Source of the DNA: an uncultured delta proteobacterium | GTDB taxonomy: Bacteria > Desulfobacterota > Binatia > UBA9968 | Direction: 5' to 3' | Assembly: GCA_963727625.1 (NCBI GenBank) | Contig: CAVSHR010000014.1 | Span: 32,889-96,888, forward strand | Length of the DNA: 64,000 bases | Part shown: piece by piece, positions 1-64,000 of the stretch | Position numbering within the stretch: the first letter of the stretch is position 1 | How the letters are laid out: each line of letters starts with the position of its first letter | Made by a program: the position numbers and the translations under genes | Notes under the pieces: model-generated | The model's input: only the letters and a program-made list of their open reading frames with translations | Database searches by the model: none | Told to the model about the DNA's origin: nothing

Positions 1-885
1 ATTCGCATCGACGTCTCGGCGACCAAGAGCCCGCTCGCCAGCCTCAATTTTGTTACGCTTAAAATCAAAGACGCGATATGCGACAAGATCCGCCGGCTTT
101 CGGGTCGCCGTCCCGGCGTCGATACCCGCGCGCCCGACATTCCGATTCAGGGCCACTTGACCGATCGCGAATTTACCCTCTATCTCGATACAACCGGCGA
201 GCCGCTCTTCAAGCGCGGCCAGCGCCTGGCCACCGGCGAGGCGCCGCTCAGGGAAAATCTCGCCGCGGGGATTCTACGTCTCGCCGCTTGGACGCCCGGC
301 ACGCCGCTCCTCGATCCCATGTGCGGGAGCGGTACGATCCTGCGCGAAGCGGCGCTTATGGCGCTGGATGTTGCGCCCGGTTTAGGGCGCCACTTTGCGT
401 TCGAAAAATATAAAAATTTTGACGGGTGGCGCTGGCGCGAGTTGTTGCAGCGAAGAGCCGCGCGGCAGAAGCCCGGAGCGCCGCTGCCGATTTATGGCAG
501 TGATCTATCCGGCGATGTGCTCAAAACGGCACATGCCAATTTCAGGGCGGCCGGTTTGGAGGACGTGGTCAAACTCAAACGGGCCGACGTCCTGGACCTC
601 ACTGCGCCGGCGAAGGAAGGCATCATCGTCACCAATCCGCCCTACGGCGTGCGCCTGGGTGAACAGCAGCAACTGGCCGAGTTTTATCCCAAGCTCGGCG
701 ACCTATTGAAGCAGCAATTCAGCGGCTGGCGCGCCTATCTGCTGAGCGCCGACATGCGCCTGCCGAAACTCATTCGCCTCGCCGCCTCCAAGCGCACGCC
801 GCTCTTCAACGGGGCGCTGGAATGCCGCCTGTTCGAGTACAAGCTGGTAGAGGGTGAAATGCGGAAGAACAAAGTTAAACAGTGA
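1..885 (+). CDS. THUMP-domain class I SAM-dependent rRNA methyltransferase (RlmL-like), 5'-truncated by window edge
   Basis: Frame is open from base 1 (IRIDVSATKSPLASLNFVTLKIKDAICD...). Motifs GEAPLRENLAA, DPMCGSGT and NPPYG are present. Confidence 0.9.
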   Translation: MRIDVSATKSPLASLNFVTLKIKDAICDKIRRLSGRRPGVDTRAPDIPIQGHLTDREFTLYLDTTGEPLFKRGQRLATGEAPLRENLAAGILRLAAWTPGTPLLDPMCGSGTILREAALMALDVAPGLGRHFAFEKYKNFDGWRWRELLQRRAARQKPGAPLPIYGSDLSGDVLKTAHANFRAAGLEDVVKLKRADVLDLTAPAKEGIIVTNPPYGVRLGEQQQLAEFYPKLGDLLKQQFSGWRAYLLSADMRLPKLIRLAASKRTPLFNGALECRLFEYKLVEGEMRKNKVKQ

Positions 886-969
886 GCTGTTCTCTGATGC
901 TTGTCGCGTTGTTGCTTGTTCCCATTGAAACGCGTTGAACGTATTGATCGATTCTCGCGTCTTGAATTC

Positions 970-2265
970 CTAGATGATCGTCCCATCCGGAATGGTTGCG
1001 TTCTTGATGATGACGACGATGCCGTTCTGGATGACAAAGCCGAGATCTTCCCGGCTGCCTTCCATGACTTCCTCTTTATTTACAATCTGAACGTTGCGGC
1101 CGATGCGCGCGTTTTTGTCGACGATCGCTTTGCGGATCGTCGTATTGGCGCCGACGCCTAAAGGGACGTTACCGCTTTCCAGGCATTGCAATCGTTCGGC
1201 TGGCGACTCGTAAAAGTCCGATCCCATTAAAAGCGTGTTATCGATGACACAGCCGGTTTCAATGCGCGAGCGAATGCCTATGACCGATCGCTTGACGGTG
1301 CACTCCTTCAGAATGCAGCCTTCACCAACCATCGATTCAATGACTTTACTGTCGAGCAACTTCGTCGGCGGCAGATAGCGTGAGCGCGTGTAGATGGGCG
1401 CCTTTTCGTCGTAAAAGCTGAAAGGCGGAACGGGCTGCTCGGTGAGGGCGAGATTGGCGTGGTAAAACGCTTCGACAGTCCCAATATCTTCCCAGTAGTC
1501 GTTGAAAAGATAGGCCTGCACATTGTGGCCGCTTAACGCCGCAGGCAGAATCTCCCTGCCAAAATCCGTTCGATTGGGATCGTGGCTCAATAAATCGTGC
1601 AACACCTGCTTTTCAAAAACGTAGATGCCCATGGAAGCGATATAAGGTGAATTCTTTGCATCTTCAGCAGGCAGGCCGAGAACGCTCGTGTCCACGCGCA
1701 TGGACCTGAGCGCTTGGCCTTTGGGCTTTTCGCTAAACTCCGTCACGCGCCCTGTATTGTCGATCTTCATCAATCCGAAGTCGGAAGCCCGACCCTCATC
1801 CACTGGGACTACCGATATCGTGATGTCGGCTTTCGTTTCTCGATGACGGTGGATAAAATCGGCGTAATTCATCCGGTACAAATGGTCGCCGGATAGAATC
1901 AAATACTGATCGACGTCCCACTCCGCGAATAGCCACAGATACTTGCGCACCGCGTCGGCGGTCCCTTCAAACCAACTCGGGCTTTCCTGTGTCTGCTGAG
2001 CTGCGAGCACCTCGACAAAACCCGGAGAGAAGCCTGTGCTGGCCATGGCGTAAGTGCGAGCGATATGCCGGTTGAGAGACGCCGAGTTAAATTGCGTTAG
2101 AACATAAATACGATGGATTTCAGAGTTGATGCAGTTACTGATGGGAATATCGATCAAGCGATACTTGCCGGCCAGGGGCACCGCCGGCTTGGCGCGTAAC
2201 TTTGTCAACGGATACAGACGAGTCCCGGCGCCACCGCCCAAAATGATCGCCAATACTTTTTTCAC
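970..2265 (-). CDS. glgC: Glucose-1-phosphate adenylyltransferase (ADP-glucose pyrophosphorylase)
   Basis: [42 protein letters not shown]. Probable GTG start at 2265; the ORF track extends to 2331. Confidence 0.97.
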
Positions 2266-2659
2266 GAAGCCGCCTTCATGATGCCCTTTTTTGTCTGAAA
2301 AAAGATCCCGCTCGATTGCGTTGTTTCTCACACAATATTCAACGAAGTACGGCTAAGTCAACCTCGCAGGGAAGGGACGCGGCGTTGTAAGGGTAGGTGT
2401 CGCGAATCACCGACTCCGAGCTCTGAGCGGTGGGTTCGTGAAGCATGTTTGACGGGGCTGACGGGCTATCATTACCAATCGCTTATGCTATACTTACAAA
2501 AGATGTAACTATTGGCGTCCCGAAGTCCAATCAGAGCATGCTCGGTCCAATCTTGACCGGGTTTCAACGAGGCGGTCCCTATGGGTACCGCCTTTTTGCG
2601 TTTAGAGCCCGGAAATCAGCGCGGGAGCTGGAACCCATGCGATCAACGAGAGGTTACTC

Positions 2660-4945
2660 ATGAACCGGTATGCGAAGCATTCAGATAACGATCGAATTGC
2701 CTTTATTGGTAACTACTTGCCGCGCCAATGCGGCATTGCCACGTTTACGACAGACCTATGTGAGGCGATCGCCGCCGAACAGCCAGCCGCAACCTGCATT
2801 GCCCTGCCGGTAAACGACATCGAAGGCGGCTATGCCTACCCGTCACGGGTTCGTTTCGAGCTGGTGGAAAGAGACATAGACTCTTATCTCCGCGCCGCCG
2901 ATTTTTTGAATATCAATAGCGTAGATGTCGTGTCCCTGCAGTTCGAATACGGCATATTCGGCGGCCGGGCGGGCAGTCATATTTTGGCATTGCTACGCGA
3001 GTTGCGCATGCCCATCGTCACGACGTTTCACACGATTCTGCGTGAACCGGATACGCAGCAGCGCCGGGTCCTGGAAGAGGTGGCGGCGCTGTCGGATCGC
3101 TTGGTCGTCATGAGCGAATGCGGCGCAACGTTCTTGCGCGAGATTTATCGCGTTTCACCAGAGAAGATCGATCTGATCCCGCATGGAATTCCCGATCTAC
3201 CCTTCGTTGATCCTGGCTTTCATAAAGACCTCTTCGGCGTCGAAGGCAAAGTCGTCTTGCTCAGTTTCGGCTTGCTGTCGGCCAACAAAGGCATCGAAAA
3301 TGTTATCGCGGCCCTGCCGGCGATTCTCGCCAAGCACCCCAACGTGGTGTATTTCATCGTCGGCGCTACCCACCCGCAGGTGAAGCAGCAGGACGGTGAA
3401 ACCTATCGTTTATCCTTGCAGTGGCTCGCCCAGGAAAAAGGCGTCGAGGGCCAAGTCATTTTTTACAATCAGTTTGTCACGTTGGAAGAACTGGTCGAGT
3501 TCATCGGCGCGGCCGATATTTATATCACGCCCTATCAGAACCCGGCACAAATCGTTTCGGGTACGCTGGCCTATACTCTCGGCGCGGGCAAGGCCGTCAT
3601 CTCGACGCCCTATTGGTACGCCGAAGAAATGCTGGCCGACGAACGGGGCGTGCTGGTGCCGTTCCGCGATCCCGCGGCGTTGGCGGCGCAAGTCATTGAC
3701 CTATTGGACAACGAGGCTAAGCGCCACGCCATGCGCAAGCGCGCTTATATGTTCGGACGGGCAATGATCTGGCCGCAGGTAGCGCGCCGCTATCTGGAGA
3801 GTTTTGCGCGAGCCCGCGCCGAAAAACGCCATTTCACTCCCAATAGTTTCGCCGTTAAGCCGCTCGACCAGCGGCCGGCGGAACTTCCTCCGCTTAAACT
3901 GGATCACTTGCGGCGCATGACCGATGATACCGGCATGTTGCAACACGCTCTCTTTACTGTGCCGAACTACCGTGAAGGGTACACCGTCGATGATAACGCG
4001 CGCGCTCTGCTGGTGAGCGCTCTGCTGGAAGATCTGGGGCACTCGGATTTTTACGAGCTGACGTCTCGCTATCTGGCTTTTATTGGCTACGCTTTCAACT
4101 CCGAAACCAAGCGGTTTCGTAATTTCATGGACTTCCAGCGCCACTGGCTGGAAGACCGCGGCTCAGACGATAGCCACGGCCGCACCTTATGGTCATTGGG
4201 CACACAATTGGGCCGTTCCAAAGTGCCGGCGCTCAATAGTATGGCTGGCGGGCTTTTTGAGCAGGCCTTGCCGGCGATTATCGACACGACGAGCCCGCGG
4301 GCTTGGGCTTTCGCCCTCATCGGTATTCACGAATATCTGCGTCGGTTTGGCGGCGACCGCAGGGCCGGCCACGTGCGCGAGGAATTGGCCGGGCGGCTGC
4401 TCACGTTGTATCAAGCGAATCGGTCGGACAAATGGTGCTGGTTTGAAGAAAGCCTGAGTTATTGCAACGCCGCGCTGCCCCATGCCTTGCTGATGTGCGG
4501 TCAATCGATACCGAACAGCACCATGAACGACGCCGCGCTCGAGTCCCTCAGCTGGCTCGCTGCTATTCAGCGAGACAAGACGAACGGCGGTCATTTTGTG
4601 CCGATCGGCTCCAACGGTTTTTATCAGCGCGGCGGTGACCGAGCCCGCTTCGATCAACAGCCGGTCGAGGCTCAAGGCATGGTATCCGCTTGTCTCGAAG
4701 CGCTTCGGATAACGGGTGACAAGAACTGGTATAAAGAGGCGCGCCGCGCTTTCGACTGGTTCCTCGGGCGCAACGATCTCAATCTTCCCATCTACGACCC
4801 AACGACGGGCGGTTGTCGCGATGGTTTGCATGCCGACCGCCCTAACGAAAATCAAGGCGCAGAGTCTTGCCTGGCCTTTCTCCAGGCCGCGCTGGAACTG
4901 CGACTGGCCGAGAATACGCTCTTGACCGTGGAGGCGGGATCTTAA
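2660..4945 (+). CDS. Glycosyltransferase family 4 protein with C-terminal six-hairpin-like domain
   Basis: NYLPRQCGIATFT, KGIE, SGTLAY GT-B motifs. C-terminal TDDTGMLQHA, DDNARAL, FDQQPVE and NQGAES motifs. Confidence 0.9.
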   Translation: MNRYAKHSDNDRIAFIGNYLPRQCGIATFTTDLCEAIAAEQPAATCIALPVNDIEGGYAYPSRVRFELVERDIDSYLRAADFLNINSVDVVSLQFEYGIFGGRAGSHILALLRELRMPIVTTFHTILREPDTQQRRVLEEVAALSDRLVVMSECGATFLREIYRVSPEKIDLIPHGIPDLPFVDPGFHKDLFGVEGKVVLLSFGLLSANKGIENVIAALPAILAKHPNVVYFIVGATHPQVKQQDGETYRLSLQWLAQEKGVEGQVIFYNQFVTLEELVEFIGAADIYITPYQNPAQIVSGTLAYTLGAGKAVISTPYWYAEEMLADERGVLVPFRDPAALAAQVIDLLDNEAKRHAMRKRAYMFGRAMIWPQVARRYLESFARARAEKRHFTPNSFAVKPLDQRPAELPPLKLDHLRRMTDDTGMLQHALFTVPNYREGYTVDDNARALLVSALLEDLGHSDFYELTSRYLAFIGYAFNSETKRFRNFMDFQRHWLEDRGSDDSHGRTLWSLGTQLGRSKVPALNSMAGGLFEQALPAIIDTTSPRAWAFALIGIHEYLRRFGGDRRAGHVREELAGRLLTLYQANRSDKWCWFEESLSYCNAALPHALLMCGQSIPNSTMNDAALESLSWLAAIQRDKTNGGHFVPIGSNGFYQRGGDRARFDQQPVEAQGMVSACLEALRITGDKNWYKEARRAFDWFLGRNDLNLPIYDPTTGGCRDGLHADRPNENQGAESCLAFLQAALELRLAENTLLTVEAGS

Positions 4946-5886
4946 TGACCGCTCAACATGGCGAACTCTTCGAGCGTTGCCAGCTCAATCCCATTTTAAC
5001 CGCGGCCGATTGGCCGTATCGGGTCAATAGCGTTTTCAACCCTGGCGCGACATTGCTGGCGGACGGAACAACCCTTCTGTTATGCCGTGTAGAAGATCAC
5101 CGCGGACATTCTCATTTTTCCGTCGCTCGCTCGGTCAACGGCGTGGATGATTGGCAAATTGATTCCCGGCCGACGCTGCCGGCCGATCCCGAACATTTCC
5201 CGGAAGAATTGTGGGGAATCGAAGATCCGCGCATCACGTATATCGACGAACTCAAGAAATATGCCGTCGTCTATACAGCGTACACGCGGGACGGCCCTGG
5301 CGTATCGCTGGCGCTCACGGAGGATTTTTGCAACTTCGAGCGCTATGGCGTGATTATGCCCCCGGAAGACAAAGACGCGGCCCTACTTCCTCATCGCATC
5401 GGCGGTCAGTGGGCTTTGATCCATCGTCCGGTCAGTGCGCCGCGCGCGCATATGTGGATCTCCTTTTCCGAGAACCTATGTCACTGGGGTCGCCATAAGC
5501 TGATGCTCGAGGCGCGCCGCGGCGCCTGGTGGGACGCGAACAAAATCGGCTTGTCGCCGCCGCCCATAGAAACAGCTCAAGGATGGTTGGTGATTTATCA
5601 CGGCGTGCGTCAGACGGCCGCCGGCGCGATTTACCGGTTGGGACTGGCGCTCTTTGATTTGCTTAAGCCGGAAGTTTGCCTCAAACGAAGCAACGAGTGG
5701 GTCTTCGCGCCGCAAACACCCTATGAGCAGCGCGGTGATGTCGACAACGTTGTCTTCCCCTGCGGCACGACCATCGCTCCCGACGGCGACACCCTTCGTC
5801 TCTATTACGGCGCGGCAGACACGAGCATCGCGATGGCGACGGGCAGCATCCGCGGAATGCTCGAGCGGTTGGAGAAAAGTAGCTGA
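4945..5886 (+). CDS. Glycoside hydrolase family 130 (mannoside phosphorylase/glycosidase-like)
   Basis: VFNPGA, GIEDPRI, DKDAAL, LIHRP, IYHGV, VVFPCG, YYGAAD. TAATG stop/start coupling with the GT4 gene. Confidence 0.9.
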   Translation: MTAQHGELFERCQLNPILTAADWPYRVNSVFNPGATLLADGTTLLLCRVEDHRGHSHFSVARSVNGVDDWQIDSRPTLPADPEHFPEELWGIEDPRITYIDELKKYAVVYTAYTRDGPGVSLALTEDFCNFERYGVIMPPEDKDAALLPHRIGGQWALIHRPVSAPRAHMWISFSENLCHWGRHKLMLEARRGAWWDANKIGLSPPPIETAQGWLVIYHGVRQTAAGAIYRLGLALFDLLKPEVCLKRSNEWVFAPQTPYEQRGDVDNVVFPCGTTIAPDGDTLRLYYGAADTSIAMATGSIRGMLERLEKSS

Positions 5887-5934
5887 AGAAAACGTCCGAA
5901 ATGTTTAGGCTGGGAAGGTTCAGAGGAGGCTCGA

Positions 5935-6471
5935 ATGACGTTCGGTATCGGAGAAAAAGTTGTTTATCCGTCTCAAGGGCCCTGCTTGATCGGCGGGGTG
6001 GAAAATAAAGTCGTGAGCGGTCGGCCGACGAGCTTTTACCGATTGACGTTGTTGGACGATAGCGGCGACGCAGTTTTTGTCCCGGTAGACAAGGTCAGGG
6101 CCCTGCGTATCCGGCAGTTACTGACCAAAGCGGAAGTTCCGAAGCTGCTGAGCCAATTAGAAAATTCGATGACAACGGCTAAGAACTGGAAGCAGCGGGC
6201 CATCGACAATGCCAAACTGCTCAGCTCAGGGTCGGCGTTCGACCTGGCCGAAATCGTTGAGTCCCTCACTGAGTTGAACAAGACCAAAGCGCTGACGCCG
6301 CGCGACCGACAAACACTGGATAAGGCGAGAAAGTTCCTGATTTGCGAGATCGCCGAAGCGATGGGAGAGGCCAGAAGTACGGCGGAAGAATACGTAGACA
6401 AGGCTCTCGGACTGCAAAGGCAGGGCTTGGGCGACCCGAAGGAAGACAGGGTTACAGCGAATCATTCTTAA
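5935..6471 (+). CDS. CarD/TRCF-like family transcriptional regulator
   Basis: FGIGEKVVYPSQG...VFVPV...NWKQR...LICEIA pattern; GAGGAGG RBS. Confidence 0.85.
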   Translation: MTFGIGEKVVYPSQGPCLIGGVENKVVSGRPTSFYRLTLLDDSGDAVFVPVDKVRALRIRQLLTKAEVPKLLSQLENSMTTAKNWKQRAIDNAKLLSSGSAFDLAEIVESLTELNKTKALTPRDRQTLDKARKFLICEIAEAMGEARSTAEEYVDKALGLQRQGLGDPKEDRVTANHS

Positions 6472-6604
6472 GTCGATGGAAGCCGTAAGCGTCGTCAATT
6501 CACGATTGCCGGAGGGTGATCGCCATTAGCTTCTGGGTTAGCCAAGAGCCCCGGACATTACACGAGATCGCTTCGTATGCGGCTTAGCCAACGCCGCATT
6601 AATT

Positions 6605-7663
6605 TTGAGAGAACTAAGGTATTGGATGATCAACGATATAGTTTCTGACACGAATTCGGCGGAACCGGAGATGGTTAAATCCGCTTGGTATCGGACCACC
6701 GCCAAGTATGGTCGTTCGAATCTGCGCAAATCGCGCTGGCAACTCTTCGACACGTTTGTTCCTTATTTCGCGCTATGGGCGTTAATGGTCTATACGATTC
6801 GAGAGGGATTTTCCTATTGGATCACTCTGAGCCTTGCCTTAGTGGCAGGCGGCATCCTGGTACGGATTTTCATTCTGTTCCACGATTGCTGTCATGGTTC
6901 TTTCTTTGCGTCGCGCCGTGCAAACGCAATCCTGGGCTATGTCACCGGTATTCTAACGTTCACGCCGTTTGACGACTGGCGGCATGCGCATAACCGCCAT
7001 CATGCTACGGCGGGAAATTTGGACCGGCGGGGAATTGGCGATATCTGGACGATGACAACGAAGGAATATGCGGCGTCGTCGACGGGAAAAAAAGTCGCCT
7101 ACCGGTTTTATCGGAATCCGTTTGTATTGTTCGGTCCAGGGTCGCTGGTTCTGTTTCTGGTCCTGCAGCGATTTTCCAAGCGAGGCGCGGCTAGGAGAGA
7201 GCGGATGAGCGTCGTTGCTACCAACGCGGCGCTATCGCTCGTTGTCGCCGCGGCAATCTGGACGATCGGATTTTGGACCTATCTATTAATTCAGCTGCCC
7301 GTCCTGCTGATTGGCGGCGGAGTCGGACTCTGGTTGTTCTACGTCCAGCATCAATTTGAGAATGCCTATTGGGTGCGCCAAGAATCCTGGGATCCGATGA
7401 GAGTGGCGCTGGAGGGCAGCTCGTATTTCAAACTGCCGAAAATTCTCCAGTGGTTTACCGGCAATATCGGTCTGCATCACGTACACCATGTTCGACCGAG
7501 CATTCCCAATTACAACCTGCAACGATGCCACGATGAAGTGCCGGCTCTAGCGGCGGTCCACGCGATTACCTTCGAGACCAGTATCCGATCGCTGAGGCTC
7601 GGTCTGTATGACGAGACGCAAAAAAAACTTGTGACCTTTCGTTCCTTGGCGACGGCCGCTTAG
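6605..7663 (+). CDS. Membrane fatty acid desaturase (Des-like); start may be 6626 or 6671
   Basis: Three His boxes HDCCH, HNRHH and HHVHH, plus YVQHQF. Confidence 0.92.
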   Translation: MRELRYWMINDIVSDTNSAEPEMVKSAWYRTTAKYGRSNLRKSRWQLFDTFVPYFALWALMVYTIREGFSYWITLSLALVAGGILVRIFILFHDCCHGSFFASRRANAILGYVTGILTFTPFDDWRHAHNRHHATAGNLDRRGIGDIWTMTTKEYAASSTGKKVAYRFYRNPFVLFGPGSLVLFLVLQRFSKRGAARRERMSVVATNAALSLVVAAAIWTIGFWTYLLIQLPVLLIGGGVGLWLFYVQHQFENAYWVRQESWDPMRVALEGSSYFKLPKILQWFTGNIGLHHVHHVRPSIPNYNLQRCHDEVPALAAVHAITFETSIRSLRLGLYDETQKKLVTFRSLATAA

Positions 7664-7855
7664 GCGGTTGGGCGGGACTTGATCTACTGTGCCGACCCAT
7701 ATTTCGGCGCCTGTGTTCCCGAGTCGCTGGAGTGCGGATGGGGTGGACCGAGGAACTACTTTGAGATGATTGGGTAGCGTCACCGCCTGGCTTGCTATCA
7801 CCACTGAATTCACCTACGCTTAAGAGGTAACTACGGCCGTAGGGTTCCCCTCCGT

Positions 7856-7881
7856 GGTTGCTTGAAATCCTTCAAGTAAGC
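7856..7881. repeat. 26-bp imperfect palindrome, copy 1 of 3
   Basis: GGTTGCTTGAA-ATCC-TTCAAGTAAGC; related copies at 39805 and 59200. Confidence 0.6.
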
Positions 7882-8520
7882 CTTCTTTCCTCAGCCCTCC
7901 AATAGTACGGTCGGTAATATCGACCGGAAGGAGCAAGAGAGTGAGTCCGCTACTGGCTATTGCTAATCCCATCGCGTTAACGATCATCGGCATCATGTTG
8001 AACAGTTTTCATGTTGTCCATGACCAGCCGCAATTTTCGCTGGAAACGAATCCGGTCGACAAACTCGCGTCCGAACGGCAAGCGGACTCTCGGTACTTCT
8101 TCTTGCAGAGAGTGCGAATTTTGCAACGCCAAGAAAGAATCGGTCAGTATGGCTGGTTAAATCCTAGCGCGATTCGTCGCATCTTCATGGTTTCTTTACT
8201 CCGACGCTGTCAAGGCTCCTACGGCGTCAAAGCAAGTCCGCTCGATCCAAACCTCCGCGCAAGCCGACAGCGAAGAAGCGGTACTGTCGCTCACGCTTAG
8301 CGATGGCAGTAACGTGAAATATGTCGTCAAAGCATCGGAACCCTATTCTGCGTATGTACCCAAGCGAGATGTGCGCCCTGCAGAAATCGTACATAACTGG
8401 CAACTGGCGAGGGCGGGAACGGCAATCAATGTCGGCGATGCTACGGAGCCTCTGGGCATCGCTCTGAGAATTGCGAACTAAGCGACCGGTTGCCGTGCTT
8501 ATGACGCATGGGAGTGACCG

Positions 8521-8763
8521 ATGAAGAACAGTATTTCCTACAAGAACTGTCTGATTCGCGGCGATTCGTTTCAGCTCGCGCAAAGCTGCGGCTGGATTCC
8601 TCGATATACTTTGACCCGCTCGGACTTCAGGAATCAGTGGAACACCAATCCCTCGCATCACGATCGACTCGACCTGGTTTTCAGGAGCGAAAACGAAGCC
8701 GACAACTTTGCCCTGCAGGACGCCATGCGTTGGATCGATGAGAACTCTCAGCTACAGAGTTAG
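8521..8763 (+). CDS. Hypothetical protein (80 aa)
   Basis: GGGAG RBS, ATG start, plausible globular composition. Confidence 0.6.
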   Translation: MKNSISYKNCLIRGDSFQLAQSCGWIPRYTLTRSDFRNQWNTNPSHHDRLDLVFRSENEADNFALQDAMRWIDENSQLQS

Positions 8764-8790
8764 TACGGGAATCAGGAGGTTTTTACGTCC

Positions 8791-9153
8791 TTGTTGAATC
8801 AATTACTGGAAACGGCACGTCTTTCAGCAACTGAGCAAAAATCGAGAGCGCCGCGGGTTACGATCGTGGACGAAAATTACGATAGGAGCTCCGTGCGACT
8901 GCGTGAAGATACAAGGGGGCTGAAGAATCTTCAGCTAGAGCTGTTCGGTACTGCATTCTCGCATCCGGCCGATGAGAATCTCCGTCGCGGGGATGCTCGC
9001 AAGATCGACGAACGCCGTAACGGAGTGGAAGTCGCGGGATATCTCCGCCAAGACCGAGCAATCGATTCGAGCAGCGACCTCTACGTGACCAACGACGCGG
9101 CAACGCGCCGGCTCGAAGAGCGGCAAATGGAACTCCATGCAAGGAGCGAATGA
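8791..9153 (+). CDS. Hypothetical protein (120 aa)
   Basis: AGGAGG upstream; no recognised family. Confidence 0.4.
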   Translation: MLNQLLETARLSATEQKSRAPRVTIVDENYDRSSVRLREDTRGLKNLQLELFGTAFSHPADENLRRGDARKIDERRNGVEVAGYLRQDRAIDSSSDLYVTNDAATRRLEERQMELHARSE

Positions 9154-9212
9154 CTACCGATCGCGAAAGCGGTCTTACCATGCCCGGTTGCGCGTTTTCT
9201 TGAAAGGCAGGG

Positions 9213-9430
9213 ATGAAACGCATTGAACACATGTCGCTCTGGGAACGGTTCTATTTCCTCGAGATTGCCCGCGGCCTTGCCGTAGCCGGGCACCGCTTTT
9301 CGCGGAATTTTAGCATCTATATTCTGCATGCTTTCGGTTTGGTGAAAACTTGTCAAGCCGAAGGCAGGCCCAATATTCGGAGGAAAGGGCTCCCTACCCG
9401 GATCCCTTGAGTTCTCCGACTCGAAAGTAG
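9213..9430 (+). pseudogene. Remnant of NADH-quinone oxidoreductase subunit I (NuoI) N-terminus
   Basis: MSLWERFYFLEIARGLAVAGHRFSRN, then [11 protein letters not shown] in another frame. The Fe-S cysteine motifs are absent. Confidence 0.5.
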
Positions 9431-9438
9431 GGTTAAAT

Positions 9439-11505
9439 ATGAGCTTGCCACTTATTTCCGACCGGCAGTTCGCCAAACCGCCGCGCGAGCCCGAGGCGCG
9501 AAACCCTCTGGCGAATTTCATTGCCGGAGTCCGCGCGCGTTACGATGAGAAAAAGAAAAATGCCTCGCCTGAGAAAAATTACCGACCGTCACCGATGTGG
9601 TATTTCTTCGTCACAATTTTTCTTGTGCTAATGATGCAAAATTTCCTTGGCCGCTCACCTGTCGAGATTATCAGCTATAGCCAATTCAAGTCTCTGCTCA
9701 AAAAAGATTTGATCAGCGATTTGATTATTCGCGAGACGACCATCGACGGCAACTTGAAAGGCGGCGCCGCTAAGGAGATTTTCAAGCCGGAGAAACTAAA
9801 AGAAATATCTCCGGAGGTTCTGGCGAGCAAGAAAGTTTTCCGATTCGAAACGGTAAGAGTCGAAGATTCGGGCCTCACGACCGAACTTGAGGCGGCCAAA
9901 ATACCGTTTCGGGGAGAGCTCACCAGCAATTGGCTGCCGACCATCTTATCCTGGTTGGTCCCCGTGGGTTTGTTTTTTCTGCTGTGGAGCTATCTTGGCA
10001 AGAAGATGGGGTCGGCAAGCGGCGGTCTAATGCAAATCGGCAAGAGCAAAGCGAAAGTCTACATCGAGAAAAAAACCGGCGTCACCTTTGCCGACGTAGC
10101 GGGCATCGATGAAGCCGAAGAAGAAGTGGCCGAAGTCGTAGGGTTTCTGAAGGATCCGGATAAATATCAAAGATTGGGCGGGCGTATTCCAAAGGGTGTT
10201 TTGATCGTGGGGCCTCCGGGGACCGGGAAAACCCTGCTCGCCCGCGCTGTCGCGGGCGAGGCCGGTGTTCCATTTTTCAGCCTCTCCGGTTCTGACTTTG
10301 TCGAAATGTTTGTCGGGGTCGGCGCGGCGCGGGTCAGGGATCTTTTTATGCAAGCGGTAAAGAATGCCCCAAGCATCGTCTTCATCGACGAGCTCGATGC
10401 CATAGGAAAAGCACGGGGAGTGAATATGCTCACGGGTAACGACGAGCGCGAACAAACTCTCAATCAGCTCTTGACGGAGATGGACGGGTTCGATCCGAAT
10501 CAAGGGGTCATCATCATGGCCGCTACCAACCGGCCGGAGATCCTCGACGCGGCGCTGCTCCGTCCCGGCCGCTTCGACCGGCAGATCCTGGTGGATCGTC
10601 CCGACATCAAAGGGCGCACGAAAATCCTTCAATTGCACGCGAAGAAGGTGAAGCTCTCGGCTGATCTTGATCTCGCCGTCGTGGCAGCCAAGACTCCAGG
10701 CTTTGTCGGCGCGGATCTCGCCAACATCGTCAACGAAGCGGCCTTGCTGGCGGCGCGCCAGGACAAAGAGTCGATCGATATGACGGAATTTGACGAGGCG
10801 ATCGAACGGGTGGTCGCGGGACTCCAGAAGAAGAGCCATGTCATCAATCCCAAGGAGAAGAAAACTGTCGCCTATCACGAGTCGGGTCACGCACTCTTGG
10901 CCGAGCTCGTGCCGGGCGCTGATCCGGTTTCCAAGATTTCTATTATCCCCCGAGGAATCGCCGCCCTAGGTTATACAACGCAGCTGCCGACGGAAGACCG
11001 CTATCTCATGACACGTTCTGAACTGCTTGCACGCATCGATGTTCTTTTGGGCGGGAGAGTTGCGGAGGAGATCGTCTTCGGCGATGTCTCGACCGGCGCG
11101 CAGAACGACCTGCAGCGAGCCACCGAAATTGCCCGGACCATGATCACCCAATTCGGCATGAGTGAGAAGCTCGGCCTGGCTTCTCTCGAAGGACCGCGCC
11201 ATGCCACGTTCCTGATGATGCCCACTCAAAGTCCCAAAGAGTACAGCGAGGAAACCGCTCGGCTTATCGATGCAGAAGTTAATCAAATACTGTCCGAAGC
11301 GCATATCAAGGCGCGGGAGCTGCTGCTTGCGCACCGCCCCGCGCTGGAGGAATTGGCCAAGCTGCTGCTGGAAAAAGAAGTTGTCGACAGGCCGGCTTTG
11401 CAAGCGATTCTCAAAGTGCGGAGCATCGATAGCCTGAAAGAAAAAAAGCGGTCTGGGGAGCCATCCGGTAAGGAACGCAATCAGACCAACGCTGATCAGG
11501 AATAG
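9439..11505 (+). CDS. ftsH: ATP-dependent zinc metalloprotease FtsH
   Basis: Two TM segments, [19 protein letters not shown] motif [20 protein letters not shown]. Confidence 0.97.
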
Positions 11506-11573
11506 CCATGGGGTCGGGAGATGAATCGGGGGCGTTGCGCAGTAGGGATCCGATCAAATCAGGTGGAAGCAAT

Positions 11574-11924
11574 ATGACGCGCGAAACGAACCGGCCTGGC
11601 GAAAAACCGCAGTTCGACGAACGCGCCAGTGAGGATAACTATTTCGCCGCGAAAGAACATGAGCTGGTCGATGATATGAAAGCCGAGTATCGAAGAGACG
11701 AAGCGGCCCGGCGAGAGGCGCAGATGGCCACTTGCCCCAAGTGTTCTGGAAAATTCGCAAAATACAAGTTTCTGGGGTTCGATTTGGATCGCTGCGAAAA
11801 CTGTGAAGGGATCTGGCTTAACAAAGGCGAGCTCGCCTTGATTTTGCGACAGCAGGCGCGCGGTCCACTGGGAGTCTTCCTCGATCGATGTTTCTCCAAG
11901 AGTGAAAAACGAAAGACAAGTTAA
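11574..11924 (+). CDS. zf-TFIIB-type zinc-ribbon protein
   Basis: CPKC...DRCENCEGIWLNKGEL with N-terminal EDNYFA helix. Confidence 0.8.
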   Translation: MTRETNRPGEKPQFDERASEDNYFAAKEHELVDDMKAEYRRDEAARREAQMATCPKCSGKFAKYKFLGFDLDRCENCEGIWLNKGELALILRQQARGPLGVFLDRCFSKSEKRKTS

Positions 11925-12046
11925 ATAGAGCTTCGCCGGCCTTACCATCGCGTTGTCATGCCCGCGTGCGCGAACATGACGACGAAGCAATGACTTGTTT
12001 AACGATTCTACCCTGACCCTGATCCACGGGCAGTCACACCCGCGTT

Positions 12047-12397
12047 TTATGGGGTTTTGTCGGTTAGATGCTTGGCGCAAGCCGCGGCAACTTGACTCTC
12101 GGGTTTATCTTCACCCGGCATGATCGCCCAGCTCTGGGTCTCTATATAGCGGCCCTTGTCCCAAGAATCTTTTCCCTTCATTTCCTGGAGCTTCTGGACC
12201 TTCTCCGCGTCTCGGTTGAGCTGCGCGACACAAATTGCTCCGAGGCGGTCGGCGACCGCATCGGCAGCGGTCTCTTTGGCCATTGCCGCGGCAGTGCCGC
12301 TCGTAACCCATCCGCCATACTTGAATCCGACAAGAGCTAATACGGCCGCGCCACCGATGGCACTCCACGAACCCAGCTTAATTTTTTCCCAATCCAT
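12047..12397 (-). CDS. Conserved hypothetical membrane-anchored protein
   Basis: GGAGGTG RBS; TM segment ending GFKYGGWVT; two conserved-looking Cys (ICV, AAAC). Confidence 0.75.
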   Translation of the reverse strand: MDWEKIKLGSWSAIGGAAVLALVGFKYGGWVTSGTAAAMAKETAADAVADRLGAICVAQLNRDAEKVQKLQEMKGKDSWDKGRYIETQSWAIMPGEDKPESQVAAACAKHLTDKTP

Positions 12398-12545
12398 GAG
12401 ACACCTCCCTAAAACCCGGGTTTTGAACACGCAGGTTTAATTCTCCGCAGCAGTGACAGATCCAATAGTCGGAAGACTGTTTTGCGGCGGAACATTCATC
12501 GCAATCGCCGCAATGCTGATGGCGGCAATAATCGCAAAAAGGCAT
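12378..12545 (-). CDS. Small Cys-rich putative metal-binding protein (55 aa)
   Basis: MPFCDYCRHQHCGDCDEC...WICHCCG; AGAAGG RBS; lies just downstream of a predicted promoter. Confidence 0.5.
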   Translation of the reverse strand: MPFCDYCRHQHCGDCDECSAAKQSSDYWICHCCGELNLRVQNPGFREVSHGLGKN

Positions 12546-12597
12546 GGCACCTTCTTTCATCCACGCGATCGTTGGTCTGGAGTCTATTCAAAAATCT

Positions 12598-12639
12598 ATG
12601 ATGCGCCGACTCAGCGGCGGTTGCTGTCTAATATTGGAC
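12598..12639 (-). promoter_or_regulatory. Crp-type box (12626-12639) plus -10 CATCAT
   Basis: Minus strand GTCCAATATTAGAC-N22-CATCAT. Confidence 0.75.
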
Positions 12640-12689
12640 ATTCTTGAAAAAGAATTTTCACGCCAATCTCACTTATTATTTACAAAAGC

Positions 12690-12731
12690 GTTCAAAATTA
12701 GACCGTAATCACCACCGCGGCAGGCTAGGGT
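12690..12731 (+). promoter_or_regulatory. Crp-type box plus -10 TAGGGT, upstream of nfeD-floA
   Basis: GTTCAAAATTAGAC-N22-TAGGGT. Confidence 0.75.
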
Positions 12732-12896
12732 CGCTCTGAAGGGAAATAACGGATCATGCGGGCGTGGTTTGCTCGGACCAATCGGCCTCCGGCTGAGCTT
12801 TCCCTATCTATATTTTGATTTATGGGTAGTGAAATTATAAGAAGGGGCGGCAGGATGTGCTATTTAAGAGCGGGACGGTAAAGAGCCGGTGGTATC

Positions 12897-14333
12897 TTGA
12901 TCCGAGCCGACGCTTGCGCCGCGGCAGAAGCGTGCTTCATGCGTGTGATTCAAAATCAAAGCAGATGGGCCGGATTACTGTCGATCGTCGGACTCGGCTT
13001 GATGGCCATGCTGGGATCGAGCGGGTTGGTCTTTGCGCAGAAGCCCACCGTGGTGGTTTACGTCGCGCCGATTGAGGGGATGATCGATCTCGGGCTCGCG
13101 CCTTTCGTTCAGCGGGTTTTAAACGAAGCAACACGAGCAGGCGCCGCGGCGGTCATTCTCGAGATCAATACCTTCGGCGGCCGCGTCGATGCGGCTGTGC
13201 TTATTCGTGACGCTTTGCTGAACGCCCGGGTGCTGACCGTGGTCTTCGTCAACAAAAGAGCCATTTCTGCCGGGGCGCTGATCAGTTTGGCCGCCGAGAA
13301 AATCGCGATCGCCAACGGCGGAACCATCGGCGCCGCAACGCCGGTGCAAATGGGGCAGCCGGGCGCACCCGCGCAGCCAGTGGCAGAGAAGACGGTTTCC
13401 TATGTACGAAAGGAGTTTCGCGCCACCGCCGAGGCGCGAAAGCGTCCTCCGCTTATCGCCGAGGCGATGGTGGATGCGGATGTGGAAATTCCCGGCCTCA
13501 TTCAAAAAGGCAAGCTGCTGACGCTCACCACCGAGGAAGCTTTGAAGCATAAGGTTGCGGATTTTCGCGCCGAGACTATCGATAGTGTATTGGAACAGCT
13601 AGGTCTTGCGGGAGCACAGGCCAGGCGGGTGGCGCCCAACTGGGCGGAGGGCCTTGTCCGCTTCCTAACCGATCCCATTGTCAGTTCGCTACTCATGACC
13701 GTCGGAATGATCGGCATCTTTCTGGAAATCCGCACGCCCGGCTTTGGCTTGCCGGGTGCGCTCGGTATCGCAAGCCTCGGGCTTTTCTTTTGGGGCCATT
13801 GGCTGGTTCAGCTTGCGGGCTGGGAAGAGCTGTTGCTGGTGGCGTCTGGGTTTATGCTTCTGGTCCTAGAAATTTTTGTTATTCCAGGCTTTGGTCTCGC
13901 CGGAATCTTTGGGATCGGCGCGCTCCTCGCCGGCCTTGGCCTGAGCCTGATCGGCGGCGGCGCCACCTGGGAGTTCGTCGCCCTGGCGATGGGGCAAGTG
14001 TTAATTTCAGTCTTTTTGGCCCTCGCGGCGAGCCTCTTGGTGCTGCGTTTCTTACCGCGCCTGCCATTTGGGAGGCAGCTGATCCTGCAAACCGGCCTTG
14101 CCGCGGGCAAGGGGTATGCTTCGGCGCCAGAGAGCGATAACAAATGGCTTGGCAAAAACGGCACGGCGTTCTCGCCGCTGCGACCGGCGGGGATCGCGGA
14201 GATTGACGGTGAGCGTGTGGATGTCGTCTCCGACGGCGAATTCATCGATGCCGGAATGGCGATTGTGGTGACCCGCGTCGATGGCAATCGGATCGTCGTG
14301 CGGCGACACCGCAGCTTAACAGAAGGGAGTTGA
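12897..14333 (+). CDS. nfeD: Long NfeD family membrane-bound serine protease-like protein (YqeZ/NfeD1b type); start probably 12939
   Basis: [21 protein letters not shown] ClpP-like domain, TM region, C-terminal LRPAG...[12 protein letters not shown] fold. Confidence 0.92.
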
Positions 14334-14334
14334 A

Positions 14335-15315
14335 ATGGGTGGTCTCGAAACCGGATTAACCGGCGGTTTCGCGCTGCTATTGATGCTGATCGTGGGGTTG
14401 GTTTTTGTCTTGTACCTGGTCCCCATCCCGCTCTGGATTGCCGCTTGGGCATCGGGGGCATACGTCGGGCTCTTCACGCTCATCGGCATGCGCCTGCGCC
14501 GAGTGCCGCCCGGCACCGTGATCACGGCGCGGATAAGCTCGGTGAAAGCCGGTTTGGACATTCCCCTCAACGATCTCGAAGCCCATTATTTGGCCGGCGG
14601 CAACGTTGTCAGGGTCGTGAACGCCATGATCTCCGCGGACAAGGCGAATATTCCCTTGGTGTTTAAGCGGGCCGCCGCCATCGACCTGGCAGGGCGCGAT
14701 GTCTTGGAAGCGGTGAAGATGTCGGTCATTCCCAAAGTTATCGAAACCCCGAAGATCGCCGCCATCGCCAAAAACGGCATCCAGCTCATCGCAGTTTCTC
14801 GTGTCACGGTCCGCACGAACATTGACCGGCTGGTGGGCGGCGCCGGCGAGGAGACCATCATTGCCCGGGTTGGAGAAGGCATGGTGAGCACCATCGGCTC
14901 CGCCGAATCGCACAAGGACGTTCTCGAAAACCCCGATCATATTTCTAAGCATGTGCTTGGCAAAGGATTGGACGCCGGGACCGCCTATGAGATTCTTTCG
15001 ATCGATATCGCGGACGTCGACGTGGGCGACAACATCGGCGCCAAGCTGCAAATCGATCAGGCCAACGCCGATAAGCAAATCGCTCAAGCCAAGGCCGAAG
15101 AGCGGCGCGCCATGGCCGTGGCTTTGGAACAAGAGATGCGGGCGCGCGTGGTCGAGGCGGAAGCCGAAGTCCCGCGCGCCATGGCCGAAGCTTTTCGCCA
15201 AGGCAATCTCGGCATCATGGATTATTACCGCATGAAAAACGTTCAAGCCGACACGTCGATGCGCGATGCCATCGCGGAGAGCGACGACGATCCGTCGACG
15301 GGCCAGAAACGCTAG
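14335..15315 (+). CDS. floA: Flotillin-like protein FloA (YqfA family)
   Basis: [46 protein letters not shown]. Confidence 0.95.
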
Positions 15316-15340
15316 GCTCAAGTCGCTTTAGGGGATTGTA

Positions 15341-15685
15341 ATGAACAATTTTAGTGTCGGACTGATCATCCTCCTGATGCTGTTCATTTTGATACCGCTG
15401 GCTAATTATGTCCTGAAGCGAATGCAACGGCGATTCGAACAGCCCGGTCCGGCGCGGCAACCGATGCCGGATATGGGCGTCCGCAGGCAGGCGGCGCGGG
15501 TGGCCACGCCCGCATCCGCCGCCCCTCGCGAACGAACACAGGCGGCGCCACCCGACCCCATAGTCGCGTCACCGCGAAGCCGCTGGTCGAGGAAGACGCT
15601 ATTCAGAACCCGGCGCGATGTGCGGCGGGTCATTGTCGCGATGACGGTCCTGGGACCCTGCCGTGCTTACGACCCACCCGGCTAG
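15341..15685 (+). CDS. Hypothetical membrane protein in the YqfB position of the nfeD-floA operon
   Basis: N-terminal TM segment; C-terminal VRRVIVAMTVLGPCRA resembles YqfB-type tails. Confidence 0.6.
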   Translation: MNNFSVGLIILLMLFILIPLANYVLKRMQRRFEQPGPARQPMPDMGVRRQAARVATPASAAPRERTQAAPPDPIVASPRSRWSRKTLFRTRRDVRRVIVAMTVLGPCRAYDPPG

Positions 15686-15729
15686 ATCCACCTAGACTTA
15701 TTTTATGTCCTTTAAAGTTGCCCGCGCAC

Positions 15730-16203
15730 TTACGCAAGGCGTAACTGCGCGAGCGATGCGCGGGCCGGTCCGCCGCCGATATTTGGAACGATGTTTAGTT
15801 CGAGTGTGGTCACCCCGTCAAGATCCACAGGATAATCCTCGCGCTCGCGGGTCGTGCCGGCAGGGCTGAAATTATATTGCTGACGCACGATTTCCCGATA
15901 GGACTGCCCGCCGTTTGACGACCAGCGCAGGACAAACTGTTGAGTGCGCTCCAACTCATCTTCGTGAAACTCCAAATGCAGACGCTTGATTCTCTGTGGC
16001 TGGTTAAATACCAGACGCACGGTTTGCGGTCCCGGTTGCGCTGCTCGCCAACCCGATTCGCTTCCGGGCAGCAATCCCGATTCGATGGGATGCGCTGCGT
16101 CCTCCGAGGTCACTTCCACCTGAGCTAAAGCTTCCATGTTCAACCACTGCTGATTCGAGGGTGATGCATCTTGAGTGTCCTGACCGATGATCCTTTTGAG
16201 CAT
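15730..16203 (-). CDS. Galactose-binding/F5-8-like carbohydrate-binding domain protein
   Basis: VEVTSED..HPIE...GWRAA.PG.QT.RL.F, RTQQFVLRWS, QQYNFSP; GAGGAGG RBS. Confidence 0.75.
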   Translation of the reverse strand: MLKRIIGQDTQDASPSNQQWLNMEALAQVEVTSEDAAHPIESGLLPGSESGWRAAQPGPQTVRLVFNQPQRIKRLHLEFHEDELERTQQFVLRWSSNGGQSYREIVRQQYNFSPAGTTREREDYPVDLDGVTTLELNIVPNIGGGPARASLAQLRLA

Positions 16204-16402
16204 AGCTTACCTCCTCACGATCGATTGTCATTAGATTCATCGAGTGTGCGCTTTTATTCGCGTGCATGAAAGAGCGTCCCTCCGCTCAAGAGAGCCAAAT
16301 TTTGGACCTCAAGCGGTTACTCTGAGTTATCGCGCGGTTAAGAGGCCACGGCTCTGACGGCAGATTGGCCCAACATTGTCTGTGATAATTCTTTTTCAAT
16401 CG

Positions 16403-16444
16403 ATTCAATATGAGACGGCAACTCGGCGATCGGTCGACTAAGCT
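16403..16444 (+). promoter_or_regulatory. Degenerate Crp-type box plus -10 TAAGCT
   Basis: ATTCAATATGAGAC-N22-TAAGCT with T-rich upstream flank. Confidence 0.5.
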
Positions 16445-16603
16445 CAGCTGGAAACAAGGACAACTTAACGACCCTTGCACTAGCAATACTCCCGCAGCCA
16501 CTAGAGCATAAGCGATGGGGCGTCGTTGTTTTATAGTTCCCGATTCTATCTGGCTAAAACGCCTCCAGGATAAAATTATTAGGCAGTCATTGTTTGTAAA
16601 GCC

Positions 16604-16645
16604 GTCCACTATTGGACAGCAATCATCGCCAAGTCCGCATAGGGT
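16604..16645 (+). promoter_or_regulatory. Crp-type box plus -10 TAGGGT
   Basis: GTCCACTATTGGAC-N22-TAGGGT. Confidence 0.7.
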
Positions 16646-17166
16646 GGCGTGGGCTCGATCTGGTTGATTTCGAGCTTTGCGTATTGGTGTGGAATTTAGC
16701 TTTATATTTTAGGATGAACAACGACTACTGAAACACAGCCCGGAACGAGTATTGGGTTCAAGCCGGCGCAAACAGTACGCCCGGCCTTCTGGCTGGTGCT
16801 TAGCGGCGTGACGCTGTTTCAAGTATTCGGCCAGGGCGACACCATGCAGAAAGCGCGCGACAGTATCTTCGATCAGATTCAGAGCGAGTGTAGGTCGCGG
16901 GTTATTGAGCTCATCCACAGGCAGGAGAATCAGAGTCTACTATTTGGCGTACAAGTATCGACCACAAGTCTTCTCCCCGATCGCGATTGCTTGATCTCTG
17001 AATTTTGTCAACCTTGCGATTTCTCGCCCTCCCATATTGTCAACAGTGAGAAGTCTGAGAACGTAAACGTCGGAAGAATCACGCAATTCCAAACAGCAGG
17101 AACCTTGCATCGAAATTGCTCTACGTAGGTAGACAAAGGGGTAGCCATACCAAGGAGGAGGTCAAA

Positions 17167-17394
17167 ATGAAAAAATTAATGTTGGGGTTGGTGATGCTAG
17201 TTGGTCTTGGTCAAAGCGGTTGCATGTTCTTGGGGGGAGCGGCATTAGGCGCCGCCGGCACAGGAGGCGCTTACGAATATAACGCCCATCAGCAGATGGA
17301 GAAGCTGGACGCGGATTATAAAGCCGAGAGAATTTCTCGCGCAGAATACGACGCGCGGAAAAAACAGATTGAGGCAGGATCGATCATTTATTAA
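17167..17394 (+). CDS. Small glycine-zipper lipoprotein (paralog of 39871)
   Basis: AGGAGG RBS, lipobox-like QSGC, ends GSIIY. Confidence 0.85.
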   Translation: MKKLMLGLVMLVGLGQSGCMFLGGAALGAAGTGGAYEYNAHQQMEKLDADYKAERISRAEYDARKKQIEAGSIIY

Positions 17395-17500
17395 CCGCTC
17401 GCGGGGCTTCGTTGCTCGCATATTCGTTACTTGTTGACTGGTTTATTCGAAGCAACAGGTAACCAAGAACGAGCGACGCTAAAACAAAAGGAGGTAATTT

Positions 17501-17812
17501 ATGGTGCGGGCACTCAAGAGGTTGGCAGTTGCGTTGGCCGTTCTGTTCTTTATGACCGGCTGCCAAGCCATGACCGGTCAGACCGTGGGCGAGAGCATGG
17601 ACGATTCGGTTATTACGAGCTCGGTGAAGACCCAACTCGCAACAGACAAAATTGCCACCCTGACGCGCGTGGAAGTTGAAACCAATAATGGGACTGTCTA
17701 TCTGACCGGCCAAGTCCGGACCGCCGAAGAGAGGTCCCACATTGGGTCGCTTGCGCGCCAGGTAAAGGGCGTCAAACGGGTCGTCAATAACCTGCAAGTC
17801 ATCAACCGTTAG
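17501..17812 (+). CDS. BON-domain lipoprotein
   Basis: MTGC lipobox; DDSVITSSVKTQL, VETNNGTVYLTG, VKGVKRVVNNL. Confidence 0.92.
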   Translation: MVRALKRLAVALAVLFFMTGCQAMTGQTVGESMDDSVITSSVKTQLATDKIATLTRVEVETNNGTVYLTGQVRTAEERSHIGSLARQVKGVKRVVNNLQVINR

Positions 17813-17857
17813 AGCAGACTGGATCAGCGTGAGCGTAACAAGAGAGAGGGTGAAGGC

Positions 17858-18157
17858 ATGAGAACCAACGGTGAATCGAAATTCTCCTACTTGCTTATCG
17901 GTCTGGGACTAGGGGCCATCGGCGGGCTGATGGCTGCGCTGCTCGCGCGCCAAGAAACGCGGGATCTGCTGCACGAACGCAGCAGTAAGACTCTCGATTA
18001 TCTGAATCAGCAGGGGAAGAAGCTGCGCGAGACCGCCGAAGGAATCGTCGAAAAAGGCAAGGAACTCGTGACTCATCGCTGCTGCTCGGATGACGTGGAT
18101 ATGGATGCCGAAACACAGGCCCACCAGGAAGACAAGCGAGAAACATCGGGAGGGTAG
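17858..18157 (+). CDS. YtxH-domain protein
   Basis: LLIGLGLGAIGG..ALLA..ETR followed by a coiled tail. Confidence 0.75.
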   Translation: MRTNGESKFSYLLIGLGLGAIGGLMAALLARQETRDLLHERSSKTLDYLNQQGKKLRETAEGIVEKGKELVTHRCCSDDVDMDAETQAHQEDKRETSGG

Positions 18158-18186
18158 GCCGGCCGGATTTTTTACGGGGAGGCTTT

Positions 18187-18414
18187 ATGAACAAATTCAG
18201 AAGGGTCGTCTGTGGGGCGGCAATCCTGGGTTTCATGTTGGTATCCAGCGGCTGTCCGTGGGGGTATCGCGACGGTGACCGTTGGTATGACAGGGGTGAC
18301 ACTCGCTCCGACAGATATGATCGGGATCGAGATCGGGACCAAGACCGAGATCGGGATTGGACCAGGGATAGGGATGGCGACCGAGACAGTGGATACCCAC
18401 GGCGGGACCGATAG
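18187..18414 (+). CDS. Small lipoprotein with Asp-Arg dipeptide repeats
   Basis: GGAGG RBS, VSSGC lipobox, (DR)n tail. Confidence 0.75.
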   Translation: MNKFRRVVCGAAILGFMLVSSGCPWGYRDGDRWYDRGDTRSDRYDRDRDRDQDRDRDWTRDRDGDRDSGYPRRDR

Positions 18415-18528
18415 GATCTGGCATGAAATCGCCCGCGAGCCGGAGAGGAGACTGCTGAAGAGGCGTGGGGGGAAGAGAAGGGTTGGAGGAGACCGTAGAG
18501 GGTGGATTTGTCGGAAAGGAGTTGGAAC

Positions 18529-18678
18529 ATGGTGTGGACGATTTTTGTGATTTTATTGATCATGTGGGCGCTGGGACTGGTCACTTCGTACACGATGGGA
18601 GGATTCATTCATATTTTATTGGTCCTCGCCGTGTTGATGCTGGTGATCAATCTGGTTCAGGGGCGAAGGGTCTGGTAG
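18529..18678 (+). CDS. lmo0937/DUF5670 family small membrane protein (49 aa, not in ORF track)
   Basis: MVWTIFVILLIMWALGLVTSYTMGGFIHILLVLAV...QGRRVW; AAGGAG RBS. Confidence 0.9.
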   Translation: MVWTIFVILLIMWALGLVTSYTMGGFIHILLVLAVLMLVINLVQGRRVW

Positions 18679-18711
18679 CCGTTTTGGCTTCGTGACCAAG
18701 GAAGGGAATGT

Positions 18712-18939
18712 ATGAGTCTCAAACCGATAACGCTTGTGGGGATCGTTCTGATCGTACTGGGGATCGTAGCTTTCGCGTACCAGGGCATCACCTACACCAG
18801 CCGCGAGAAGGTTATCGACATTGGTCCGTTTCACGCCACCGCCGAGACCCAGAAGACCATCCCGCTTTCACCTCTGTTGGGCGGGTTGGCGCTGGTCGGT
18901 GGAATCGTGTTGGTCGTGGTCGGAGCCAAGAAGGCGTAG
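18712..18939 (+). CDS. DUF3185-like small membrane protein
   Basis: GIVLIVLGIVAFAYQGITYTSREKVIDIGP...TIPLSPLLGG. Confidence 0.85.
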   Translation: MSLKPITLVGIVLIVLGIVAFAYQGITYTSREKVIDIGPFHATAETQKTIPLSPLLGGLALVGGIVLVVVGAKKA

Positions 18940-18981
18940 TTGAACTTGGGGGATTGTCCACCCAATTGGCGACAAGGATAC

Positions 18982-19758
18982 ATGCTGATGATTCAACGGA
19001 CTCCTGGAGCCGACCCGTTCAAAGAGCAACTGCGTGAGTCCTTGCAGCGCGAGGCGGTAAATTCCCGCGCCGTCACGATTGCCCGGCACGCCAACGTCTA
19101 CAGCTGCGGCGACCAAGACCAGACGGTCTACTTCATTGAGAGCGGCCAGATCAAACTGCTCATGCTCTCGCCCGAGGGTAAAGAATGCCTGCTCGCCATC
19201 CACAGCGCGGGAGATATTTTCGGCGAGTTATGTCTATCCGGCTCGGGCTCGCGACCGGAAACCGCCACCGCGATGGAAGAAACGGTTTTAAAGAAAATGC
19301 CATACGGCCAGTTTTTCGAACGCTTGAGCCGGGACGGGCTGCTTGAGGGGTTTGTCAGATACCTGGCCCTGCGCATCGCCGAGCAACAGCAGGTGATCGC
19401 CAATCTGGTGACGGTGGACAGCGAGCAGCGCTTGGGTAAGACGCTGTTGCAGTTGGCGCGCACGCTGGGCAAGAGAGACCAACGGAGCACGCGCATCGAG
19501 CTGAAGATATCCCATGAAGAGTTGTCCGAGATGGTCGGCACGACGCGGCCGCGGATCAGTTTGTTTATGCAACGCTTTCGCAACCTCGGGTTGATGGCGA
19601 GCAACCTGGATCGCTTTCTGGTTGTTGATGAAAAGAAGCTCACCGATTATCTGGCTCGGATTGCCATCGCCCCCGGGCGGGTCTGCGCCCGTCGCAATAC
19701 TTCTATTCAGAATCGTTCAGAATTGGACAGAGATCTCTTGGGAGTCAGGGTAAGTTAA
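18982..19758 (+). CDS. Crp/Fnr family transcriptional regulator (copy 1, C-terminally extended)
   Basis: YFIESGQIKL, GDIFGELCL, R.ETATA, HTH HEELSEMVGTTRPRISLFM. Confidence 0.95.
   Translation: MLMIQRTPGADPFKEQLRESLQREAVNSRAVTIARHANVYSCGDQDQTVYFIESGQIKLLMLSPEGKECLLAIHSAGDIFGELCLSGSGSRPETATAMEETVLKKMPYGQFFERLSRDGLLEGFVRYLALRIAEQQQVIANLVTVDSEQRLGKTLLQLARTLGKRDQRSTRIELKISHEELSEMVGTTRPRISLFMQRFRNLGLMASNLDRFLVVDEKKLTDYLARIAIAPGRVCARRNTSIQNRSELDRDLLGVRVS
19715..19756 (+). promoter_or_regulatory. Crp-type box plus -10 TAAGTT, upstream of DUF3309
   Basis: GTTCAGAATTGGAC-N22-TAAGTT. Confidence 0.72.
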
Positions 19759-19781
19759 ATTGAATAAGGCGGTAACTTCCT

Positions 19782-19931
19782 ATGGGACTGATATTGTTGA
19801 TCGTCTTACTTCTCCTGGTGTTTGGCGGTCTGCCCAACTGGGGATATCACTCCTATGGTTACGCTCCCTCGGGCATCCTGGGGACGATACTGATTATCGT
19901 CCTGATTCTGTTCTTGTTGGGCCGAATTTAA
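19782..19931 (+). CDS. DUF3309 family small membrane protein (49 aa, not in ORF track)
   Basis: MGLILLIVLLLLVFGGLPNWGYHSYGYAPSGILG...LLGRI. Confidence 0.9.
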   Translation: MGLILLIVLLLLVFGGLPNWGYHSYGYAPSGILGTILIIVLILFLLGRI

Positions 19932-20122
19932 GGGTGCTCGGGGTCTCGTAGGGTCTAGTGGCGATACCCACAAAACATCGCCGCAAACCTCTACGAAGGG
20001 TGAACCGAAGGCTTGTTCAAACAAATCGAAATCCATGGACAGCGAGGTATAGCTTTCAACGGCAAGAGGAAAAATCGGTTCAGGTAGTAGCGGAGGTGTG
20101 GCATTTCAACTGGGAGACTCAG

Positions 20123-22144
20123 ATGAAGACATTAAAGCTCATTTTAGTGGCGCTGGCGGTATTTCTACTGCCCAGATACGCCCATGCATTGGATCTCGGT
20201 TCCGTGCGCATCAGCTATTTGGACGGCGAAGTCCAGATGAGGACAGCCGAGACGGGGGATGACTGGGTTCCTGCTGCTGTAAACACGCCTCTGATAGAAG
20301 GGGACGAGTTATGGGTGCCGGAGGGAGGAAGGCTTGAATTCCAGCTCGAGACCGGGACCGCCGTAAGGCTGGACCAGAATTCTGCATTGCAGATCCTGAC
20401 ACTGGACAGGGCTTCTTCGCAGTTTTATCTGACCGAAGGACATGCCTACGTGGACCACAACTCGCCGCGCGGCAACCTGATCCAGATCGACACGCCGGTG
20501 GCGTCCCTGCGCGCCTATGACAGATCAATTTTTAGAGTAGATGTCCCTGACCAATATACCGATGTCTCGGTGTTCTCCGGTTCGGTGGACGCCGAAGGAA
20601 GGTATGGCAGGACGCGGGTGAGCGCGGGACGGACCCTGACGCTCGGAGACGACAGAGACGCGGAACTCGCGCTGAACGGCCGAGCCGATGAGTGGGAAAA
20701 CTGGAACAGGCAACGGGATACGCGATTTGCCTCACGAGGAGACAGTTACCGCTACCTCCCCGATGAACTGCGGGTCTACGCCAGCGATTTGGATGATAAT
20801 GGAAGGTGGGTGCAAGTACCGGAATACGGTTACGTATGGATTCTCAGAGCGGTTGCAGCGGACTGGGCGCCCTATCGGACGGGGAGATGGATGTGGCGAG
20901 GCGGAGATTATGTCTGGATATCCTATGAGTCCTGGGGCTGGACACCCTATCATTACGGCAGGTGGTCCCATGATCCCCGTATCGGATGGTTTTGGGTGCC
21001 GCCGCGGCGGGGCCAGGTCTACTGGGGGCCGGGATATGTCGGGTGGGTCAGGACGGCTAACTACGTCGCGTGGGTGCCGCTTGCACCGCGGGAGATCTAC
21101 TATGGCTATGGCAATTACGGCCCAAACAGCGTGGACCTAAGAAAGCGCAATGTCAGGGAGATCAACATAACAAAAATCACTTATCGAAATGTCCGGGTGA
21201 CCAATAGCGTGACGGTCATCAACCATAATACCTTCGTGACCGGACGGCGCGAAGCGGTCAATGTGAGAGAGAACCCCTTCGTGACCGAGAAAGTAAACAT
21301 CGGCCGGCCCGATATAAAACCAGAAAGAGCGAGCTATGCCCCGGTGGTAAGGACGATCGAGCCTGCCAAGCGGCCGCCGCAGGAAGTCAACAGGATAGCG
21401 GTGAAAGAACTAAAGCAAGAACGGCAGTTGGTGAAAGAGCAGAATCGGTCCGTGATCCATAAGGGTCAGCCGGTAAAAGCCTTGGCCGTAAAGACCGTGG
21501 AGCAACCGAAGAGCCCAACGGAAAAAGTGCAGGAGCGCAAACAGAGGGGCACGAGTGCCGCACCAGGGGAACGCCCCCGCGTGAAGGGCGATGAAAAGTC
21601 TGCAAGCCCCAGCGCAGCCACTGAGACAAAGGAGACTACAGGCCGCGGACAGTCAAGCCGAGAGCCGGCGGTAAAGCAACCGGCCGGCGCTCGTGCAAAA
21701 CCGCCAGAGCGCCAGCCTCAGCCGGAGAAGGGTAAGACCCAAAAAGCCGTGGAAAGCCCCAGAGCAAAGCCCGAGACAAGGGTCGAAAAGCCGGTGAAAG
21801 CCGAGGACAAGCAAAAACCAAAAGCACCTCAAGCAAAGCCCGAGTCCAGAGTGGAACCAAGGGCCAGGAAAGCCGCAGAGGCAAAACAAAAGCCTGGAGG
21901 AGCGCCAAGCAAAGCGCCCGCGATGATCGATAGGAAAGCCGAAAGGCCATCAGGCCCTGTAGAAAAGGCAAAGGCAGCGGCGGCTCCGGCCAAGGCCGCT
22001 GAGGCCAAGGGTGAAGTAAAGGGCGGCAAGCAGACTGTCGCAGAAAAGAATCAATCAAGGGAAGAAAAGAAGGCCACCAAAGATGGGCTGGAAGGCAAGG
22101 GAAAATCCGACGAGACAAAAGAAGAGAAGATCGAGAGAAGATAG
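20123..22144 (+). CDS. Secreted FecR-like plus DUF6600 domain protein with K/E/P/A-rich disordered tail
   Basis: Signal peptide ending YAHA; N.PL.EGD.LW; W/Y-rich WAPYRTGRW..WGWTPYHYGRW repeats. Confidence 0.85.
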   Translation: MKTLKLILVALAVFLLPRYAHALDLGSVRISYLDGEVQMRTAETGDDWVPAAVNTPLIEGDELWVPEGGRLEFQLETGTAVRLDQNSALQILTLDRASSQFYLTEGHAYVDHNSPRGNLIQIDTPVASLRAYDRSIFRVDVPDQYTDVSVFSGSVDAEGRYGRTRVSAGRTLTLGDDRDAELALNGRADEWENWNRQRDTRFASRGDSYRYLPDELRVYASDLDDNGRWVQVPEYGYVWILRAVAADWAPYRTGRWMWRGGDYVWISYESWGWTPYHYGRWSHDPRIGWFWVPPRRGQVYWGPGYVGWVRTANYVAWVPLAPREIYYGYGNYGPNSVDLRKRNVREINITKITYRNVRVTNSVTVINHNTFVTGRREAVNVRENPFVTEKVNIGRPDIKPERASYAPVVRTIEPAKRPPQEVNRIAVKELKQERQLVKEQNRSVIHKGQPVKALAVKTVEQPKSPTEKVQERKQRGTSAAPGERPRVKGDEKSASPSAATETKETTGRGQSSREPAVKQPAGARAKPPERQPQPEKGKTQKAVESPRAKPETRVEKPVKAEDKQKPKAPQAKPESRVEPRARKAAEAKQKPGGAPSKAPAMIDRKAERPSGPVEKAKAAAAPAKAAEAKGEVKGGKQTVAEKNQSREEKKATKDGLEGKGKSDETKEEKIERR

Positions 22145-22311
22145 AAAGCCGTGGAGGTTCCCGTGTGCGGAACTGGCAGGGCGCGCCGCTCGGCCCTCTG
22201 GAATATCATCGTGACTCCGATAATCCTTCGATGCGGAAACGGCCGGGGTGTCATTAAGCATAGCGCGGCGAATCGCGATCCGGAAGATCCCTCCCCTGTT
22301 TGGAACCAAAT

Positions 22312-24099
22312 ATGAGCGGCGACACCAAGCTCAAGAGCATGGGAGCCATTCCTCACTCAAAGGGAGTCGCCTTTCGGGTATGGGCACCCAATGCTCAGCG
22401 GGTTTCCGTCATCGGTTCGTTCAACGACTGGGACGGCACCAAGCATCCCATGCAGGCTGAGGAGAACGGCCACTGGTACGTCGATGTAGCCGAGGCTAAT
22501 GTCGACGATCCGTACCGTTATCTGCTGACCACGGCAACGGGCCCGTTCAAGCGCATCGACCCCTATGCCCGCGAGGTAACGAGTTCGGTCGGCAACGCCA
22601 TCGTGCACGACCCGAGCTTCGACTGGGAGGACGACGACTTCCATATCGCGGCGCGCAGCGAGCTGGTTATCTACGAACTGCATGTCGGCACCTTCAACGA
22701 CGAGGAGGACGACAAGTTACCCGGCAAGTTCGCCTCGGTGTCGGCCCGTCTGCGACATCTGAAAAAGCTCGGCGTCAATGCCATCGAGATCATGCCGATA
22801 GCCCAGTTCGCCGGACTTCGCTCATGGGGTTACAACCCCGCGCATATCTTTTCGGTTGAGCTTGCTTACGGCGGCCCTTTGGCGTTCAAGAAGTTCGTCA
22901 AGCGCGCGCACCGGAATGGTATCGCGGTGATCCTCGACGTCGTCTACAACCACTTTGGCCCGGGGGATCTCGATCTTTGGCAGTTCGACGGCTGGTGCGA
23001 GAACGATCGCGGCGGGATTTACTTTTATAACGACGACCGGGCGAAGACACCGTGGGGAGAGACCCGTCCCGATTACGGACGCAGCGAGGTTCGACAATAT
23101 ATCTTCGACAACATTTTTATGTGGCTCGATGAATACCATGTCGACGGTCTGCGCTTCGACGGCGTCGGCTACATTCATTCTTTCCCCGGACCAGGCGGTC
23201 GAGATCTGCCCGAGGGGTGGGGCCTACTCCAATGGATCAACAGCAGGGTCGCCGAGAAATTTCCCGGTCGGATCACAATCGCCGAGGACCTGTTGAACAA
23301 CAACTGGATTACCAAGGACGTGGGGGCCGGCGGAGCTGGGTTCGACGCGCAGTGGGATGCCAACTTCGTCCACCCCATCCGCCAAGCGGTGATCACCTCC
23401 GAGGATGGACAACGCTCCTTGAGCGCCATTCGCGATGCGCTCTGCTATCGCTATAACGACGATGTCTTTGAAAGGGTCATCTACAGCGAATCGCACGACG
23501 AGGTGGCAAACGGCAGGGCGCGCGTGCCTCAGGAGGTGAGCCCCGAGCATGCCAAAGGATGGTATTCTCAGAAGCGCTCGACGCTGGCTGCGGCCATGGT
23601 GTTCACCGCGCCGGGCATCCCCATGCTCTTCCAGGGCCAGGAATTCCTCGAAGGAAATTATTTCCGCGACACGGTCCCGGTCGATTGGGACCAACGCGAC
23701 GAGTTCCACGGCATCGTAAGGCTGTACCGCGACCTCATCCGGCTGCGGCTCAACCGCGACGGCTTTACCCGTGGTCTCTGCGGGCAGTTCACCCAGGTCT
23801 ATCATTTGAATGACGAACGCAAGCTTCTCGCCTACCACCGTTGGGACAAGGGCGGCCCGACGGACGACGTCGTGGTCGTCGCTAACTTTCTTAATGAGCC
23901 GCAGGATCAGTACGTCATCGGCTTTCCGGCTGCAGGGAGCTGGAAGCTACGCTTCAACAGCGATTGGCAGGGTTACAGCGACAACTTCGAAGGCCATTGG
24001 AGCGGCAACGTGATCGCCGAACCGGGCGAGTATGACGGCTTACCCTGCCACGCCGAGCTTTCCGTTGGTCCGTACAGCGTGCTGATTTTTTCGCAATGA
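22312..24099 (+). CDS. GH13 alpha-amylase family enzyme with CBM48 (branching enzyme/TreZ-like)
   Basis: FRVWAPNA, IYELHVGTF, WGYNP, DVVYNH, DGLRFD, IAED, ESHDE. Confidence 0.92.
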   Translation: MSGDTKLKSMGAIPHSKGVAFRVWAPNAQRVSVIGSFNDWDGTKHPMQAEENGHWYVDVAEANVDDPYRYLLTTATGPFKRIDPYAREVTSSVGNAIVHDPSFDWEDDDFHIAARSELVIYELHVGTFNDEEDDKLPGKFASVSARLRHLKKLGVNAIEIMPIAQFAGLRSWGYNPAHIFSVELAYGGPLAFKKFVKRAHRNGIAVILDVVYNHFGPGDLDLWQFDGWCENDRGGIYFYNDDRAKTPWGETRPDYGRSEVRQYIFDNIFMWLDEYHVDGLRFDGVGYIHSFPGPGGRDLPEGWGLLQWINSRVAEKFPGRITIAEDLLNNNWITKDVGAGGAGFDAQWDANFVHPIRQAVITSEDGQRSLSAIRDALCYRYNDDVFERVIYSESHDEVANGRARVPQEVSPEHAKGWYSQKRSTLAAAMVFTAPGIPMLFQGQEFLEGNYFRDTVPVDWDQRDEFHGIVRLYRDLIRLRLNRDGFTRGLCGQFTQVYHLNDERKLLAYHRWDKGGPTDDVVVVANFLNEPQDQYVIGFPAAGSWKLRFNSDWQGYSDNFEGHWSGNVIAEPGEYDGLPCHAELSVGPYSVLIFSQ

Positions 24100-24257
24100 T
24101 CGAAGCAGCAGAGAGGTCCGATTATCTCAAACGACAAGATTGAATACGGTGTCAATGAATTGCTGCCGCCCTTCTGAAGCAGCTCTGCGAACGGGATGCT
24201 GCGGGAAGCGCCTTGAGACAGCCAAGGAAGGCGATCCGAGGTATTATTTGAAGAGCT

Positions 24258-24476
24258 ATGGTCAAGCAGAAAATCTTCCCAAAGACTCTCATCCTTTTGG
24301 TCGCTCTGTTCAGCCTTCCGGTGTTGCAAAGTTTTTCTCTGGCAGCAAGCGGCTTAATAGGTTCCGCCGCTCCCTTTTTTAGAGTTCAATCGGGCGATGG
24401 CAAGGAGCTGAGCTTAGCCATGATCAAGGCCAAGGTCGCCGCCATATTCTACCAGAACAAAGACATTGCGCTCTAG
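24258..24476 (+). pseudogene. Truncated secreted redoxin/YtfJ-like protein fragment
   Basis: Signal peptide, then IGSAAPFFRVQSGDGKELSL..IK.KV..IFY, stopping early. Confidence 0.45.
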
Positions 24477-24665
24477 CGGCGGTCGAGTTCTTGCCTAGCC
24501 GGCCAAGGCATCATGGCGCAAAAACAGATGCAATGGCTTATTTGCCATCTCTTCGGTTTCTTGCCACCAAAATTGGTCAGATTTTGACCCAGTTCGATCT
24601 CCACGGCAGTCCACGCACTCAAAACCGGTGCCGGCGTGCGTGAAGCCCAGAATTTTTCAAAAACC

Positions 24666-24707
24666 GTTCAATATTAGACTGAAACTATCTCAGCGCCCGC
24701 GTATTTT
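24666..24707 (+). promoter_or_regulatory. Crp-type box plus -10 TATTTT, upstream of the response regulator
   Basis: GTTCAATATTAGAC-N22-TATTTT. Confidence 0.78.
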
Positions 24708-24742
24708 GGAATGAAAAGACCGGCTCCGACCTCATCATCACG

Positions 24743-25204
24743 ATGGGTAATGCCTGGTTCAGAGGAGAGCCGTTGAGATCAGAAAAAATACTGGTTGTCG
24801 AAGATTCTTTTGATCTTCGCGAGATTCTCGGAAAACTTTTTGCATCCTTGGGATGGGATCCCATCCTTGCCGAGAGCGGCCGGAAAGCGTTGGAGAAACT
24901 CGAGCACGAAACGCCGAAAATTATTCTCCTGGACATGCGGATGCCGGAAATGAACGGCTTCGAGCTCGCGAGAATCCTAAAAACACATCGTGTTTACAGG
25001 AACATACCGATACTTGCTGCCACCGCGTTTCCCGACCACATCGCCAGGCGGCAGTGTCTTGCGGCCGGCTGCAATGATTTCATTTCTAAGCCTTTCTCGT
25101 TTGCCGCGCTCCAAGCGAGTCTTGCAAATCTAGTGTCCGGAGAAAGACCAAATATCGTTCCTGTTCCTTTAAGTGAAAGGCAGCAGCATGAAATTCAGTC
25201 ATAA
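24743..25204 (+). CDS. Single-domain response regulator (receiver)
   Basis: ILVVED, LLDMRMPEMNG, ATA, FISKPF. Confidence 0.92.
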   Translation: MGNAWFRGEPLRSEKILVVEDSFDLREILGKLFASLGWDPILAESGRKALEKLEHETPKIILLDMRMPEMNGFELARILKTHRVYRNIPILAATAFPDHIARRQCLAAGCNDFISKPFSFAALQASLANLVSGERPNIVPVPLSERQQHEIQS

Positions 25205-25394
25205 CAGAAACAGAATCGATACCACCTTGGGAGAGCTCATAGCAACGATCAGCGATGTTGCCTTTGAATACTCCGATGACTCAGACGAGGCTTACCATCT
25301 TGCCTGTATGGTTTTGGCAGAGATTCTAAAAGACGCAGCGCTCAGGCGTCAGAACGCTGGCAGGCACTTTCCCAAGGTCGACTATCTGCATTAA
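25188..25394 (+). CDS. Small hypothetical protein
   Basis: MKFSHNRNRIDTTLGELIATISDVAFE...; overlaps the regulator stop codon. Confidence 0.6.
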   Translation: MKFSHNRNRIDTTLGELIATISDVAFEYSDDSDEAYHLACMVLAEILKDAALRRQNAGRHFPKVDYLH

Positions 25395-25421
25395 TTGCTT
25401 ACAGAACGGGCTTCACCTAGT

Positions 25422-25546
25422 CGACCGTTTGGTCGAAAGTTCCGTCACTTTCGACGAGGTTTCTCCCGCTGCTTAGCCCGACGGGAAGAAAAGTATCCGA
25501 ACAATTAGCTGTCTTCCTCACGAACAGTTGTGGCACAAGGCTTGCG
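25422..25546 (+). promoter_or_regulatory. Enhancer-like element (25422-25457) plus sigma54 promoter TGGCACAAGGCTTGC (25531)
   Basis: CGACCGTTTGGTCGA element; GG-N10-GC promoter 109 bp downstream. Confidence 0.8.
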
Positions 25547-25766
25547 CCTACTGGGCTTAGATAGTTGTTTCAGTGAAGCGATATGCGCCCAACTATTTTG
25601 ATCGGCGTCATGATTCTACTGACGATGGGCGGATTGTCATCCGGCCTCGCGGTCGGTCGTTGGATTACTCCCGCCGCGGGGAGATGGAATCGCAAACCGG
25701 CTTACTAACAAATCAAATCTGGGAACGGCCCCAAAGGCGCCGAACTCCGAAATTGGGAGGTGCTTT

Positions 25767-25985
25767 ATGCCTTTAGTTCAACTCGTGGTGGTCTTGATCG
25801 TAGTCGGGGTTCTCCTCGGCATGGTTAATCGCTACATACCGATGGCAGGATCCATTAAGTCGATTTTGAACGGCGTTGTGGTGATCGGCGTAGTTCTGTG
25901 GCTACTGAATGTTTTTGGACTTTTCAGCTCCCTCTCCGCAATCCATGTGGGCAAATTGTCTTGGCTCGGTGGGATCGGCGCTTAG
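25767..25985 (+). CDS. Thivi_2564-like small membrane protein
   Basis: MPLVQLVVVLIVVGVLL..VNRYIPMAGSIKSILN; GGAGG RBS. Confidence 0.85.
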   Translation: MPLVQLVVVLIVVGVLLGMVNRYIPMAGSIKSILNGVVVIGVVLWLLNVFGLFSSLSAIHVGKLSWLGGIGA

Positions 25986-26050
25986 TTGCAGTAATAAGGA
26001 GTCGCAATGGGTTTCCAACTGACCCGATGAGTATCCCATAATTTGAGATC

Positions 26051-28483
26051 ATGAGTGCAGGGATGTTGTATTGGTCGTTGATGTTTCTTCTGGTTGCTCT
26101 AAGCGCCGGGCTGCTGGTCGTTGCGCTCACCGCAACCGGCGCGCGAAAAATTTTGCCATGGCTCGCTCCGCACGCCCGCTGGGACTGGGCGACTTCTATT
26201 CCAATATGGTTCAGATCGATGCGCGAGAAAGCCCTGGCAGTCGCTCAAAGCTTCCACAGTGACCGATTAGGGAGGCTGCGTTGGCGAAGAGGCATCTTTA
26301 ACCTGGTGATTGTCGCGCCGCCGATGATCGCTGCATTTCTGTCGATCGGATTTTATCACGTCTATTTTGACCGAAGCGATTTGCCCGACATAGAAGCGTT
26401 GGTTCGCTTTGAGTTGCCTACCATTGGCACGGTCTACGATGCCAAGGACGAGCCGCTCATCGAACTGGCGAAAGAGTACCGGAAGATTGTCAAGTATGAG
26501 GACATCCCGCCGATTGTTCGCGATGCAATCATCGCGGCTGAAGACAAGGATTTCTTCGTCCATGGCGGCGTCAATTATGCGGTCATTCCTCGGGTGCTGG
26601 GGAAAGTCAGAATTCGAGCTCTGGCGTCGCGTCTGATCGGATTGGGGGATCAAGACCCGGTGCTGTTTCCGCAAGGCGGATCGACGATCACCCAACAGCT
26701 CGTGCGAGGGTATTTTCTCAAGAACTTGACGGCTCGAGAAAACAGCAGCCGGCTCCAGCATGGCGGAATTTTATCTAGCGCGCTGTCTTACCTAATCGGA
26801 GCGCGCAGCGTCAACATGCTGGTGCGCAAGCTCGAGGAGATTCGCCTCTCGTTGTGGCTCGAAAGCGAGATGCGAAAGCGCTTCGGCTCGAAACGCAAAG
26901 CCAAGGAAAAAATTCTCGCCCTTTACGCCAGCTTCATTTACATGGGAAACAGCCGGTACGGGTTTGCAACGGCAGCGGAATATTATTTTGGCCGGCCGCT
27001 CGCCAGCTTCACCGTCGATGATGCGGACAAGGCGGCGCTCCTCGCAGGCATTGCCAAGGCACCGCGCACCTACGCGCCCAACGCGACGGCAACGGCGAGA
27101 GTTCTGCGTCGGAGAAATCAAACTCTGGCGCTTATGGCGGCGAACGGGTTCATTTCCCGGGACAATGTGAATTCAGCCGAGCAGCGTCCGATTCAAGTGA
27201 TCGCGGGCGGCAAAGACAAAATGATTCAGGCGCCCGCGGTCCTTGGAACCATTGTTCAGGAGCTGAAGCGACGCGGCAACCTAAGCCTTGACGACTTTCG
27301 GCAGGGACGAGTCCAGGTTTACTCCACGGTGGAAGCCAGAGTGCAGCAACTTGCCAACTCGGCGCTGGAACATGGACTTGAACTTTACGAGCAGCGACAC
27401 CCGAGCGCCAAAGGAATTGTCCAGGGTTCTGTCGTCGTGCTGCGGAACCGTGACGCCGGTATCCTCGCCGAGACGGGCGGTCGCCAGTTCTACCAGGACC
27501 GCTCAGCGGCATATAGCGACTTTAACCGTGTCACCAAGTCGGTGCGACAACCTGGGTCAACGATGAAACCGATGGTCTATCTCGCTGCCTTTCGGCAGGG
27601 AAATTTTGACCTTGAAACGGTCGTTCCCGACGAACCGATCGGCGTTCCGGACGGAGCGCAGCAGAGCACGAAATGGATCTCGAACTACGATGATCAATTC
27701 AAAGGCATGATTCCGCTGCGCGAGGCGCTCGCAGAATCGAGAAACGCCGTCGCGGTCTGGCTCACCGGGCAGATTGGGATTGGCAGCGTTCTACGGACTT
27801 CGCATGCTTTAGGGATCCAGTCGCGGTTGCAACCCTACGCGACGACGGCATTGGGCGCCTCTGAAGTGAATTTGCTGGAGCTGGCCAATGCGTACCGTAC
27901 CATGGCCTCGGGGATTTTGGTCGAGCCGACCGTGATTCGAAAAATCGTCCGAGATTCGGCCGAGGTGAAGGCCGAGAACGAGATGGGGCGACCTGCGGTG
28001 GATGTCAATGACTCCGCGCTCGCGCTTATTCAGGAAGGCCTGCGCAGTGTCGTGCGCATTCCCAGCGGCACGGCTCATGCGCTTGACTCCAGCGTTTTCC
28101 CGATCGCGGTCATGGGCAAGACAGGGACGACAAACGAGTTCAGAGACGCGCTGTTTGTGGGGTCGACCTACGGCCCCGAAGGAATAACCATCGCCGTTCG
28201 TATAGGCTTCGACGACAACCGTTCGCTCGGGCCCCAGGAAACCGGTGGTCGGGTTGCGCTGCCGGTGTTCAAGGACCTCATGCTCAGAGTTTACCGCGAA
28301 AAGCTGGTCGGCGCTGCGCCGAAGTTTCCGGCGCAAATGGAGGAGAATATCGATGAGTACCTCGCGGGCGGCTCGGTGGCGAACGGAGAATCCGTGAGCG
28401 CAACCGAAAACCCATCAAATGCATTGCTACCGCTTTCGGTGGGCTTCACGGATCGTAGCGAGCCGTCTCAAGAACGGCCGTAG
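26051..28483 (+). CDS. Class A penicillin-binding protein (transglycosylase/transpeptidase)
   Basis: AEDKDF..HGG, GGSTITQQL, RKLEE, QPGSTMKP (SxxK), SRN, KTGT. Confidence 0.93.
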   Translation: MSAGMLYWSLMFLLVALSAGLLVVALTATGARKILPWLAPHARWDWATSIPIWFRSMREKALAVAQSFHSDRLGRLRWRRGIFNLVIVAPPMIAAFLSIGFYHVYFDRSDLPDIEALVRFELPTIGTVYDAKDEPLIELAKEYRKIVKYEDIPPIVRDAIIAAEDKDFFVHGGVNYAVIPRVLGKVRIRALASRLIGLGDQDPVLFPQGGSTITQQLVRGYFLKNLTARENSSRLQHGGILSSALSYLIGARSVNMLVRKLEEIRLSLWLESEMRKRFGSKRKAKEKILALYASFIYMGNSRYGFATAAEYYFGRPLASFTVDDADKAALLAGIAKAPRTYAPNATATARVLRRRNQTLALMAANGFISRDNVNSAEQRPIQVIAGGKDKMIQAPAVLGTIVQELKRRGNLSLDDFRQGRVQVYSTVEARVQQLANSALEHGLELYEQRHPSAKGIVQGSVVVLRNRDAGILAETGGRQFYQDRSAAYSDFNRVTKSVRQPGSTMKPMVYLAAFRQGNFDLETVVPDEPIGVPDGAQQSTKWISNYDDQFKGMIPLREALAESRNAVAVWLTGQIGIGSVLRTSHALGIQSRLQPYATTALGASEVNLLELANAYRTMASGILVEPTVIRKIVRDSAEVKAENEMGRPAVDVNDSALALIQEGLRSVVRIPSGTAHALDSSVFPIAVMGKTGTTNEFRDALFVGSTYGPEGITIAVRIGFDDNRSLGPQETGGRVALPVFKDLMLRVYREKLVGAAPKFPAQMEENIDEYLAGGSVANGESVSATENPSNALLPLSVGFTDRSEPSQERP

Positions 28484-28614
28484 CATCGGCCGGTCGTTGG
28501 GTCGCCATCCAGACCGGTCATGTTGACCGGATCTCAACTTCTCCGATTCGCAGCGCGTAGATCGAATCGCGATTATCTGAGGCAGCGGCATTTCGGCAAT
28601 AGTAAGAAAGTTCC

Positions 28615-30528
28615 ATGAAAAATCCATCCGAGCGACTTAGTCTCCAGGGCCATGGCGGTCCCGGCACCGGAACACTGCCATATGTGATCGCCGTCGCGAC
28701 TTTCGTTCTGATCATTGCGTCGCTCTATTGGGCGCAAGCTGTCCTGATCCCCGTCGCTTTGGCGATCTTGTTGACCTTTTTGTTGACTCCGGTTGCGGGC
28801 GCCCTGGAACGGATCACTCGTAGACGACTTCCTTCAGTGATCCTGGTCGTAGTTCTGACATTTTCTCTCCTGGGAGGAATCGGCTGGATCGTCACGCTTC
28901 AACTCGGCAGCCTGGCGAACGAGCTGCCTAAATACACACGCAACATCCGGCAAAAAATTGCCGACGTCCGCGGGGCGGGCAAGGGCGGTGCCTTTGAGAA
29001 AGTGCAAAAAACCGTCGAGGATGTAAAAAGCGAAATTCAGAAAGGCGACGAGTCCGCAGGGGTGAGTGGTCAAGGCCTACCAGTCATCGTGCAGCCTGAG
29101 TCTTTCACGTTTTGGCCTGTTCCACAGGCCGTTGGGCCGATGTTGGAACGCCTTGCCAGCGCCGGCCTCGTGATTGTGTTGGTCATCTTTATGCTGATTC
29201 AGCGCGAAGATCTGCGCAATCGCTTCATCCGGCTCGCGGGTTATGGCCGTTTGACGATTACGACTCTGGCGCTGGAAGAAGCGGGTCAGCGCATTAGCCG
29301 TTACCTGTTGATGCAGACGATCATCAATTGCTCCTTCGGGCTAGCGGTGGGTTGCGCGCTTTATCTGATCGGTGTTCCCTATGCCATCCTCTGGGGTTTT
29401 CTTGCCGCCGTGTTGCGATTCATTCCGTATATTGGATTCTTCGTAGCGGCGATCTTGCCCAGTGCGCTCAGCCTGGCGGTTTTCGACGGCTGGCTGTGGC
29501 CGATCGTCGTTGCCGGACTCTTTTTGGCGCTGGAACTCCTCAATAATATGGTTCTGGAGCCGCTGCTCTATGGCGAGAGCGCGGGCGTCTCGGGAGTCGG
29601 GCTCCTCGTTGCACTGGCGTTCTGGACATGGCTTTGGGGGCCGGTCGGACTGGTCCTCGCCACCCCGCTCACGGTCTGTGTTGTCGTGCTGAGCAAGTAC
29701 GTGCCCGGGATGGATTTTATCGGAGTGCTGATCAGCGATCAGCCGGCGCTGGAATCAAACATAAGCTACTACCAGAGACTGTTGGCCATGGACCAAGCCG
29801 AAGCGGCCGAAATCGTCGAAGAACATCTCAAGACCCATCCGCAGGAACAGCTCTTCGATGCGGTGCTGGTGCCGGCGCTGAACTACGCCCGGAGGGACCG
29901 AGAGCTCGGAAGGCTGACGGACGATGGCGAACAATTTGTTTTCCGCGCGACACGGGAGATTTTGGAGGACCTTGACCGTTTGACGCCCAAGAGTTTGCCG
30001 GAGGCTCCCGACTCTGCCAAAGCAGAGTCGATTGTCGAAGGCTCCCAGGTCACCCTTTCCCCGAAAGTTCGCGTCTTAGGGTGTCCCGCCCGCGACGAAG
30101 CAGACGAGCTGGCGCTCCTCATGTTCAGTCAGCTACTGGATTCCAGCAAATTTGAATTCGAGGTCGTATCCGATGCGGTGCTGGCTTCCGAAGTTGTTGC
30201 CCGGATCGAAGAAAAAACCCCAGCGATGATTTTTATCGCCACCGTATCACCCGGAGGACTGGCGCAGACACGTTATCTCTGCAAGCGGTTACGGGCGCGA
30301 TGTCCCAATCTCAAGATCGCGGTCGGACGATGGGGTATGGGAAGCGAGGATAAAAATGGCATTCTGCTCGCGGGTGCCGACAGGGTTGGGACGACCATGA
30401 TCGAAACGCGCGAGCAGTTGATTCAATTGTGCCAATTCGGCGCCCAGTCAGAAGAGCCGTCGGTTGCAACGGTTCCTGCTTGTCCTACCAGCAGAGAGAC
30501 GCGCCCCCTGACTTTATCTGCTGATTAA
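28615..30528 (+). CDS. AI-2E (UPF0118) family transporter with C-terminal B12-binding-like domain
   Basis: RFIPYIG, NN..EP.LYG.S.G.S, FWTWLWGPVGL.LATPLTVC, YYQRLLA.D. Confidence 0.92.
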   Translation: MKNPSERLSLQGHGGPGTGTLPYVIAVATFVLIIASLYWAQAVLIPVALAILLTFLLTPVAGALERITRRRLPSVILVVVLTFSLLGGIGWIVTLQLGSLANELPKYTRNIRQKIADVRGAGKGGAFEKVQKTVEDVKSEIQKGDESAGVSGQGLPVIVQPESFTFWPVPQAVGPMLERLASAGLVIVLVIFMLIQREDLRNRFIRLAGYGRLTITTLALEEAGQRISRYLLMQTIINCSFGLAVGCALYLIGVPYAILWGFLAAVLRFIPYIGFFVAAILPSALSLAVFDGWLWPIVVAGLFLALELLNNMVLEPLLYGESAGVSGVGLLVALAFWTWLWGPVGLVLATPLTVCVVVLSKYVPGMDFIGVLISDQPALESNISYYQRLLAMDQAEAAEIVEEHLKTHPQEQLFDAVLVPALNYARRDRELGRLTDDGEQFVFRATREILEDLDRLTPKSLPEAPDSAKAESIVEGSQVTLSPKVRVLGCPARDEADELALLMFSQLLDSSKFEFEVVSDAVLASEVVARIEEKTPAMIFIATVSPGGLAQTRYLCKRLRARCPNLKIAVGRWGMGSEDKNGILLAGADRVGTTMIETREQLIQLCQFGAQSEEPSVATVPACPTSRETRPLTLSAD

Positions 30529-30720
30529 GATGGCTTCGCCATAATCAAAATCAATTAGACTGGCGTCGTCGGCGGCAGAGGACAGGATTGGGAATCAACA
30601 GCAAGTTAAGTAGGTCGCCGCGAATCGAGAACTGAACGGACCACTCACGCGAAACGATTCCAAACGGTTCGCCCCATCGCACGTGAAAGTAGGGGAAAGC
30701 AAAGATTCTTCCTAGATATC

Positions 30721-30762
30721 GTCCAGTATTGGACAGCAAACCAACTTAACTTGAGCGAGTAT
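30721..30762 (+). promoter_or_regulatory. Crp-type box plus -10-like GAGTAT, upstream of csbD
   Basis: GTCCAGTATTGGAC-N22-GAGTAT. Confidence 0.68.
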
Positions 30763-30828
30763 GTGGGTTGATGATCGACATAAATAACCCGATCCTCATA
30801 AAAGAGCCGAACTCTAGAGGAGGTAGAA

Positions 30829-31041
30829 ATGTGGAACAAAGATGAAATCAAAGGCAAGGGCAAGCAAATTTCCGGCGCGGCAAAGAATAAAGTCGGGGAA
30901 TTGATCAAGGATCCCAAATTCGAAGCCAAGGGGGAAGCTGAACGTGTCGCAGGTAAGATTCAGGAGAAAACCGGCGAAGCGCGCCGAAAAACCGGTGAAG
31001 CGATTAAAAAGGCCGGCAAGGCGATCGCCGGAAAACTATAG
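30829..31041 (+). CDS. CsbD family general stress protein
   Basis: MWNKDEIKGKGKQISG..K.KVG.L..D...EAKGE; GAGGAGG RBS. Confidence 0.92.
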   Translation: MWNKDEIKGKGKQISGAAKNKVGELIKDPKFEAKGEAERVAGKIQEKTGEARRKTGEAIKKAGKAIAGKL

Positions 31042-31130
31042 TTAGGGAGTCTCACGTCATCGGTCAATGACAATTCCTGGCGGCAACAGAGAGGAGGCGA
31101 TTTTCATGGAACTCTCTGCCGCCGGGAAAT

Positions 31131-31591
31131 GTGGTGAGGATCTCATGCTGCAAAGCAGGTAAGGCCATAATCTATTCTTCATCGCCGTTTTCCCGCTTCG
31201 CGAAATGGACCGCACGAGCGACGGGCCATCCGGCGGCATTCATCAGCGCCGCTTTGATCATCGTGGTCTGGGGCGTCACAGGACCGATCTTCAAGTTTAG
31301 CGACACGTGGCAATTGGTCATCAACACCGGCACGACGATCGTGACATTCTTAATGGTATTCTTGATTCAAAATACCCAGAATCGCGACAGCCACGCGGTC
31401 CAACTGAAACTCGACGAACTGATTCGCGCGGTGAGCGGCGCGCACAATGCCTTGCTCGATCTCGAAGGCCTTGAAGACACAGACCTCTGGAGCAGTTTCG
31501 CGCTCGCTATGAAGAGCTCGCACGCATGGCACGCGAAGTGTTGCGTCGTGGCGAATTGGATACCGGCACCCCGGAAGTCAAACCGGACTAG
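31131..31591 (+). pseudogene. Low-affinity iron permease (Fet4-like) family protein, frameshifted near 31486
   Basis: FSDTWQLVINTGTTIVTFLMVFLIQNTQNRD..A.QLKLDELI. The tail LEQFRARYEELAR...DTGTPEVKPD* is in another frame after CTCT. Confidence 0.8.
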
Positions 31592-31629
31592 GTCACAAGT
31601 TTCGGCTAACGGCCGTTAACCGAACCATT

Positions 31630-31753
31630 CGACCTTTTGGTCGAGCGATTCGACTCCCACGACGATTCCTTCATACTGGTTGATCCAAAAACTGAATGAA
31701 ATGGTAGGAAATCATAGCCTTTTTGAAACACAAGTTCTGGCACACAACCTGCA
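31630..31753 (+). promoter_or_regulatory. Enhancer-like element plus sigma54 promoter TGGCACACAACCTGC (31738)
   Basis: CGACCTTTTGGTCGA-N5-TCGAC; 108 bp spacing. Confidence 0.8.
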
Positions 31754-31795
31754 TCTATAGAGTTAAGAGTAGACAAGTCAATTAAAGGAGAGATT

Positions 31796-31876
31796 ATGGA
31801 CACTGTATTGATCGTTATTTTAGTGTTGTTTTTGGTCGGTGGTGGGGGCTGGGGATATTCTCGTTGGCGCCGGTAG
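31796..31876 (+). CDS. 26-aa membrane microprotein
   Basis: AAAGGAG RBS; MDTVLIVILVLFLVGGGGWGYSRWRR; directly after a sigma54 promoter. Confidence 0.8.
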   Translation: MDTVLIVILVLFLVGGGGWGYSRWRR

Positions 31877-32075
31877 CGGCCATGGGCCATGGGGAACTTG
31901 GCGGAATTTGGATCGCTTGGGATTCGTGACCAGTATTTCGCTGCGAAACCGCATGGTCAGAGTGTTCGATGACCGGCTACTTGCAGGATAGCTGATCGAC
32001 CCAACTTTCAGGGATAACCCACATTGTACAATAACCCGGTCGCCGACAAATCAAGATGAAAGTTTAGAGGGATTT

Positions 32076-32300
32076 ATGACGAAGCAAATCGAAATTCACG
32101 GTCAGCTCGTCAAACTCTATAGCTTGGACGCAGGCCGTACCTGGTCGAGCAGCCCGCAATCGATCGTTGCCTATGGACACCGGAAAACGGCGCTGCGCTT
32201 GGAAGTACAAAAAAGTTTTAAACGTATAGATGAGGCGGAGCAGCCCAATTCGGATCGTATTGGCGTTCTAAACATACCCTTGAACTTTGTCGGACGTTGA
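32076..32300 (+). CDS. Hypothetical protein of the KQIEIHG...GRTWSSSP family (paralog of 61454)
   Basis: Clear paralog in the window; GAGG RBS. Confidence 0.75.
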   Translation: MTKQIEIHGQLVKLYSLDAGRTWSSSPQSIVAYGHRKTALRLEVQKSFKRIDEAEQPNSDRIGVLNIPLNFVGR

Positions 32301-32396
32301 GGCGAAGACCCTTGGTCAGACTGCTCCTTTTCTCGTAATGTTGTGCGCGCCCGGATCGACGGTCGTCCGATTCCGCAAAAGAAAGGAGAAACTAAC

Positions 32397-32471
32397 ATGA
32401 ACAATATTTTTTACATCGTGGGTGTCGTTGTTGTGGTGCTCTTCGTTGCCGGTTATCTCGGACTGAGATAG
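32397..32471 (+). CDS. 24-aa membrane microprotein
   Basis: AAAGGAG RBS; MNNIFYIVGVVVVVLFVAGYLGLR. Confidence 0.75.
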   Translation: MNNIFYIVGVVVVVLFVAGYLGLR

Positions 32472-32715
32472 TCCGGGAGCGTGGCGAATGACAAAAAAGC
32501 CACTCCAATACGCTTGCTGGCAACGCTCGAATAGGGCGCTTGTCAATCCCGCCTTCGTCTCCCGGACACCGGAGATCTTACCGGGGCACGCGCCATCAAA
32601 TAATCCGGCAAGGCCGCGCCGCGGTGCCGAGCATTCCTACACACACGACCAAGTGTGACGGCGAGCCGTTCCCAACAGGAAATGAGGCAGTGGTTGCAAG
32701 GAGGAGAGGACGCCA

Positions 32716-33336
32716 ATGAACCCGTTTACAGAGCCGGCGGCGACTGTGGTCATCGAACAAAAGGGAGATACCACACCCCGTCAGGTTTTTCTTTTCAGCG
32801 GTCATATGGTCGACGGCCCCGACCGTTCCACAGCGCGCTTTCCGGCCGATAAGGAGCCGCTCGCGGCGGCGGCGATCGGCGCGCTGCTCGACGAATTAAG
32901 CGCCAACGCGGCTGATGTGGTGGGGATCTCAAGCGCTGCCTGCGGCGGAGATCTACTCTTTGCCGAAGCCTGTTTAAAACGCAAAATGCCAGTGGAAATC
33001 TACTTGCCATTCATGGAAGATGACTTCCTCAAAGAGTCCGTCGATTTCGCCGGCGAGCATTGGCGGCAGAAGTTTTTTGCGGTTAAGGAGCGCAGCCAGG
33101 GTTGGCACATAATGCCGCATGACCTGGGCCCTACGCCCGCTGGAGAAGACTCCTTTGCCTGCGTCAATCTATGGATGCTCGATCAAGCGCTCGCTTACGG
33201 AGCCGCCAAAGTCAGCTTCATTTGTCTGTGGGACCGCCGAGCCGGTGACGGGCCGGGTGGAACGAAGCATTTGCATGATGCCGTCGTTCAGGCCTCTGGC
33301 AAGGCCTATGTGATCGATACGACCAAGCTCTGGTAA
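32716..33336 (+). CDS. Stand-alone SLOG-superfamily-like domain protein
   Basis: LFSGHMVD..R...RFP, SAACGGDLLFAE, LP....F...SV, LWD...GDGPGGT.H. Confidence 0.65.
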   Translation: MNPFTEPAATVVIEQKGDTTPRQVFLFSGHMVDGPDRSTARFPADKEPLAAAAIGALLDELSANAADVVGISSAACGGDLLFAEACLKRKMPVEIYLPFMEDDFLKESVDFAGEHWRQKFFAVKERSQGWHIMPHDLGPTPAGEDSFACVNLWMLDQALAYGAAKVSFICLWDRRAGDGPGGTKHLHDAVVQASGKAYVIDTTKLW

Positions 33337-33380
33337 AGCTCTCACGTTCATCCTCCCGCGCGGCCTGTCGGAATCTAAGC

Positions 33381-33504
33381 CGACCGTTTGGTCGACAATT
33401 TCGACGCTTTTAACGAGCGGTTTTTTCGTTTTCCTCTGACAGCTTCAATAACCCTTCGGAAACGCAACGCTTTCCTCGACGCGGGTTTAGGCACGGTTAG
33501 TGCT
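33381..33504 (+). promoter_or_regulatory. Enhancer-like element plus sigma54 promoter AGGCACGGTTAGTGC (33489)
   Basis: CGACCGTTTGGTCGA-N5-TCGAC; 108 bp spacing. Confidence 0.78.
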
Positions 33505-33552
33505 CCGTATAATCGGCGTCAGAAAACTAAATCCAAAACTAGGAGTTATACA

Positions 33553-33702
33553 ATGCGACCAATAATCTTCGCGACACTCATGATGTTGGGTCTGCTGGCC
33601 ACCAACATCGCTTGCAACACGGTTCACGGTATCGGCCAAGACGTCGAACGGGCCGGCGAGAAGACTCAGGACGCGGCGGATGCCGTGAAAAAGAAATTGT
33701 AA
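33553..33702 (+). CDS. Entericidin A/B family lipoprotein
   Basis: ACNTVHGIGQDVERAGE; AGGAG RBS. Confidence 0.9.
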   Translation: MRPIIFATLMMLGLLATNIACNTVHGIGQDVERAGEKTQDAADAVKKKL

Positions 33703-33788
33703 TGCCGATGCTCAATAGGTCCAAAGATATTTAGGTAAAAGAGCCCCGTTAGGGGAGTCCAGGACCGGTGAAGTTTTTTTTTCGATTG

Positions 33789-33830
33789 GTCTCTTATTGG
33801 ACAGAACTATTTAACTCGACCGGGTATTTT
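33789..33830 (+). promoter_or_regulatory. Crp-type box plus -10 TATTTT
   Basis: GTCTCTTATTGGAC-N22-TATTTT. Confidence 0.72.
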
Positions 33831-33952
33831 TCAGGAAGTTTAAACATGGCGGTCCGCCCTGAGATTAGTGGAAATCCTTCCGCTAAGTCTGGCTATACTC
33901 GCGAATCAGTAAAGCCGAAGGGAAGGATAGATGTTTGGTTAGGAGTAAATTT

Positions 33953-34579
33953 ATGAATCCATTCAATCGCGCCGCCTCCTGTGCCGTTCTTGGTTTGGCG
34001 TTGACGGTCAGTGCCGGTTGCAGCGACAACATCGCCCTGATCGGCAGACCCGCGCTACAATTGGACCCAGAGGAGATCTTCGCAGAGATCGACCGGGTCG
34101 ATATTTCGTCCCGCCAGATTCATTTGCGACCGGAAAATAGCCGCGACCGGGTGGTCGGTTATAGCACCGATGCCCGTGTGCTTTATCAGGGTCGAGAATA
34201 CTCGATCGCCCAATTGGAAAAAGGAGATAAGGTCTCCATGCAACTGAAACAGGACTCTCGCGGCAACGCCTATACGAATTTGATCCGCGTCCAGGAAAGC
34301 ATCCAGGATCGGAATCAGAGCCGGCGCGGTGATGCCAGTTCAGATTCCAGGCTCCAGATGGTCGACGGGCGGGTGGAGCGGCTGGATTTCCAACGCAGAT
34401 CTTTCGAAATCAGCGATCCGTCCCGAGACCGGGTGATCGTTTCTCTTTCATCCAACGCCCAGAGATCGGATATGGATCGTTTCCGCGCGCTGCGAAATGG
34501 AGATTACGTCAGAGTCGAGGGAAGATTCCTCAATCGTGAACGTTTTGAGTTGGACAGTTTCCTACGGGAGAACCGTTAG
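33953..34579 (+). CDS. Lipoprotein with two small beta-rich (DUF5666/OB-like) domains
   Basis: SAGC lipobox; paralogs at 40107, 52844 and 59267. Confidence 0.8.
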   Translation: MNPFNRAASCAVLGLALTVSAGCSDNIALIGRPALQLDPEEIFAEIDRVDISSRQIHLRPENSRDRVVGYSTDARVLYQGREYSIAQLEKGDKVSMQLKQDSRGNAYTNLIRVQESIQDRNQSRRGDASSDSRLQMVDGRVERLDFQRRSFEISDPSRDRVIVSLSSNAQRSDMDRFRALRNGDYVRVEGRFLNRERFELDSFLRENR

Positions 34580-34735
34580 CCGATTGCTCGTCAGCCTTCT
34601 TGTGCGTCGAGGATGGAAACGCGACGCGGTTGCTTCGAAATATAGCGATTTCATTTCTCGTCGACGAGCACGCTGAATGGCAAAAGAAACAGGACGAAAA
34701 AACTGCATTTCAAAATTAAGGCATGGAGGTGATTT

Positions 34736-35047
34736 ATGATCCGCGCAGTCAAATCGTTGTCAGTGGCATTGGTGGTTTTATTTTTCATGACCGGCTGCCA
34801 AGCCATGACCGGCGAGACCATGGGGCAGAACATCGATGACGGAACTCTTACTTCCTACGTCAAGACCAAACTGGCGTCGGATAAAATCAACAGTCTGACC
34901 CGCGTGGGCGTCGAGACCAACAACGGCGTCGTTTATCTAACCGGCGAAGTCGAGACCTCGGAGCAGAAGTCCCGCAGCGGCGCTCTCGCGTTCGAAGTCA
35001 AGGGCGTCAGGCAAGTCGTCAACAATCTGCAAGTCATCAGGCGTTAG
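34736..35047 (+). CDS. BON-domain lipoprotein (paralog of 17501)
   Basis: Collinear with 17501, e.g. FFMTGCQAMTG and VETNNG. Confidence 0.92.
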   Translation: MIRAVKSLSVALVVLFFMTGCQAMTGETMGQNIDDGTLTSYVKTKLASDKINSLTRVGVETNNGVVYLTGEVETSEQKSRSGALAFEVKGVRQVVNNLQVIRR

Positions 35048-35091
35048 AGACGTACAGATCCAACAAGGACATTTAAAAACAGGAAAAAATT

Positions 35092-35394
35092 ATGACAACG
35101 AACGGCGAATCGAAATTCTCATACTTACTAATCGGTCTCGGTCTGGGAGCCATCGGCGGGCTGATGGCTGCGATCTTGGCCCACAAAGAGACGCGCGAGA
35201 CGCTCCGCGATCGCGGCGGTAGAAGCCTAGACTCCCTGAATCAGCAGGTGGGCAAGCTGCGCGAGACGGCCGACGTGATCGTGCAACAGGGAAAGAAGCT
35301 CATCGCTTGCAAGGACTCCGACTCGGTCCGCCAATCTACGGAGGCCGATCAGCAGGCCTATCATGAAGACCGGCGAGAAAACTTGGGGGGCTAA
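35092..35394 (+). CDS. YtxH-domain protein (paralog of 17858)
   Basis: Near-identical N-terminus TNGESKFSYLLIGLGLGAIGGLMAA. Confidence 0.8.
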   Translation: MTTNGESKFSYLLIGLGLGAIGGLMAAILAHKETRETLRDRGGRSLDSLNQQVGKLRETADVIVQQGKKLIACKDSDSVRQSTEADQQAYHEDRRENLGG

Positions 35395-35436
35395 GATTCT
35401 CGCTTACCGGTCTTCAAGAAGAATCGGGAGCTAATC

Positions 35437-35610
35437 ATGATCTGGCTTATCTTCGCGATGCTTTTAGTTTTGGGCGTAGTGGCATTATTCGTTCCCTACA
35501 CGGTGGTTGGAAGCGTCATCCAAATCGTTGCGGCTGGCATATTTGTCTGGATCGGGATCTATCGCATACTTGCGATATCGAAGCGCATGCGGCGGTATCA
35601 AGGCATTTAA
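35437..35610 (+). CDS. Small membrane protein, diverged lmo0937/DUF5670-like (57 aa)
   Basis: MIWLIFAMLLVLGVVALFVPYTVVGSVIQI...; same syntenic slot as 18529. Confidence 0.6.
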   Translation: MIWLIFAMLLVLGVVALFVPYTVVGSVIQIVAAGIFVWIGIYRILAISKRMRRYQGI

Positions 35611-35643
35611 TTATTTGCGCGCCGGTTAACAAGGGAAAACCAT

Positions 35644-35874
35644 ATGCGTACCAGCCCGCTGGCACTTATTGGAATCGCTCTTATCGTTCTTGGAATCGTC
35701 GCTTTCGCCTACCGCGGAATCCCGTATACAAGCCGCGAAAAGGTGATCGATATCAGCCCGGGCCAGGCCAGTGCTGACACCAGGAAGACCATCCCCATGT
35801 CACCGCTCTTGATAGCTTTGGCACTTGCAAGCGGGGCCGTGCTGGTAATGATCGGAGCCAAGAAGTCGTCTTAG
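35644..35874 (+). CDS. DUF3185-like membrane protein (paralog)
   Basis: GIVAFAYRGIPYTSREKVIDI...GAKKSS. Confidence 0.82.
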   Translation: MRTSPLALIGIALIVLGIVAFAYRGIPYTSREKVIDISPGQASADTRKTIPMSPLLIALALASGAVLVMIGAKKSS

Positions 35875-36057
35875 CGGCAATTGAGGTTCGCGCAGGCCGG
35901 CAATGTCGAAGTGAAAATGAAGGCGAATCAGTTTCTAAGAAGGTGTTTGAGTGGAAATTGAGATGGTCAGCGTGTTTGTCATGCTCGGGGTCATGCTCCT
36001 GGCGATTGGGCTGGGTATTCAGACGCTCAGGGGATGAATTGGGCGGAGGCATTTCCT

Positions 36058-37290
36058 ATGAAAGGACAGATGAACCCAAGAACCGGCGCTCGAACAATTC
36101 ATCGAATCGCGATCCTCGGTAACTACTTGCCGCGCCAGTGCGGCATCGCTACTTTCACCACCGATCTCAGCGGCGCCATCCACCAGGAGGTCTCGAGTGC
36201 CGATTGCTTTGTGGTCGCGATGAACGATGCCGGTAAAAGTTATGCGTATCCGCCGCAGGTTCGCTTCGAGGTGCCAGAGAGCGATATCGCTTCGTACCGG
36301 GTCGCCGCGGATTTTTTGAACGCCAGCAAGATCGATGTCGTGTCCGTGCAGCATGAGTACGGTATCTTCGGCGGCAAGGCCGGTCGCTACCTGCTCACGC
36401 TCCTGCGCAAGTTGCGCATGCCGATCGTGACCACCCTTCACACCATCCTCGGCAAGCCGGATTCCATGCAGCGTCGAGCGATGAACGAGATTGCCCGGCT
36501 GTCGGAGCGGCTGGTCGTCATGAGCGCACGCGGCGCCGCTCTCCTCCATAATGTTCACGGCGTACCCGAGGACAAGATCGACATCATCCCGCACGGTATA
36601 CCGAGCGTGCCGAACGCTTCAATCAACAAGAAAGAACTCGGGATCGAAGGCAACTCGGTGATTCTAACATTTGGCCTGTTAACGCCGGATAAAGGGATCG
36701 AGTATGTCATCGAGGCGCTGCCGGCGATTCTTGCGCGCTACCCCGACACGGTTTACATCGTGCTTGGAGCCACCCATCCCCATGTAAGAGAGCGCTACGG
36801 CGAGAGCTACCGCGAAAGCCTCCAGCGCCGCGCTCAAGATCTCGGCGTGGAATCCAGCATGATCTTTGACGATCGTTTCGTCAGCCACGGCGAACTCGTC
36901 AAGTTTCTCTCCGCCGCTGACATCTATGTAACACCCTATCTCAACCCGGAACAAAGCACGTCCGGGACGTTGGCCTATGCGGTGGGCGCGGGCAAAGCGG
37001 TCATCTCGACGCCTTATCTTTATGCGCGCGAACTCCTCGCTGACGGGCGCGGCATGATGGTGCCATGGCGAGACTCAGAGACCATCGGACGCGCGGTAGT
37101 GGATCTCCTGGGCGATGATGCCAAACGCCTGGCCCTCTGCGCCCGGGCCGCCGCTCACGGGCGCAACATGGTCTGGCCCGCGGTCGCGCGCCGCTACCTG
37201 CAAAGCTTCGACCGGGCATGCGGTCTGGAACAATCGACGCCTCGGGTTAGCCGGCGATTACCGGTTCGATCTTCCCGTGTCTCAACTTGA
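36058..37290 (+). CDS. Glycosyltransferase family 4 protein (paralog of the N-terminal half of 2660; lacks the C-terminal domain)
   Basis: NYLPRQCGIATFTTDL, HEYGIFGG, SGTLAYAVGAGKAVISTPY. Confidence 0.9.
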   Translation: MKGQMNPRTGARTIHRIAILGNYLPRQCGIATFTTDLSGAIHQEVSSADCFVVAMNDAGKSYAYPPQVRFEVPESDIASYRVAADFLNASKIDVVSVQHEYGIFGGKAGRYLLTLLRKLRMPIVTTLHTILGKPDSMQRRAMNEIARLSERLVVMSARGAALLHNVHGVPEDKIDIIPHGIPSVPNASINKKELGIEGNSVILTFGLLTPDKGIEYVIEALPAILARYPDTVYIVLGATHPHVRERYGESYRESLQRRAQDLGVESSMIFDDRFVSHGELVKFLSAADIYVTPYLNPEQSTSGTLAYAVGAGKAVISTPYLYARELLADGRGMMVPWRDSETIGRAVVDLLGDDAKRLALCARAAAHGRNMVWPAVARRYLQSFDRACGLEQSTPRVSRRLPVRSSRVST

Positions 37291-37447
37291 GAAACCTGGT
37301 GAGGCCAAAAAAAACTTAACGATACAAAGAGATTAGCGAGTCATTTATTCTAACAACGAGCGAAGATTCAGGTTTAGCGAGTCGTATAACTGATCATGAG
37401 TAGGCGTTATGGAAAATTTACGTGCCCAAGTAACCAGGAGAAGTACC

Positions 37448-38473
37448 ATGAAAATTAATATCTTAGATCGGATGGCGATGGCGATGGTCATCGGCACCCT
37501 GTCACTACCCGCGATCAGCATAGCCGCCGACAGCCAGCGAGAAGCGCAGGAAGCGCAAGAGCGCGATCAGCATGAAAAGCAGCAAGAACAAAAGCGGTTT
37601 CAACGAAAATCAGAGCAAGAAGAGAAACAACAGCAACATCGCGTTCAGCAGGAACAGAAGCAGCAAGAGCAAAAACAAAACAAGCAGCAGCGCGAGCGGG
37701 CACAGCGACAATCGGACCAGGACAGGAATGAACAGCGCGCCCAGCAACAGCAGCAACAAAATCAACGACAGCAGCAAGAACGGATTCAGCGTCAATCAGA
37801 CAAAAACCAGAAACAAGAGCGTGCGCAGGAACAGCGGAGGCAAGAGCAAAGCCGCCAACAGAGACAACAGCGTCTGTCACAGCAACAGCAACAAAAACTT
37901 ATTCATCAACAGCAACAACGCGTGGCGCAGTACCGTCAGCATCTGGAACAGGAGGAGCGTCTCGCACGAGAGCGTGCAACACAGCTACAGCAACAAAAGC
38001 GCAGGGCACAGTACCGTTATCAGGAAGAGTATTTAGAGCACCTGCGCCAGCAGCAGATACGTCTTCGAAACGAGCGGTTTGATTACGATCATGACCCGTA
38101 TTTCCATTCGGCTCCGATCTATCGTTACAATCGTGGCGGCAGGTATTACGAGACCAACGAATACGGCGCGAAAATGCTACGACAGGCAGTGAACTATGGT
38201 TATGAACAAGGCTTCCGCGCCGGAAAGGCAGACCGGGACGACCGATGGCGTGGCAACTACAAAGACTCTTATGCCTATAGGGACGCAAACTACGGCTACA
38301 GTGGCTATTACCTAGACCGGAGCGACTACAACCACTACTTCCGCGAGGGTTTCCGACGCGGTTATGAAGATGGTTACAATAGCCGGTATCGATATGGGCG
38401 CCACTCTAACGGCAACTATTCCATCTTGGATACCATTTTGTCACAAATCCTCAATTTCCGGGCTATTCGCTGA
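37448..38473 (+). CDS. Secreted Gln/Glu/Arg-rich coiled-coil protein with Tyr/Arg/Gly-rich C-terminal domain
   Basis: Signal peptide, long Q-rich tract, GYEQGFRAG...FREGFRRGYEDGY motifs; AGGAG RBS. Confidence 0.85.
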   Translation: MKINILDRMAMAMVIGTLSLPAISIAADSQREAQEAQERDQHEKQQEQKRFQRKSEQEEKQQQHRVQQEQKQQEQKQNKQQRERAQRQSDQDRNEQRAQQQQQQNQRQQQERIQRQSDKNQKQERAQEQRRQEQSRQQRQQRLSQQQQQKLIHQQQQRVAQYRQHLEQEERLARERATQLQQQKRRAQYRYQEEYLEHLRQQQIRLRNERFDYDHDPYFHSAPIYRYNRGGRYYETNEYGAKMLRQAVNYGYEQGFRAGKADRDDRWRGNYKDSYAYRDANYGYSGYYLDRSDYNHYFREGFRRGYEDGYNSRYRYGRHSNGNYSILDTILSQILNFRAIR

Positions 38474-38619
38474 CGCCCGAGAGGATCGCCCTGAACAAGC
38501 GGCGCCCGGCCACTTACGAGAAACGTGAGCGGAGCCGGGCGCTGCTCCATCGGACACTACAGTTTGGTCGGATTGACTGGCAACGCCCGAGGCGTGGGGT
38601 CGGGCAGACGGAATAAGTC

Positions 38620-38705
38620 GTTTTGCTTGATCGTTGCTGCGGCGCAGTCAACACTGGGACTGCTCACTTCGTACACGATGGGAGGGTTCATCCACACTCT
38701 ATGGC
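38620..38705 (+). pseudogene. Decayed lmo0937/DUF5670 copy
   Basis: TLGLLTSYTMGGFIHTL matches 18529 and 58302. Confidence 0.6.
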
Positions 38706-38942
38706 TACTGAGGCAACGGGGCATACCGAGGCACCCAAATCGGCTGGCACTCTGGGCAGCCGACGCGCGCCGGATGTCAAAAATTTCTCAGACATCCGGA
38801 TGCCTGCGTTCGCTGCCGCCGCCGAATTGCCGAAGGTATTATGGAACAACCCTTTGAGACAGCACCCTAACCATCGATGCATCGCTCATCGAGAGAGAGG
38901 ATCTGGGAATGTTTTGCTACGAGCTCTCTCGAGGTGATCGGA

Positions 38943-39065
38943 TCATTTCACGACGAGCGAAAAAGTTTTGTTCTCTTTTTTGGCCCGTTTCGCGGCTCTT
39001 TTTTCCATCAGGGTCTTCAGCGGTTTCTTCTTGTCTTGCCTTTTAGTGTCCTTGCCTTTGCTCAT
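38943..39065 (-). CDS. 40-aa Lys-rich basic microprotein
   Basis: AAAAGGAG RBS; MSKGKDTKRQDKKKPLKTLMEKRAAKRAKKENKTFSLVVK; downstream of a predicted Crp-type promoter. Confidence 0.75.
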   Translation of the reverse strand: MSKGKDTKRQDKKKPLKTLMEKRAAKRAKKENKTFSLVVK

Positions 39066-39139
39066 GATTGTTACTCCTTTTTACGCCGATTTGTTGGTAG
39101 TTCTAAAAAACACAAGATGACTTCCCTCCACTTTTCTTC

Positions 39140-39181
39140 ATGATGCGCTTTCTCGGCGACCGGTGCTGTCCAATATTGAAC
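39140..39181 (-). promoter_or_regulatory. Crp-type box (39168-39181) plus -10 CATCAT
   Basis: Minus strand GTTCAATATTGGAC-N22-CATCAT. Confidence 0.78.
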
Positions 39182-39427
39182 AATCCCTAAAATAATTTCT
39201 ACAGCGCCGCTTTACACGATCGGGCGACAATAAACAGAAGATCCCGTGCGGATTGTCAATGCGCGGCCGGCGGAAAATGCCGGAGCGACATCCCATCTCC
39301 TGTGCGGCAAACCGTCGCTCCGTTCCCGGTGCTTGATCGGTCCGCTAGCCTTTGAGAGATCGCGACACCGGACTTCTGCTGGCCGCCGATCGGGATTGCT
39401 TGATAGTACAAATCGTTCTTTTTCGGT

Positions 39428-39552
39428 CGACCCTTTGGTCGACGGCTTCGACTGTTCCGCCGAACCATTTCCCCATTTCCTTCCGGCGCGATCAACAATC
39501 TCTCGCAATATTCAGCCTGTCCCCGAGCGCGGGCACTGGCACGTTAGCTGCT
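39428..39552 (+). promoter_or_regulatory. Enhancer-like element plus sigma54 promoter TGGCACGTTAGCTGC (39537), heading the DUF3309-lipoprotein-lipoprotein-crp operon
   Basis: CGACCCTTTGGTCGA-N5-TCGAC; 109 bp spacing. Confidence 0.8.
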
Positions 39553-39596
39553 AATATACTCAGTGATGGACGCGAATTGAAAGAAGGTAACGCACT

Positions 39597-39746
39597 ATGG
39601 GCCTGATACTGTTGATCGTTTTGATTCTGTTTCTGGTTGGCGGTTTGCCCAACTGGGGTTTTCACAGCTTTGGGTTTGCTCCCTCGGGTGTTGCCGGTGT
39701 GGTGCTACTGTTTGTTGTGGTTCTGCTCTTGACCGGGCGGCTTTGA
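39597..39746 (+). CDS. DUF3309 family membrane protein (copy 2)
   Basis: MGLILLIVLILFLVGGLPNWGFHSFGFAPSG...TGRL. Confidence 0.88.
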   Translation: MGLILLIVLILFLVGGLPNWGFHSFGFAPSGVAGVVLLFVVVLLLTGRL

Positions 39747-39804
39747 TGGCTTTGCAAACAGGGGTGTAAACTTTTAGCAATTCTACGCATAGTGTTCCGT
39801 CTTA

Positions 39805-39830
39805 GGTTACTCGAAATTGTTCCAGCAAGC
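39805..39830. repeat. 26-bp imperfect palindrome, copy 2
   Basis: GGTTACTCGAA-ATTG-TTCCAGCAAGC. Confidence 0.5.
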
Positions 39831-39870
39831 CTGACGTGACCCTCTAACAAGTCAACCAAGGGAGGTTGAG

Positions 39871-40098
39871 ATGAAAAAATTAATGTTGGCGTTGGTGCTT
39901 CTGGTCGGTGTCAGTCAAAGCGGTTGCGCGTTCCTGGGCGGAGCGGTGGTGGGAGCCCTGGGCACAAGTGCGGGATATGAAATTAACGCCCATAGCAAAA
40001 TGGAAGACCTGGAGGCGGATTACAAAAGCGAGCGAATCTCGCGCGCAGAATACTTGAGCCGTAAGTCGCAGCTAGAAAAAGGCTCGATCATTTATTAG
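39871..40098 (+). CDS. Small glycine-zipper lipoprotein (paralog of 17167)
   Basis: QSGC lipobox; ERISRAEY...GSIIY. Confidence 0.85.
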   Translation: MKKLMLALVLLVGVSQSGCAFLGGAVVGALGTSAGYEINAHSKMEDLEADYKSERISRAEYLSRKSQLEKGSIIY

Positions 40099-40106
40099 GA
40101 GGCGTC

Positions 40107-40505
40107 ATGAAGTCACTCAATCATACAGTCCCGATCATCGCCCTGGCAGTGACAGTGGCCGCGACTGCACTCGCAGGCTGCAGCGGCAACACGGCGCTGA
40201 TCGGGCGAGAGACCCTGCCCGCCAGGGCCAGTCAACCGGCGCAGAACGAAATGGTCGGGACAGTGGAGCGAATCGATACGGGTACGAGCGAGATACACCT
40301 TCGAGCCAGTGCCGGTCATCCGGGAATGGTTACGTATAGCGCGGAGACCCGGGTGATGTATCTTGGGCGGGTCTATCCGGTCAGCCAATTGCGATTTGGC
40401 GATGTCGTGGCCATGCAAATGGAAAAGGACTCTCGCGGCAATCCCCATACGCACCTGATCGACCTGCAAAAGAGCACTGGAGATTGGGCTCAGCGCCAAA
40501 ATTAG
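40107..40505 (+). CDS. Lipoprotein with one beta-rich domain (paralog of the N-half of 33953)
   Basis: LAGC lipobox; GTVERID..EIHLR..TRVMYLGR.YPVSQL..GD. Confidence 0.8.
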   Translation: MKSLNHTVPIIALAVTVAATALAGCSGNTALIGRETLPARASQPAQNEMVGTVERIDTGTSEIHLRASAGHPGMVTYSAETRVMYLGRVYPVSQLRFGDVVAMQMEKDSRGNPHTHLIDLQKSTGDWAQRQN

Positions 40506-40520
40506 CCTGAACCGCGACCC

Positions 40521-41201
40521 ATGATTCAAGAGACTCCCGAAGCGGAACGCTTCAAGCTGCAAATGCGCGATTCCTTGCGGCGCGAGACGTTAAACTCTCG
40601 CGCCGTAACGATTCCGCGGCACGGGAATGTATACACCTGCGGCGACCAGGACGAGATGGTTTACTTCATCGAAAGCGGCCAGATCAAGCTGCTGCTGCTT
40701 TCTCCCGAAGGTAAGGAATGTTTGCTCGCCATTCATGGTGGCGGCGATGTTTTCGGCGAGTTGTGCTTGGCCGGGTTGGGCGCGCGGCACGAAACCGCGA
40801 CGGCGATGAAAGCAACCAAGTTAAAGCAAATACCTTGCGCACAGTTCTTTGCGCGCTTAAGCCATGACCGGTTGTCCGAGGGATTCGTGCGCTATCTGGC
40901 GGTGCGCATTGCGGACCAACAGCAGGTGATCGCGAATCTTGTCACGGTGGACAGCGAACAGCGGCTGGGCCAAACCTTGTTGCAGTTGGCCCGCACCATG
41001 GGCAAAAAGGACCCGCGCAGTATCCGCATCGAACTGAAGATCTCCCATGAGGAATTGTCGGAGATGGTCGGCACGACGCGGCCTCGGATCAGCGTCTTCA
41101 TGCAGCGATTTCGCAACCTCGGATTGATCGAAACCAACAGCGATCGTTTTCTCATCATCAAGGAAAGCAAGCTCACCGATTACCTTGCGCAGATCGCCTA
41201 G
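40521..41201 (+). CDS. Crp/Fnr family transcriptional regulator (copy 2)
   Basis: Closely similar to 18982; HTH HEELSEMVGTTRPRISVFM. Confidence 0.95.
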   Translation: MIQETPEAERFKLQMRDSLRRETLNSRAVTIPRHGNVYTCGDQDEMVYFIESGQIKLLLLSPEGKECLLAIHGGGDVFGELCLAGLGARHETATAMKATKLKQIPCAQFFARLSHDRLSEGFVRYLAVRIADQQQVIANLVTVDSEQRLGQTLLQLARTMGKKDPRSIRIELKISHEELSEMVGTTRPRISVFMQRFRNLGLIETNSDRFLIIKESKLTDYLAQIA

Positions 41202-41396
41202 AGCAGCTGCACAGAGCCAGCCGTCACCGCGGGTCCCCGGCTAAGTAGGGTTTCCCGATTGCAGACTGCCAAATCTTTCTAATTGTTTCTTCGCGTCTCC
41301 CTCAATAGTGACGTGACGTACGGCCCCATAGCCAGTGACAGTCAGCCGGAATCGAATTCCGGAAGATATGGCCCGCCCGCTCGCCTGAATCCAGTC

Positions 41397-41520
41397 TGTT
41401 GTTTTGGTCGAAAGTCTCGACGATTCCGCCGGACTTTCTCACGATGTTTATCGCGGCGCGCCAGTAATCTAACAAGAAAAGCAGCGTTCTCGCGTGACAA
41501 GGTGTGGCACAGATAGTGCT
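41397..41520 (+). promoter_or_regulatory. Enhancer-like element (left arm degenerate) plus sigma54 promoter TGGCACAGATAGTGC (41505)
   Basis: TTTTGGTCGA-N5-TCGAC; same 108 bp register. Confidence 0.75.
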
Positions 41521-41612
41521 CTACTTAACTAGTGAAAGAAAAATGGGGAGTCATAAATAAGGTGCAGAAAGCATTTGGATTGAAGGCAGAGGGTGCCTTT
41601 TGGGAAGGTTCT

Positions 41613-41795
41613 ATGAATAGCTTAAAAATAGCCGTGTACGGGATTTTCATGGTCGGATTTTTGTTGGCTTCGAGCGGGTGTCACGAGTGGAGCCACTGGG
41701 ATCGCCATGGGTATGACAGCGACCAGACTCGCTATGACCGAAATGATCGGGGTGGATTTAGAGAGAGCACTAGGGACGGCAATTTTTCACGGTAA
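41613..41795 (+). CDS. Small D/R-rich lipoprotein (distant paralog of 18187)
   Basis: ASSGC lipobox; D/R/Y-rich tail. Confidence 0.65.
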   Translation: MNSLKIAVYGIFMVGFLLASSGCHEWSHWDRHGYDSDQTRYDRNDRGGFRESTRDGNFSR

Positions 41796-41943
41796 GCGCC
41801 GGGCGGATCGAGCTCAGGCCGACACGACTTGCGGCAAGGTTGCCACAGAGTTAAACCAATGTAGCTTAGGAAAAATCAGGTCGAGTAGTTCGGAAAAGCA
41901 CGCAGGCATATGACCGCAGCTGCGCGACAGAACTTTCTAGACA

Positions 41944-43101
41944 TTGGCCGTGGACCAATTACAGACCCACAGCGGCGGCACGCCAAGAGTATCACTCGAA
42001 ACCGTAGGTGATACCACGCTCGTCGTGCAACTTTCCGGCGGCTGGCGACTGCAAAAAAACGCTGTTTCTGCCAGCGTGGTGCAGGAAGCAATCGAGGCTT
42101 CTCCTATTCGCCGCGTTCGCTTCGATGCCGAAGCGCTCTCATCTTGGGACAGCAGCATCCTGATTTTTTTAGCCAAAGTGACTGAGCTCTGCCGGCAGAA
42201 GAACATCGACACCGACCGCGAGGGGTTGCCGAACGGGATTCGGCAACTGCTTGAGCTCGCTGAAGAAGTGCCGGAGCAAGAAGGAGCCAGACAGGCGACC
42301 GATCGGCTGTCCTTTTTGGCGCGGGTCGGCAGCACCGCCTCCGATTCTTATCTCTCTTTATCGGAGATGCTGCACTTTCTCGGCGAAGTGGCGTTGGCGT
42401 TCGCGCAGATGGTCAAAATGCGCGCGCGCTACCGGTCAGCCGATCTGTTTCTGATTATCCAAGAAAGCGGCCCGCAAGCGCTGCCCATCGTCACGCTCAT
42501 CAGCTTTTTAGTGGGTGTGATCATGGCGTTTGTCGGCGCCGTTCAGCTGCAGCAATTCGGCGCCCAGATCTATGTGGCGGACCTGGTGGGGATCGCCGTC
42601 GTTCGCGACATGGGCGCGATGATGACCGGGATCATCATGGCGGGCCGGACCGGCGCCGCCTTCGCCGCAAAGCTCGGCACGATGAAGGTGACTCAGGAAA
42701 TCGACGCGTTGATCACGCTCGGATTCTCGCCGCTGGAATTTTTGGTGTTGCCGCGCATGATCGCGCTTTGCCTGATGATGCCATTATTGTGTCTGTACTC
42801 CGACCTCATGGGTGTTCTGGGCGGCGCAGCGGTGGGGTTGTGGATGCTCGACCTCTCCTGGACCACTTACTACCACCAGACCATCAATGCGATCACCTTG
42901 ACGGCACTGTTCGGCGGAATCTTTAAAAGCGTAACTTATGGCGTGCTGATCGCTCTTTCAGGATGCCTGCGCGGCATGCAGTGCGGCGGCAGCGCTTCGG
43001 CTGTTGGAGAGGCGGCGACCTCCGCCGTGGTCACGAGCATCGTTTTTATCGTCGCCGCATGCGGTGCCTTGTCCGTGATATTTTATATCATTGGGGTTTG
43101 A
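41944..43101 (+). CDS. MlaE-family ABC permease with N-terminal STAS domain
   Basis: AGRTGAAFAA.LGTMKVTQEIDAL, LPRMIAL, VGEAATSAVV. Confidence 0.93.
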   Translation: MAVDQLQTHSGGTPRVSLETVGDTTLVVQLSGGWRLQKNAVSASVVQEAIEASPIRRVRFDAEALSSWDSSILIFLAKVTELCRQKNIDTDREGLPNGIRQLLELAEEVPEQEGARQATDRLSFLARVGSTASDSYLSLSEMLHFLGEVALAFAQMVKMRARYRSADLFLIIQESGPQALPIVTLISFLVGVIMAFVGAVQLQQFGAQIYVADLVGIAVVRDMGAMMTGIIMAGRTGAAFAAKLGTMKVTQEIDALITLGFSPLEFLVLPRMIALCLMMPLLCLYSDLMGVLGGAAVGLWMLDLSWTTYYHQTINAITLTALFGGIFKSVTYGVLIALSGCLRGMQCGGSASAVGEAATSAVVTSIVFIVAACGALSVIFYIIGV

Positions 43102-43102
43102 C

Positions 43103-43891
43103 ATGAACAGTGAAAGTACAAACGGAATCGAACCGGAAGCGCAAATTACCGTGCGCAATCTGACCCTGGCCTACGGCTCCTTCGTCTTGATGCGCGATCT
43201 CAACTTTACGGTCAAGCGGGGCGATGTGTTTATCATCATGGGCGGCAGTGGCTGCGGCAAGAGCACGTTGCTGCGCAACATGATCGGTTTGATCGAACCG
43301 ACCGCGGGAGAGGTCTTTTACGAAAAGGCGAACTTTACCCACTCGGATGCGGAGGAGCGGCGCGGTTTTTTTCGCCGCTTCGGTGTCCTGTATCAGAGCG
43401 GTGGTCTGTGGAGCTCCATGACTCTCGCCGAAAACGTCGCGCTGCCGCTGGAAGAATACACCGATCTGAGCCCGGTCGAGATCCGCGAGATCGCTTCTTT
43501 GAAGCTCGCTTTGGTCGGCCTTAACGGCTTTGAAGACTATTACCCGTCGCAGATCAGCGGCGGCATGCAGAAGCGTTTGGGTTTGGCGCGCGCCATCGCG
43601 CTCGACCCCGAGGTGCTTTTCTTCGATGAACCCTCGGCAGGGCTCGATCCCATCAGTTCGCGCCGGCTCGACGACCTGATCTTGGCATTGCGCGATAGCT
43701 TGGGCGCGACGGTGGTTGCGGTAACGCACGAGTTGCCGAGTATTTTTGCCATCGGTAATAACAGTATTTTTCTTGATGCCGAAAGCAAAACCGCGATTGC
43801 GAGCGGTGACCCGAAAGAGCTGCTCGCACATTGTCAGAACCCCAAGGTGCAGGAATTTCTCACCCGCGGTGAAAGGCGGCCTAGTGAGTAA
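43103..43891 (+). CDS. MlaF-family ABC ATP-binding protein
   Basis: GGSGCGKST, ISGGMQKR, FDEPSAGLDP, VTH. Confidence 0.95.
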   Translation: MNSESTNGIEPEAQITVRNLTLAYGSFVLMRDLNFTVKRGDVFIIMGGSGCGKSTLLRNMIGLIEPTAGEVFYEKANFTHSDAEERRGFFRRFGVLYQSGGLWSSMTLAENVALPLEEYTDLSPVEIREIASLKLALVGLNGFEDYYPSQISGGMQKRLGLARAIALDPEVLFFDEPSAGLDPISSRRLDDLILALRDSLGATVVAVTHELPSIFAIGNNSIFLDAESKTAIASGDPKELLAHCQNPKVQEFLTRGERRPSE

Positions 43892-44888
43892 AAAGGCTAA
43901 TCCGACGCTCATCGGAGTCTTCGTGGTCGGCGCCATCGTTTTAGTGATTGGCGCGGTTACTATCATTGGCTCGGGGCGGCTGTTCCGAAAAACCTACGAG
44001 TTTGTGCTCTACTTCGAAGGTTCGGTAAGCGGCCTGAGAGAAGGCGCTCCGGTAAAGTACAAGGGCGTCGAAATCGGCTCCATTACCAAGATCCTACTGC
44101 AACTCGATGAGGGTGCAGATGTCAACCGAATTCCGGTAATTATCAAACTCGATGCCAATAAGATCAGCGGCAGAGGAGTCGGCGGCAGTCTGGCAGACCC
44201 GGCCGGGCTCAAAGCAGCAATTGATCGGGGTCTGCGCGGCCAATTGCAGACGGAAAGTATCGTTACCGGCGTGCTGTTCGTCGCGCTGGATCTCGTTCCC
44301 AATAGCCCGGTAAAGTTGTTTCAACCGCCGGGCTCGCGGTACCAGGAAATTCCTACCATCCCGACGACGCTGCAAAAAGCCCAGGATATCCTCGGACAGC
44401 TTCTCACCAAGCTCGATGACATTGATTTCAAAGCGCTGCTCAACTCCCTTGCTGAAGCCGTCAAGAATATAGAGGGATTGGCGAACAATAAGGACCTGCA
44501 GGGAGCCTTTGCCGGGGTCAATCGTTTAGTCAATAAGCCGGAGTTGCACGAGGCGATTCGCTCTCTCGATCAAACGGTGCTGAAAATTGCTCAAGCGGCG
44601 GACGGTGTTCAAAAAGTCTCCGGCAGTCTGGATCGCAATGTGGCGACGCTCTCGGCGGATTTACAAGTGACGCTGACCGGCGTGCGTGATGCGGTCAAGC
44701 AGATCCAAGTCACTGTGGCGAACCTGGACGGCTTCGTCGACCCTAACTCGCCAACCTCTTATGAATTGACAAAGGTTTTGAAAGAGCTTTCCGGGGCGGC
44801 ACGTTCGCTCAGATTGATGGCCGATTCTCTGGACCGGAATCCCAGGGCACTCTTGTTCGGTAGGCCGGAAAGCGAGAGCAAACCATGA
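43884..44888 (+). CDS. MlaD/MCE-family substrate-binding protein
   Basis: GTG start VSKKANPTLIG.FV; SVSGL..GAPVKYKGV.IG; L.RNP.ALLFG. Confidence 0.92.
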   Translation: MSKKANPTLIGVFVVGAIVLVIGAVTIIGSGRLFRKTYEFVLYFEGSVSGLREGAPVKYKGVEIGSITKILLQLDEGADVNRIPVIIKLDANKISGRGVGGSLADPAGLKAAIDRGLRGQLQTESIVTGVLFVALDLVPNSPVKLFQPPGSRYQEIPTIPTTLQKAQDILGQLLTKLDDIDFKALLNSLAEAVKNIEGLANNKDLQGAFAGVNRLVNKPELHEAIRSLDQTVLKIAQAADGVQKVSGSLDRNVATLSADLQVTLTGVRDAVKQIQVTVANLDGFVDPNSPTSYELTKVLKELSGAARSLRLMADSLDRNPRALLFGRPESESKP

Positions 44889-45517
44889 GCGATTGGATGA
44901 AAAATATTCTGGCGATCATCGCCATGTCGGTTTTGTTCGGCGGTTGTGCCGCCTTTGCAGCCAGAGCCGATCCGTCAAGTTTCTATATCCTTGGCACTCT
45001 CCCCGAGGTAGACTTGGCGGCAGACAAGACCACAGCCGGGATCAAAGCCGATTTTTCCGTCGGCCTTGGCCCCATTGAATTACCCGCTTACCTCGACCGC
45101 CAACAGATTGTCACACGCACCTCGACGAATCGATTGAGCTATTCCGAGAATGACCGCTGGGCAGCGCCGTTGGCCGAAAGTTTCAGTCGCGTTTTGGAAC
45201 AAAATATTTCCCATCTGCTCAATCCTGTGCGAATGAGCCGGTTTCCCTGGCAGAGTAACAGCGCACCGGATTACCAGGTGAAAATCGAAGTGCTCCAATT
45301 CGAGGGCAATAGCAATCAGGAGGCTCGGCTAACGGCGCATTGGACCGTGAGCGACCGCCACCAAAAAATTTTAGTCAGCCAAAGCTCACAGCTGAAGCGC
45401 CGCGCCGGATCCCTATCCACCGAAGATTCTGTCAAGGCATTGAGTGAAACGGTCGGCGATCTGAGTCGTGAGATCGCAAACGCATTGCGGTCTTTCGAGG
45501 AGCAGAGAAAACTTTAA
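44885..45517 (+). CDS. PqiC-family ABC auxiliary lipoprotein
   Basis: FGGC lipobox; LPAYLDRQQIV, RWAAPL. Confidence 0.9.
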   Translation: MSDWMKNILAIIAMSVLFGGCAAFAARADPSSFYILGTLPEVDLAADKTTAGIKADFSVGLGPIELPAYLDRQQIVTRTSTNRLSYSENDRWAAPLAESFSRVLEQNISHLLNPVRMSRFPWQSNSAPDYQVKIEVLQFEGNSNQEARLTAHWTVSDRHQKILVSQSSQLKRRAGSLSTEDSVKALSETVGDLSREIANALRSFEEQRKL

Positions 45518-45564
45518 CCTTGGGGAATTTACCAGCCGCACACAGAGCGAATTTGTTTTTGATG

Positions 45565-45606
45565 GTCTCTTATTGAACAGCAATTCCCATCGATGCGCTA
45601 TATATT
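45565..45606 (+). promoter_or_regulatory. Crp-type box plus -10 TATATT
   Basis: GTCTCTTATTGAAC-N22-TATATT. Confidence 0.72.
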
Positions 45607-45669
45607 TAAGGGGTGGGAAAGAGTCTTTCGGAAAAAATTCGATCGCCGTAGCGGTCAAGGAGAGTAACG

Positions 45670-45840
45670 ATGTCTTTTGGAATATACCTTGCAGGATACA
45701 TCATACTAATCGCCGGACTTTCGTTTGGCGCCAATTTGCTCCACGTGCCGATGCAGTGGATCGGCGTTGGGGTTGTCTGTTTGGTCGGCATCGGAATCGT
45801 CCATGGTGTGACGGCGACTCGACAAAAGGATCCACATTGA
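45670..45840 (+). CDS. 56-aa two-TM membrane protein (not in ORF track)
   Basis: AAGGAG RBS; MSFGIYLAGYIILIAGL...HVPMQWIGVG...TRQKDPH. Confidence 0.82.
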   Translation: MSFGIYLAGYIILIAGLSFGANLLHVPMQWIGVGVVCLVGIGIVHGVTATRQKDPH

Positions 45841-45968
45841 TAGGGCTCGCATTCCGAGTCGGGCTTGGACACGAATAGCGGAATGTCGGCCTCGCGGTTT
45901 CGACGAAGACGCCCCGGACATCGGACCGCTGATAACCGGTGGGGCAAAAGAGAGAGGGTCATAAATCT

Positions 45969-46319
45969 ATGTTCGCATTACTTTTTATGGTGATTTTTGG
46001 GGTCGCGATAGCTTACTTTGGCATGCAAAACGTCAGCCCAGTGACAATTCGTCTCAATGAATATGTCTGGAATGATGTGCCCCTGTATCTGGTTATAGGA
46101 GGGTCGTTGTTTGTCGGACTCTTCATGGCATGGATTCTCTATTTTGCCAGGTCGGTTTCGTCAACGCTGACCATCTATGGAAAAGATCGCGCAATGAAAA
46201 AATCCGAACACACAGTAGCCGAGCTGCAACAGCGGGTCAACGAACTAGAGGCCGAAACGGCGCGACTTAAAACCACAGACCTGTCTCCGTCTGCAATTCC
46301 GCGCCATACGCTGTCGTAA
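45969..46319 (+). CDS. LapA (DUF1049) domain membrane protein
   Basis: F..QN...VTI......VPLYLV..GSLFVG plus C-terminal coiled coil. Confidence 0.8.
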   Translation: MFALLFMVIFGVAIAYFGMQNVSPVTIRLNEYVWNDVPLYLVIGGSLFVGLFMAWILYFARSVSSTLTIYGKDRAMKKSEHTVAELQQRVNELEAETARLKTTDLSPSAIPRHTLS

Positions 46320-46330
46320 TAGCAAAGCGT

Positions 46331-46350
46331 CGTGCGCGGCACAGCGCACG
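46331..46350. terminator. Hairpin between convergent lapA-like and rlpA genes
   Basis: CGTGCGC-GGCACA-GCGCACG. Confidence 0.4.
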
Positions 46351-46395
46351 TTAAATGGCACGGTCAGGAAGTGCATGCGTCATCTTAGATTGTCC

Positions 46396-46947
46396 TTATG
46401 GCAGTTCGAGGCGAACCTTGGCGGTGCCCGACTCGATCATCCCCAAAGCTTTGGCCGCAGCCTGCGAAAGATCGATGATCCGATTTCCTGAAGCGGGTCC
46501 GCGATCGGTAATCTCGACTTCCACTGATTTTCCGTTGGCGAGATTAGTCACCTTGATCTTGCTTCCGAAGGGGAGGGTTGGATGTGCGGCGGTCAATCCC
46601 GATTGGTCAAAACTGGCTCCGCTCGCTGTCTGCTTTCCTTGGTGGTCGGATCCATACCATGATGCTTCACCGGTCTGTGGCAGCTTGACAGCTTCTGCGG
46701 CGTCTATCTCAGCCATCGGCTGAGCGGGTACATGCTGGCTGGACGCAGGTTGGCCAGCGGTTGACGTCTTCGGAATCGCAGTTGGCGCCAAAGTTTCCGA
46801 TGGCGCAGCAATATCTTCTGGACCTTGCAGCAAAGCGCAGCCTTGAAATAGCAGAAGGCTGAAACACATCACGACTAGGCACGACTGCTTGAGAAACACA
46901 CCGCGGACTACGAATCTTTGTAACGGGGAAAATATATTATTCGTCAT
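46396..46947 (-). CDS. rlpA: RlpA family septal lytic transglycosylase lipoprotein (start uncertain)
   Basis: FQGC lipobox; GEASWYG, TASG, TAAHPTLPFG, DRGP, IIDLS. Confidence 0.92.
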   Translation of the reverse strand: MTNNIFSPLQRFVVRGVFLKQSCLVVMCFSLLLFQGCALLQGPEDIAAPSETLAPTAIPKTSTAGQPASSQHVPAQPMAEIDAAEAVKLPQTGEASWYGSDHQGKQTASGASFDQSGLTAAHPTLPFGSKIKVTNLANGKSVEVEITDRGPASGNRIIDLSQAAAKALGMIESGTAKVRLELP

Positions 46948-47419
46948 CTGTATAGATCCTCTCCCGCTAGCGCGGTTCAGTCTTACACTTGATTCGAAAA
47001 TTACCAACCTGAAATATGGCTCTTTCACCGCACTTGACAAGGGGAAGGGACTCAAGACTCAACGTCAGCCCCTTGCCGAGCAAAAGAGTTCAGTTCACCG
47101 GCCCGGTGAGCAAAAATCTTCTTTCTCTCGATTTCGCTGTCTGTTCTTCTGCCTCTCCTGCCGTTTTGCCCAAGTTTTAACTTTCATCAGCAATCGTCAC
47201 GGCGGTCTCGTCCTTGTCCGTTCGCTCAACCCTGCGAAGCGGTTTGCGTGAGTTCGCTTAGCGCCCTTTCAAAGAACTTACCCGGCAACGCGGTCGCCCT
47301 GTCCCTCGGCTGACCGACTCGTCGGGCGAGGCAATGAGACTCCCCGAACTTTCATCGTGCGGTTCGCGGACAGTGCGCTCGTCGCGCACTTGCGAATGCT
47401 TTCCCGTCATCTATCTGCC

Positions 47420-47591
47420 GAGCAGGAGATATGTAAGAGGAGTTGCGCGAGAGCGTTGGCTCAACGAGGGCTAGGATGAACATTATGATGTAAAGATTCA
47501 GAAACCCCGGATTGATCGAGAGAAACCGAGATTTATTTCTTGTCATAACAGGAGAGCAGAGCACTGCTTGCCTAGTACAAATTGCGCCTAG
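47420..47591 (+). pseudogene. Decayed C-terminal HTH fragment of a third Crp/Fnr gene
   Basis: EELRESVGSTRARMNIMM*RFRNPGLIERNRDLFLVI...LVQIA aligns to the Crp copy 2 C-terminus. Confidence 0.7.
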
Positions 47592-47635
47592 CGGCTGCGC
47601 TGGCTTATGGACTGCGCGATATTTGTTTTAAAATC

Positions 47636-47677
47636 GTTCAATATTGGACAGCATTCCCGCCTGAAATAGAGCACTAT
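47636..47677 (+). promoter_or_regulatory. Crp-type box plus -10 CACTAT
   Basis: GTTCAATATTGGAC-N22-CACTAT. Confidence 0.78.
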
Positions 47678-47771
47678 TCGATCCAAACTCATCGAAATCG
47701 GAAATACGAATGGAACGATCGATACTCAAGCGCAGAGTTTGCTTGAGCTGTGGGAAAGGAGGTGAATTAGA

Positions 47772-48071
47772 ATGGAAAACAAACTCGTTATTTGGTCGAG
47801 TGTAGCCCTTTTTGTTGGAACTCTCGCTCTTGCGGCCTGCCAGCAGAATCCGGCTCCGCCAGCGGCACCACCGCCGCCACCGGCTGAAGCCGGGCCAGCG
47901 GGACCAGCAGGGCCAGCAGGACAAGAAGGAGTGGCCGGAGCGACTGGTGCGACCGGAGCGGAAGGAGAAAAAGCCAAGCCAGGGCAAGACGGAGCGACCG
48001 GAGCGACCGGAGCAACCGGAGCAACCGGAGCGGAGGGCGCGACTGGAGCTGAGGGACAAAGAGGCAGGTAA
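47772..48071 (+). CDS. Collagen-like (Gly-X-Y) lipoprotein, copy 1
   Basis: AAGGAGG RBS, LAAC lipobox, poly-Pro linker, GPA/GAT/GAE triplets. Confidence 0.88.
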
Positions 48072-48105
48072 GATTTTAATTGCGATATCTGGGTTAGGCG
48101 TCCAG

Positions 48106-48139
48106 AAAGGGGAAGGGAATGCAACCTTCCCCTTTTTTT
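48106..48139 (+). terminator. Rho-independent terminator
   Basis: AAAGGGGAAGG-gaatgcaa-CCTTCCCC-T7. Confidence 0.85.
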
Positions 48140-49689
48140 GTGACATGTCGGACCGATCCAAAACCGCAAATTCAGGAACTCACTAGTCCTGAAATAAGCG
48201 CCAAGCGTCTAAAAGTATGCATGGTCGGTTCATAGGGAGATCCTTGACGGTTCGTAAGCCCATCATGAGCATGCGTTTATATCACAAATCGGAGCCAGTC
48301 GGATGTTGTTGGACGATGAACCGAGGTCGAGAGTGATTTTGAGCGCAGCGCGGCGTGCGTCGGCCCGCGGGAGCAGCCGGATGAGGTCGCGTCGCAACCG
48401 TCTGTTAGGTCTGCAATCGAGCATGAGCGGCGAGGATGTCGGGCAAATACCGATGCGATCCGGCCAGCCGCACCACCAAGCTTCTGCCGAGCTTGAGAAC
48501 CTTGGCCGCAATGTAGACAAAGTGGCGGCGAAAGCGCTTCCACTCCCAGCGCACTACCTCCTCGGGCAAGACCAGTTGGGCGATCCACTTGCCCAGATTC
48601 CACGCCAGCCGAGCTATTTCCAGCCACGCCGAGTTGCCCATAAACTCCGCCACCGGCATGCGCCACCCCGCAATGCCGTGACCGAATTGCTCGATGAGGT
48701 TTTCCTGGTCGCAGCGCTGATAGGTCAGATCGACGACCCGCTGAGCCGTGTAAGAACGCGGCAGATCGCTCAGCACCAACCGGTAGCGGAAATGGCGAAA
48801 GAGCACTCCCTGACCATCGCACTCTTCAATCAAAATCCGCCGCACGATCAGGCGACACGGAAAGGGCACCCCGGCGGGCTGATAGTCGATCTCGCTGATC
48901 CACTGCTGAAGCGTGCTCAACGTGCGGTACCCTCGCTGTTGGGCTTTGGTTTTGCGGTAGTTGGGGGTGCGCCCCTCACGACTAGACCCGGCTGGCTTGT
49001 TGCGCTCGGCGCGCGGACAAAATCGCTGCCAACGCTTCTCCGCAATCGCCTCGGCCAGCGCGGCGCGATTGGGATGCAGCTTGGCCCCAATGGCAAAGTA
49101 CGCCCCCTGCTCGATCACCGCCTGGTACACGTCGGCCCGATCAAAGTCGGTATCGCCCCGCACAATGGCGCTTTTGAAATGGCGCTTCACCCGTGGCAAA
49201 ACTTCCTTGAGAGCCTCGGCGGCGCCGTCCGCAGCATGCCCGCTGCCTGGCTGATTGACCACCTTGAGGCACTCCCCACTGCCACCCAGCGTCACCACCA
49301 ACGGCTGATACGACCAACGCCCGTCGTAGCTAAAATCCGCCCCTCTTTCTGCACCCCGTACAGGGGCTTGATGTGACCATCGAGATCCACCAGCGCCATC
49401 TCGTGCTTCTTCCTGTGACGACGTACCGGGGCGGGCAACTTCGACCACACCGCCTCTTGCACCTCGTCGCCCACCCCACTCAACTGCTCCAAATCTTGTG
49501 CGCTCTTAAACCGACGCAGAAAATCTCCCGCCGTCGTCGGGTCCGGAATCCGACACGCTCCCACCAGTCTTCGAATCGCCTCGCTCCCTTGCAGCACCGC
49601 CTGGTCCTCCAGACATGTCCCATCGGCATAAAGCGTGTACATCAGCGCCAGCACATGGTCCGACTCAAAGTAGGGGGCATGACGCCTAA

Positions 49690-51174
49690 CAGCCCGTGGT
49701 AGAAGTCCGATTTTTACAAAACGCATGGGATCGCGGCGAAGCGGTGACTTGGGAGCGCAAATAGTCTCAGGTCGAGTCCTCGGCGCCGATGAGCGGTTAG
49801 TTGGTCGCGCAGTAGCACCCACAGAGTAAAACAGATAGCCAGTACGGCGGCAAAACGGCCCTGTAGACCGCGTGGCGTTCCAATTCCCGTCAACGTGCGC
49901 ATCCACAGGCCCAGATTGCAGGCCGCTACGTGCACGAGTAGCCGTTTGAGAATATTGCCGTGCCCGCGCAGATGAGTCCGGCGCATGCCGCCGGTCTCGT
50001 AGAGATGCGCATTGGGTCGCTCTAACAACTCACCTCGTTGCCGCATCAATAGCTGCCCACGCTCGCCTCGAATGCGCCGCCGATTGGCATACACCGCGTC
50101 ACGCTCAGCCTGCTGACCCTTCCAGTGCTGCCGGCCGCGATCCGGTTCACTGATGTAGGTGCGCAGTCCTAGGTTCTGCATATCGAGCACGGTTTGCTTA
50201 CTGTGATAGCCCTTGTCGGTGACCACTTCCTTGCCTATCTTCACCTTGTCGTCGATGATCGCAGCCACCGCTTCTAATTGCTCGATTGCCTCAGGCAGCG
50301 TCGTCTGGATCGTGGTCGTGTCGCCTTGATCGGCTTCCTGCAGCGTGACCGCCACGATGGCACCGGTCTCCAGGTCCACGGCATGCTCGGCTTTGTGCGC
50401 TAAATGGGTCCGTCCGTCCTTCATCTTGGCGATCCGTGCGTCGGGGTCATGCGGATGTTCCCAGTCCTGGTTAGATCCTTTCTTCTTACGTTTGCGATCC
50501 AACTTCGCCAGATCGGCTCGCGTTGGGGTCTCAATGCCGGATTCCTCAGCCAGCTTGGTCAAAAACTCGTTATAGCTCTCCCCGGTGTCGCGGCGCACGA
50601 TGCTGCGCAAGGCCGCGTTCGCTTCGAGCGTGGTAGCATCGATCGCCAGCGTTTTCCCTTTGATGAGTCCGGCGATGCCCAGACACTGAAGTACCCATGT
50701 GAACACCGTCCGATGGGTTTCCAAATCGATCAATCGCCGAGTCCGCGATATCGTCGAATGATCCGGTGCACACTCGGTCAGCCCCAGCTCAAGGAACGAT
50801 CGCACTCCCGAGGAGTCCGCCGCGCGCCACGCCATGGCGCGTTCAGAGTCCAGGCATTCGAAGTAGCCAAGTAATAGAAAACGGAAATATCGTCCAGGCG
50901 CCAGACTGGGCCGCCCCATCTTCTCGGCATAGAACGCCCGGCACTGCGCTTCGACAAACTCGTCGAACCCATGCTTGGCCAATAACCCGTTGAGCTTCTC
51001 GTAGAACGGGTGGCTCACAGACTTCGGCAGCTCGCTCACTCCCACCCACATCGCTCTCTGCTCTTCGTGTTTTCGTTGTCCCATCGCCATGCAAAAAATT
51101 CTACACGATCTATCGTTCCTGTCGACTACTCTCCATCACTCTCCCACTTCATTCTCGACTTTCACCACGGGCTG
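49690..51174 (-). mobile_element. IS1182/IS5-like insertion sequence (1485 bp)
   Basis: 18-bp IRs CAGCCCGTGGTAGAAGTC and GACTTTCACCACGGGCTG; 4-bp target duplication CTAA (49686-49689 and 51175-51178). Confidence 0.92.
49714..51090 (-). CDS. DDE transposase with DUF772-like N-terminal domain
   Basis: GRPSL.P, SER, PDHSTISRTR, IDATT, DKGYHS, ERPNAH. Confidence 0.92.
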   Translation of the reverse strand: MAMGQRKHEEQRAMWVGVSELPKSVSHPFYEKLNGLLAKHGFDEFVEAQCRAFYAEKMGRPSLAPGRYFRFLLLGYFECLDSERAMAWRAADSSGVRSFLELGLTECAPDHSTISRTRRLIDLETHRTVFTWVLQCLGIAGLIKGKTLAIDATTLEANAALRSIVRRDTGESYNEFLTKLAEESGIETPTRADLAKLDRKRKKKGSNQDWEHPHDPDARIAKMKDGRTHLAHKAEHAVDLETGAIVAVTLQEADQGDTTTIQTTLPEAIEQLEAVAAIIDDKVKIGKEVVTDKGYHSKQTVLDMQNLGLRTYISEPDRGRQHWKGQQAERDAVYANRRRIRGERGQLLMRQRGELLERPNAHLYETGGMRRTHLRGHGNILKRLLVHVAACNLGLWMRTLTGIGTPRGLQGRFAAVLAICFTLWVLLRDQLTAHRRRGLDLRLFALPSHRFAAIPCVL

Positions 51175-51550
51175 CTAAACAACACCAGGGCCTGGTCCAA
51201 CCGCTGCGCAACCCGAAACCGCCGGACAAACTGCTGCGCCAAGACCAAACCTCCATAATGCGTAATGTTACCTCGTGGATCGCTCTCAAGATGGAGCAGC
51301 GGATGGCGCATCACCCGCCCTTGAGTCTCGGGCCACGGAAGTTCGGCAGGATCGATGCTCGTACCGGAATTGACGTGACTTGCACGTCCAAATGCGATAG
51401 ATATTTTCACTTGGGAGCCCTCTGCTTTTTGGGGTTACGTTGCTGTGTGGCAACTCTTCGTATACCTCATTTCAGAGGGCTTTTCCCGTTTTTAAATCCA
51501 CCTCAACAAATTTTCCTGTCCACAGCGCTTATTTGAGGACTAGTCTAGTC

Positions 51551-51586
51551 CGACCTTTTGGTCGAAGCTCTCGACGCGTTTGACGA
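51551..51586 (+). promoter_or_regulatory. Enhancer-like element with a degenerate associated sigma54 box
   Basis: CGACCTTTTGGTCGA-N5-TCGAC...GACGA. At +109 only AGGAAC is present, without a -12 GC. Confidence 0.65.
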
Positions 51587-51848
51587 GCCTCTCATCGGTC
51601 CATTCTCGGAGCCATGTCATACAAACCGGGCGCAAGCGCGAAGCCGTTCAAGCAAACGAAGGAACAATCTAACTTGGTGTCGCAGTCCTTGGGTTTTTCA
51701 TTGTCGGCGACCACCGACGGAGGTCGCCGCAACGCTTCGCGACCGAGTTGCCTGATAAATCAATCGAAATCCCGCGATTATTGCCGCGCGCCTTTTGCCA
51801 AGCCAATTAATCGCGGTTGCGACCCTCGTACAGTTTCTTTTCAAAGTG

Positions 51849-51890
51849 GTCTAAAATTAGACAGTAATCCGATCAAGGACGGCGCAGGAT
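51849..51890 (+). promoter_or_regulatory. Crp-type box plus -10 CAGGAT
   Basis: GTCTAAAATTAGAC-N22-CAGGAT. Confidence 0.75.
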
Positions 51891-51922
51891 GTAAAGCAAA
51901 CTGATTGCATTCTGAGGTACAG

Positions 51923-52510
51923 ATGGAAACGATAGATAGCCAAACATGGATAATCCTTGCAGTGGTTGTGGCCGTTGCTTTGACGGCGGTGGGAGCCTTT
52001 TTCTACCGGCGTAAGCAGTCCCATACGCTGCAAAAACATTACGGCGCTGAATATGATCGAACCGTGGTTGAGTTGGGGAGTCGCACCAAGGCCGAATCGG
52101 AACTCAAGGCGCGCGAGAAGCGCGTCGAGCGGCTCGAACTTCTCCCGCTGCCGGCGCCGGAAGCGGCGAGATTCGCTCAGGCCTGGCAAGAGTTACAAGC
52201 CCGATTCGTCGACAACCCCAAGGGGGTGGTGGTCCAAGCCGAACAGCTGGTTCGTGAATTGATGGAAAAGCGGGGTTACCCGATGGGTGATTTCGAGCGG
52301 CGTGCGGGGGACATTTCGGTCGATCACCCGGAGGTTGTGGCAAATTACCGGGCGGCGCAGGCGATTGCGGAGCGCGATCAAGGTGGATCGGCGGACACCG
52401 AGGAGTTGCGCAAAGCGGTTGTGCATTACCGCGCCCTTTTCGATGAGCTGCTCGAGGTAAGAGAGCCGAAACAAGAGATCGTCGCAGAGAAGCGCATCGC
52501 GGCGCGATGA
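51923..52510 (+). CDS. Conserved hypothetical membrane-anchored helical protein
   Basis: N-terminal TM; YGAEYDR, W..LQARFVDNP, M..RGYP, TEELR.A.VHYRALF. Confidence 0.85.
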   Translation: METIDSQTWIILAVVVAVALTAVGAFFYRRKQSHTLQKHYGAEYDRTVVELGSRTKAESELKAREKRVERLELLPLPAPEAARFAQAWQELQARFVDNPKGVVVQAEQLVRELMEKRGYPMGDFERRAGDISVDHPEVVANYRAAQAIAERDQGGSADTEELRKAVVHYRALFDELLEVREPKQEIVAEKRIAAR

Positions 52511-52541
52511 TCAAGATAAGGATACCGAGGAGGAAAACAAG

Positions 52542-52746
52542 ATGGACCGAACTTACAAAAAAGTTGAAATCGTCGGCAGTTCAGAGACCAGCTTTGGCGA
52601 CGCCACTCAAAATGCCATAGCCAAGGCCTGCCAGTCGCTGCGCCATGTGGACTGGTTCGAGGTGACCGGAAATGCGCGGGTTGGTTGAAAAGGACAAAGT
52701 CAAGGAATTCCAGGTCACCGTGAAGATCGGCTCTCGGCTTGAAGGC
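52542..52746 (+). pseudogene. Dodecin (flavin-binding) gene, frameshifted near 52668
   Basis: MDRTYKKVEIVGSSETSF.DA..NAI..A..SLRHVDWFEV, then EMRG.VE...VKEFQVTVKIGSRLE in the next frame. Confidence 0.88.
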
Positions 52747-52843
52747 CGAGTTCGAACGCCTGGATTGATGGAGTGGTGGAGTGATGGGTCCGGACTTGGA
52801 CTTTCTATCGTCCGGAAAATTCTGCTGGTCCATGGAGGTTGCA

Positions 52844-53179
52844 ATGAAAATATTATTCTTGGTCTTGGCAATTTTTGCCGGTCTCGGTCAATGGGGATGT
52901 AGCGGTTCCTTTTCCTGGGGAGACGGCGCCACCAGTCGGTCGGGAGCCAGACTCCAGACCGTCGATGGCAGGGTGGAGCGGGTGGATGTCCAGCGCAGCA
53001 CCTTCGAAGTGCGCGATCAGTTTGGCAAGCGGGTCATCGTTTCTCTCCGCGCCGACGCACGGAGTTCGGACGTCGATCGTTTACGGGGCCTTCGGGAGGG
53101 CGATTACGTCAGAGTCGAGGGGCGATTCCTCGATCGGGAGCGTTTTGAGTTGGAGAATTTTCTTCGGGACAACCGTTAG
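52844..53179 (+). CDS. Lipoprotein with one beta-rich domain (paralog of the C-half of 33953)
   Basis: QWGC lipobox; LQTVDGRVERVD...GDYVRVEGRFLDRERFELENFLRDNR. Confidence 0.82.
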   Translation: MKILFLVLAIFAGLGQWGCSGSFSWGDGATSRSGARLQTVDGRVERVDVQRSTFEVRDQFGKRVIVSLRADARSSDVDRLRGLREGDYVRVEGRFLDRERFELENFLRDNR

Positions 53180-53369
53180 CCGGATTACCATGGGCGTTGC
53201 TTGAGCGGATGACCGAAAGGCGATGGGATTCCTTCGAAGGGGCGACTTTTGAGTTCTCAGTTGTCCTATCGTAAAAGCGAGTTCCTATCGTTTAGCCCAC
53301 GCTCATAAAGTGGACGGCCTAGGCACCTCGCGGGCCGACAATCCGCTTAACTCTCGATGCGAAGGCGAT

Positions 53370-54068
53370 ATGTTGCATTTTACCGCTAGATGCCATCGGA
53401 TAAAGGGAAATAAACGATTCTTACTCTCGGCAAGTACGATCGCTATCCTGTCAGCTAGGGTCTTCGCGTCAGAACCGCCGGCATGGATGAATATTCCTGC
53501 CGATGCGGCGAAAGAAATCGCGTCGGAGAATATCTCGGAAGAGATCTACAGCAAGCTCGTCAAACGTACGATCGTCGTCCAGGAACGCGTCACCCCGCCC
53601 GACAAGACGGGTGTCCACGTCGCAGGTTTCGGCATCGTCAACGCGAATGTCGATACGACGTGGGAGGGGATGACCGAATGCGAGAATCTCCCGAAGTTCA
53701 TGCCGAGCATGGTTGACTGCCACCCCATCAAAGCGGAAAGGCCTCTCGGCTCGAACGAACGATGGACATACAACGAACTCAAGTTCTCCTTCGGTCCAAT
53801 CTCTCAGACGATCAAGATCATCGAAGAGTGCAAGCAGTATCCTAAAAAAAAGTATACATGGGAGCGCGTAAGCGGAGACACGAAGCTCAATATCGGTTCG
53901 TGGAGGATGATCACTCTCAACCCCGATCATCAGCTTCTGGTCTACGATACAATCACCGACGTGGCAGGCGTTCCCGACTGGATTGCTCGCTTGCTCACGG
54001 GCGGGAATCTTCCGACGACAGTCAGGGCGATGCGGAAGTGGATCGAGGAAACCCTTTCGCAAAAATAG
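53370..54068 (+). CDS. SRPBCC/START-domain (lipid-binding/cyclase fold) protein, probably exported
   Basis: VNANVDTTW..MTECENLPKFMP.M..C, W..VSGD.K.N.GSW, VPDWI...L....LP....AMR. Confidence 0.75.
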   Translation: MLHFTARCHRIKGNKRFLLSASTIAILSARVFASEPPAWMNIPADAAKEIASENISEEIYSKLVKRTIVVQERVTPPDKTGVHVAGFGIVNANVDTTWEGMTECENLPKFMPSMVDCHPIKAERPLGSNERWTYNELKFSFGPISQTIKIIEECKQYPKKKYTWERVSGDTKLNIGSWRMITLNPDHQLLVYDTITDVAGVPDWIARLLTGGNLPTTVRAMRKWIEETLSQK

Positions 54069-54215
54069 CGCGAATACTGTCGAAAACCATAAACGCCGAT
54101 AAAAAACATTTTGTTAAAGTGCTCAATTCAAAGGGTTCTTTGGATACATCAAAATGAAAGTAGGCCAGACAAGCCGAAGAGTGATGCGGGCTGACCGTTA
54201 TGGAAGGGAGTCAAG

Positions 54216-55655
54216 ATGGACAAAGTTGCCAAAGTTACGCCGCCGATGGACTGCAACCACCCCAACGGCCGTAAGAATGGATATGGAAGCGGAAGCCAAA
54301 CACACTCCAAACGAACGGCCGACATCTTCGCCAAGTGCCACGAGCTGACTGAGCCAGATAATGTCAAGGCTCAAGGGTTGTATCCTTATTTTCGCACGAT
54401 CGAAGCAACCCTTGGGAATCAAGTCGTATGCGGTGGGCGTCCGAAGATCATGATCGGGTCCAATAACTATTTGGGACTTGCACAGGATGAACGGGTGATC
54501 GACGCAGCCCAACTGGCGGCACGAAAATATGGATCGGGTTGCACGGGTTCCCGCATCCTCAATGGCAACATTCGTCTTCATGAGCAGTTGGAAGAGGAAC
54601 TTGCGGTCTTCTTGCAGCGCGAAGCGGTGCTGCTTTTTTCCACTGGTTTTTTTGCGAACATTGGAACACTTCAAACATTGCTGGCTGAAGGGGATTTTAT
54701 TCTATGCGATCGCGAAAATCACGCCAGCATCATAGACGGATGCCGGATGTCAAAAGCGAAGACCGTCCCATTCGCCCATAATTCCGCTGAGGCACTCAGG
54801 CATCGTTTGAAACATCTCCCGCCTGATTCCGGAAAACTCGTGATTGTGGATGGCGTGTTTAGCATGTCGGGAGACATCGCCGACCTTCCCGAGCTTGCCA
54901 AAGTCGCACGGGAATATGGATCTCGTTTGTACGTAGATGAAGCTCACGCATTGGGAGTATTGGGGAAAAAAGGGGAGGGGACGGCTCATCATTTTGGGAT
55001 GAACAACGAGATTGATCTTGTCATGGGGACATTTTCCAAGTCCCTGGGTTCAATGGGAGGTTTTGTCGCTGGGCCGAAATATGTCATCGAGTATCTCAAA
55101 CATAAGGCGCGTTGTTTTCTTTTTACCGCTTCGCTTGCGCCCGCAGTTACGGGAGGAGTATTGAAGGCCTTGCAGATCCTCCGAGAGGAGCCTGAGCGAA
55201 TTGATCAGCTTTGGAAAAATGCCCGGAAAATGCACGAGGGATTCCGTACTATTGGTTTAAATGTTGGGACTTCGACGCCTATCATCCCCATCCTTATCGG
55301 AAGCGAAGCCAAGGCTTTCCTTTTCAGTCAAAAACTTTATGACGCCGGCATATTTACCACTCCGGCAATTTATCCCGCTGTTCGGTATGGACAGGCGATT
55401 GTGCGTACAAGTTACATGTCGACCCATACCGACGAGGAGCTTAACTATGTGCTTGAAACCTGCGAGCGAGTGGCGGAAGAACTCGGAATTTTTGATGACG
55501 CGGCATATACCGGGGAAACGAAGAGAGGAGTTGTAAGTGGATACGATTTTGGCGTGCCCGGACAGGAGGAGTCTCAAGCGATTCGAGGAACTTCCGGAGA
55601 AAATCCACAAGAACAACCCTCACTTCGTGCCACCGTTTCCGGGAAGCGTCTCTAG
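54216..55655 (+). CDS. spt: Alpha-oxoamine synthase, most likely serine palmitoyltransferase
   Basis: LYPYFR, GSNNYLGL, GCTGSR.LNG, NHASI, VDEAH, PLP lysine in GTFSKS; operon context. Confidence 0.8.
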   Translation: MDKVAKVTPPMDCNHPNGRKNGYGSGSQTHSKRTADIFAKCHELTEPDNVKAQGLYPYFRTIEATLGNQVVCGGRPKIMIGSNNYLGLAQDERVIDAAQLAARKYGSGCTGSRILNGNIRLHEQLEEELAVFLQREAVLLFSTGFFANIGTLQTLLAEGDFILCDRENHASIIDGCRMSKAKTVPFAHNSAEALRHRLKHLPPDSGKLVIVDGVFSMSGDIADLPELAKVAREYGSRLYVDEAHALGVLGKKGEGTAHHFGMNNEIDLVMGTFSKSLGSMGGFVAGPKYVIEYLKHKARCFLFTASLAPAVTGGVLKALQILREEPERIDQLWKNARKMHEGFRTIGLNVGTSTPIIPILIGSEAKAFLFSQKLYDAGIFTTPAIYPAVRYGQAIVRTSYMSTHTDEELNYVLETCERVAEELGIFDDAAYTGETKRGVVSGYDFGVPGQEESQAIRGTSGENPQEQPSLRATVSGKRL

Positions 55656-56658
55656 ATTTTTTGGGGCGAAGTCCTCCTTTAGGAAACATGGCGACCTATT
55701 TCCGTTTATTGCGTACCGGAATGCGCAGGCGGTGGGGAGAATTGCTGCCATTCATAATCGAGCGCACAACGACTACTACAAAGATAAGATCGGATTCTTC
55801 GGCTTTTTTGATTTCATTGACGATATAGAGGTAGCCAGGAAACTCTTTCAGGCTGCTTGCCAGAAAATGAGCCAACTCGGGATGACGAGTATTCGGGGGC
55901 CGTTTAACCCTAGCATTAATGAAGAATGCGGAGTCTTGATCGAGGGTTATGACTCGAGCCCCTTTATCATGATGCCTTACAATCCTCCTTACTATGCCAA
56001 AATCTACGAAGCGCTGGGATTGGGCAAGGCGCGTGACCTGCATGCATACTATCTTCCCTCGGCGGTAGAGGCGCCAGAGCGAATTACAAAGATGGTGGAG
56101 CGAGTCCGTCGTCAAAGCGGATTAAAATTGCGGACTGTGGACCTAAAACACCTGGACAAAGAATTACCGATTCTCCATCGTCTTTACAACGTCACTCTCG
56201 ATCGGAATTGGGGCTTTGTTCCGATCACTTTAGAAGATCTCGAAGCAACCGCTAAGGAGTTAAAAGCCATCGTCGATCCAGAACTGGTGTTGATAGCTGA
56301 GCGGAATGGAGAGGCTGCGGGTTTTTCGCTCGCCCTTCCGAATGTCAATGAACTGATGTGGCGTGTGAAGGGTTCCCGTTCCGCTCTCATGAGAGTTTTG
56401 CGGTTTCTTTGGTTTCTTAAGATGAAACCGCCAAAAGAAGGAAGATTGATGGCATTGGGGGTAGCGCCCGAATATCGGCAACAGGGCATTGCGGCGCTTT
56501 TTTATTATGAAACCCTGATGCGGGGTAAACGGTCGTATATTGGCGGGGAGCTTTCTTGGGTGGACGAGACGAACAAAGAGATCATCAAAGCAATGACGGT
56601 CATGGGTGCGCGCCGTTATAAGAATTATCGTGTTTACGAAAGAGTGCTCTCCCCATGA
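55537..56658 (+). CDS. GNAT-fold acyltransferase, bacterial ceramide synthase (bCerS)-like
   Basis: GRIAA, GFFGFF, RGPFNPSINEECG.L.EG, MPYNPPYY, NWGF.P, ELSWV.E.N; GAGGAG RBS before GTG. Confidence 0.8.
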   Translation: MDTILACPDRRSLKRFEELPEKIHKNNPHFVPPFPGSVSRFFGAKSSFRKHGDLFPFIAYRNAQAVGRIAAIHNRAHNDYYKDKIGFFGFFDFIDDIEVARKLFQAACQKMSQLGMTSIRGPFNPSINEECGVLIEGYDSSPFIMMPYNPPYYAKIYEALGLGKARDLHAYYLPSAVEAPERITKMVERVRRQSGLKLRTVDLKHLDKELPILHRLYNVTLDRNWGFVPITLEDLEATAKELKAIVDPELVLIAERNGEAAGFSLALPNVNELMWRVKGSRSALMRVLRFLWFLKMKPPKEGRLMALGVAPEYRQQGIAALFYYETLMRGKRSYIGGELSWVDETNKEIIKAMTVMGARRYKNYRVYERVLSP

Positions 56659-57698
56659 AATTACTTCTCACCGGCAGCACCGGATTCGTGGGTCGTAGCT
56701 TCCTAATCTCCGCGATTCGGAGCGGGCGCTACGACCAAATCTTTTTGCCGGTTCGAAGCAAGAAAAAACTGAATGCTCAACTCTTGGGAGATGGGTTTGA
56801 GGCAGTACCCAAAGGCGTAACACCCTTGGAGGGCTCTGCTGACGACTGGAATATACAGACGATTGGAAAGGTGGATCACGTAGTTCATACCGCGGGAGCT
56901 CTGTTTGCCAATTGTCGTCAGGAATACTTCGAGACGAACGTTGAGGGGACGGTGCGGATTCTGGAATCCACTCGGGGGGCAAGTCGATATGTGATTCTTT
57001 CTTCCCAGGCGGCGGGGGGACCGTGTGAGAAGGGAATGCACGCTCGCACCGAGTCCGACGGGGATAGACCCCTGACCTGGTACGGACAGTCAAAGCTCGA
57101 GATGGAACGACGAATCGTCCGCGAGTTTTCCGATCTCAACTATTTGATTCTTCGTCCTCCCATGATTTTAGGCCCCCGCGACAGTTCAACGCTGCCGCTG
57201 TTTAAGATGGTTCAAGGACCGTTGCATTTTAAGCCGGGGATTCGTGAGAAGTATTACAGCTATCTATCGGTCAACGATGTGGTTTCAGCCATCTCCAAAG
57301 TGCTCGAACATCGTGCCGACTACAAGAGCCTTGCTCGTCGCTGTTTCTATGCGGCTTCAAGATATCCAATTTCTGATAAGGAGCTTCTTTCCGGCACCGC
57401 CAAAGCGAGCCAAAGTTGGGGCGTGATTGTTCCCGTTCCGGAGCTACTATTGCGGCTCATGTCCCACGTCGTGGATCGTGTGCCCTGCTTTCGGATGACC
57501 ATTCCGTCGCTTTGCCGGGAGCGAGTTCACGAAATCTTGCCCGATCGCTGGGTGGTTTCGTCGGAGGAGTTTTGCCGTTCGTTCGGTTGGGAGCCTCAAG
57601 AGCCTCTTCCCGGGGTTCTGAAGGCGACTTACGACTGGTATTGTCGCAGCGGACAGCTTAGGCCCTTTCGTTGGTTAGGATTGAAGGCGCGGCATTAG
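56655..57698 (+). CDS. NAD(P)-dependent epimerase/dehydratase SDR, ceramide reductase (CerR)-like
   Basis: TGSTGFVG, SSQAAGGP, YGQSK, LRPP..GPRD; ATGA coupling. Confidence 0.78.
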   Translation: MKLLLTGSTGFVGRSFLISAIRSGRYDQIFLPVRSKKKLNAQLLGDGFEAVPKGVTPLEGSADDWNIQTIGKVDHVVHTAGALFANCRQEYFETNVEGTVRILESTRGASRYVILSSQAAGGPCEKGMHARTESDGDRPLTWYGQSKLEMERRIVREFSDLNYLILRPPMILGPRDSSTLPLFKMVQGPLHFKPGIREKYYSYLSVNDVVSAISKVLEHRADYKSLARRCFYAASRYPISDKELLSGTAKASQSWGVIVPVPELLLRLMSHVVDRVPCFRMTIPSLCRERVHEILPDRWVVSSEEFCRSFGWEPQEPLPGVLKATYDWYCRSGQLRPFRWLGLKARH

Positions 57699-57766
57699 CG
57701 AGTAGTGGGCTGTTCAATCCGCCGGCATCAAAGCCATTTTTTCCCGTAGATCTCGGCCCGATTGAA

Positions 57767-57928
57767 TTACCCGATTAGCTCCCGCATACGAGCGAGCTCC
57801 CCTGAAGATAAGAGCTGAAGATTGTTTCCTTCCACGCTCGCTTCCCCGGCGTCCGCACGGTCGAGTCCGCCACTGATATTGAGCAACGTGGTTTTCCCGG
57901 AATCTGAAAGGCCTGCAACCATAGCAGT
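57767..57928 (-). pseudogene. Remnant of LolD/MacB-type ABC ATPase
   Basis: AGLSDSGKTTLLNISGGLDRADAGEASVEG..L..LS..ELARMR, then stop. Confidence 0.7.
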
Positions 57929-58301
57929 TTTGATTCAAAGCGGATGGACGTTTGGCCGCACGGGGAAGAGTGCCACCTCGCGCCACCTCACAAGCCGCGG
58001 ATGGTAAAGAAAAGGGATAGTGATGGCGGTTCGGCTTTCATGGGTTTTGCATTCTTGCAAAACAGCTCTCGTTTAATTGTCAAAAATAACATTCCTAAAA
58101 AGCAAAGCGTAGCAAAGCTGAATAGTTGCCATCATGAAGTAGTTTGCACACAACTTGCGATTAGTCAGTAAACGAGAAACAAACCAAGAAGGTTGCAACG
58201 ACCATAAAATTGAACGGGGAGATTTACCAGTAAGAACGGCGAGAGCCTACGGGCGGCTAGGAAGCCCGAGAGGGCAGGTTTTTTAGGGAAAGGAGTTGCA
58301 C

Positions 58302-58448
58302 ATGCTTTGGACGATTTTTGTGATTCTTTTGATTCTGTGGGCGCTTGGATTGGTCACTTCGTACACGATGGGTGGATTCATTCATATTCTCTTGGTCATT
58401 GCCGTGGTGATGCTAGTGATCAATCTCGTTCAGGGGCGAAGAGTCTAA
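58302..58448 (+). CDS. lmo0937/DUF5670 family membrane protein (copy 2, 48 aa)
   Basis: MLWTIFVILLILWALGLVTSYTMGGFIHILLVIAVV...QGRRV. Confidence 0.9.
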   Translation: MLWTIFVILLILWALGLVTSYTMGGFIHILLVIAVVMLVINLVQGRRV

Positions 58449-58481
58449 CAGCCATTTCGGTTTTAAAAAGGACGGAATTTT

Positions 58482-58706
58482 ATGCGCAATCCATTAACGC
58501 TTGTTGGGATCGCTCTGGTCGTGCTGGGAATCGTGGCCTTTGCATACCAGGGCATCACCTATACAAGCCGCGAGAAGGTTATCGACATTGGCCCCTTCCA
58601 AGCTACTGCCGAGACCCAGAAGACCATCCCACTTTCACCACTATTGGGCGGGTTGGCGCTTGTGGGTGGGATTGTGTTGGTGGTGGTCGGAGCCAAGAAG
58701 GCGTAG
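58482..58706 (+). CDS. DUF3185-like membrane protein (near-identical to 18712)
   Basis: YQGITYTSREKVIDIGPF.ATAETQKTIPLSPLLGG. Confidence 0.88.
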   Translation: MRNPLTLVGIALVVLGIVAFAYQGITYTSREKVIDIGPFQATAETQKTIPLSPLLGGLALVGGIVLVVVGAKKA

Positions 58707-58756
58707 TTCGACTTGGGGCATTGCCCACTAAGTTGTGAGCACAAGGATAGATACTG

Positions 58757-58867
58757 ATGATTCCACCGGTTCTTCAATCTGACCCATTCAAGGAACAATT
58801 GCGCGAGTCATTGCAGCGCGAGACGTTAAATTCTCGTACCGTCAAGATCGCCAAACATGCCAACGTC
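58757..58867 (+). pseudogene. N-terminal fragment of a fourth Crp/Fnr gene (rest deleted)
   Basis: MIPPVLQSDPFKEQLRESLQRETLNSRTVKIAKHANV joined directly to the DUF3309 leader. Confidence 0.85.
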
Positions 58868-58896
58868 ATGTCAAATCAATCGGGAGGTAACTTATT

Positions 58897-59046
58897 GTGG
58901 GACTGATATTGCTGATTGTCTTGATTCTGCTGCTGTTTGGCGGTCTGCCCAACTGGGGTTATCACTCCTATGGTTACGGTCCCTCGGGCATCGTCGGGGT
59001 GATACTGGTTATCGTCCTGATTCTGTTCCTGATGGGGCGGATCTAG
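58897..59046 (+). CDS. DUF3309 family membrane protein (copy 3)
   Basis: GTG start, GGAGG RBS; GGLPNWGYHSYGYGPSG...MGRI. Confidence 0.88.
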   Translation: MGLILLIVLILLLFGGLPNWGYHSYGYGPSGIVGVILVIVLILFLMGRI

Positions 59047-59131
59047 GAGGCTCAGGGCCTTTGGGGTGCTTGTTTGCGACAGCTACATTCACGCTGCCGC
59101 AAAAATCGTTGGCAAAGGGCCGGTGCATGCC

Positions 59132-59185
59132 GTGATCAAACAAATAGAGATCCACGGACGGCGGTTAGAGCGATTTAAGGCATAG
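59132..59185 (+). pseudogene. 5' relic of a KQIEIHG-family gene
   Basis: MIKQIEIHGRRLERFKA*; a similar relic sits near 20015-20050. Confidence 0.6.
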
Positions 59186-59199
59186 AGTTTCATTCCTGA

Positions 59200-59225
59200 G
59201 CTTACTTGAAATTCTTCAAGTAAGC
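59200..59225. repeat. 26-bp perfect inverted repeat, copy 3
   Basis: GCTTACTTGAA-ATTC-TTCAAGTAAGC. Confidence 0.7.
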
Positions 59226-59266
59226 CTGACTTAACGTTTAACCGGTCCAACCAATGGAGATTGGAG

Positions 59267-60146
59267 ATGAGAAAATTAATATTGGCGTTAATGGTGATTG
59301 TGGCTCTGGGTCAATGGGGGTGTAACAGCGCACTCTGGGAAGACTTGGTCACAGGTCAACCTGACCAACGCGATCTCGTGGCAGAGGTGGAGCGGGTAGA
59401 TACTTCGCCTCAGGAGATCCATTTACGAGAGAATAGTGGTCGCACCAGTATGGTAGGTTATGATGCCAGCACCCGGGTAATTTATCGTGGGCGTGAATAT
59501 TCAGTCAACCAACTAGAGGCCGGGGATATCGTGACCGTGGAACTGAAACGGGGCCTTCTGGGGAAATCTTATGCGAATTTGATCCGCGTCCAAGAAAAAA
59601 TTCGGGATCGGGGCGGTATTACTACCAGGCCAGGAGCCGGAATCCAGACGGTCGATGGGACGGTGGAGCGGGTAGATACTTCGCCTTGGGAGATCCGTAT
59701 ACGAGAGAGCAGTGGTCGCACCAGAGTGGTCACTTATTATTCCGACACCCGGGTGGTTTATCGCGGGCGTGAATATCCGGTCACCCAATTAGAGGCCGGG
59801 GATATCGTAACCGTGGAAGTGAAAGAGGACTCTCGTGGCAACTCCTATACGAATTTGATCCGCGTCCAAGAAAGTGTCCGGGATCGGGGCGGTATTACCA
59901 CCAGGCCAGGAACCGGGATCCAGACGGTCGATGGGAGAGTAGAGCAGGTGGACTTCCAGCGCGGCTCCTTCGAAATGCGCGGCCAGTCGGGAGAAGAGGA
60001 TATTCGTTTCTCTCCCGTACAACGCGAGGAGATCGGATGTCGATCGTTTCCAGGGGCTTCGGGTTGGCGATTACGTCAGGGTCGAGGGGCGATTCATCGA
60101 TCGGGAACGCTTCGAGTTGGAGACTTTTCTCCGGGACAATCGGTAG
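59267..60146 (+). pseudogene. Three-domain lipoprotein (33953 family) with 276-bp internal tandem duplication and a frameshift near 59995
   Basis: Repeat units 59386-59661 and 59662-59937. The conserved tail ...EGRFIDRERFELETFLRDNR* is in another frame, ending 60146. Confidence 0.8.
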
Positions 60147-60184
60147 CTGCTTTACCCGTGGCATTGAGCTGATCATTGAGAAGG

Positions 60185-60240
60185 CAGGCGGGGTCGTCTT
60201 GGTCATTGTCGGAGCCAAGAAATCGTAGTTCGACTTGGGG
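60185..60240 (+). pseudogene. 3' relic of a DUF3185-like gene
   Basis: GGVVLVIVGAKKS* followed by TTCGACTTGGGG, as after 58706. Confidence 0.6.
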
Positions 60241-60499
60241 TTCAAGGTCGTGCCCGCAATGAGCCTTGGATGAACCTGCGATGAGTTGTACACGAGGTGA
60301 TCGACGTGGAAAATTTACTTTGGACACTAGCGATCGCAATCGTCGCGGCTTGGATGGCAGTGCAGGTTCTGAGGGGACGAATCTGAGCGCTGAATGCTCG
60401 TTTAAATAAACAGCCTGACGGCTTACCCGCACTTTGATTCACCAAGAGACAGCTACGGGCAACACGTCAGGCGTGATTGCCCCAAAGGAGGTGCCTTAA

Positions 60500-61399
60500 G
60501 TGTATTTCAGTCGTTTTCTTCTCGTCGCCATAGGTTTGACTCTACTCCCGTTTTTTTCTGCCGGGGCGCAGGTTGACCGTAAGCCGGTAGGGGAGACTCG
60601 AACGCTTGAGCTGGTCGATCAGCTCAAAGATGTGATTCAAAAAGCGGAGAAGACTCGCACCGACCCCTCGTTGATGCAGCAACTGCGCGACCTCGTGCGT
60701 CGCTACGATTGGCCCTGGAGAGTTGCACTTTTATACGACGATTTTCATGACGGTGATTACACGGCAAATCCGTCTTGGGTTGTTGACAAAGGTGACTTCC
60801 GGGTGAGCCAATTTGGGCTTGGTACCGTTTTTACCCAGCCGGCGAGCCCAACTCCCGTCTCATCGGAAAAGAGAGGCGAAAAGTCCACGCTAGAGCGTTT
60901 AGGTGGGTTGTTGGGAGAGATGACGCGACGGGAAGAAGCTGCTGCGCCCCCGCCACCCCTGCCATCTGCGGCCGAGATCTACACGGCGCTCCGTATCACC
61001 AACTCCTTCGCCGTGAAGCTTCAGATGACTTCCAGGGGGAGATCCGCGGACGGTGCCCGCCTTGAGTTTGGTCCCTATCAGGGAAGTGAGCGTAACCAAG
61101 GCTATCGGCTGGTCTATACTTCCGGGAACAAGCCAGCTTTTGCGTTGTTACGAGTCGCGGCGGGACGCTCATCGGTTATCGAGGTTTATGACCAATCAGT
61201 GAATTTGGAAGACGGGCGCCCTCATGGCCTCGAATGGCGCCGTGGCACAGACGGCGAGATGGTAGTGCTGCTGGATGACAAAGAGATCATCCGGGCCTCT
61301 GACCGCGCATCCGGGGAACCCTTCGATGGGTTCACCGTTATCAATGGCGGCGGGGACTACGCTTTTACCCAGATCGCGCTCTTTGGCACGCCCCGATAG
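60500..61399 (+). CDS. Secreted hypothetical protein (DDF.DGDYT.NP.W motif, beta-sandwich-like)
   Basis: AAGGAGG RBS, signal peptide ending AGA, coherent 299-aa ORF. Confidence 0.8.
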   Translation: MYFSRFLLVAIGLTLLPFFSAGAQVDRKPVGETRTLELVDQLKDVIQKAEKTRTDPSLMQQLRDLVRRYDWPWRVALLYDDFHDGDYTANPSWVVDKGDFRVSQFGLGTVFTQPASPTPVSSEKRGEKSTLERLGGLLGEMTRREEAAAPPPPLPSAAEIYTALRITNSFAVKLQMTSRGRSADGARLEFGPYQGSERNQGYRLVYTSGNKPAFALLRVAAGRSSVIEVYDQSVNLEDGRPHGLEWRRGTDGEMVVLLDDKEIIRASDRASGEPFDGFTVINGGGDYAFTQIALFGTPR

Positions 61400-61453
61400 A
61401 CCAGGTTATAAATGTCGTTTCCGTATCGGAGCGTCCGAAGGTAGGTAGAATAC

Positions 61454-61693
61454 ATGATCAAACAAATCGAGATCCACAGTCAGCGCTTCGAGCTTTACAG
61501 TCCAGACGAAGGGCGCACCTGGTCGAGCAGCCCGCGCTCGATCGTTGCTTATGGGCGAAGGAAAAAGAAGTTGCGCTCGGAGCTACAGAAGAGGTTTGAG
61601 CGAATAGACCCGAGGCAGAATCGCGAGCCGACTAATTTAAGTCGACTTAAAACTCCAAAGAGGCTCAGAGAGGTACAGGAGATGAAAACATGA
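61454..61693 (+). CDS. Hypothetical protein of the KQIEIH...GRTWSSSP family
   Basis: Paralog of 32076; ATGA-coupled to the BON gene. Confidence 0.78.
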   Translation: MIKQIEIHSQRFELYSPDEGRTWSSSPRSIVAYGRRKKKLRSELQKRFERIDPRQNREPTNLSRLKTPKRLREVQEMKT

Positions 61694-62742
61694 CCGGAAC
61701 ATATTGGGTAAAGCGCAGTGTGCTCGCTGTGGTCGTGGCTGTTGCATTGGCCGCGCCGGCCGGGGCGGCCACACCGGACGCTTGGATCACCACCAAGATC
61801 AAGCTGAGTCTGCTAACCACGGAGGGCGTCAGCGGGACGGCCATCCACGTGGACACGATACTCGGCAAGGTCACCCTGCACGGCAAGGTGCCCTCAGCCG
61901 ACGAAAAGGCGAAAGCAGAGAGCCTAGCCAAGAACATCGACGGCGTGCTGGAAGTGCGCAATCTGCTCCAGGTCGTTACCCCGGAGCGCAAGAAGGCTGT
62001 TCAGGTGTCCGATGACGCACTGAAGCAGCGGGTTGAGAAGGCATTGCAGGCCGATGCTTCACTTAAGAAGAGCAGCATCTCGGTAAAGTCCGTCAACAGG
62101 GGCGTAGTGCTGCTGTCCGGCACGGCGAAGACCTTGAGCGCTCACCTGCGCGCCGTCGAGACTGCGGCCTGGGTGCCAGGCGTGGCGCGGATCGCCAGCG
62201 AGATCAAGAGCCCCGATGCGCTGGCCGATGCGGAGATCTGGCATGACCCTACGCCGAAACGGTCCAGTCGGGGGGAATCCAACATTTGGGATGCTGCCAG
62301 CGATATATGGATTACCTCGGTAACCAAGATGACCTTGCTGACCGACAGCCGGACGCCGGCGCTCGACATCAATGTGGAGACGCGGGCGGGGGTCGTTACG
62401 CTCTTTGGGATTGTCCCCTCGCAGCAGGCGAAGGACGCTGCCGGGGCCGATACCCGCAGGGTGAGCGGCGTCAAGCGCGTCATCAACGACTTGCAGGTGA
62501 TGACAAGAGCGAAAGAGGCGACGGTGAAGGTGCGCGACGAGGATATCGAGCGCGATGTGAAGAAGGCCTTGGAGAAGGCTGACTTCAAGGACATCCGTGT
62601 CGAGGTGAAGAACGGCGTCGTGCGGCTAATGGGGACGGTCCCCACCGGGGCGCGGCGCCTCGATGCAGCGGTGCTGGCGCGCTCGATCCAGGGTGTGCGC
62701 GCGGTCAAGGACGATCTGCGCATCGAAACCGCCAAGCGCTAA
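61690..62742 (+). CDS. OsmY-like periplasmic protein with four BON domains
   Basis: Signal peptide; DAWITTKIK, DDALK..V, DIWITSVTK, DEDI...V, each followed by G.V.L.G. Confidence 0.92.
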   Translation: MTGTYWVKRSVLAVVVAVALAAPAGAATPDAWITTKIKLSLLTTEGVSGTAIHVDTILGKVTLHGKVPSADEKAKAESLAKNIDGVLEVRNLLQVVTPERKKAVQVSDDALKQRVEKALQADASLKKSSISVKSVNRGVVLLSGTAKTLSAHLRAVETAAWVPGVARIASEIKSPDALADAEIWHDPTPKRSSRGESNIWDAASDIWITSVTKMTLLTDSRTPALDINVETRAGVVTLFGIVPSQQAKDAAGADTRRVSGVKRVINDLQVMTRAKEATVKVRDEDIERDVKKALEKADFKDIRVEVKNGVVRLMGTVPTGARRLDAAVLARSIQGVRAVKDDLRIETAKR

Positions 62743-62774
62743 GGCAACGCGCGCCACGACGCTGCAAAATCACG

Positions 62775-62804
62775 CCGAGGCGACCGCATGGGCGGTCGCC
62801 TCGG
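62775..62804 (+). other. Perfect 13-bp stem hairpin upstream of the csbD RBS
   Basis: CCGAGGCGACCGC-ATGG-GCGGTCGCCTCGG with no U-tract. Confidence 0.6.
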
Positions 62805-62825
62805 TAGACAAAAGGAGGAACGGCA

Positions 62826-63017
62826 ATGAGTGGAAAAACCGACCAGATCAAAGGGCGGATCAAAGAGACGGCGGGTGTATTAACGGATAACGAGCGCCTG
62901 AAACGAAAGGGAAAGCTCGATCAGGTGGTGGGGAAAGTGAAGGAGACGGCGGAGAAGGCTGTGGATAAGATGAAAGACGCTTTGACAAGCAACAAATCCC
63001 GTGGCCGCGCCAAGTAG
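62826..63017 (+). CDS. CsbD family protein (copy 2)
   Basis: DQIKGRIKETAGVLTDNERL..KGK.DQVVG. Confidence 0.9.
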   Translation: MSGKTDQIKGRIKETAGVLTDNERLKRKGKLDQVVGKVKETAEKAVDKMKDALTSNKSRGRAK

Positions 63018-63178
63018 TAATTTCGCGCCCGGCTGCAATGCTTTGCTCGCGGTGTTGCGACTGCCCCGGATCGGCTGTCCGATCTGTACGCGTCCTACCG
63101 TGAGATTATGAACAGGCGATGTGACGGTTGGTGCGTGCGGTATTACCGACCACACTGCTCACATAAGGAGATGAACAA

Positions 63179-63334
63179 TTGAACCTGACAAAAAACTTGG
63201 GGATGCTCTTGTTGGGCATCTGGCTCATCCTGACAGGCTTACTGCAAGTCATTACCGTTCAAATTCCAGCCATTGGTACGATACTGGCTCTGCTTGCTAT
63301 CGTTGCCGGCGCATTGATTCTGGTAGGTCGGTAA
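63179..63334 (+). CDS. 51-aa two-TM membrane protein (not in ORF track)
   Basis: AAGGAG RBS with TTG start; KNLGMLLLGIWLILTGLL...LAIVAGALILVGR. Confidence 0.78.
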   Translation: MNLTKNLGMLLLGIWLILTGLLQVITVQIPAIGTILALLAIVAGALILVGR

Positions 63335-63430
63335 AACGTTCGATCTTCCGGAAGCACACTGCTTGCCTAGTACAAATTGCCCAGCGCGGCTGCGCCGGCT
63401 TATGGACTGCGCGATATTTGTTTTAAAATT

Positions 63431-63472
63431 GTCTAAAAGTAGACAGCAATCCCATCTGATACAGAGCACTAT
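63431..63472 (+). promoter_or_regulatory. Crp-type box plus -10 CACTAT
   Basis: GTCTAAAAGTAGAC-N22-CACTAT. Confidence 0.75.
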
Positions 63473-63566
63473 TCGATCCAAACTCATCGAAATCGGAAAT
63501 ACGAATGGAACGATCGATACTCAAGCGCAGAGTTTGCTTGAGCTGTGGGAAAGGAGGTGAATTAGA

Positions 63567-63884
63567 ATGGAAAACAAACTCGTTATTTGGTCGAGTGTAG
63601 CCCTTTTTGTTGGAACTCTCGCTCTTGCGGCCTGCCAGCAGAATCCGGCTCCGCCAGCGGCACCACCGCCGCCACCGGCTGAAGCCGGGCCAGCGGGACC
63701 AGCAGGGCCAGCAGGACAAGAAGGAGTGGCCGGAGCGACTGGTGCGACCGGAGCGGAAGGAGAAAAAGCCAAGCCAGGGCAAGACGGAGCGACCGGAGCA
63801 ACCGGAGCAACCGGAGCAACCGGAGCGGCTGGAGCAACCGGAGCGGAGGGCGCGACTGGAGCTGAGGGACAAAGAGGCAGGTAA
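63567..63884 (+). CDS. Collagen-like lipoprotein, copy 2 (two extra Gly-X-Y triplets)
   Basis: Same protein as 47772 except for a GAAGAT peptide insertion. Confidence 0.88.
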
Positions 63885-63918
63885 GATTTTAATTGCGATA
63901 TCTGGGTTAGGCGTCCAG

Positions 63919-63952
63919 AAAGGGGAAGGGAATGCAACCTTCCCCTTTTTTT
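63919..63952 (+). terminator. Rho-independent terminator
   Basis: Same hairpin and T7 tract as 48106. Confidence 0.85.
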
Positions 63953-64000
63953 GTGACATGTCGGACCGATCCAAAACCGCAAATTCAGGAACTCACTAGT

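Follow-up and report, generated by a model that had tools for sequence, protein, structure and literature searches.

A thirteen-copy promoter cassette in DNA of an uncultured bacterium of the Binatia and its putative Crp/Fnr-type activator

The DNA boxes of CRP and FNR read TGTGA-N6-TCACA and TTGAT-N4-ATCAA, respectively, and some members of the Crp/Fnr family act as repressors. General stress regulons elsewhere are driven by sigma factors (sigma-S, sigma-B, EcfG), and CsbD, YflT, BON/OsmY-like proteins, entericidin, dodecin, DUF3309 and receiver-only regulators belong to such regulons. In the canonical layout of NtcA promoters, the centre of GTAN8TAC lies some 41.5 nt before the start (PMC3898017). 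NtcA R186 bonds the G located 7 bp from the dyad, and the T next to it is clamped by V187 and T190 (PMC11850224). DdrI from Deinococcus radiodurans and SdrP from Thermus thermophilus are CRP-family proteins that, according to PMC11253593, serve multiple-stress adaptation rather than carbon use, and for which cAMP-independent action is reported or suspected; the same paper names the RS and TS motifs as those contacting cAMP in CRP.

Within a window of 64,000 nt of DNA from an uncultured delta proteobacterium, a first-pass annotation had listed 13 boxes, each with a -10-like hexamer 22 nt downstream. We found the listed positions and sequences to be exact for every one of the 13 boxes and hexamers, and the motif as observed in the window is real. 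The conserved unit is directional and about 56 bp in length, thus longer than the 14-mer plus hexamer, and consists, in order, of a T-tract, an A-tract, the palindrome GTYCAATATTGRAC, AGCAA and, after 22 nt, tAnnnT. The modules and the genes behind them are given below, with scores from a weight matrix that covers -13..+20 and leaves out the -10 element.

Module 1: 12598..12653, minus strand; box 12626-12639, -10 CATCAT at 12598-12603, 42.5 bits; minus-strand downstream ORFs, Cys-rich 60-aa (12560-12378) and 127-aa (12430-12047).
Module 2: 12676..12731, plus strand, forming a divergent pair with module 1; box 12690-12703, -10 TAGGGT, 38.2 bits; predicted targets NfeD (12897-14333), the flotillin FloA (14335-15315) and a 114-aa ORF.
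Module 3: 16389..16444, plus strand; box 16403-16416 with A as base 1, -10 TAAGCT, 34.1 bits; followed only by a 50-aa ORF that lacks a ribosome-binding site, with module 4 200 nt on.
Module 4: 16590..16645, plus strand; box 16604-16617, -10 TAGGGT, 39.7 bits; ORFs behind it at 16796-17128 and 17116-17394 (small lipoprotein-like).
Module 5: 19701..19756, plus strand; box 19715-19728, -10 TAAGTT, 37.7 bits; predicted targets DUF3309 (19782-19931), then FecR/DUF6600 (19958-22144).
Module 6: 24652..24707, plus strand; box 24666-24679, -10 TATTTT, 39.1 bits; predicted target a stand-alone response-regulator receiver (24743-25204).
Module 7: 30707..30762, plus strand; box 30721-30734, -10 GAGTAT, 32.7 bits; predicted targets CsbD-like (30829-31041), then an Iron_permease family protein (31131-31619).
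Module 8: 33775..33830, plus strand; box 33789-33802, -10 TATTTT, 37.1 bits; predicted targets a 214-aa lipoprotein-like ORF (33935-34579), BON (34736-35047) and YtxH-like (35092-35394).
Module 9: 39140..39195, minus strand; box 39168-39181, -10 CATCAT at 39140-39145, 39.7 bits; predicted target a lysine-rich 40-aa ORF (39065-38943) preceded by a strong ribosome-binding site.
Module 10: 45551..45606, plus strand; box 45565-45578, -10 TATATT, 31.1 bits; predicted targets a 56-aa membrane ORF (45670-45840), then a LapA-domain protein (45939-46319).
Module 11: 47622..47677, plus strand; box 47636-47649, -10 CACTAT, 46.5 bits; predicted target a collagen-repeat lipoprotein (47772-48071); copy A of a duplicated block.
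Module 12: 51835..51890, plus strand; box 51849-51862, -10 CAGGAT, 43.5 bits; predicted targets a membrane-anchored 201-aa ORF (51905-52510), then dodecin (52542-52688).
Module 13: 63417..63472, plus strand; box 63431-63444, -10 CACTAT, 43.5 bits; predicted target a second collagen-repeat lipoprotein (63567-63884); copy B of the duplicated block.

With this matrix, the 13 sites score 31-46 bits, against 8.6 bits for the next best position of the window, and leave-one-out scores span 20.9-42.5 bits, with 20 shuffles of the window peaking at 17.2. The proposed consensus GTY-N8-RAC fits 12 of the 13 boxes, the one at 16403 beginning with A as had been stated, but the pattern by itself is not enriched in the window (65 matches versus 56.2 +/- 7.1 in shuffles, with 15 of 100 shuffles reaching 65). 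In contrast, the tighter GTYYNNWWKTRRAC at no more than one mismatch gave 38 matches versus 16.4 +/- 4.5, a count that none of 100 shuffles attained. Measured against shuffled background, the loose pattern is not enriched, whereas the tighter pattern and the full module stand above it. The hexamer was correctly described as NAnnnT, having A at position 2 and T at position 6 in 13/13 cases, while the AGYAA said to be usual on the 3' side is exact at six of the 13 sites only, although G16 (13/13) and A18 (12/13) are nearly constant there.

In module coordinates, the T-tract of the window sites lies at -13..-7 and the A-tract at -5..-2. If transcription begins 7 nt past the hexamer, this A/T-rich stretch (TTnTTTT, then AAAA) would fall at about -62 to -51, and the 14-bp palindrome would span about -48 to -35, centred at about -41.5, with AGCAA in the place of a -35 hexamer; a G+C-rich, partly and weakly conserved spacer then leads to a weak -10 (tAnnnT) located exactly 22 nt past the palindrome. 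The earlier placement of the centre at -41.5 holds insofar as the arrangement of 14-mer, N22 and tAnnnT carries over to independent sites of other genomes, but the number itself is inferred, since the start site is read from the hexamer alone. The centre of the palindrome, AATATT, is conserved as strongly as its ends. Among CRP-type sites, whose centres vary, this is unusual.

For comparison, we used 957 kb around 77 homologues of the two Crp genes of the window, with Crp as the bait, from metagenome-assembled genomes (MAGs) labelled Binatia, delta-proteobacterial and Acidobacteriota. The sources of these MAGs are described as related uncultured soil bacteria. This set held 156 further modules of at least 20 bits, and five shuffles held none (best shuffle score 17.1). 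Of 149 sites, 104 had NANNNT at spacer 22, although the scan had not used this element, and 25 had it at spacer 23; counts at other spacers were mostly 0-15, except for a side peak of 55 at spacer 17, which two partly conserved columns produce. A scan with the symmetrised 14-mer alone returned 171 matches (8-14 in shuffles), 136 of them having a -10 at spacer 22 or 23, and among 123 matches oriented by the -10 only, T was present at -10..-8 in 100-107, G16 in 110 and A18 in 105. Box, flanks and -10 confirm each other independently.

As to promoter strength, 12/13 window modules and 149/151 locus modules matched TTGACA at no more than 3/6 bases at spacer 16-18, the -10 match was mostly 3-4/6, and a sigma-70 consensus scan of 12-32 kb called none of the six modules there. 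These figures bear on whether the palindrome could be a repressor operator, bound by Crp or another protein, over the -35 region, with the promoter driven by the UP-like tract and the -10, and stress causing derepression. A protein on the box could keep polymerase out, basal activity in the absence of a -35 might come from the strong upstream T/A tract, and repression is known among Crp/Fnr proteins; however, because the -35 and -10 matches are so poor, the promoters hardly seem strong enough to work on their own. Moreover, the -10 spacing is held to one or two values, as expected of the face-of-helix contacts of an activator, and the palindrome very rarely stands outside a promoter context (136 of 171 matches with the -10 at spacer 22 or 23, about 8-14 of the 171 being expected by chance). 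We consider repression improbable.

A further reading sees in the repeats a small REP/MITE-like element, mobile or repetitive, that plays no part in regulation, and for this one might cite the high copy number (13 in 51 kb), a transposase gene at 49714-51090 and the copy pair within a recent 621-bp duplication. Yet flanking DNA is common to only two of the 13 copies, information content among the locus sites is about zero beyond -17..+42, and Rfam gave no match. Every copy faces a downstream gene at a plausible leader length, and the module stands before homologous genes in different genomes, all of which makes a mobile element barely credible. Among the locus modules, 140/151 have a co-oriented ORF with a ribosome-binding site within 500 nt, most leaders being 15-200 nt long, while downstream of module 3 no convincing RNA was found (fold z-score -0.94). 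In the duplicated block, the two boxes do differ at 5/14 bases, as had been noted, but the case for selection made from this is weaker than stated, because these changes belong to a cluster of 11 substitutions within 33 bp, in box and spacer, of a block that is otherwise almost identical; a short patch of conversion could also produce such a cluster.

Conservation of AGCAA and of several positions in the spacer (T24, C27, T31, G34) is confined to the promoter side, and this, along with the sigma-driven stress regulons of other bacteria, would suit an alternative sigma promoter whose -35 is the right half-site plus AGCAA (GGACAGCAA) and whose -10 is the conserved spacer or the hexamer region, the left half-site being incidental. 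The left half-site is, however, as invariant as the right (G1, T2 and C14 in 150/150 locus sites, A13 in 148/150) and therefore demands a two-fold symmetric binder. Sigma-70-family promoters keep 16-18 nt between -35 and -10, and the 22 nt from GGAC to tAnnnT exceed this. Neither of two Pfam scans found a sigma-factor domain in the window ORFs, the window and the recurrent neighbours alike showed no sigma or anti-sigma domain, and we give this sigma reading very little credence.

The recognition helix TRPRIS, to which the box had been attributed, is indeed encoded in the window by two Crp/Fnr-family genes with GTTRPRIS.

Crp1: 18982-19758, plus strand; Crp/Fnr family, candidate box-binding regulator, helix GTTRPRISL.
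Crp2: 40521-41201, plus strand; paralogue 77% identical to Crp1, helix GTTRPRISV.

Crp2 is 92% identical to a homologue in a MAG labelled Binatia (locus L048), and module 5 overlaps the 3' end of crp1, within the reading frame, where it encodes the C-terminal tail of the protein. Among 79 homologues, most positions of the helix MVGTTRPRIS show conservation of 97% or more, and this conserved helix matches the constant box in all taxon-label groups. In R-P-R-I-S, the first R aligns with NtcA R186 and the S with NtcA T190, the G read by R186 corresponds to the invariant G1/C14 of the local box, and the residue matching CRP R185 and NtcA R191 is Leu or Val. The order of Crp1 and module 5 recurs elsewhere, since 36/77 loci have a same-strand module no more than 400 bp past the crp stop codon, at -37..+283 bp from the crp 3' end, and module density behind crp is 12.8 per 10 kb, versus 0.8-2.1 elsewhere (about 1.3 in the flanks), hence roughly ten-fold. 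Because every locus was fetched through Crp, this co-occurrence has an internal control only, namely density beside crp versus the flanks.

The palindrome might instead be bound by a different dimeric regulator encoded elsewhere (GntR-type, LuxR-type or of another family), the Crp genes then being island residents or members of the regulon. GT...AC palindromes with A/T-rich centres are also typical of GntR-family operators, and LuxR-type activators also bind near -42.5; the strongly conserved AATATT is atypical of CRP-like sites, and the loci are Crp-baited. Furthermore, the usual clue of autoregulation is missing, since crp homologues carry the box upstream in only 1/83 cases. Against this, the peak in module density immediately downstream of crp is tied to crp itself rather than to the island alone, no other family of DNA-binding proteins comes up with similar frequency among the 77 neighbourhoods (the next families reach at most 14 loci), and the nucleic-acid-related window proteins by Pfam are only Crp, CarD and a Zn-ribbon protein. 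With a geometry equal to that of NtcA and a helix whose Arg and Ser suit the outer G/T, we regard a different regulator as unlikely. The view of the box as the operator of the local Crp proteins is thus favoured by geometry, helix and crp linkage and tempered by the bait and the crp genes that lack it upstream.

By Pfam, the families downstream of modules in the window and loci include CsbD, DUF3309, DUF5670, entericidin, BON, dodecin, LapA, YtxH/YflT-like proteins, NfeD/flotillin, superoxide dismutase (SOD) and receiver-only response regulators. The box is retained before homologues of the 127-aa ORF (2/2 loci), the receiver (2/2), LapA (4/4), the 201-aa ORF (3/3) and DUF3309 (9/23), with only partial retention for CsbD (2/4), the 214-aa lipoprotein (1/4) and BON (2/9). 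Homologues of FtsH, CarD and the desaturase have a box in some loci and none in this window. The regulon probably comprises small envelope and stress-protection proteins, of a general-stress or dormancy type.

Taken together, we judge it reasonably probable (about 60%) that the 13 sites are class II promoters which depend on an activator and serve a general-stress-like regulon, and that they are bound by a subfamily of Crp/Fnr proteins, which would be an uncharacterised one, distinct from CRP, FNR and NtcA. Binding and activation are inferred, as are the start sites and the effector. Given that no site has a sigma-70-like -35 and that the palindrome has two-fold symmetry, the probable mechanism is recruitment of RNA polymerase through direct contact with a dimeric activator, in the class II manner of CRP, FNR and NtcA, and the upstream A/T tract may dock the alpha C-terminal domain. 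The likeliest activator would be the Crp/Fnr subfamily of the same gene islands, with its near-invariant helix GTTRPRIS, the first Arg of which would read the invariant outer G:C pair, like NtcA R186. Through this shared helix, several paralogues may convey different signals to a single type of promoter. Control by cyclic nucleotides appears doubtful, and the signal is probably not cAMP, because in alignments R-H/L and Q-Q take the place of the RS and TS motifs that E. coli CRP has. As AGCAA and the spacer are conserved without explanation, another factor or a special sigma may also take part.

Compared with the sigma-B, sigma-S and EcfG regulons, the content overlaps (CsbD, YflT, BON/OsmY-like, entericidin, dodecin, DUF3309, receivers), but the operator here is symmetric, the -10 is an ordinary tAnnnT, the window shows no sigma gene dedicated to it, and control would be by an activator instead of sigma replacement. 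With E. coli CRP and FNR, the local proteins share the Crp/Fnr fold (PF00027 plus PF13545; CAP structures match at E 1.8e-12), and the site overlaps a poor -35 as in class II promoters. However, the box is neither that of CRP nor that of FNR, the NCBIfam scores are 57-59 bits for CRP (cut-off 266) and 50-62 for Fnr (cut-off 228), the RS and TS motifs of CRP are replaced, and the N-terminal Cys cluster of FNR is lacking. The likeness to NtcA geometry that the first-pass annotation had pointed out stands, in that the window layout equals the canonical one (PMC3898017). Like cyanobacterial NtcA promoters (GTA-N8-TAC, about 22 nt, TAN3T), ours pair a 14-bp palindrome with outer G-T at about -41.5 with a bare TAnnnT -10, and the candidate regulator is of the same superfamily, with the first Arg of the recognition helix conserved. 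In contrast to NtcA sites, positions 3-4 are YC rather than A-N and the AATATT centre is fixed, with the T/A tract, AGCAA and spacer positions additionally conserved. Moreover, Crp1 and Crp2 score 52-58 bits on the NtcA model (cut-off 245), the local helix is R-P-R-I-S-L rather than R-V-T-V-T-R, the putative regulon concerns stress and envelope and not nitrogen assimilation, and the hosts are MAGs labelled Binatia, delta-proteobacterial and Acidobacteriota instead of cyanobacteria. A stress-type regulon and a degenerate cAMP pocket recall DdrI and SdrP, though SdrP is distant (structure 2zcw matches at E 1.8e-5 only), the DNA motifs differ in that both of those proteins bind CRP-like sites (PMC11253593), and each genome here has several paralogues, together with a composite promoter cassette of fixed layout. 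This cassette probably marks a stress regulon activated by an uncharacterised Crp/Fnr branch, both here and in related uncultured soil bacteria.

All 13 boxes and all 13 hexamers reported for the window by the first-pass annotation were reproduced on extraction from the sequence, and the box consensus reads GTYCAATATTGRAC. Twelve of the boxes conform to the proposed GTY-N8-RAC palindrome, with the one at 16403 starting with A, as had been said at the time. In the window, GTY-N8-RAC alone gave 65 matches against 56.2 ± 7.1 in shuffles and is too loose for significance, whereas a tighter degenerate consensus (38 matches against 16.4 ± 4.5, a count reached by 0 of 100 shuffles) and the full module are clearly above background. 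Moreover, an alignment of the 13 window sites spanning -44 to +124 revealed a conserved unit larger than first described, a module of about 56 bp that extends beyond the 14-mer and its hexamer.

Conserved elements in the alignment of the 13 window sites (position 1 is the first base of the palindrome)
-13 to -7, T-tract
-5 to -2, A-tract
1 to 14, palindrome (the box)
A15, G16, A18 and A19, on the 3' side of the palindrome, with G16 in 13 of 13
Spacer, with some G/C-rich positions conserved
A38 and T42, positions 2 and 6 of the -10 hexamer, each in 13 of 13

A weight matrix built over -13 to +20 from these sites scored them at 31-46 bits, and at 20.9-42.5 bits in a leave-one-out comparison, with anything else in the window at 8.6 bits or less and a best score of 17.2 bits in 20 window shuffles. 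No weak or intermediate modules were found in the window by this matrix scan, and its first 12.6 kb is without any module. The box-like match at 2545-2558 (13.0 bits for the 14-mer, without the flanking elements) was put down to chance, as 8-14 such hits are found per 957 kb of shuffled DNA.

We then turned to other genomes, using an alignment of the two Crp/Fnr-family proteins of the window, Crp1 (18982-19758) and Crp2 (40521-41201), as the bait in a genome collection. This returned 77 loci (957 kb in total), all of the comparison loci being selected through Crp. By the scan's own table, the identity of their Crp homologues ranges from 66 to 81%, and the source labels comprise MAGs of Candidatus Binatia, delta-proteobacterial names, Acidobacteriota (Blastocatellia, Pyrinomonadaceae), and a few others. 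Nearest to the window by protein identity are Binatia- and delta-labelled contigs; at one locus (L048), the homologue is 92% identical to Crp2 and many neighbouring proteins are 70-93% identical. The window-trained matrix gave 156 positions of at least 20 bits, spread over 65 of the 77 loci, against none in five shuffles (top score 17.1), while the symmetrised 14-mer alone gave 171 hits against 8-14 in shuffles. In 123 14-mer hits oriented by the -10 alone, T is found at -10 to -8 in 100-107, G16 in 110, and A18 in 105. Information content at the locus sites is about zero outside -17 to +42, and the consensus is identical across all label groups. The proposed spacing of 22 nt to a NANNNT hexamer held for 13 of 13 window sites and, with the matrix ending at +20, for 104 of 149 unique locus sites. 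A further 25 of the 149 have NANNNT at spacer 23, and the other spacers mostly number 0-15, apart from a side peak of 55 at spacer 17 that arises from two partly conserved columns. The parts of the module thus corroborate one another, and the earlier observation is confirmed and extends beyond the window.

The palindrome is truly two-fold symmetric at the locus sites (G1, T2 and C14 each in 150 of 150, and A13 in 148 of 150), and therefore a dimeric binder would be required. Its dyad precedes the first base of tAnnnT by 29.5 nt in all 13 window sites and in 104 of the 149 at the loci, which would place the centre at -41.5 only if transcription started 7 nt after the hexamer. Where a -35 hexamer would be expected, the sequence is CAGCAA or similar; it shares at most three of six bases with TTGACA in 12 of the 13 window modules and in 149 of the 151 at the loci. 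The -10 match to TATAAT is mostly 3-4 of 6, and a sigma-70 consensus scan of the 12-32 kb region picked out none of the six modules located there. By its sequence, the module lacks a functional -35 hexamer, as do class II activator-dependent promoters, and it would depend on an activator. Symmetry of the site, constant spacing to a weak -10, and lack of a -35 together constitute the signature of class II activation, from which we infer that the module is probably an activator-dependent promoter of this class. The upstream T/A tract, at about -62 to -51, would occupy the place where the alpha C-terminal domain of the polymerase docks in such promoters. The AGCAA and spacer positions are conserved without an assigned role. 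A sigma-54 reading (TGGCAC-N5-TTGC) was rejected, with no TGGCAC-like element seen by eye on either strand at the right distance from TTGCT, the complement of AGCAA. An ECF-type reading (GGAC ... TCAGC) was rejected too, since information at the spacer positions amounts to just 0.3-0.6 bits, compared with 1.3 bits at A38.

Two of the modules, with boxes at 47636 and 63431, lie in the almost identical blocks 47562-48182 and 63357-64000, which stem from a recent duplication that took in both the gene for a collagen-repeat lipoprotein and its promoter. The blocks differ by 17 substitutions and by an 18-bp indel in the collagen-like Gly-X-Y repeat. Eleven of the substitutions fall within 33 bp (47635-47667, box position 0 to spacer position 32), and only one in the 515 bp after 47667. 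All five box changes are at degenerate positions or at T9, leaving the invariant G1, T2, A5, A8, T10, G12, A13, and C14 unchanged. Selection had been suggested from these duplicates, and the changes do fit functional constraint, but a short operator-spacer exchange between modules fits them equally well. A donor for the clustered changes was sought among all modules and none was convincing, the best agreeing at 25-26 of 34 positions against a random-pair mean of 20.6. Between the blocks lies a DDE transposase gene (DUF772 and DDE_Tnp_1; 49714-51090, minus strand). Other repeats in this part of the window are a tandem duplication at 59386-59937 (276 nt, 84% identical) inside the ORF 59261-60172, and a dispersed repeat (53027-53199 and 59994-60166; 173 nt, 80% identical).

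As for the genes behind the modules, orientation in these islands is markedly one-sided, with 151 of the 156 locus modules on the crp strand, and 140 of 151 unique locus modules have a co-oriented ORF with a ribosome-binding site within 500 nt downstream, the leader usually being 15-200 nt. Several of the small genes in the window are overlooked by a simple longest-ORF call.

First genes behind the modules of the window, assigned from ribosome-binding sites and Pfam
12897, NfeD and FloA
19782, DUF3309
24743, receiver-only response regulator
30829, CsbD-like
33935, lipoprotein, then BON and YtxH-like proteins
39065, minus strand, 40-aa lysine-rich peptide
45670, 56-aa membrane peptide
47772 and 63567, two collagen-repeat lipoproteins
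51905, 201-aa protein, then dodecin

First ORFs behind the locus modules include DUF5670, DUF3309, entericidin, CsbD, BON, dodecin, LapA, YflT, and Ysc84, as well as Fe/Mn superoxide dismutase, receivers, histidine kinases, FtsH, CarD, fatty-acid desaturase, and GlgB. These gene families occur in the general stress regulons of other bacteria. Here, a common cis element (13 window and 156 locus modules) precedes many unlinked stress-protection genes and is kept across genomes, and the downstream genes would thus make up a putative general stress regulon. Conservation of the box before homologues of the window targets in other genomes is only partial.

Homologues of window targets in other genomes that are preceded by a box
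LapA, 4 of 4
201-aa protein, 3 of 3
Receiver, 2 of 2
CsbD, 2 of 4
DUF3309, 9 of 23, at 51-54 nt in 8 of those
BON, 2 of 9

The dodecin ORF (52542-52688, 48 aa) matches just 39 of the 64 positions in the Pfam model and may be truncated or frameshifted. For module 3 (in the region 16389-16620), no convincing target was found: the only ORF behind it, of 50 aa, lacks a ribosome-binding site, the next module starts 200 nt downstream, and a weak terminator-like hairpin is located at 16511-16527. A small RNA at this place (16452-16545) was considered and dropped, its fold being no better than shuffles (z -0.94), and no RNA families were found in the window by Rfam at gathering thresholds.

Among proteins that might bind the box, the Crp/Fnr proteins are the best candidate. 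On the crp strand, 36 of the 77 loci carry a module between -37 and +283 bp relative to the crp 3' end (the one at 19715 is the window example), and module density there reaches 12.8 sites per 10 kb, compared with 0.8-2.1 in every other distance bin. The protein varies among 79 homologues, but its helix MVGTTRPRIS is nearly invariant, and this predicted recognition helix parallels the invariant box. In the 77 neighbourhoods, no other recurrent DNA-binding family was found; the next commonest families are a Zn-ribbon protein (14 loci), FtsH (12), and CarD (10). The first of these is the PF13453 family, the most frequent neighbour after Crp, and in the window it is represented by a small protein with a TFIIB-type zinc ribbon (11508-11924, plus strand) directly after FtsH. 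Counting against the Crp assignment are the selection of all loci through Crp, the near absence of the box before crp itself, and the fixed AATATT centre of the palindrome, which is unusual for the Crp/Fnr family.

A motif search upstream of crp found a conserved leader and no box. This leader, about 60 nt upstream of crp at many loci (e.g. L003, L009, L015, L017, and L022), combines a strong ribosome-binding site with a TATAAT-like hexamer that precedes the start codon by about 30 nt. Since a box precedes crp in only 1 of 83 homologues and the leader has such a hexamer, crp seems to be expressed from an ordinary promoter rather than autoregulated via the box. At its other end, in the region 19640-19758, the Crp1 frame extends about 30 codons past the Crp2 end and runs across the T-tract, the box, and the -10 of the promoter that follows, so that the tail of the protein is encoded by promoter DNA. 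The same overlap is found in L006, L020, L031, L040, L045, and L059, where the box lies 13-37 bp ahead of the point at which the Crp match ends. Several Crp copies per genome are also seen, three or four within about 100 kb or on neighbouring contigs (L034, L041, and L053 are one contig, and L024, L030, L032, and L042 one MAG), the window having two.

Crp1 and Crp2 are 77% identical, and both score above the cut-offs for PF00027 and PF13545; an N-terminal beta-roll of the cNMP-binding type and a C-terminal winged helix-turn-helix of the Crp type place them in the Crp/Fnr superfamily. Full-length matches were obtained to the structures of GlxR, M. tuberculosis CRP, CooA, NtcA, and CAP (E 1e-22 to 1e-12), and yet both proteins are far below every curated NCBIfam cut-off examined.

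Scores of Crp1/Crp2 against curated models
CRP, NF008732, 59.4 and 57.3 bits, cut-off 266
Fnr, NF008365, 61.6 and 49.8 bits, cut-off 228
NtcA, TIGR03697, 51.7 and 58.5 bits, cut-off 244.95
LdrP, 60 bits, cut-off 300
PtrA, 59 bits, cut-off 300

A search of 1.84 billion representatives gave 165 clusters at E ≤1e-30. Among the best 150 of these, 113 have an R-x-R helix (RSRxG 59, RPRxS 24, RPRxT 11, RTRxG 10, RPRxG 6, and three others), and the remaining 37, mostly fragments, do not match the pattern. On these counts, Crp1 and Crp2 belong to a sizeable, unnamed clade.

Literature searches for the box strings and helix peptides found nothing relevant, and topic searches found nothing on the box motif or on regulation in Binatia or Acidobacteria; as far as these literature searches go, neither the module nor the Crp clade has been described. 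What emerges, in phyla of which little is known, is a putative class II promoter system of the Crp/Fnr type, whose box and regulator clade are apparently new and which would serve a stress regulon. Soils are rich in Binatia-like bacteria and in many Acidobacteriota, most of them uncultured, and to our knowledge next to nothing has been established about how they regulate stress survival. Tentatively, at a probability of roughly 0.3, we propose that they may run a general stress or dormancy response through an unrecognised Crp/Fnr clade (helix G-T-T-R-x-R, at least 165 clusters at 50% identity) and not through an alternative sigma factor. Several paralogues per genome would share one DNA specificity and answer to different non-cAMP signals (perhaps redox, via conserved sensor cysteines), all converging on one portable 56-bp cassette exchanged together with small stress genes. 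The module offers a sequence-only marker for the whole putative regulon and supplies its target set, many targets being tiny membrane proteins overlooked by gene callers. Its scores, far above background, make it suitable for annotating promoters and small genes in MAGs. The Crp clade, in turn, is a candidate master regulator family amenable to expression and in vitro testing. If the Crp assignment is true, a new DNA specificity would be added to the Crp/Fnr family, and a general stress response would be built on an activator, not a sigma factor.

With regard to known systems, Crp1 and Crp2 were rejected as CRP proper, FNR, or NtcA on curated scores, motifs, and box alike. FNR has an N-terminal cysteine cluster for its iron-sulfur centre and the site TTGAT-N4-ATCAA, whereas Crp1 and Crp2 lack such a cluster at their N-termini and the box is unlike the FNR site. 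The CRP site consensus is TGTGA-N6-TCACA, and only the outer G-T / A-C register is common to it and the box. In CRP, the cAMP-contacting residues are E72, R82-S83 (RS), and T127-S128 (TS), the motif names being those of PMC11253593. In alignments of Crp1 and Crp2, the Glu is kept, RS is replaced by R-H or R-L, and TS by Q-Q, which makes cAMP control doubtful. Their effector may be other than a cyclic nucleotide, and the sensor-domain cysteines (about 41, 67, and 82 in Crp2), conserved across 79 homologues with one invariant, could, speculatively, hint at another signal. DdrI and SdrP, stress-related and cAMP-independent Crp relatives according to PMC11253593, are only distantly related to Crp1 and Crp2. 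The promoter geometry equals that of the NtcA promoters described in PMC3898017, as the first pass had pointed out, and this favours the Crp assignment. NtcA has the helix R-V-T-V-T-R and the site GTA-N8-TAC, whereas here the helix is R-P-R-I-S-L/V and position 3 of the box is C or T in all 13 window sites, with A at a single one of 150 locus sites. In the NtcA-DNA structures (PMC11850224), R186 forms bonds with the G located 7 bp from the dyad, and the T next to it is clamped by V187 and T190. The local helix Arg aligns with R186 and the Ser with T190, G1 and T2 being the invariant outer bases of the box, which also favours the Crp assignment; the residue equivalent to R191 is Leu or Val here, which counts against it.

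Follow-up and report, generated by a model that had tools for sequence, protein, structure and literature searches.

In Myxococcus xanthus, the NtrC-type bEBP MrpB is reported to bind two UAS upstream of the Crp-family gene mrpC and to activate it from a sigma-54 promoter (PMC10701913), and the consensus given for the MrpC site is TGTYN8RAC (PMC4320627). The sigma-54-dependent activation of mrpC by MrpB and the geometry of the MrpC site had been cited in an earlier sequence-only reading of the DNA studied here, which proposed similar logic for it, and both are in print in the two accounts cited. We analysed a 64-kb stretch from an uncultured soil bacterium (hereafter, the window) in which two conserved promoter-signal families are both present. 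The results showed that both cis-element families are genuine, as had been proposed: they are borne out by motif counts against expectation (0.15 for the Crp-type palindrome and 0.04 for the enhancer) and by other genomes, and the sigma-54 family is bigger than previously noted. A sigma-54/bEBP tier and a Crp tier lie side by side on the island; motif occurrence, spacing and conservation, and the genomic link to regulators, were observed directly, and many small envelope and stress proteins are probably switched on jointly by the two kinds of signal. On balance, we favour a reading in which two nested regulons, sigma-54/bEBP acting on Crp, wire the island, with binding, activation, co-transcription of crp2, the signal and the Crp ligand as its predicted parts.

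The topology parallels MrpAB-MrpC: from a kinase and its bEBP it runs through an upstream activating sequence and a sigma-54 promoter to a Crp-family regulator, and on to many targets. The island enhancer likewise comprises two adjacent elements, comparable to the two UAS described for MrpB (PMC10701913), and the island site, (T/C)GTY-N8-RAC, matches the published TGTYN8RAC geometry (PMC4320627). In contrast to that system, crp2 does not adjoin the kinase-bEBP operon, the genome has 4 full copies of crp, and small envelope and stress proteins take the place of developmental genes among the predicted targets. Since the Crp sites overlap neither enhancer nor promoter, there is no sign of MrpC-style competitive negative autoregulation. 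The island logic is thus similar to that of MrpB-MrpC, but the island Crp is not an MrpC orthologue: the best match in a Myxococcaceae MAG was 23% identical. Across three myxobacterial MAGs, the best matches were 23-32% identical (E 8e-9 to 1e-23), an indirect comparison in which MrpC itself was absent.

Crp-type palindromes and crp genes

The palindrome GTCYAATATTRGAC occurs in the window in 12 strong copies (15.3-22.9 bits) and 1 weak copy (9.0 bits), 11 rightward and 2 leftward, with predicted start sites some 41.5 bp downstream of the palindrome centre, the spacing expected at class II Crp/FNR promoters. The sites and the genes downstream of them are as follows:

12626-12639, - strand: palindrome, 22.9 bits, leftward, before a 60-aa Cys-rich ORF (12560..12378)
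12690-12703, + strand: palindrome, 19.9 bits, upstream of nfeD-floA
12897-15315, + strand: nfeD (12897-14333; Pfam NfeD1b_N, E 3.6e-48) and floA (14335-15315; FloA, E 7.3e-154)
16604-16617, + strand: palindrome, 19.8 bits, heading the co-oriented lipoprotein, BON, YtxH, small ORFs and crp1
17167-18939, + strand: small-gene run of lipoprotein (17167-17394), BON (17501-17812), YtxH-like (17858-18157), D/R-rich lipoprotein (18187-18414) and membrane protein (18712-18939)
19715-19728, + strand: palindrome, 17.4 bits, followed by DUF3309 (19782-19931) and FecR-DUF6600 (19958-22144)
24666-24679, + strand: palindrome, 21.8 bits, upstream of a receiver-only response regulator
24743-25204, + strand: receiver-only response regulator (Response_reg, E 1.8e-24)
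30721-30734, + strand: palindrome, 20.3 bits, upstream of CsbD (30829-31041)
33789-33802, + strand: palindrome, 16.3 bits, followed by a lipoprotein gene (33935-34579)
34542-34555, + strand: weak, doubtful Crp-like box, 9.0 bits, followed by BON (34736-35047) and YtxH-like (35092-35394)
39168-39181, - strand: palindrome, 22.1 bits, leftward, before a conserved 40-aa Lys-rich ORF (39065..38943)
45565-45578, + strand: palindrome, 15.3 bits, followed by a membrane ORF of 56 aa (45670-45840) and a protein with a LapA domain (45939-46319)
47636-47649, + strand: palindrome, 22.1 bits, followed by a collagen-repeat lipoprotein (47772-48071)
51849-51862, + strand: palindrome, 20.7 bits, followed by a membrane-anchored protein of 195 aa (51923-52510)
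63431-63444, + strand: palindrome, 17.3 bits, followed by a second lipoprotein with collagen repeats (63567-63884), in the 94.7% duplicate of 47562-48187

Thirteen Crp-geometry promoters had been claimed; all 13 boxes exist upstream of the named genes, although the one at 34542 is weak. The receiver-only regulator recurs behind Crp boxes, the Lys-rich ORF (in L003) and the 56-aa membrane ORF (in L001 and L030) likewise recur behind palindromes, and so do homologues of the 195-aa ORF (in L039 and L042). The island holds duplicated modules: 47562-48187 versus 63357-64000 (94.7%), 18487-19098 versus 58259-58867 (82%), and the stretch around the 51849 palindrome and 195-aa ORF, which recurs at C7:1-1199 (99.75%).

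The loose GTY-N8-RAC geometry, previously taken as the signature, gave 65 matches compared with 56.2 ± 7.1 in shuffles, no excess over chance, whereas the tighter 14-bp palindrome GTYYMNWAKTRRAC was non-random: the window has 12 sites (17 strand matches) where 0.15 are expected. This pattern was built from the very sites counted, and the independent support comes from loci in other genomes. GTY-N8-RAC was invariant across the 12 strong window sites, and 12 of the 37 matches of at least 15 bits in the whole genome fell inside the window. Eighty foreign loci, picked solely for encoding a Crp orthologue (77-92% identity), contained 107 sites of at least 15 bits in 430 kb (67/80 loci), compared to 1 site in 753 kb (1/80 loci) of NtrC-family control loci, an enrichment of about 190-fold near the Crp orthologue.

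Aligned in locus orientation, 105 unique foreign sites revealed a -10 signal at fixed positions +36, +37 and +41 (T 0.57, A 0.76, T 0.74); these fixed offsets from the site start place the palindrome centre at -41.5 relative to predicted starts. The same sites showed T (0.51) or C (0.40) at position -1 and a T-tract at -13 to -8, and a conserved T-tract/CAAA element adjoins the palindrome. In Crp-type promoters the -10 box keeps a fixed distance and a -35 hexamer is absent at 17 ± 1 bp, a combination typical of activator-dependent promoters, and the motif and its -10 spacing are kept in genomes labelled as other phyla. As in class II CRP/FNR systems, the proteins have cNMP_binding and HTH_Crp_2 domains, and the dyad, with a predicted centre near -41.5, would replace the -35 box; unlike there, the half-site is GTCCAAT, not TGTGA or TTGAT. 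The NtcA motif is GTA-N8-TAC, and its 8-bp GT-to-AC spacing is found in the island site. Given the 14-bp palindrome and its proximity to crp genes, Crp is predicted to bind a dyad-symmetric site as a dimer.

The genome has 4 full-length crp copies, all sharing the helix GTTRPR(I/V)S. The copies and remnants in the window are:

18982-19758, + strand: crp1, full-length Crp/FNR-family paralogue (cNMP_binding 1.8e-15, HTH_Crp_2 1.1e-12); its 3' extension runs through palindrome 19715
40521-41201, + strand: crp2, full-length Crp/FNR-family paralogue (cNMP_binding 3.4e-12, HTH_Crp_2 2.4e-14), last gene of a sigma-54-headed run
47437-47586, + strand: crp C-terminus remnant, 50 codons, 56% identical to crp2, directly preceding palindrome 47636
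58757-58906, + strand: crp remnant, 49 codons, N-terminal 41 residues alignable, part of a decayed and internally deleted copy of module 18487-19943

Three crp-bearing modules had been described, of which those at 18982 and 40521 are full-length and that at 58757-58906 is a deletion remnant. The suggestion that the two modules other than crp2 are also under sigma-54 found no support. The strings at 17094 (CAGCAG-N5-TTGC) and 58144 (TTGCAC-N5-TTGC) are present, but the -24 GG is missing and neither has an enhancer about 108 bp upstream; one module contains a crp pseudogene, and crp1 lies downstream of the Crp-type promoter 16604, an arrangement suggesting that crp1 may be autoregulated rather than under sigma-54. 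In other genomes, crp itself accounted for 3/85 first ORFs behind a palindrome, indicating that crp is often sigma-54-independent. The Crp proteins did not reach any NCBIfam equivalog (best PtrA 59 bits, NtcA 58 and CRP 57, against cut-offs of 245-300), and the nearest solved structures were GlxR and M. tuberculosis Crp (E about 1e-22). By eye, the cNMP pocket is unlike that of cAMP-binding CRP; as the cNMP-binding domain is kept, post-translational control is likely in any case.

Sigma-54 promoters and candidate activators

The enhancer TCGACC-N4-GGTCGA-N5-TCGAC lies 108-109 bp upstream of five -24/-12 promoters in the window (25531, 31738, 33489, 39537 and 41505). Four of the five read TGGCAC-N5-(T/C/G)TGC and 33489 has AGGCAC, all with the GG and GC, at canonical spacing, that define -24/-12 elements:

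25422-25546, + strand: enhancer 25422-25446 and TGGCACAAGGCTTGC (25531), 109 bp, before a 41-aa membrane microprotein ORF (25583-25708)
31630-31753, + strand: enhancer 31630-31654 and TGGCACACAACCTGC (31738), 108 bp, before a 26-aa membrane microprotein ORF (31796-31876)
33381-33504, + strand: enhancer 33381-33405 and weaker AGGCACGGTTAGTGC (33489), 108 bp, before an entericidin-family lipoprotein (33553-33702; Entericidin, E 8.8e-07)
39428-39552, + strand: enhancer 39428-39452 and TGGCACGTTAGCTGC (39537), 109 bp, heading the crp2 run
41397-41520, + strand: enhancer 41397-41421 (left arm degenerate, read by eye) and TGGCACAGATAGTGC (41505), 108 bp, before a D/R-rich lipoprotein (41613-41795), with an Mla-like transporter (41944-45517; Pfam) next
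51551-51575, + strand: orphan enhancer, with the -24/-12 element absent at the expected distance

The 39537 promoter and its enhancer-like element, noted in the sequence-only reading, were confirmed: the promoter reads TGGCACGTTAGCTGCT, and an inverted repeat lies upstream at 39428. The four further enhancer-bearing promoters in the window, and the candidate bEBPs outside it, had been missed. The -24/-12 string at 41505 recurs behind enhancers in L002, L005 and L023. The strict enhancer pattern gave 5 sites (8 strand matches) in the window against 0.04 expected. Genome-wide it had 8 matches: besides the 5 window sites, 2 lie where C7 begins and 1 at another place. Enhancer-promoter spacing was 106-110 bp in 23/24 composites (6 genomes, 12 loci), and 15 composites were found in crp loci compared with 0 in control loci (80 + 80 loci).

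The genome has one rpoN (Sigma54_DBD gene at C6:181555), and its bEBP search returned 35 matches, about 27 of them full length. As had been stated for the window, there is no bEBP: a search of contig C14 found no sigma-54 activator domain. Sensor kinase/NtrC-type operons on C7 and C5 encode candidate trans-acting bEBPs, namely an island-linked pair (C7:2439-5576) and a paralogous pair (C5:1048350-1051478). An enhancer at C7:1265 heads the OmpA-like-kinase-bEBP operon, and a near-consensus enhancer lies 108 bp before TGGCATCACGATTGC at the C5 pair; the two bEBPs are paralogues with similar DNA-binding ends, and both are candidate enhancer readers. Orthologous operons in G004, G015 and G017 are also enhancer-headed (bEBP 72-79% identical, next-best match at most 47%), and in G004 a homologue of the receiver-only regulator (50% identical) lies directly 3' of the operon. 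Because the orthologous operons start with genes for periplasmic proteins (OmpA-like, Gly-rich or DegP/HtrA-like), the signal of the sigma-54 tier is probably envelope stress. At E ≤ 1e-170, a bEBP orthologue was found in 0/7 Crp-positive relatives (G002, G003, G005, G007, G009, G010 and G012, out of 12 same-genus genomes, several incomplete); G002 and G003 carry the enhancer, suggesting that another activator could read it.

The kinase-bEBP operon resembles the ZraPSR/AtoSC-type two-component systems of Enterobacteria in its best NCBIfam matches (kinase: ZraS, E 3.9e-74; bEBP: AtoC/ZraR, E 5e-158 and 2e-137), in its predicted autoregulation and in its periplasmic first gene. Assignment to the equivalogs themselves was rejected, as the scores fall far short of the cut-offs (ZraS 250 vs 479, AtoS 236 vs 646, AtoC 526 vs 714, ZraR 458 vs 760). 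The island group differs from these systems in that the periplasmic first gene varies (OmpA-like, Gly-rich, DegP-like) and the enhancer sequence is group-specific.

The proposed link to crp2 and alternative explanations

The co-oriented run that the sequence-only reading had placed behind the 39537 promoter, DUF3309 (39597), two lipobox proteins (39871 and 40107) and crp (40521), was confirmed:

39597-40505, + strand: DUF3309 (39597-39746) and lipobox proteins (39871-40098, 40107-40505), between the 39537 promoter and crp2

The gaps within the run are 124, 8 and 15 nt. On the + strand from 39537 to crp2, we found no terminator-like or sigma-70-like site, and a stable hairpin is absent from the 124-nt gap after DUF3309 (z = 0.96). 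A co-oriented enhancer and -24/-12 promoter lie 0.1-2.3 kb upstream of crp in 11/80 related loci, in L011 directly before it (92 nt). The composite is repeatedly kept upstream of the closest crp2 orthologues (L001, L003, L006, L007, L011 and L013), where the intervening genes differ, and it is absent from 3/4 full-length crp paralogues of this genome. A cascade from sigma-54 to crp2 is plausible, but as a facultative add-on.

It is possible, though we think it the lesser prospect, that the two regulons run in parallel and merely share the island, with an unrecognised promoter of its own, for instance within the 124-nt gap, serving crp2 and a ligand, rather than sigma-54-driven synthesis, setting Crp activity. 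Such independence would account for the 69/80 crp loci without an upstream sigma-54 composite, the Crp-positive relatives without a detected bEBP orthologue, the position of crp1 behind a Crp-type promoter and the retained cNMP-binding domain; it fits poorly with the repeated upkeep of the composite across differing intervening genes and with a 39537-to-crp2 stretch clear of promoter-like or terminator-like signals.

We regard it as unlikely that a different factor reads the palindrome, or that the Crp paralogues repress there instead of acting as class II activators. Sites overlapping the -35 region can repress, and the T-tract/CAAA element could be the site of a second protein; however, across genomes the motif is about 190-fold denser near the Crp orthologue than in control loci, its 14-bp dyad with GTY-N8-RAC fits a Crp-family dimer, as does the TGTYN8RAC published for MrpC (PMC4320627), and the fixed -10 with no -35 hexamer is of the activator-dependent type. 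Still less credible, and already disfavoured, is the view that the boxes are non-functional leftovers of recent segmental duplication. Despite the duplicated modules (94.7%, 82% and 99.75% pairs), just two pairs of sites lie in duplicates, the flanks and downstream genes of the remaining sites are unrelated to each other, and the motif and its -10 spacing are conserved in genomes labelled as other phyla.

Proposed cascade and wider reading

In the nested reading that we favour, a sensor kinase and NtrC-type activator (the C7 or C5 pair), probably responding to envelope stress, would place the activator on the enhancer TCGACC-N4-GGTCGA-N5-TCGAC. The bound activator would drive sigma-54 transcription of its own operon and of the five window promoters, whose predicted targets are membrane microproteins, the entericidin-like lipoprotein, the D/R-rich lipoprotein and the DUF3309-lipoprotein-lipoprotein-crp2 run. 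The Crp paralogues, with near-identical recognition helices, would then bind GTCYAATATTRGAC centred at about -41.5 as class II activators (predicted binding sequence of Crp1/Crp2, GTCCAATATTGGAC), at promoters with a -10 box and no -35 box. Their putative targets in the window are nfeD-floA, CsbD, DUF3309, BON/YtxH, lipoproteins, the receiver-only regulator and crp1's own operon, and elsewhere in the genome SufB-like, SOD-like and PAS-sensor genes.

CsbD and YtxH are linked to sigma-B. The island resembles the Bacillus sigma-B and alphaproteobacterial EcfG regulons in its CsbD, YtxH, BON, entericidin-like and small membrane proteins, together with SOD and Suf in related genomes; it differs in its regulator, where a Crp-family activator with sigma-54 input takes the place of an alternative sigma-70-family factor. 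More tentatively, a general stress or dormancy response of uncultured Binatia and Acidobacteriota could have this multi-copy, highly conserved Crp subfamily as its master activator, with the regulon carried on a modular, self-duplicating island that can be plugged into a resident sigma-54 envelope-stress two-component system. If so, the subfamily would fill the role that elsewhere falls to sigma-B, RpoS or EcfG. The subfamily comprises thousands of clusters in soil metagenomes, with generic annotation throughout.

The palindrome promoters and their candidate Crp-type regulator

The sequence-only reading had described a family of Crp boxes covering the island, with thirteen Crp-geometry promoters. 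In the window, the loose pattern GTY-N8-RAC gave 65 matches compared to 56.2 ± 7.1 in shuffles, which is not above chance, whereas 12 of the 65 shared a tight dyad with the consensus GTCYAATATTRGAC. The pattern GTYYMNWAKTRRAC matched 12 window sites (17 strand matches) against 0.15 expected, a circular comparison, as the pattern was written from those same sites. The twelve scored 15.3-22.9 bits, while the thirteenth (34542) reached only 9.0 bits and is doubtful as a Crp-type site; the claim held for twelve strong palindromes but not for the loose pattern. Genome-wide, 37 positions scored at least 15 bits, 13 of them on contig C14 and 12 of these inside the window (about 1% of the genome); C7 and the beginning of C11 carry others.

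One Crp/FNR-type protein is present in the source genome as four full-length paralogues, which share 74-86% identity and have a nearly identical recognition helix, GTTRPR(I/V)S. Two remnants were also found.

Crp-type genes and remnants
window 18982-19758: crp1, full length
window 40521-41201: crp2, full length
C7:138097: full length
C7:141153: full length
window 47437-47586: remnant
window 58751-58873: remnant

The last remnant, previously taken for a third crp module, lies in a degraded copy of 18487-19943 that has lost an internal segment. In the crp1-type ORFs (window 18982-19758 and C7:138097-138867) the frame stays open across the palindrome promoter of the following gene, and this alone accounts for a C-terminal extension of ~30 residues; the crp2-type copies end sooner. 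The island Crp reached no NCBIfam equivalog, and its nearest solved relatives were GlxR and M. tuberculosis Crp (E about 1e-22). Orthologues with 77-92% identity, often several per contig, were present in MAGs labelled Binatia, delta proteobacteria, Acidobacteriota/Blastocatellia, Syntrophobacteraceae and others (taxon names throughout are labels of database records). In the protein collection, 4802 clusters matched Crp at E<=1e-20, and the 120 listed were 80-100% identical with generic names only.

We compared 80 foreign loci, fetched solely for encoding the Crp protein, with 80 NtrC-family control loci. The controls came from a bEBP search of the genome collection, which gave only generic NtrC-family genes (41-56% identity) that could not serve to identify orthologues. 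The results revealed 107 palindromes of at least 15 bits in 430 kb of Crp loci (67/80 loci) compared to 1 in 753 kb of control loci, many of the foreign palindromes lying ~45 nt past the crp stop codon. Among 20 relatives, which include one genome flagged unpublished (G005) and are not independent where kin, Crp and the strict palindrome occurred together in 6, Crp only in 1, the palindrome only in 3 (genomes 65-92% complete) and neither in 10, the last including all 8 genomes of other families.

Each window palindrome was preceded by a T-rich tract and followed by AGCAATC, then by a -10-like hexamer 22 nt past the dyad. Foreign genomes supplied 105 unique sites as an independent set, read in locus orientation. 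Here the bases at +36, +37 and +41 were T (0.57), A (0.76) and T (0.74), and four positions out of the six from -13 to -8 carried T (0.70-0.83). If transcription starts ~7 nt past the -10 box, these -10 signal offsets centre the palindrome (dyad centre at +6.5) on -41.5. The palindrome promoters have no -35 hexamer at normal distance, and the right half of the palindrome (TTGGAC) was rejected as a -35 box, because it would leave ~21 bp before the -10 hexamer. On predicted starts, such a layout is that of class II promoters, which depend on an activator. Sites 12626 and 39168 have the same flanks on the opposite strand and are left-facing promoters, not enhancer parts; a role of the 39168 palindrome in the sigma-54 enhancer was rejected, since it is a promoter of this same class and lies 260 bp from the enhancer.

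An extended flank at -16 to -3 (AAWTTTTTTCAAA, upstream) and +14 to +21 (AGCAATCC, downstream) surrounds every palindrome and could be an UP-like element or the site of a second protein. It is kept in the window sites and the 80 Crp loci, in genomes labelled as different phyla. Sixteen stretches of the genome collection contained an exact 29-nt version of the promoter; every one came from a MAG with the label Binatia, delta proteobacterium, Acidobacteriota or Blastocatellia.

Predicted window targets comprise nfeD-floA, a receiver-only regulator, CsbD, DUF3309/FecR-DUF6600, BON/YtxH, lipoproteins (two collagen-like) and small membrane proteins. From 106 foreign sites with sufficient flank, the first ORF after 85 was run against Pfam, the ORF choice being heuristic and the orientation taken from a model trained on the window. 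These ORFs included DUF5670 (11), SufB (3), Crp (3), and two each of SOD, CsbD, fatty-acid desaturase, PAS-GGDEF, histidine kinase and CarD, as well as one each of receiver, FecR-DUF6600, LapA, MlaC, FtsH and ECF sigma factor; 40 of the 85 had no Pfam family. In the source genome, judged by eye, the ORFs after the sites at C11:2500 and C11:5009 resembled SufB and SOD.

The gene crp1 is the last of a co-oriented run headed by the Crp-type promoter 16604, an arrangement that points to positive autoregulation. Between this strong promoter and the first convincing gene (17167) lie ~550 nt (16618-17166) that may form a long leader or encode an unknown RNA; the single ORF in this gap (16796-17128) starts with GTG, lacks a ribosome-binding site and does not convince, and no Rfam match fell there.

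Sigma-54 promoters and candidate activators

The promoter at 39537 reads TGGCACGTTAGCTGC. Aligning orthologous promoters revealed a conserved enhancer, TCGACC-N4-GGTCGA-N5-TCGAC(-N5-CGNCGA), whose core occurs at 5 window sites against 0.04 expected. A strict composite pattern of the enhancer matched 8 genomic positions, of which 5 lie in the window, 2 where C7 begins and 1 elsewhere; it replaced a loose enhancer regex (one mismatch) with 2066 matches. The generic sigma-54 pattern on its own was weakly informative, with 56 matches genome-wide and, on contig C4, 14 compared to 9 in one order-3 simulation. Enhancer-promoter spacing was 106-110 bp in 23 of 24 composites drawn from the window, C7, three relatives (G004, G015, G017) and 12 crp loci.

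Enhancers in the window, their -24/-12 elements and the genes that follow
25422: element at 25531; 41-aa ORF
31630: element at 31738; 26-aa membrane ORF
33381: element at 33489, weaker (AGGCAC); entericidin-family lipoprotein
39428: element at 39537; DUF3309-lipoprotein-lipoprotein-crp2
41397, left arm degenerate: element at 41505, read by eye; D/R-rich lipoprotein, Mla-like transporter
51551: orphan, no -24/-12 element

Directly 3' of the 41505 promoter and its lipoprotein gene lies an Mla-like lipid transporter (41944-45517, + strand; STAS-MlaE, ABC ATPase, MlaD, auxiliary lipoprotein), which may be co-transcribed from this promoter. The degenerate sigma-54-like boxes proposed at 17094 and 58144 have neither a -24 GG nor an enhancer, and sigma-54 control of crp1 and the 58-kb module was rejected on these grounds.

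The genome has one rpoN and ~27 full genes for NtrC-type activators (bEBPs), none on C14, in agreement with the earlier observation that the window encodes no bEBP. Two paralogous operons of the same layout encode candidate activators, either of which may serve the island.

Candidate kinase-bEBP operons
C7: enhancer and -24/-12 element at C7:1265; OmpA-like protein 1433-2326; sensor kinase 2439-4187; NtrC-type bEBP 4188-5576
C5:1047571-1051478: Gly-rich periplasmic protein, sensor kinase, bEBP

The C5 bEBP (C5:1050090) is the second paralogue (67-69% identical), and in its operon the -24/-12 element TGGCATCACGATTGC lies 108 bp downstream of an enhancer close to the consensus, with GGGCGA in place of GGTCGA. 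Orthologues of the C7 bEBP in G004, G015 and G017 were 72-79% identical (next-best match <=47%) and lay co-oriented with the enhancer, 2.5-4 kb downstream of it. G015 and G017 belong to another family, and neither genome has the Crp or the palindrome, which makes the enhancer-kinase-bEBP unit the older one. A DegP/HtrA-type protease is encoded in the G015 operon, a hint that the signal could be envelope stress.

The genome assembly spans 6.6 Mb in 15 contigs, and the window (C14:32889-96888) reaches the end of the 96.9-kb C14. Window 51546-52744 is 99.75% identical over 1.2 kb to the very start of C7 (1-1199), which suggests an assembly break in a repeat, and C7 may adjoin the C14 island. Together with G004, where genes that carry palindromes directly adjoin the kinase-bEBP operon, this duplicate indicates that the C7 kinase-bEBP copy is probably part of the same island.

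Relation between the two tiers

A two-tier cascade had been proposed, from sigma-54 to Crp. In its favour, crp2 lies co-oriented behind 39537, with gaps of 124, 8 and 15 nt along DUF3309, the two lipoprotein genes and crp2. On the + strand between DUF3309 and crp2 no sigma-70-like or terminator-like site was found, scans there being not above shuffle level, and the 124-nt gap showed no unusual folding. A co-oriented composite also occurred 0.1-2.3 kb 5' of crp in 11/80 loci; in L011 crp follows it immediately, and in L003 and L006 it precedes DUF3309-crp. A general cascade is nevertheless disfavoured, because 69/80 crp loci and 3/4 full-length paralogues of the source genome lack a composite, a palindrome preceded crp in 3/85 foreign cases, and no bEBP orthologue was found at E<=1e-170 in 7 Crp-positive same-genus relatives; crp1 itself lies behind a Crp-type promoter. 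The cascade thus stands as a prediction for crp2, and sigma-54 control appears to be a feature added in particular lineages to a Crp regulon that is itself conserved. For both tiers, we infer binding, activation, co-transcription, signal and ligand from sequence.

The suggested likeness to MrpB-MrpC of Myxococcus was borne out in topology and Crp-site geometry (PMC10701913, PMC4320627), but not in descent: the island Crp is not an MrpC orthologue, its best matches in myxobacterial MAGs being 23-32% identical. The predicted crp2 cascade would be a second, independent example of a bEBP-to-Crp cascade, so far known from Myxococcus development. Searches of the literature, supplements excluded, for the palindrome motif or system, DUF3309, DUF5670, Binatia with Crp, and Acidobacteria/Crp/CsbD/sigma-54 returned nothing on this system.

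Binatia and many Acidobacteriota, which are abundant in soil, have few cultured models, if any. To our knowledge, no stress regulon has been described in them. The proposed wiring is precise and testable, with a 14-bp operator, a ~60-bp conserved promoter architecture, a defined fixed-spacing enhancer and named candidate regulators. Its target list is rich in uncharacterised microproteins (DUF3309, DUF5670, CsbD, BON, YtxH, entericidin-like), so that several domains of unknown function gain a regulatory context, and the wiring would allow a "stress state" to be read from soil metatranscriptomes.

Island architecture

The nearest public relatives are MAGs titled "Candidatus Binatia" or "delta proteobacterium". 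The island consists of shuffled, diverged duplicates of the same small genes (72-77% nucleotide identity), encoding Gly-zipper-like lipoproteins, BON, YtxH-like proteins and 130-210-aa lipoproteins. It is split by a transposase with near-identical copies (99.6-99.7%) at C9:104929, C4:184612 and C4:193091. The 64-kb window gave no match to Rfam families or tRNAs.

Duplicates, transposase and larger genes (window positions)
17116-18157, 34725-35301, 39855-40053, 33935-34579, 40107-40505: duplicated small-gene stretches
49714-51090, - strand: IS5-like DDE transposase (DUF772 + DDE_Tnp_1)
22300-24099: GH13 branching-enzyme-like protein
26051-28483: class A PBP
28615-30528: AI-2E-family transporter with C-terminal extension
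36034-37290: GT4 glycosyltransferase

The four larger genes have no recognised motif immediately 5'. A GT4 homologue in foreign locus L004 does come after a palindrome.

Follow-up and report, generated by a model that had tools for sequence, protein, structure and literature searches.

Paired palindromes at a fixed distance upstream of -24/-12 promoters in an uncultured Binatia-like bacterium: a putative enhancer of an envelope-protein regulon

Motif copies, promoters and downstream genes in the window

The window, i.e. the whole 64-kb stretch of DNA analysed, contains six copies of a 37-base motif, all intergenic and located on the same strand as the genes that follow them (Table 1), against a chance expectation of 0.02; a repeated element at these six positions, reported in an earlier note, is thereby confirmed. 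A search for CGACCNTTTGGTCGA-N5-TCGAC, allowing up to 3 mismatches, produced five matches, all on the + strand, where 0.02 were expected and none of 100 shuffles reached five. By using a pattern made of the right-hand part, 10 matches were obtained against 0.33 expected, including the copy with a decayed left arm (41404-41432); they correspond to the six motif copies, three hits of the palindromes on themselves (overlapping or on the reverse strand) and a single genic match, at 36865, with 3 mismatches.

The motif is composed of two adjacent 16-bp palindromes, TCGAC-N6-GTCGA and TCGAC-N6-GMCGA, both on one helix face, with centres 21 bp apart. The distal one, centred at about -127, is strong (TCGACC-N4-GGTCGA), and the proximal one, centred at about -106, is weaker. 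Half-sites had been described earlier as recurring roughly every helical turn; this is here refined to the two palindromes.

Five of the six copies are found 108-109 bp upstream of a TGGCAC-N5-xTGC promoter, in agreement with the near-invariant spacing to GG-N10-GC boxes noted earlier. The strict pattern TGGCA[CT]-N5-[TCG]TGC occurs four times in the 64 kb (promoters 1, 2, 4 and 5), each time 108-109 bp past a motif copy, and the fifth motif-linked promoter is a near-match. Two other matches to GGCAC-N5-xTGC, at 28067 and 28979, are both genic and have no motif upstream. The string of promoter 1 is present, identical, in the syntenic locus L021. No recognisable -24/-12 box is seen at +108 from copy 6; the orthologous promoters in L027, L010 and L017 have TGGCACACAACCTGCT where the window is degenerate, and this copy appears to have lost its promoter. 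At 460 bp from this copy there is a gene for an IS transposase.

The predicted operons following the five promoters are also reported in Table 1, with extents, including that of operon 3, that are likely rather than mapped; in operon 1, PBP1A and the AI-2E family transporter are probably co-transcribed with the upstream genes. The downstream families named in the earlier note were confirmed. The Thivi_2564 assignment stands (NF041949, 66.9 bits versus a cut-off of 33), but not its place as the first gene after the promoter, as a conserved 41-aa peptide precedes it. The 26-aa peptide of operon 2 matches the first half of DUF3309 (PF11752, E = 4e-6), and the DUF3309 protein of operon 4 scores 55.7 bits with the same profile. 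Families recurring downstream of the motif across genomes are DUF3309, the 26-aa peptide, entericidin, Thivi_2564 with PBP1A, Mla, BON and the Crp-like regulator; in L075, a 73-aa lipoprotein resembling the D/R-rich one of operon 5 is placed after entericidin.

Table 1. Motif copies, -24/-12 promoters and predicted operons in the window. Mismatches are to CGACCNTTTGGTCGA-N5-TCGAC, at the position given.
Feature	Positions	Strand	Description
Motif copy 1	25421..25457	+	Strong palindrome TCGACC-GTTT-GGTCGA; second site weakened (CCGTC-N6-GACGA); 2 mismatches (25422)
Motif copy 2	31629..31665	+	TCGACC-TTTT-GGTCGA, then TCGAC-N6-GACGA; 0 mismatches (31630)
Motif copy 3	33381..33416	+	Pattern match; 0 mismatches (33381)
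Motif copy 4	39427..39463	+	Pattern match; 0 mismatches (39428)
Motif copy 5	41397..41432	+	First palindrome with left arm decayed, right arm retained; second site retained
Motif copy 6	51551..51586	+	Motif intact, 0 mismatches (51551); -24/-12 region degenerate (about 51655-51680)
Promoter 1	25531..25546	+	TGGCACAAGGCTTGCG; 109 bp past copy 1 start
Promoter 2	31738..31753	+	TGGCACACAACCTGCA; 108 bp past copy 2
Promoter 3	33489..33504	+	AGGCACGGTTAGTGCT; 108 bp past copy 3
Promoter 4	39537..39552	+	TGGCACGTTAGCTGCT; 109 bp past copy 4
Promoter 5	41505..41520	+	TGGCACAGATAGTGCT; 108 bp past nominal copy 5 start
Operon 1 (predicted)	25583..30528	+	41-aa membrane peptide 25583-25708; Thivi_2564 family protein 25767-25985; PBP1A 26051-28483; AI-2E family transporter 28615-30528
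Operon 2 (predicted)	31796..32471	+	26-aa peptide 31796-31876; conserved 74-aa protein 32076-32300; 24-aa hydrophobic peptide 32397-32471
Operon 3 (predicted)	33553..35874	+	Entericidin-like lipoprotein 33553-33702; 214-aa lipoprotein 33935-34579; BON/OsmY-like lipoprotein 34736-35047; YtxH-like protein 35092-35394; small membrane proteins 35437-35610, 35644-35874
Operon 4 (predicted)	39597..41201	+	DUF3309 39597-39746; lipoproteins 39871-40098, 40107-40505; Crp/Fnr-family regulator 40521-41201
Operon 5 (predicted)	41613..45517	+	60-aa D/R-rich lipoprotein 41613-41795; MlaE 41944-43101; ABC ATPase 43091-43891; MlaD 43746-44888; auxiliary lipoprotein 44885-45517
Gene downstream of copy 6	51923-52510	+	196-aa membrane protein
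Crp/Fnr-family paralogue	18940-19758		Paralogue of the regulator in operon 4

Distribution across genomes and conservation of the spacer

Exact motif sites were searched for in 185,579 species genomes, and 109 distinct sites were found. The pattern.GGCA.-N5-.TGC. is present at +105 to +110 after 54 of them, in 24 MAGs labelled as Binatia or 'delta proteobacterium'. The offset, measured from the motif start to the base preceding GG, is 105 in one case, 106 in 3, 107 in 11, 108 in 20, 109 in 14 and 110 in 5, with a mean of 108.1 and a standard deviation of 1.1 (computed by hand, n=54). Elsewhere in the 200 bases following the 109 sites, the promoter pattern occurs only twice; two further sites within the clade have TGGTAC or TGGCGC at the same offset. 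The 55 sites without the promoter are mostly in unrelated phyla. Six loci from other phyla (L003, L028, L043, L056, L059 and L087) have tandem palindromes with sigma-54-like boxes at +88 to +132. The position of the motif falls within the range of roughly 80-150 bp upstream of the promoter, and its two dyad sites are in helical phase, as for an enhancer.

The collection loci nearest to the window share 75-86% nucleotide identity with it. Among the collection sites, G32, C34 and G35 are conserved, although they are outside the search pattern; they make the second site, located 21 bp from its neighbour, a full TCGAC-N6-GMCGA.

The DNA between motif and promoter had been described earlier as unrelated among copies. 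This was not borne out, as several pairs of window spacers align better than shuffles, with z up to 5.6, and the scores of four of the ten pairs were reached by none of 300 shuffles. Phased A and T tracts are common to 59 aligned promoters, with conserved AAGAA, GAAA and CTTT tracts about 10-12 bp apart. The canonical IHF consensus WATCAANNNNTTR was not seen in the spacer, upon inspection by eye of the aligned promoters.

The candidate activator and its gene neighbourhoods

The earlier note had proposed to look for a co-conserved NtrC-family gene, and a candidate was found. The bEBP signature, defined as GAFTGA plus Walker A, was searched for in 110 loci, 80 of them with up to 2 kb of flank, and was present in six (L021, L071, L032, L003, L056 and L059), from Binatia-like, Vicinamibacterales, KSB1 and Krumholzibacteriia records. 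All six genes are co-oriented with the motif and end 25-655 bp upstream of it; the link between motif and activator is drawn from these six neighbourhoods. All six proteins belong to the sigma-54 activators; in the four that the start of the locus does not truncate, a receiver domain is seen as well (profiles Response_reg, Sigma54_activat and HTH_8). The HTH of all six carries a SER[A/H]LRYKL recognition helix, where E. coli ZraR, the only protein used for this comparison of specificity, has TRKTLLAKL. The candidate is below the cut-off of every named NCBIfam equivalog, the best score being that of AtoC (529.1 versus 714).

In seven loci, from seven assemblies, motif and promoter are followed by a gene for a secreted protein and then by a conserved membrane sensor gene. 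The secreted protein is OmpA-like or Gly/Met-rich, and matches only OmpA and collagen-like repeats in Pfam. On contig DAIRFP010000069.1, the activator gene is found about one kinase length further downstream, followed by a ferritin-like gene and by the next motif. Neither a sigma-54 activator nor rpoN is encoded within the 64-kb window, and at the position syntenic with L021 there is just a response regulator of 153 aa, made of a receiver alone. Related MAGs do have bEBP genes.

Interpretation and comparison with known systems

The motif is quite probably an enhancer, the upstream activating sequence shared by several sigma-54 promoters, at which an as yet uncharacterised activator of the NtrC type most likely docks in this uncultured Binatia-like bacterium. 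Its position, dyad symmetry, fixed orientation and exclusive link to -24/-12 boxes, in the window as in 24 related genomes, support the enhancer-like bEBP site proposed in the earlier note. We infer the identity of the binder, the looping and the signal as follows. Each of the two palindromes would be occupied by a dimer of an NtrC-family response regulator (receiver, AAA+, Fis-type HTH); upon phosphorylation by a membrane sensor kinase, an active ring would assemble and, through a loop of the 70-bp spacer, reach the sigma-54 holoenzyme at the -24/-12 box. The conserved phased A/T tracts may bend this spacer, intrinsically or via an IHF/HU-type protein, and ATP hydrolysis would then open the promoter. 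The predicted output, small proteins of the envelope and of stress, includes DUF3309 peptides, entericidin, Thivi_2564 with PBP1A, BON/YtxH proteins, the Mla lipid transporter and a Crp-like secondary regulator. The regulon of relatives would further cover the activator, its sensor and a secreted protein, Gly-rich or OmpA-like, encoded with the sensor in one operon; since the activator gene would be within its own regulon, positive autoregulation is proposed.

The palindromes could instead be the operator of the Crp/Fnr-family regulator of the cluster, co-activating or repressing sigma-54 promoters whose actual activator would have its site elsewhere, or would work from solution. TCGAC-N6-GTCGA shares the 5-N6-5 geometry typical of CRP-family sites, and a Crp-like gene is contained in operon 4 and is the first gene after motif and promoter in L036 and L073. 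However, centres at about -106 and -127 are typical of sigma-54 enhancers and not usual for CRP activation, no Crp-like protein was recognised among the listed ORFs of at least 120 aa in L003, L056 and L059 (which encode a response regulator, a kinase fragment and secreted proteins), and sigma-54 promoters require an activator, for which no other conserved upstream dyad is visible; this explanation is considered unlikely. Sigma-70-like matches in the window are at chance level (11 versus 8.6 +/- 3.4).

It is more improbable still that the unit of about 135 bp is a duplicated promoter cassette conserved by recent descent, or a REP/MITE-like repeat, with a motif that binds no protein. The weak similarity among paralogous spacers, the likeness of the whole module across gene families, the occurrence of the copies within 26 kb and the IS transposase gene near copy 6 would all fit such an origin. 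Yet at 75-86% identity the spacer drifts while palindromes and -24/-12 box are near-invariant; the bases of the second palindrome are conserved without selection by the search, and in other phyla, where the flanks are unrelated, the same palindromes adjoin activator genes that look orthologous. Unlike REP elements, the motif keeps one orientation throughout, and the possibility, raised by the earlier note, of a REP-like repeat independent of -24/-12 boxes is countered by the box at fixed offset after five of the six copies in the window and after 54 of the 109 sites in the collection. Assignment to the REP/MITE-like class was rejected, all copies being on the + strand and tied to -24/-12 boxes, with a hairpin z of only -1.2 to -2.4. 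Hardly any weight is given to the least probable alternative, a role of the inverted repeat in RNA, where it would serve the preceding transcript at its 3' end, either as terminator or as stabilising hairpin: a hairpin of 5-7 bp is possible in the first palindrome and one copy is terminator-like (33405-33419), but folding energies are barely below those of shuffles (the z values just given), predicted folds differ among copies, a T-run is absent in five of the six and the arms are conserved as sequence, not through compensatory change. The window has no Rfam match, and its terminator-like sites are at chance level (24 versus 19.3 +/- 4.7).

The enhancer reading is favoured here in a specific form, in which the motif would belong to a ZraSR-like envelope-stress system, expanded into a multi-operon regulon. 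Only tentatively, its origin may be traced to an ancestral ZraSR-like unit (kinase, activator, one enhancer and one secreted protein, as in Acidobacteriota, KSB1, Krumholzibacteriia and Bacteroidota-labelled records), turned into the master switch of a general regulon for envelope stress in the Binatia-like lineage by copying a promoter cassette of about 135 bp before a dozen or more operons. The cassette would be rigid and self-contained (two palindromes, phased bend and -24/-12 box at 108 +/- 1 bp), and its targets would be operons for tiny membrane peptides, lipoproteins, PBP1A, Mla and a secondary Crp-like regulator. If so, the whole cassette, rather than the binding site alone, would be the unit of regulon growth, and the near-invariant spacing would reflect a looping geometry tolerating almost no change.

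A concrete, checkable regulon is predicted for an uncultured Binatia-like lineage. One signal pathway would link envelope peptides that are very small and for the most part uncharacterised (DUF3309, Thivi_2564, entericidin-like, 24-41-aa), which suggests their joint action in envelope stress. A defined putative operator, a candidate activator and its sensor are available for biochemistry, and the very tight enhancer-promoter spacing (standard deviation of about 1 bp over 54 promoters) is a natural case useful for studies of sigma-54 looping constraints and for the design of orthogonal inducible promoters.

A literature search found nothing in print on sigma-54 control in Binatia-like MAGs. In Desulfovibrio vulgaris, DVU3381 and DVU1419 are sigma-54-dependent two-component response regulators labelled 'envelope stress response', whose reported targets are their own operon and adjacent hypothetical genes (PMC4641369, PMC3333781). 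The strings TCGAC and GTCGA are absent from the main text of PMC4641369; the motifs of the two regulators are given in figures and supplements. Unlike the regulon predicted here, those of DVU3381 and DVU1419 are small, with 2-3 operons.

ZraR (HydG) controls, besides its own kinase-regulator operon, the gene of a periplasmic protein, and has an envelope-stress theme. Its autoregulation is mentioned in PMC12316311. Like ZraR, the candidate is a two-component NtrC-family activator (49% identity over 436 aa), and its putative operator, located upstream of sigma-54 promoters, likewise has two dyad sites whose centre is A/T-rich. The operators differ, being TCGAC-N6-GTCGA here and CGAGT-N7-ACTCG in E. 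coli, where the K-12 zraP-zraSR intergenic region has two such sites; the recognition helices differ too (SERALRYKL in the candidate, TRKTLLAKL in ZraR). E. coli ZraR serves one divergent promoter pair, whereas six motif copies, five with a promoter, are found here in 26 kb. The first gene of the sensor operon encodes an OmpA-like or Gly/Met-rich secreted protein, which may differ from the periplasmic protein of the ZraR system. The candidate was rejected as a ZraR equivalog, with 449.5 bits versus a cut-off of 760 and a different operator sequence.

At glnAp2, NtrC binds two dimer sites (TGCACC-N5-GGTGCA), one near -140 and one near -108, both on the same face of the helix, oligomerises cooperatively and contacts the sigma-54 holoenzyme by DNA looping. 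Two dimer sites on one helical face are predicted here as well, but their sequence is different, their centres are two turns apart instead of three, and the genes encode envelope proteins rather than nitrogen assimilation functions. In gene content, the predicted regulon would resemble general stress regulons of small envelope proteins such as that of alphaproteobacterial EcfG, which includes entericidin, BON/OsmY, YtxH-like and small DUF membrane proteins; EcfG, however, is an ECF sigma factor controlled by an anti-sigma partner switch, whereas sigma-54 and an enhancer-binding response regulator would act here.

Motif copies and promoters in the window

Two palindromes of the same geometry make up the motif: TCGAC-N6-GTCGA (site 1, mostly in the fuller form TCGACC-N4-GGTCGA) and, starting 21 bp after site 1, TCGAC-N6-GMCGA (site 2). 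With the T of TGGCAC set at -26, the palindrome centres fall at about -127 and -106, i.e. two helical turns apart and within the usual range of sigma-54 enhancers. By searching the 64-kb window for CGACCNTTTGGTCGA-N5-TCGAC with up to 3 mismatches, five matches were found, all on the + strand, versus 0.02 expected by chance; a sixth copy, having a decayed left arm, was recovered by using a pattern for the right-hand part. Every copy is intergenic and oriented toward the genes downstream.

The strict promoter pattern TGGCA[CT]-N5-[TCG]TGC occurs just 4 times in 64 kb, in each case 108-109 bp after a motif copy, and a fifth promoter is found at the same offset, so that the near-invariant spacing claimed for five copies in the earlier note is confirmed. 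The pattern TGGCACNNNNNTTGCW with 2 mismatches is uninformative, since it produced 29 matches in the window versus 30.3 expected. No promoter was found by alignment downstream of copy 6, where the sequence is degenerate and the orthologous L027, L010 and L017 regions, identified by the motif scan described below, read TGGCACACAACCTGCT. Copy 6, the sole copy with a decayed promoter, lies 460 bp from an IS-type transposase gene. Two of these 29 matches, at 19783 and 58898, resemble promoters, but were rejected as being start codons of DUF3309 paralogues; TTGCAC... at 58144 has no motif upstream.

Features of the window. The operon extents given are predictions from spacing and strand alone.
Feature	Position	Strand	Genes downstream or remarks
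Motif copy 1, promoter 1	25422	+	41-aa peptide, Thivi_2564 family protein, PBP1A, AI-2E family transporter
Motif copy 2, promoter 2	31630	+	26-aa peptide like first half of DUF3309, conserved 74-aa protein, 24-aa peptide
Motif copy 3, promoter 3	33381	+	promoter AGGCACGGTTAGTGCT at 33489; entericidin-like lipoprotein, lipoprotein, BON lipoprotein, YtxH-like protein, two small membrane proteins
Motif copy 4, promoter 4	39428	+	DUF3309, two lipoproteins, Crp/Fnr-family regulator
Motif copy 5, promoter 5	41404-41432		60-aa lipoprotein, MlaE, MlaF, MlaD, auxiliary lipoprotein
Motif copy 6	51551	+	
Other GGCAC-N5-xTGC matches	28067, 28979		both intragenic, without motif upstream
IS-type transposase gene	49714-51090	-	DUF772 + DDE_Tnp_1, 458 aa; upstream of copy 6
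Receiver-only response regulator	24743-25204	+	directly upstream of copy 1
Dodecin-like gene	52542-52902	+	two frames, split near 52670-52690
DUF3309 paralogue	19783-19931	+	adjoins Crp/Fnr-family gene (18940-19758)
DUF3309 paralogue	39597-39746	+	adjoins Crp/Fnr-family gene (40521-41201); the only one of the three with motif and promoter
DUF3309 paralogue	58896-59047	+	adjoins Crp/Fnr-family remnant seen by eye (~58760-58860)
Paralogous lipoproteins	33935-34579, 40107-40505, 52781-53179	+	no Pfam or NCBIfam match
Glycogen/glycan genes	970-5886, 22300-24099		GlgC, GT4 glycosyltransferase fused to a longer protein, GH130 phosphorylase, branching-enzyme-like amylase
NfeD-FloA (flotillin) pair and four-BON-domain protein	12897-15315, 61690-62742	+	no motif copy

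Motif, spacer and promoter in other genomes

One exact-pattern scan of a collection of species-representative genomes for the motif yielded 110 loci with 109 distinct sites. Since only exact matches to a strict pattern were accepted, the numbers of sites per genome are lower bounds, and conservation of the fixed bases follows from how the sites were chosen. A.GGCA.-N5-.TGC. box is present at +105 to +110 from the motif start in 54 of the 109 sites (1, 3, 11, 20, 14 and 5 sites at offsets 105, 106, 107, 108, 109 and 110, respectively; mean 108.1, sd 1.1, from these counts); elsewhere in the 200 bases after the 109 sites the pattern occurs just twice, at +89 and +123. Such very narrow spacing speaks for a constraint on geometry. 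Bases completing site 2 are also kept in these promoter-linked sites (G32 in 43/54, C34 in 52/54, G35 in 50/54); being outside the search pattern, they were not selected by the scan.

The 54 sites come from 24 assemblies, labelled as uncultured delta proteobacterium (32 sites), Candidatus Binatia (10), Deltaproteobacteria (6), Thermodesulfobacteriota (4) and Pyrinomonadaceae (2). These genomes hold as many as six exact sites each, clustered within tens of kb, and the loci share 75-86% nucleotide identity with the window, whose own genome is not among them. Among the other 55 sites, two from the same clade (L023, L105) show a variant of the -24 box at the usual offset, two (L032, L102) lie in loci ending before the promoter region, and six from other phyla (L003, L028, L043, L056, L059, L087) show sigma-54-like boxes at +88 to +132; the remainder belong for the most part to Actinomycetota, Alphaproteobacteria and others.

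The sequence of the 70-bp spacer is non-random. Alignment of 59 sites on the promoter brought out shared features, namely AAGAA around -68 to -64, GAAA around -55 to -53 and CTTT around -45 to -42, besides a stretch rich in pyrimidines; no IHF consensus was found by eye in the aligned spacers. Of the 10 spacer pairs within the window, 4 gave better alignments than any of 300 shuffles (z up to 5.6). The intervening DNA, described as unrelated in the earlier note, is therefore so only to a first approximation.

Genes downstream of the motif

The gene families found downstream of the window promoters also follow motif and promoter in other genomes, where additional targets are an lmo0937-like 49-aa protein, a dodecin-like protein and a secreted OmpA-like or Gly/Met-rich protein. 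In the window the dodecin-like gene is seemingly frameshifted; relatives encode one 71-aa protein (MERTYKKIEIVG...EVTEMRGLVEKDK...). Considered alongside the loss of the promoter at 51551, the frameshift may reflect a degenerating operon, or else an assembly error. Members of the paralogous lipoprotein family, two of which share the C-terminal block ...VDGRVER.D.QR..FE...RVEGRF..RERFEL..FLR.NR, are found downstream of the motif in several genomes. The glycogen/glycan genes flank the stress-gene island, and in L012 a motif copy directly follows the amylase gene. The NfeD-FloA pair and the four-BON-domain protein are further membrane-stress genes. In other phyla (L003, L028, L043, L056, L059) the first target is a secreted protein with Gly/Asp repeats of the FVDxNGDGxxDN or GYGPGDGTCDG type, for which no family match was found; in L028 and L056 the next ORF encodes a long signal-peptide-like protein.

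Candidate activator and alternative readings

Neither a sigma-54 activator nor rpoN is encoded in the 64-kb window. The co-conserved NtrC-family gene called for in the earlier note has a candidate, adjoining the motif in six loci from several phyla: an activator signature was found in 6 of the 110 loci, the gene being in all six co-oriented with the motif and ending 25-655 bp upstream of it. In the Binatia-like loci L021, L071 and L032, a ferritin-like gene lies between activator gene and motif; the L021 region shows synteny with that of window copy 1, having an identical promoter string followed by Thivi_2564 and PBP1A. In L003 (Vicinamibacterales), L056 (KSB1) and L059 (Krumholzibacteriia), the activator gene is followed by tandem palindromes, a sigma-54-like box and a gene for a secreted Gly/Asp-rich protein; in L003 the activator gene is itself preceded by a kinase fragment.

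All six proteins are sigma-54 activators with HTH_8, and the four that are complete at the locus start carry a receiver domain. Among NCBIfam models they match AtoC, NifA, ZraR and NtrC best, in every case below cut-off, and the nearest solved structures are those of Aquifex NtrC-family regulators and of ZraR. The L021 protein shares 54% identity with those of L003 and L056 and 49% with E. coli ZraR. A search with the DNA-binding domain returned 719 protein clusters; the names among the 120 listed are all generic, and the listed matches include P0070, the full-length L071 protein, and a shorter copy, P0040. The latter is annotated as 257 aa, without receiver domain and Walker A, on a 1.16-Mb contig equal in length to CAVYTU010000017.1, which has five motif sites, and may be truncated or a gene-calling artefact.

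At the place of the receiver-only regulator upstream of copy 1, L021 has a full activator and the ferritin-like gene; a similar receiver-only gene is found in L071 (2587-3156), downstream of a motif-driven small ORF. Such a regulator may serve the same pathway as a phosphate sink or as a connector.

In seven assemblies, a gene for a secreted protein and then one for a conserved membrane sensor lie downstream of motif and promoter, and on DAIRFP010000069.1 the distance from sensor start to activator gene, about 1.77 kb, fits one kinase gene. Such an arrangement suggests an operon, under positive autoregulation, that encodes secreted protein, kinase, activator and ferritin-like protein.

The serious rival reading is that the palindromes are a Crp/Fnr-type operator, since their geometry fits and such regulators are encoded within the regulon. 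The position of the motif is, however, unfavourable for it, sigma-54 promoters absolutely require an activator, and the gene neighbourhoods in other phyla also speak against it. A cassette kept by descent only, or the REP-like repeat that the earlier note had considered, is contradicted by the constant orientation and by dyads that stay conserved as the spacers diverge. An RNA hairpin is contradicted as well: the RNA folds of five copies are weak and do not agree with one another, no Rfam matches were found in the window, and terminator-like sites occur there at chance level, as do sigma-70-like sites.

The best-supported reading of the sequence is that the motif is a classical sigma-54 enhancer. 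Two response-regulator dimers would occupy the two palindromes, phosphorylation would lead to ring assembly, and bending of the spacer would bring the ring to the sigma-54 holoenzyme. From gene content and likeness to ZraSR, the signal is probably an envelope or periplasmic cue.

A literature search returned no paper on sigma-54 in Binatia, and only unrelated work for DUF3309 together with entericidin and for a GGTCGA inverted repeat with an enhancer-binding protein. The motif was not found in passages of PMC12316311, PMC4641369 and PMC3333781, nor DVU3381 and DVU1419 in 1,477 characters of supplementary text of the last. No published description of the dyad or regulon was found in the material searched, which included two Desulfovibrio papers without their motif tables, where a similar motif may already be described. 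In function, the motif system would resemble the NtrC and ZraR enhancers. The candidate activator is not a ZraR equivalog, since it misses the equivalog cut-off, the operator is different, and its recognition helix, SER[A/H]LRYKL in all six proteins, differs from the TRKTLLAKL of ZraR.
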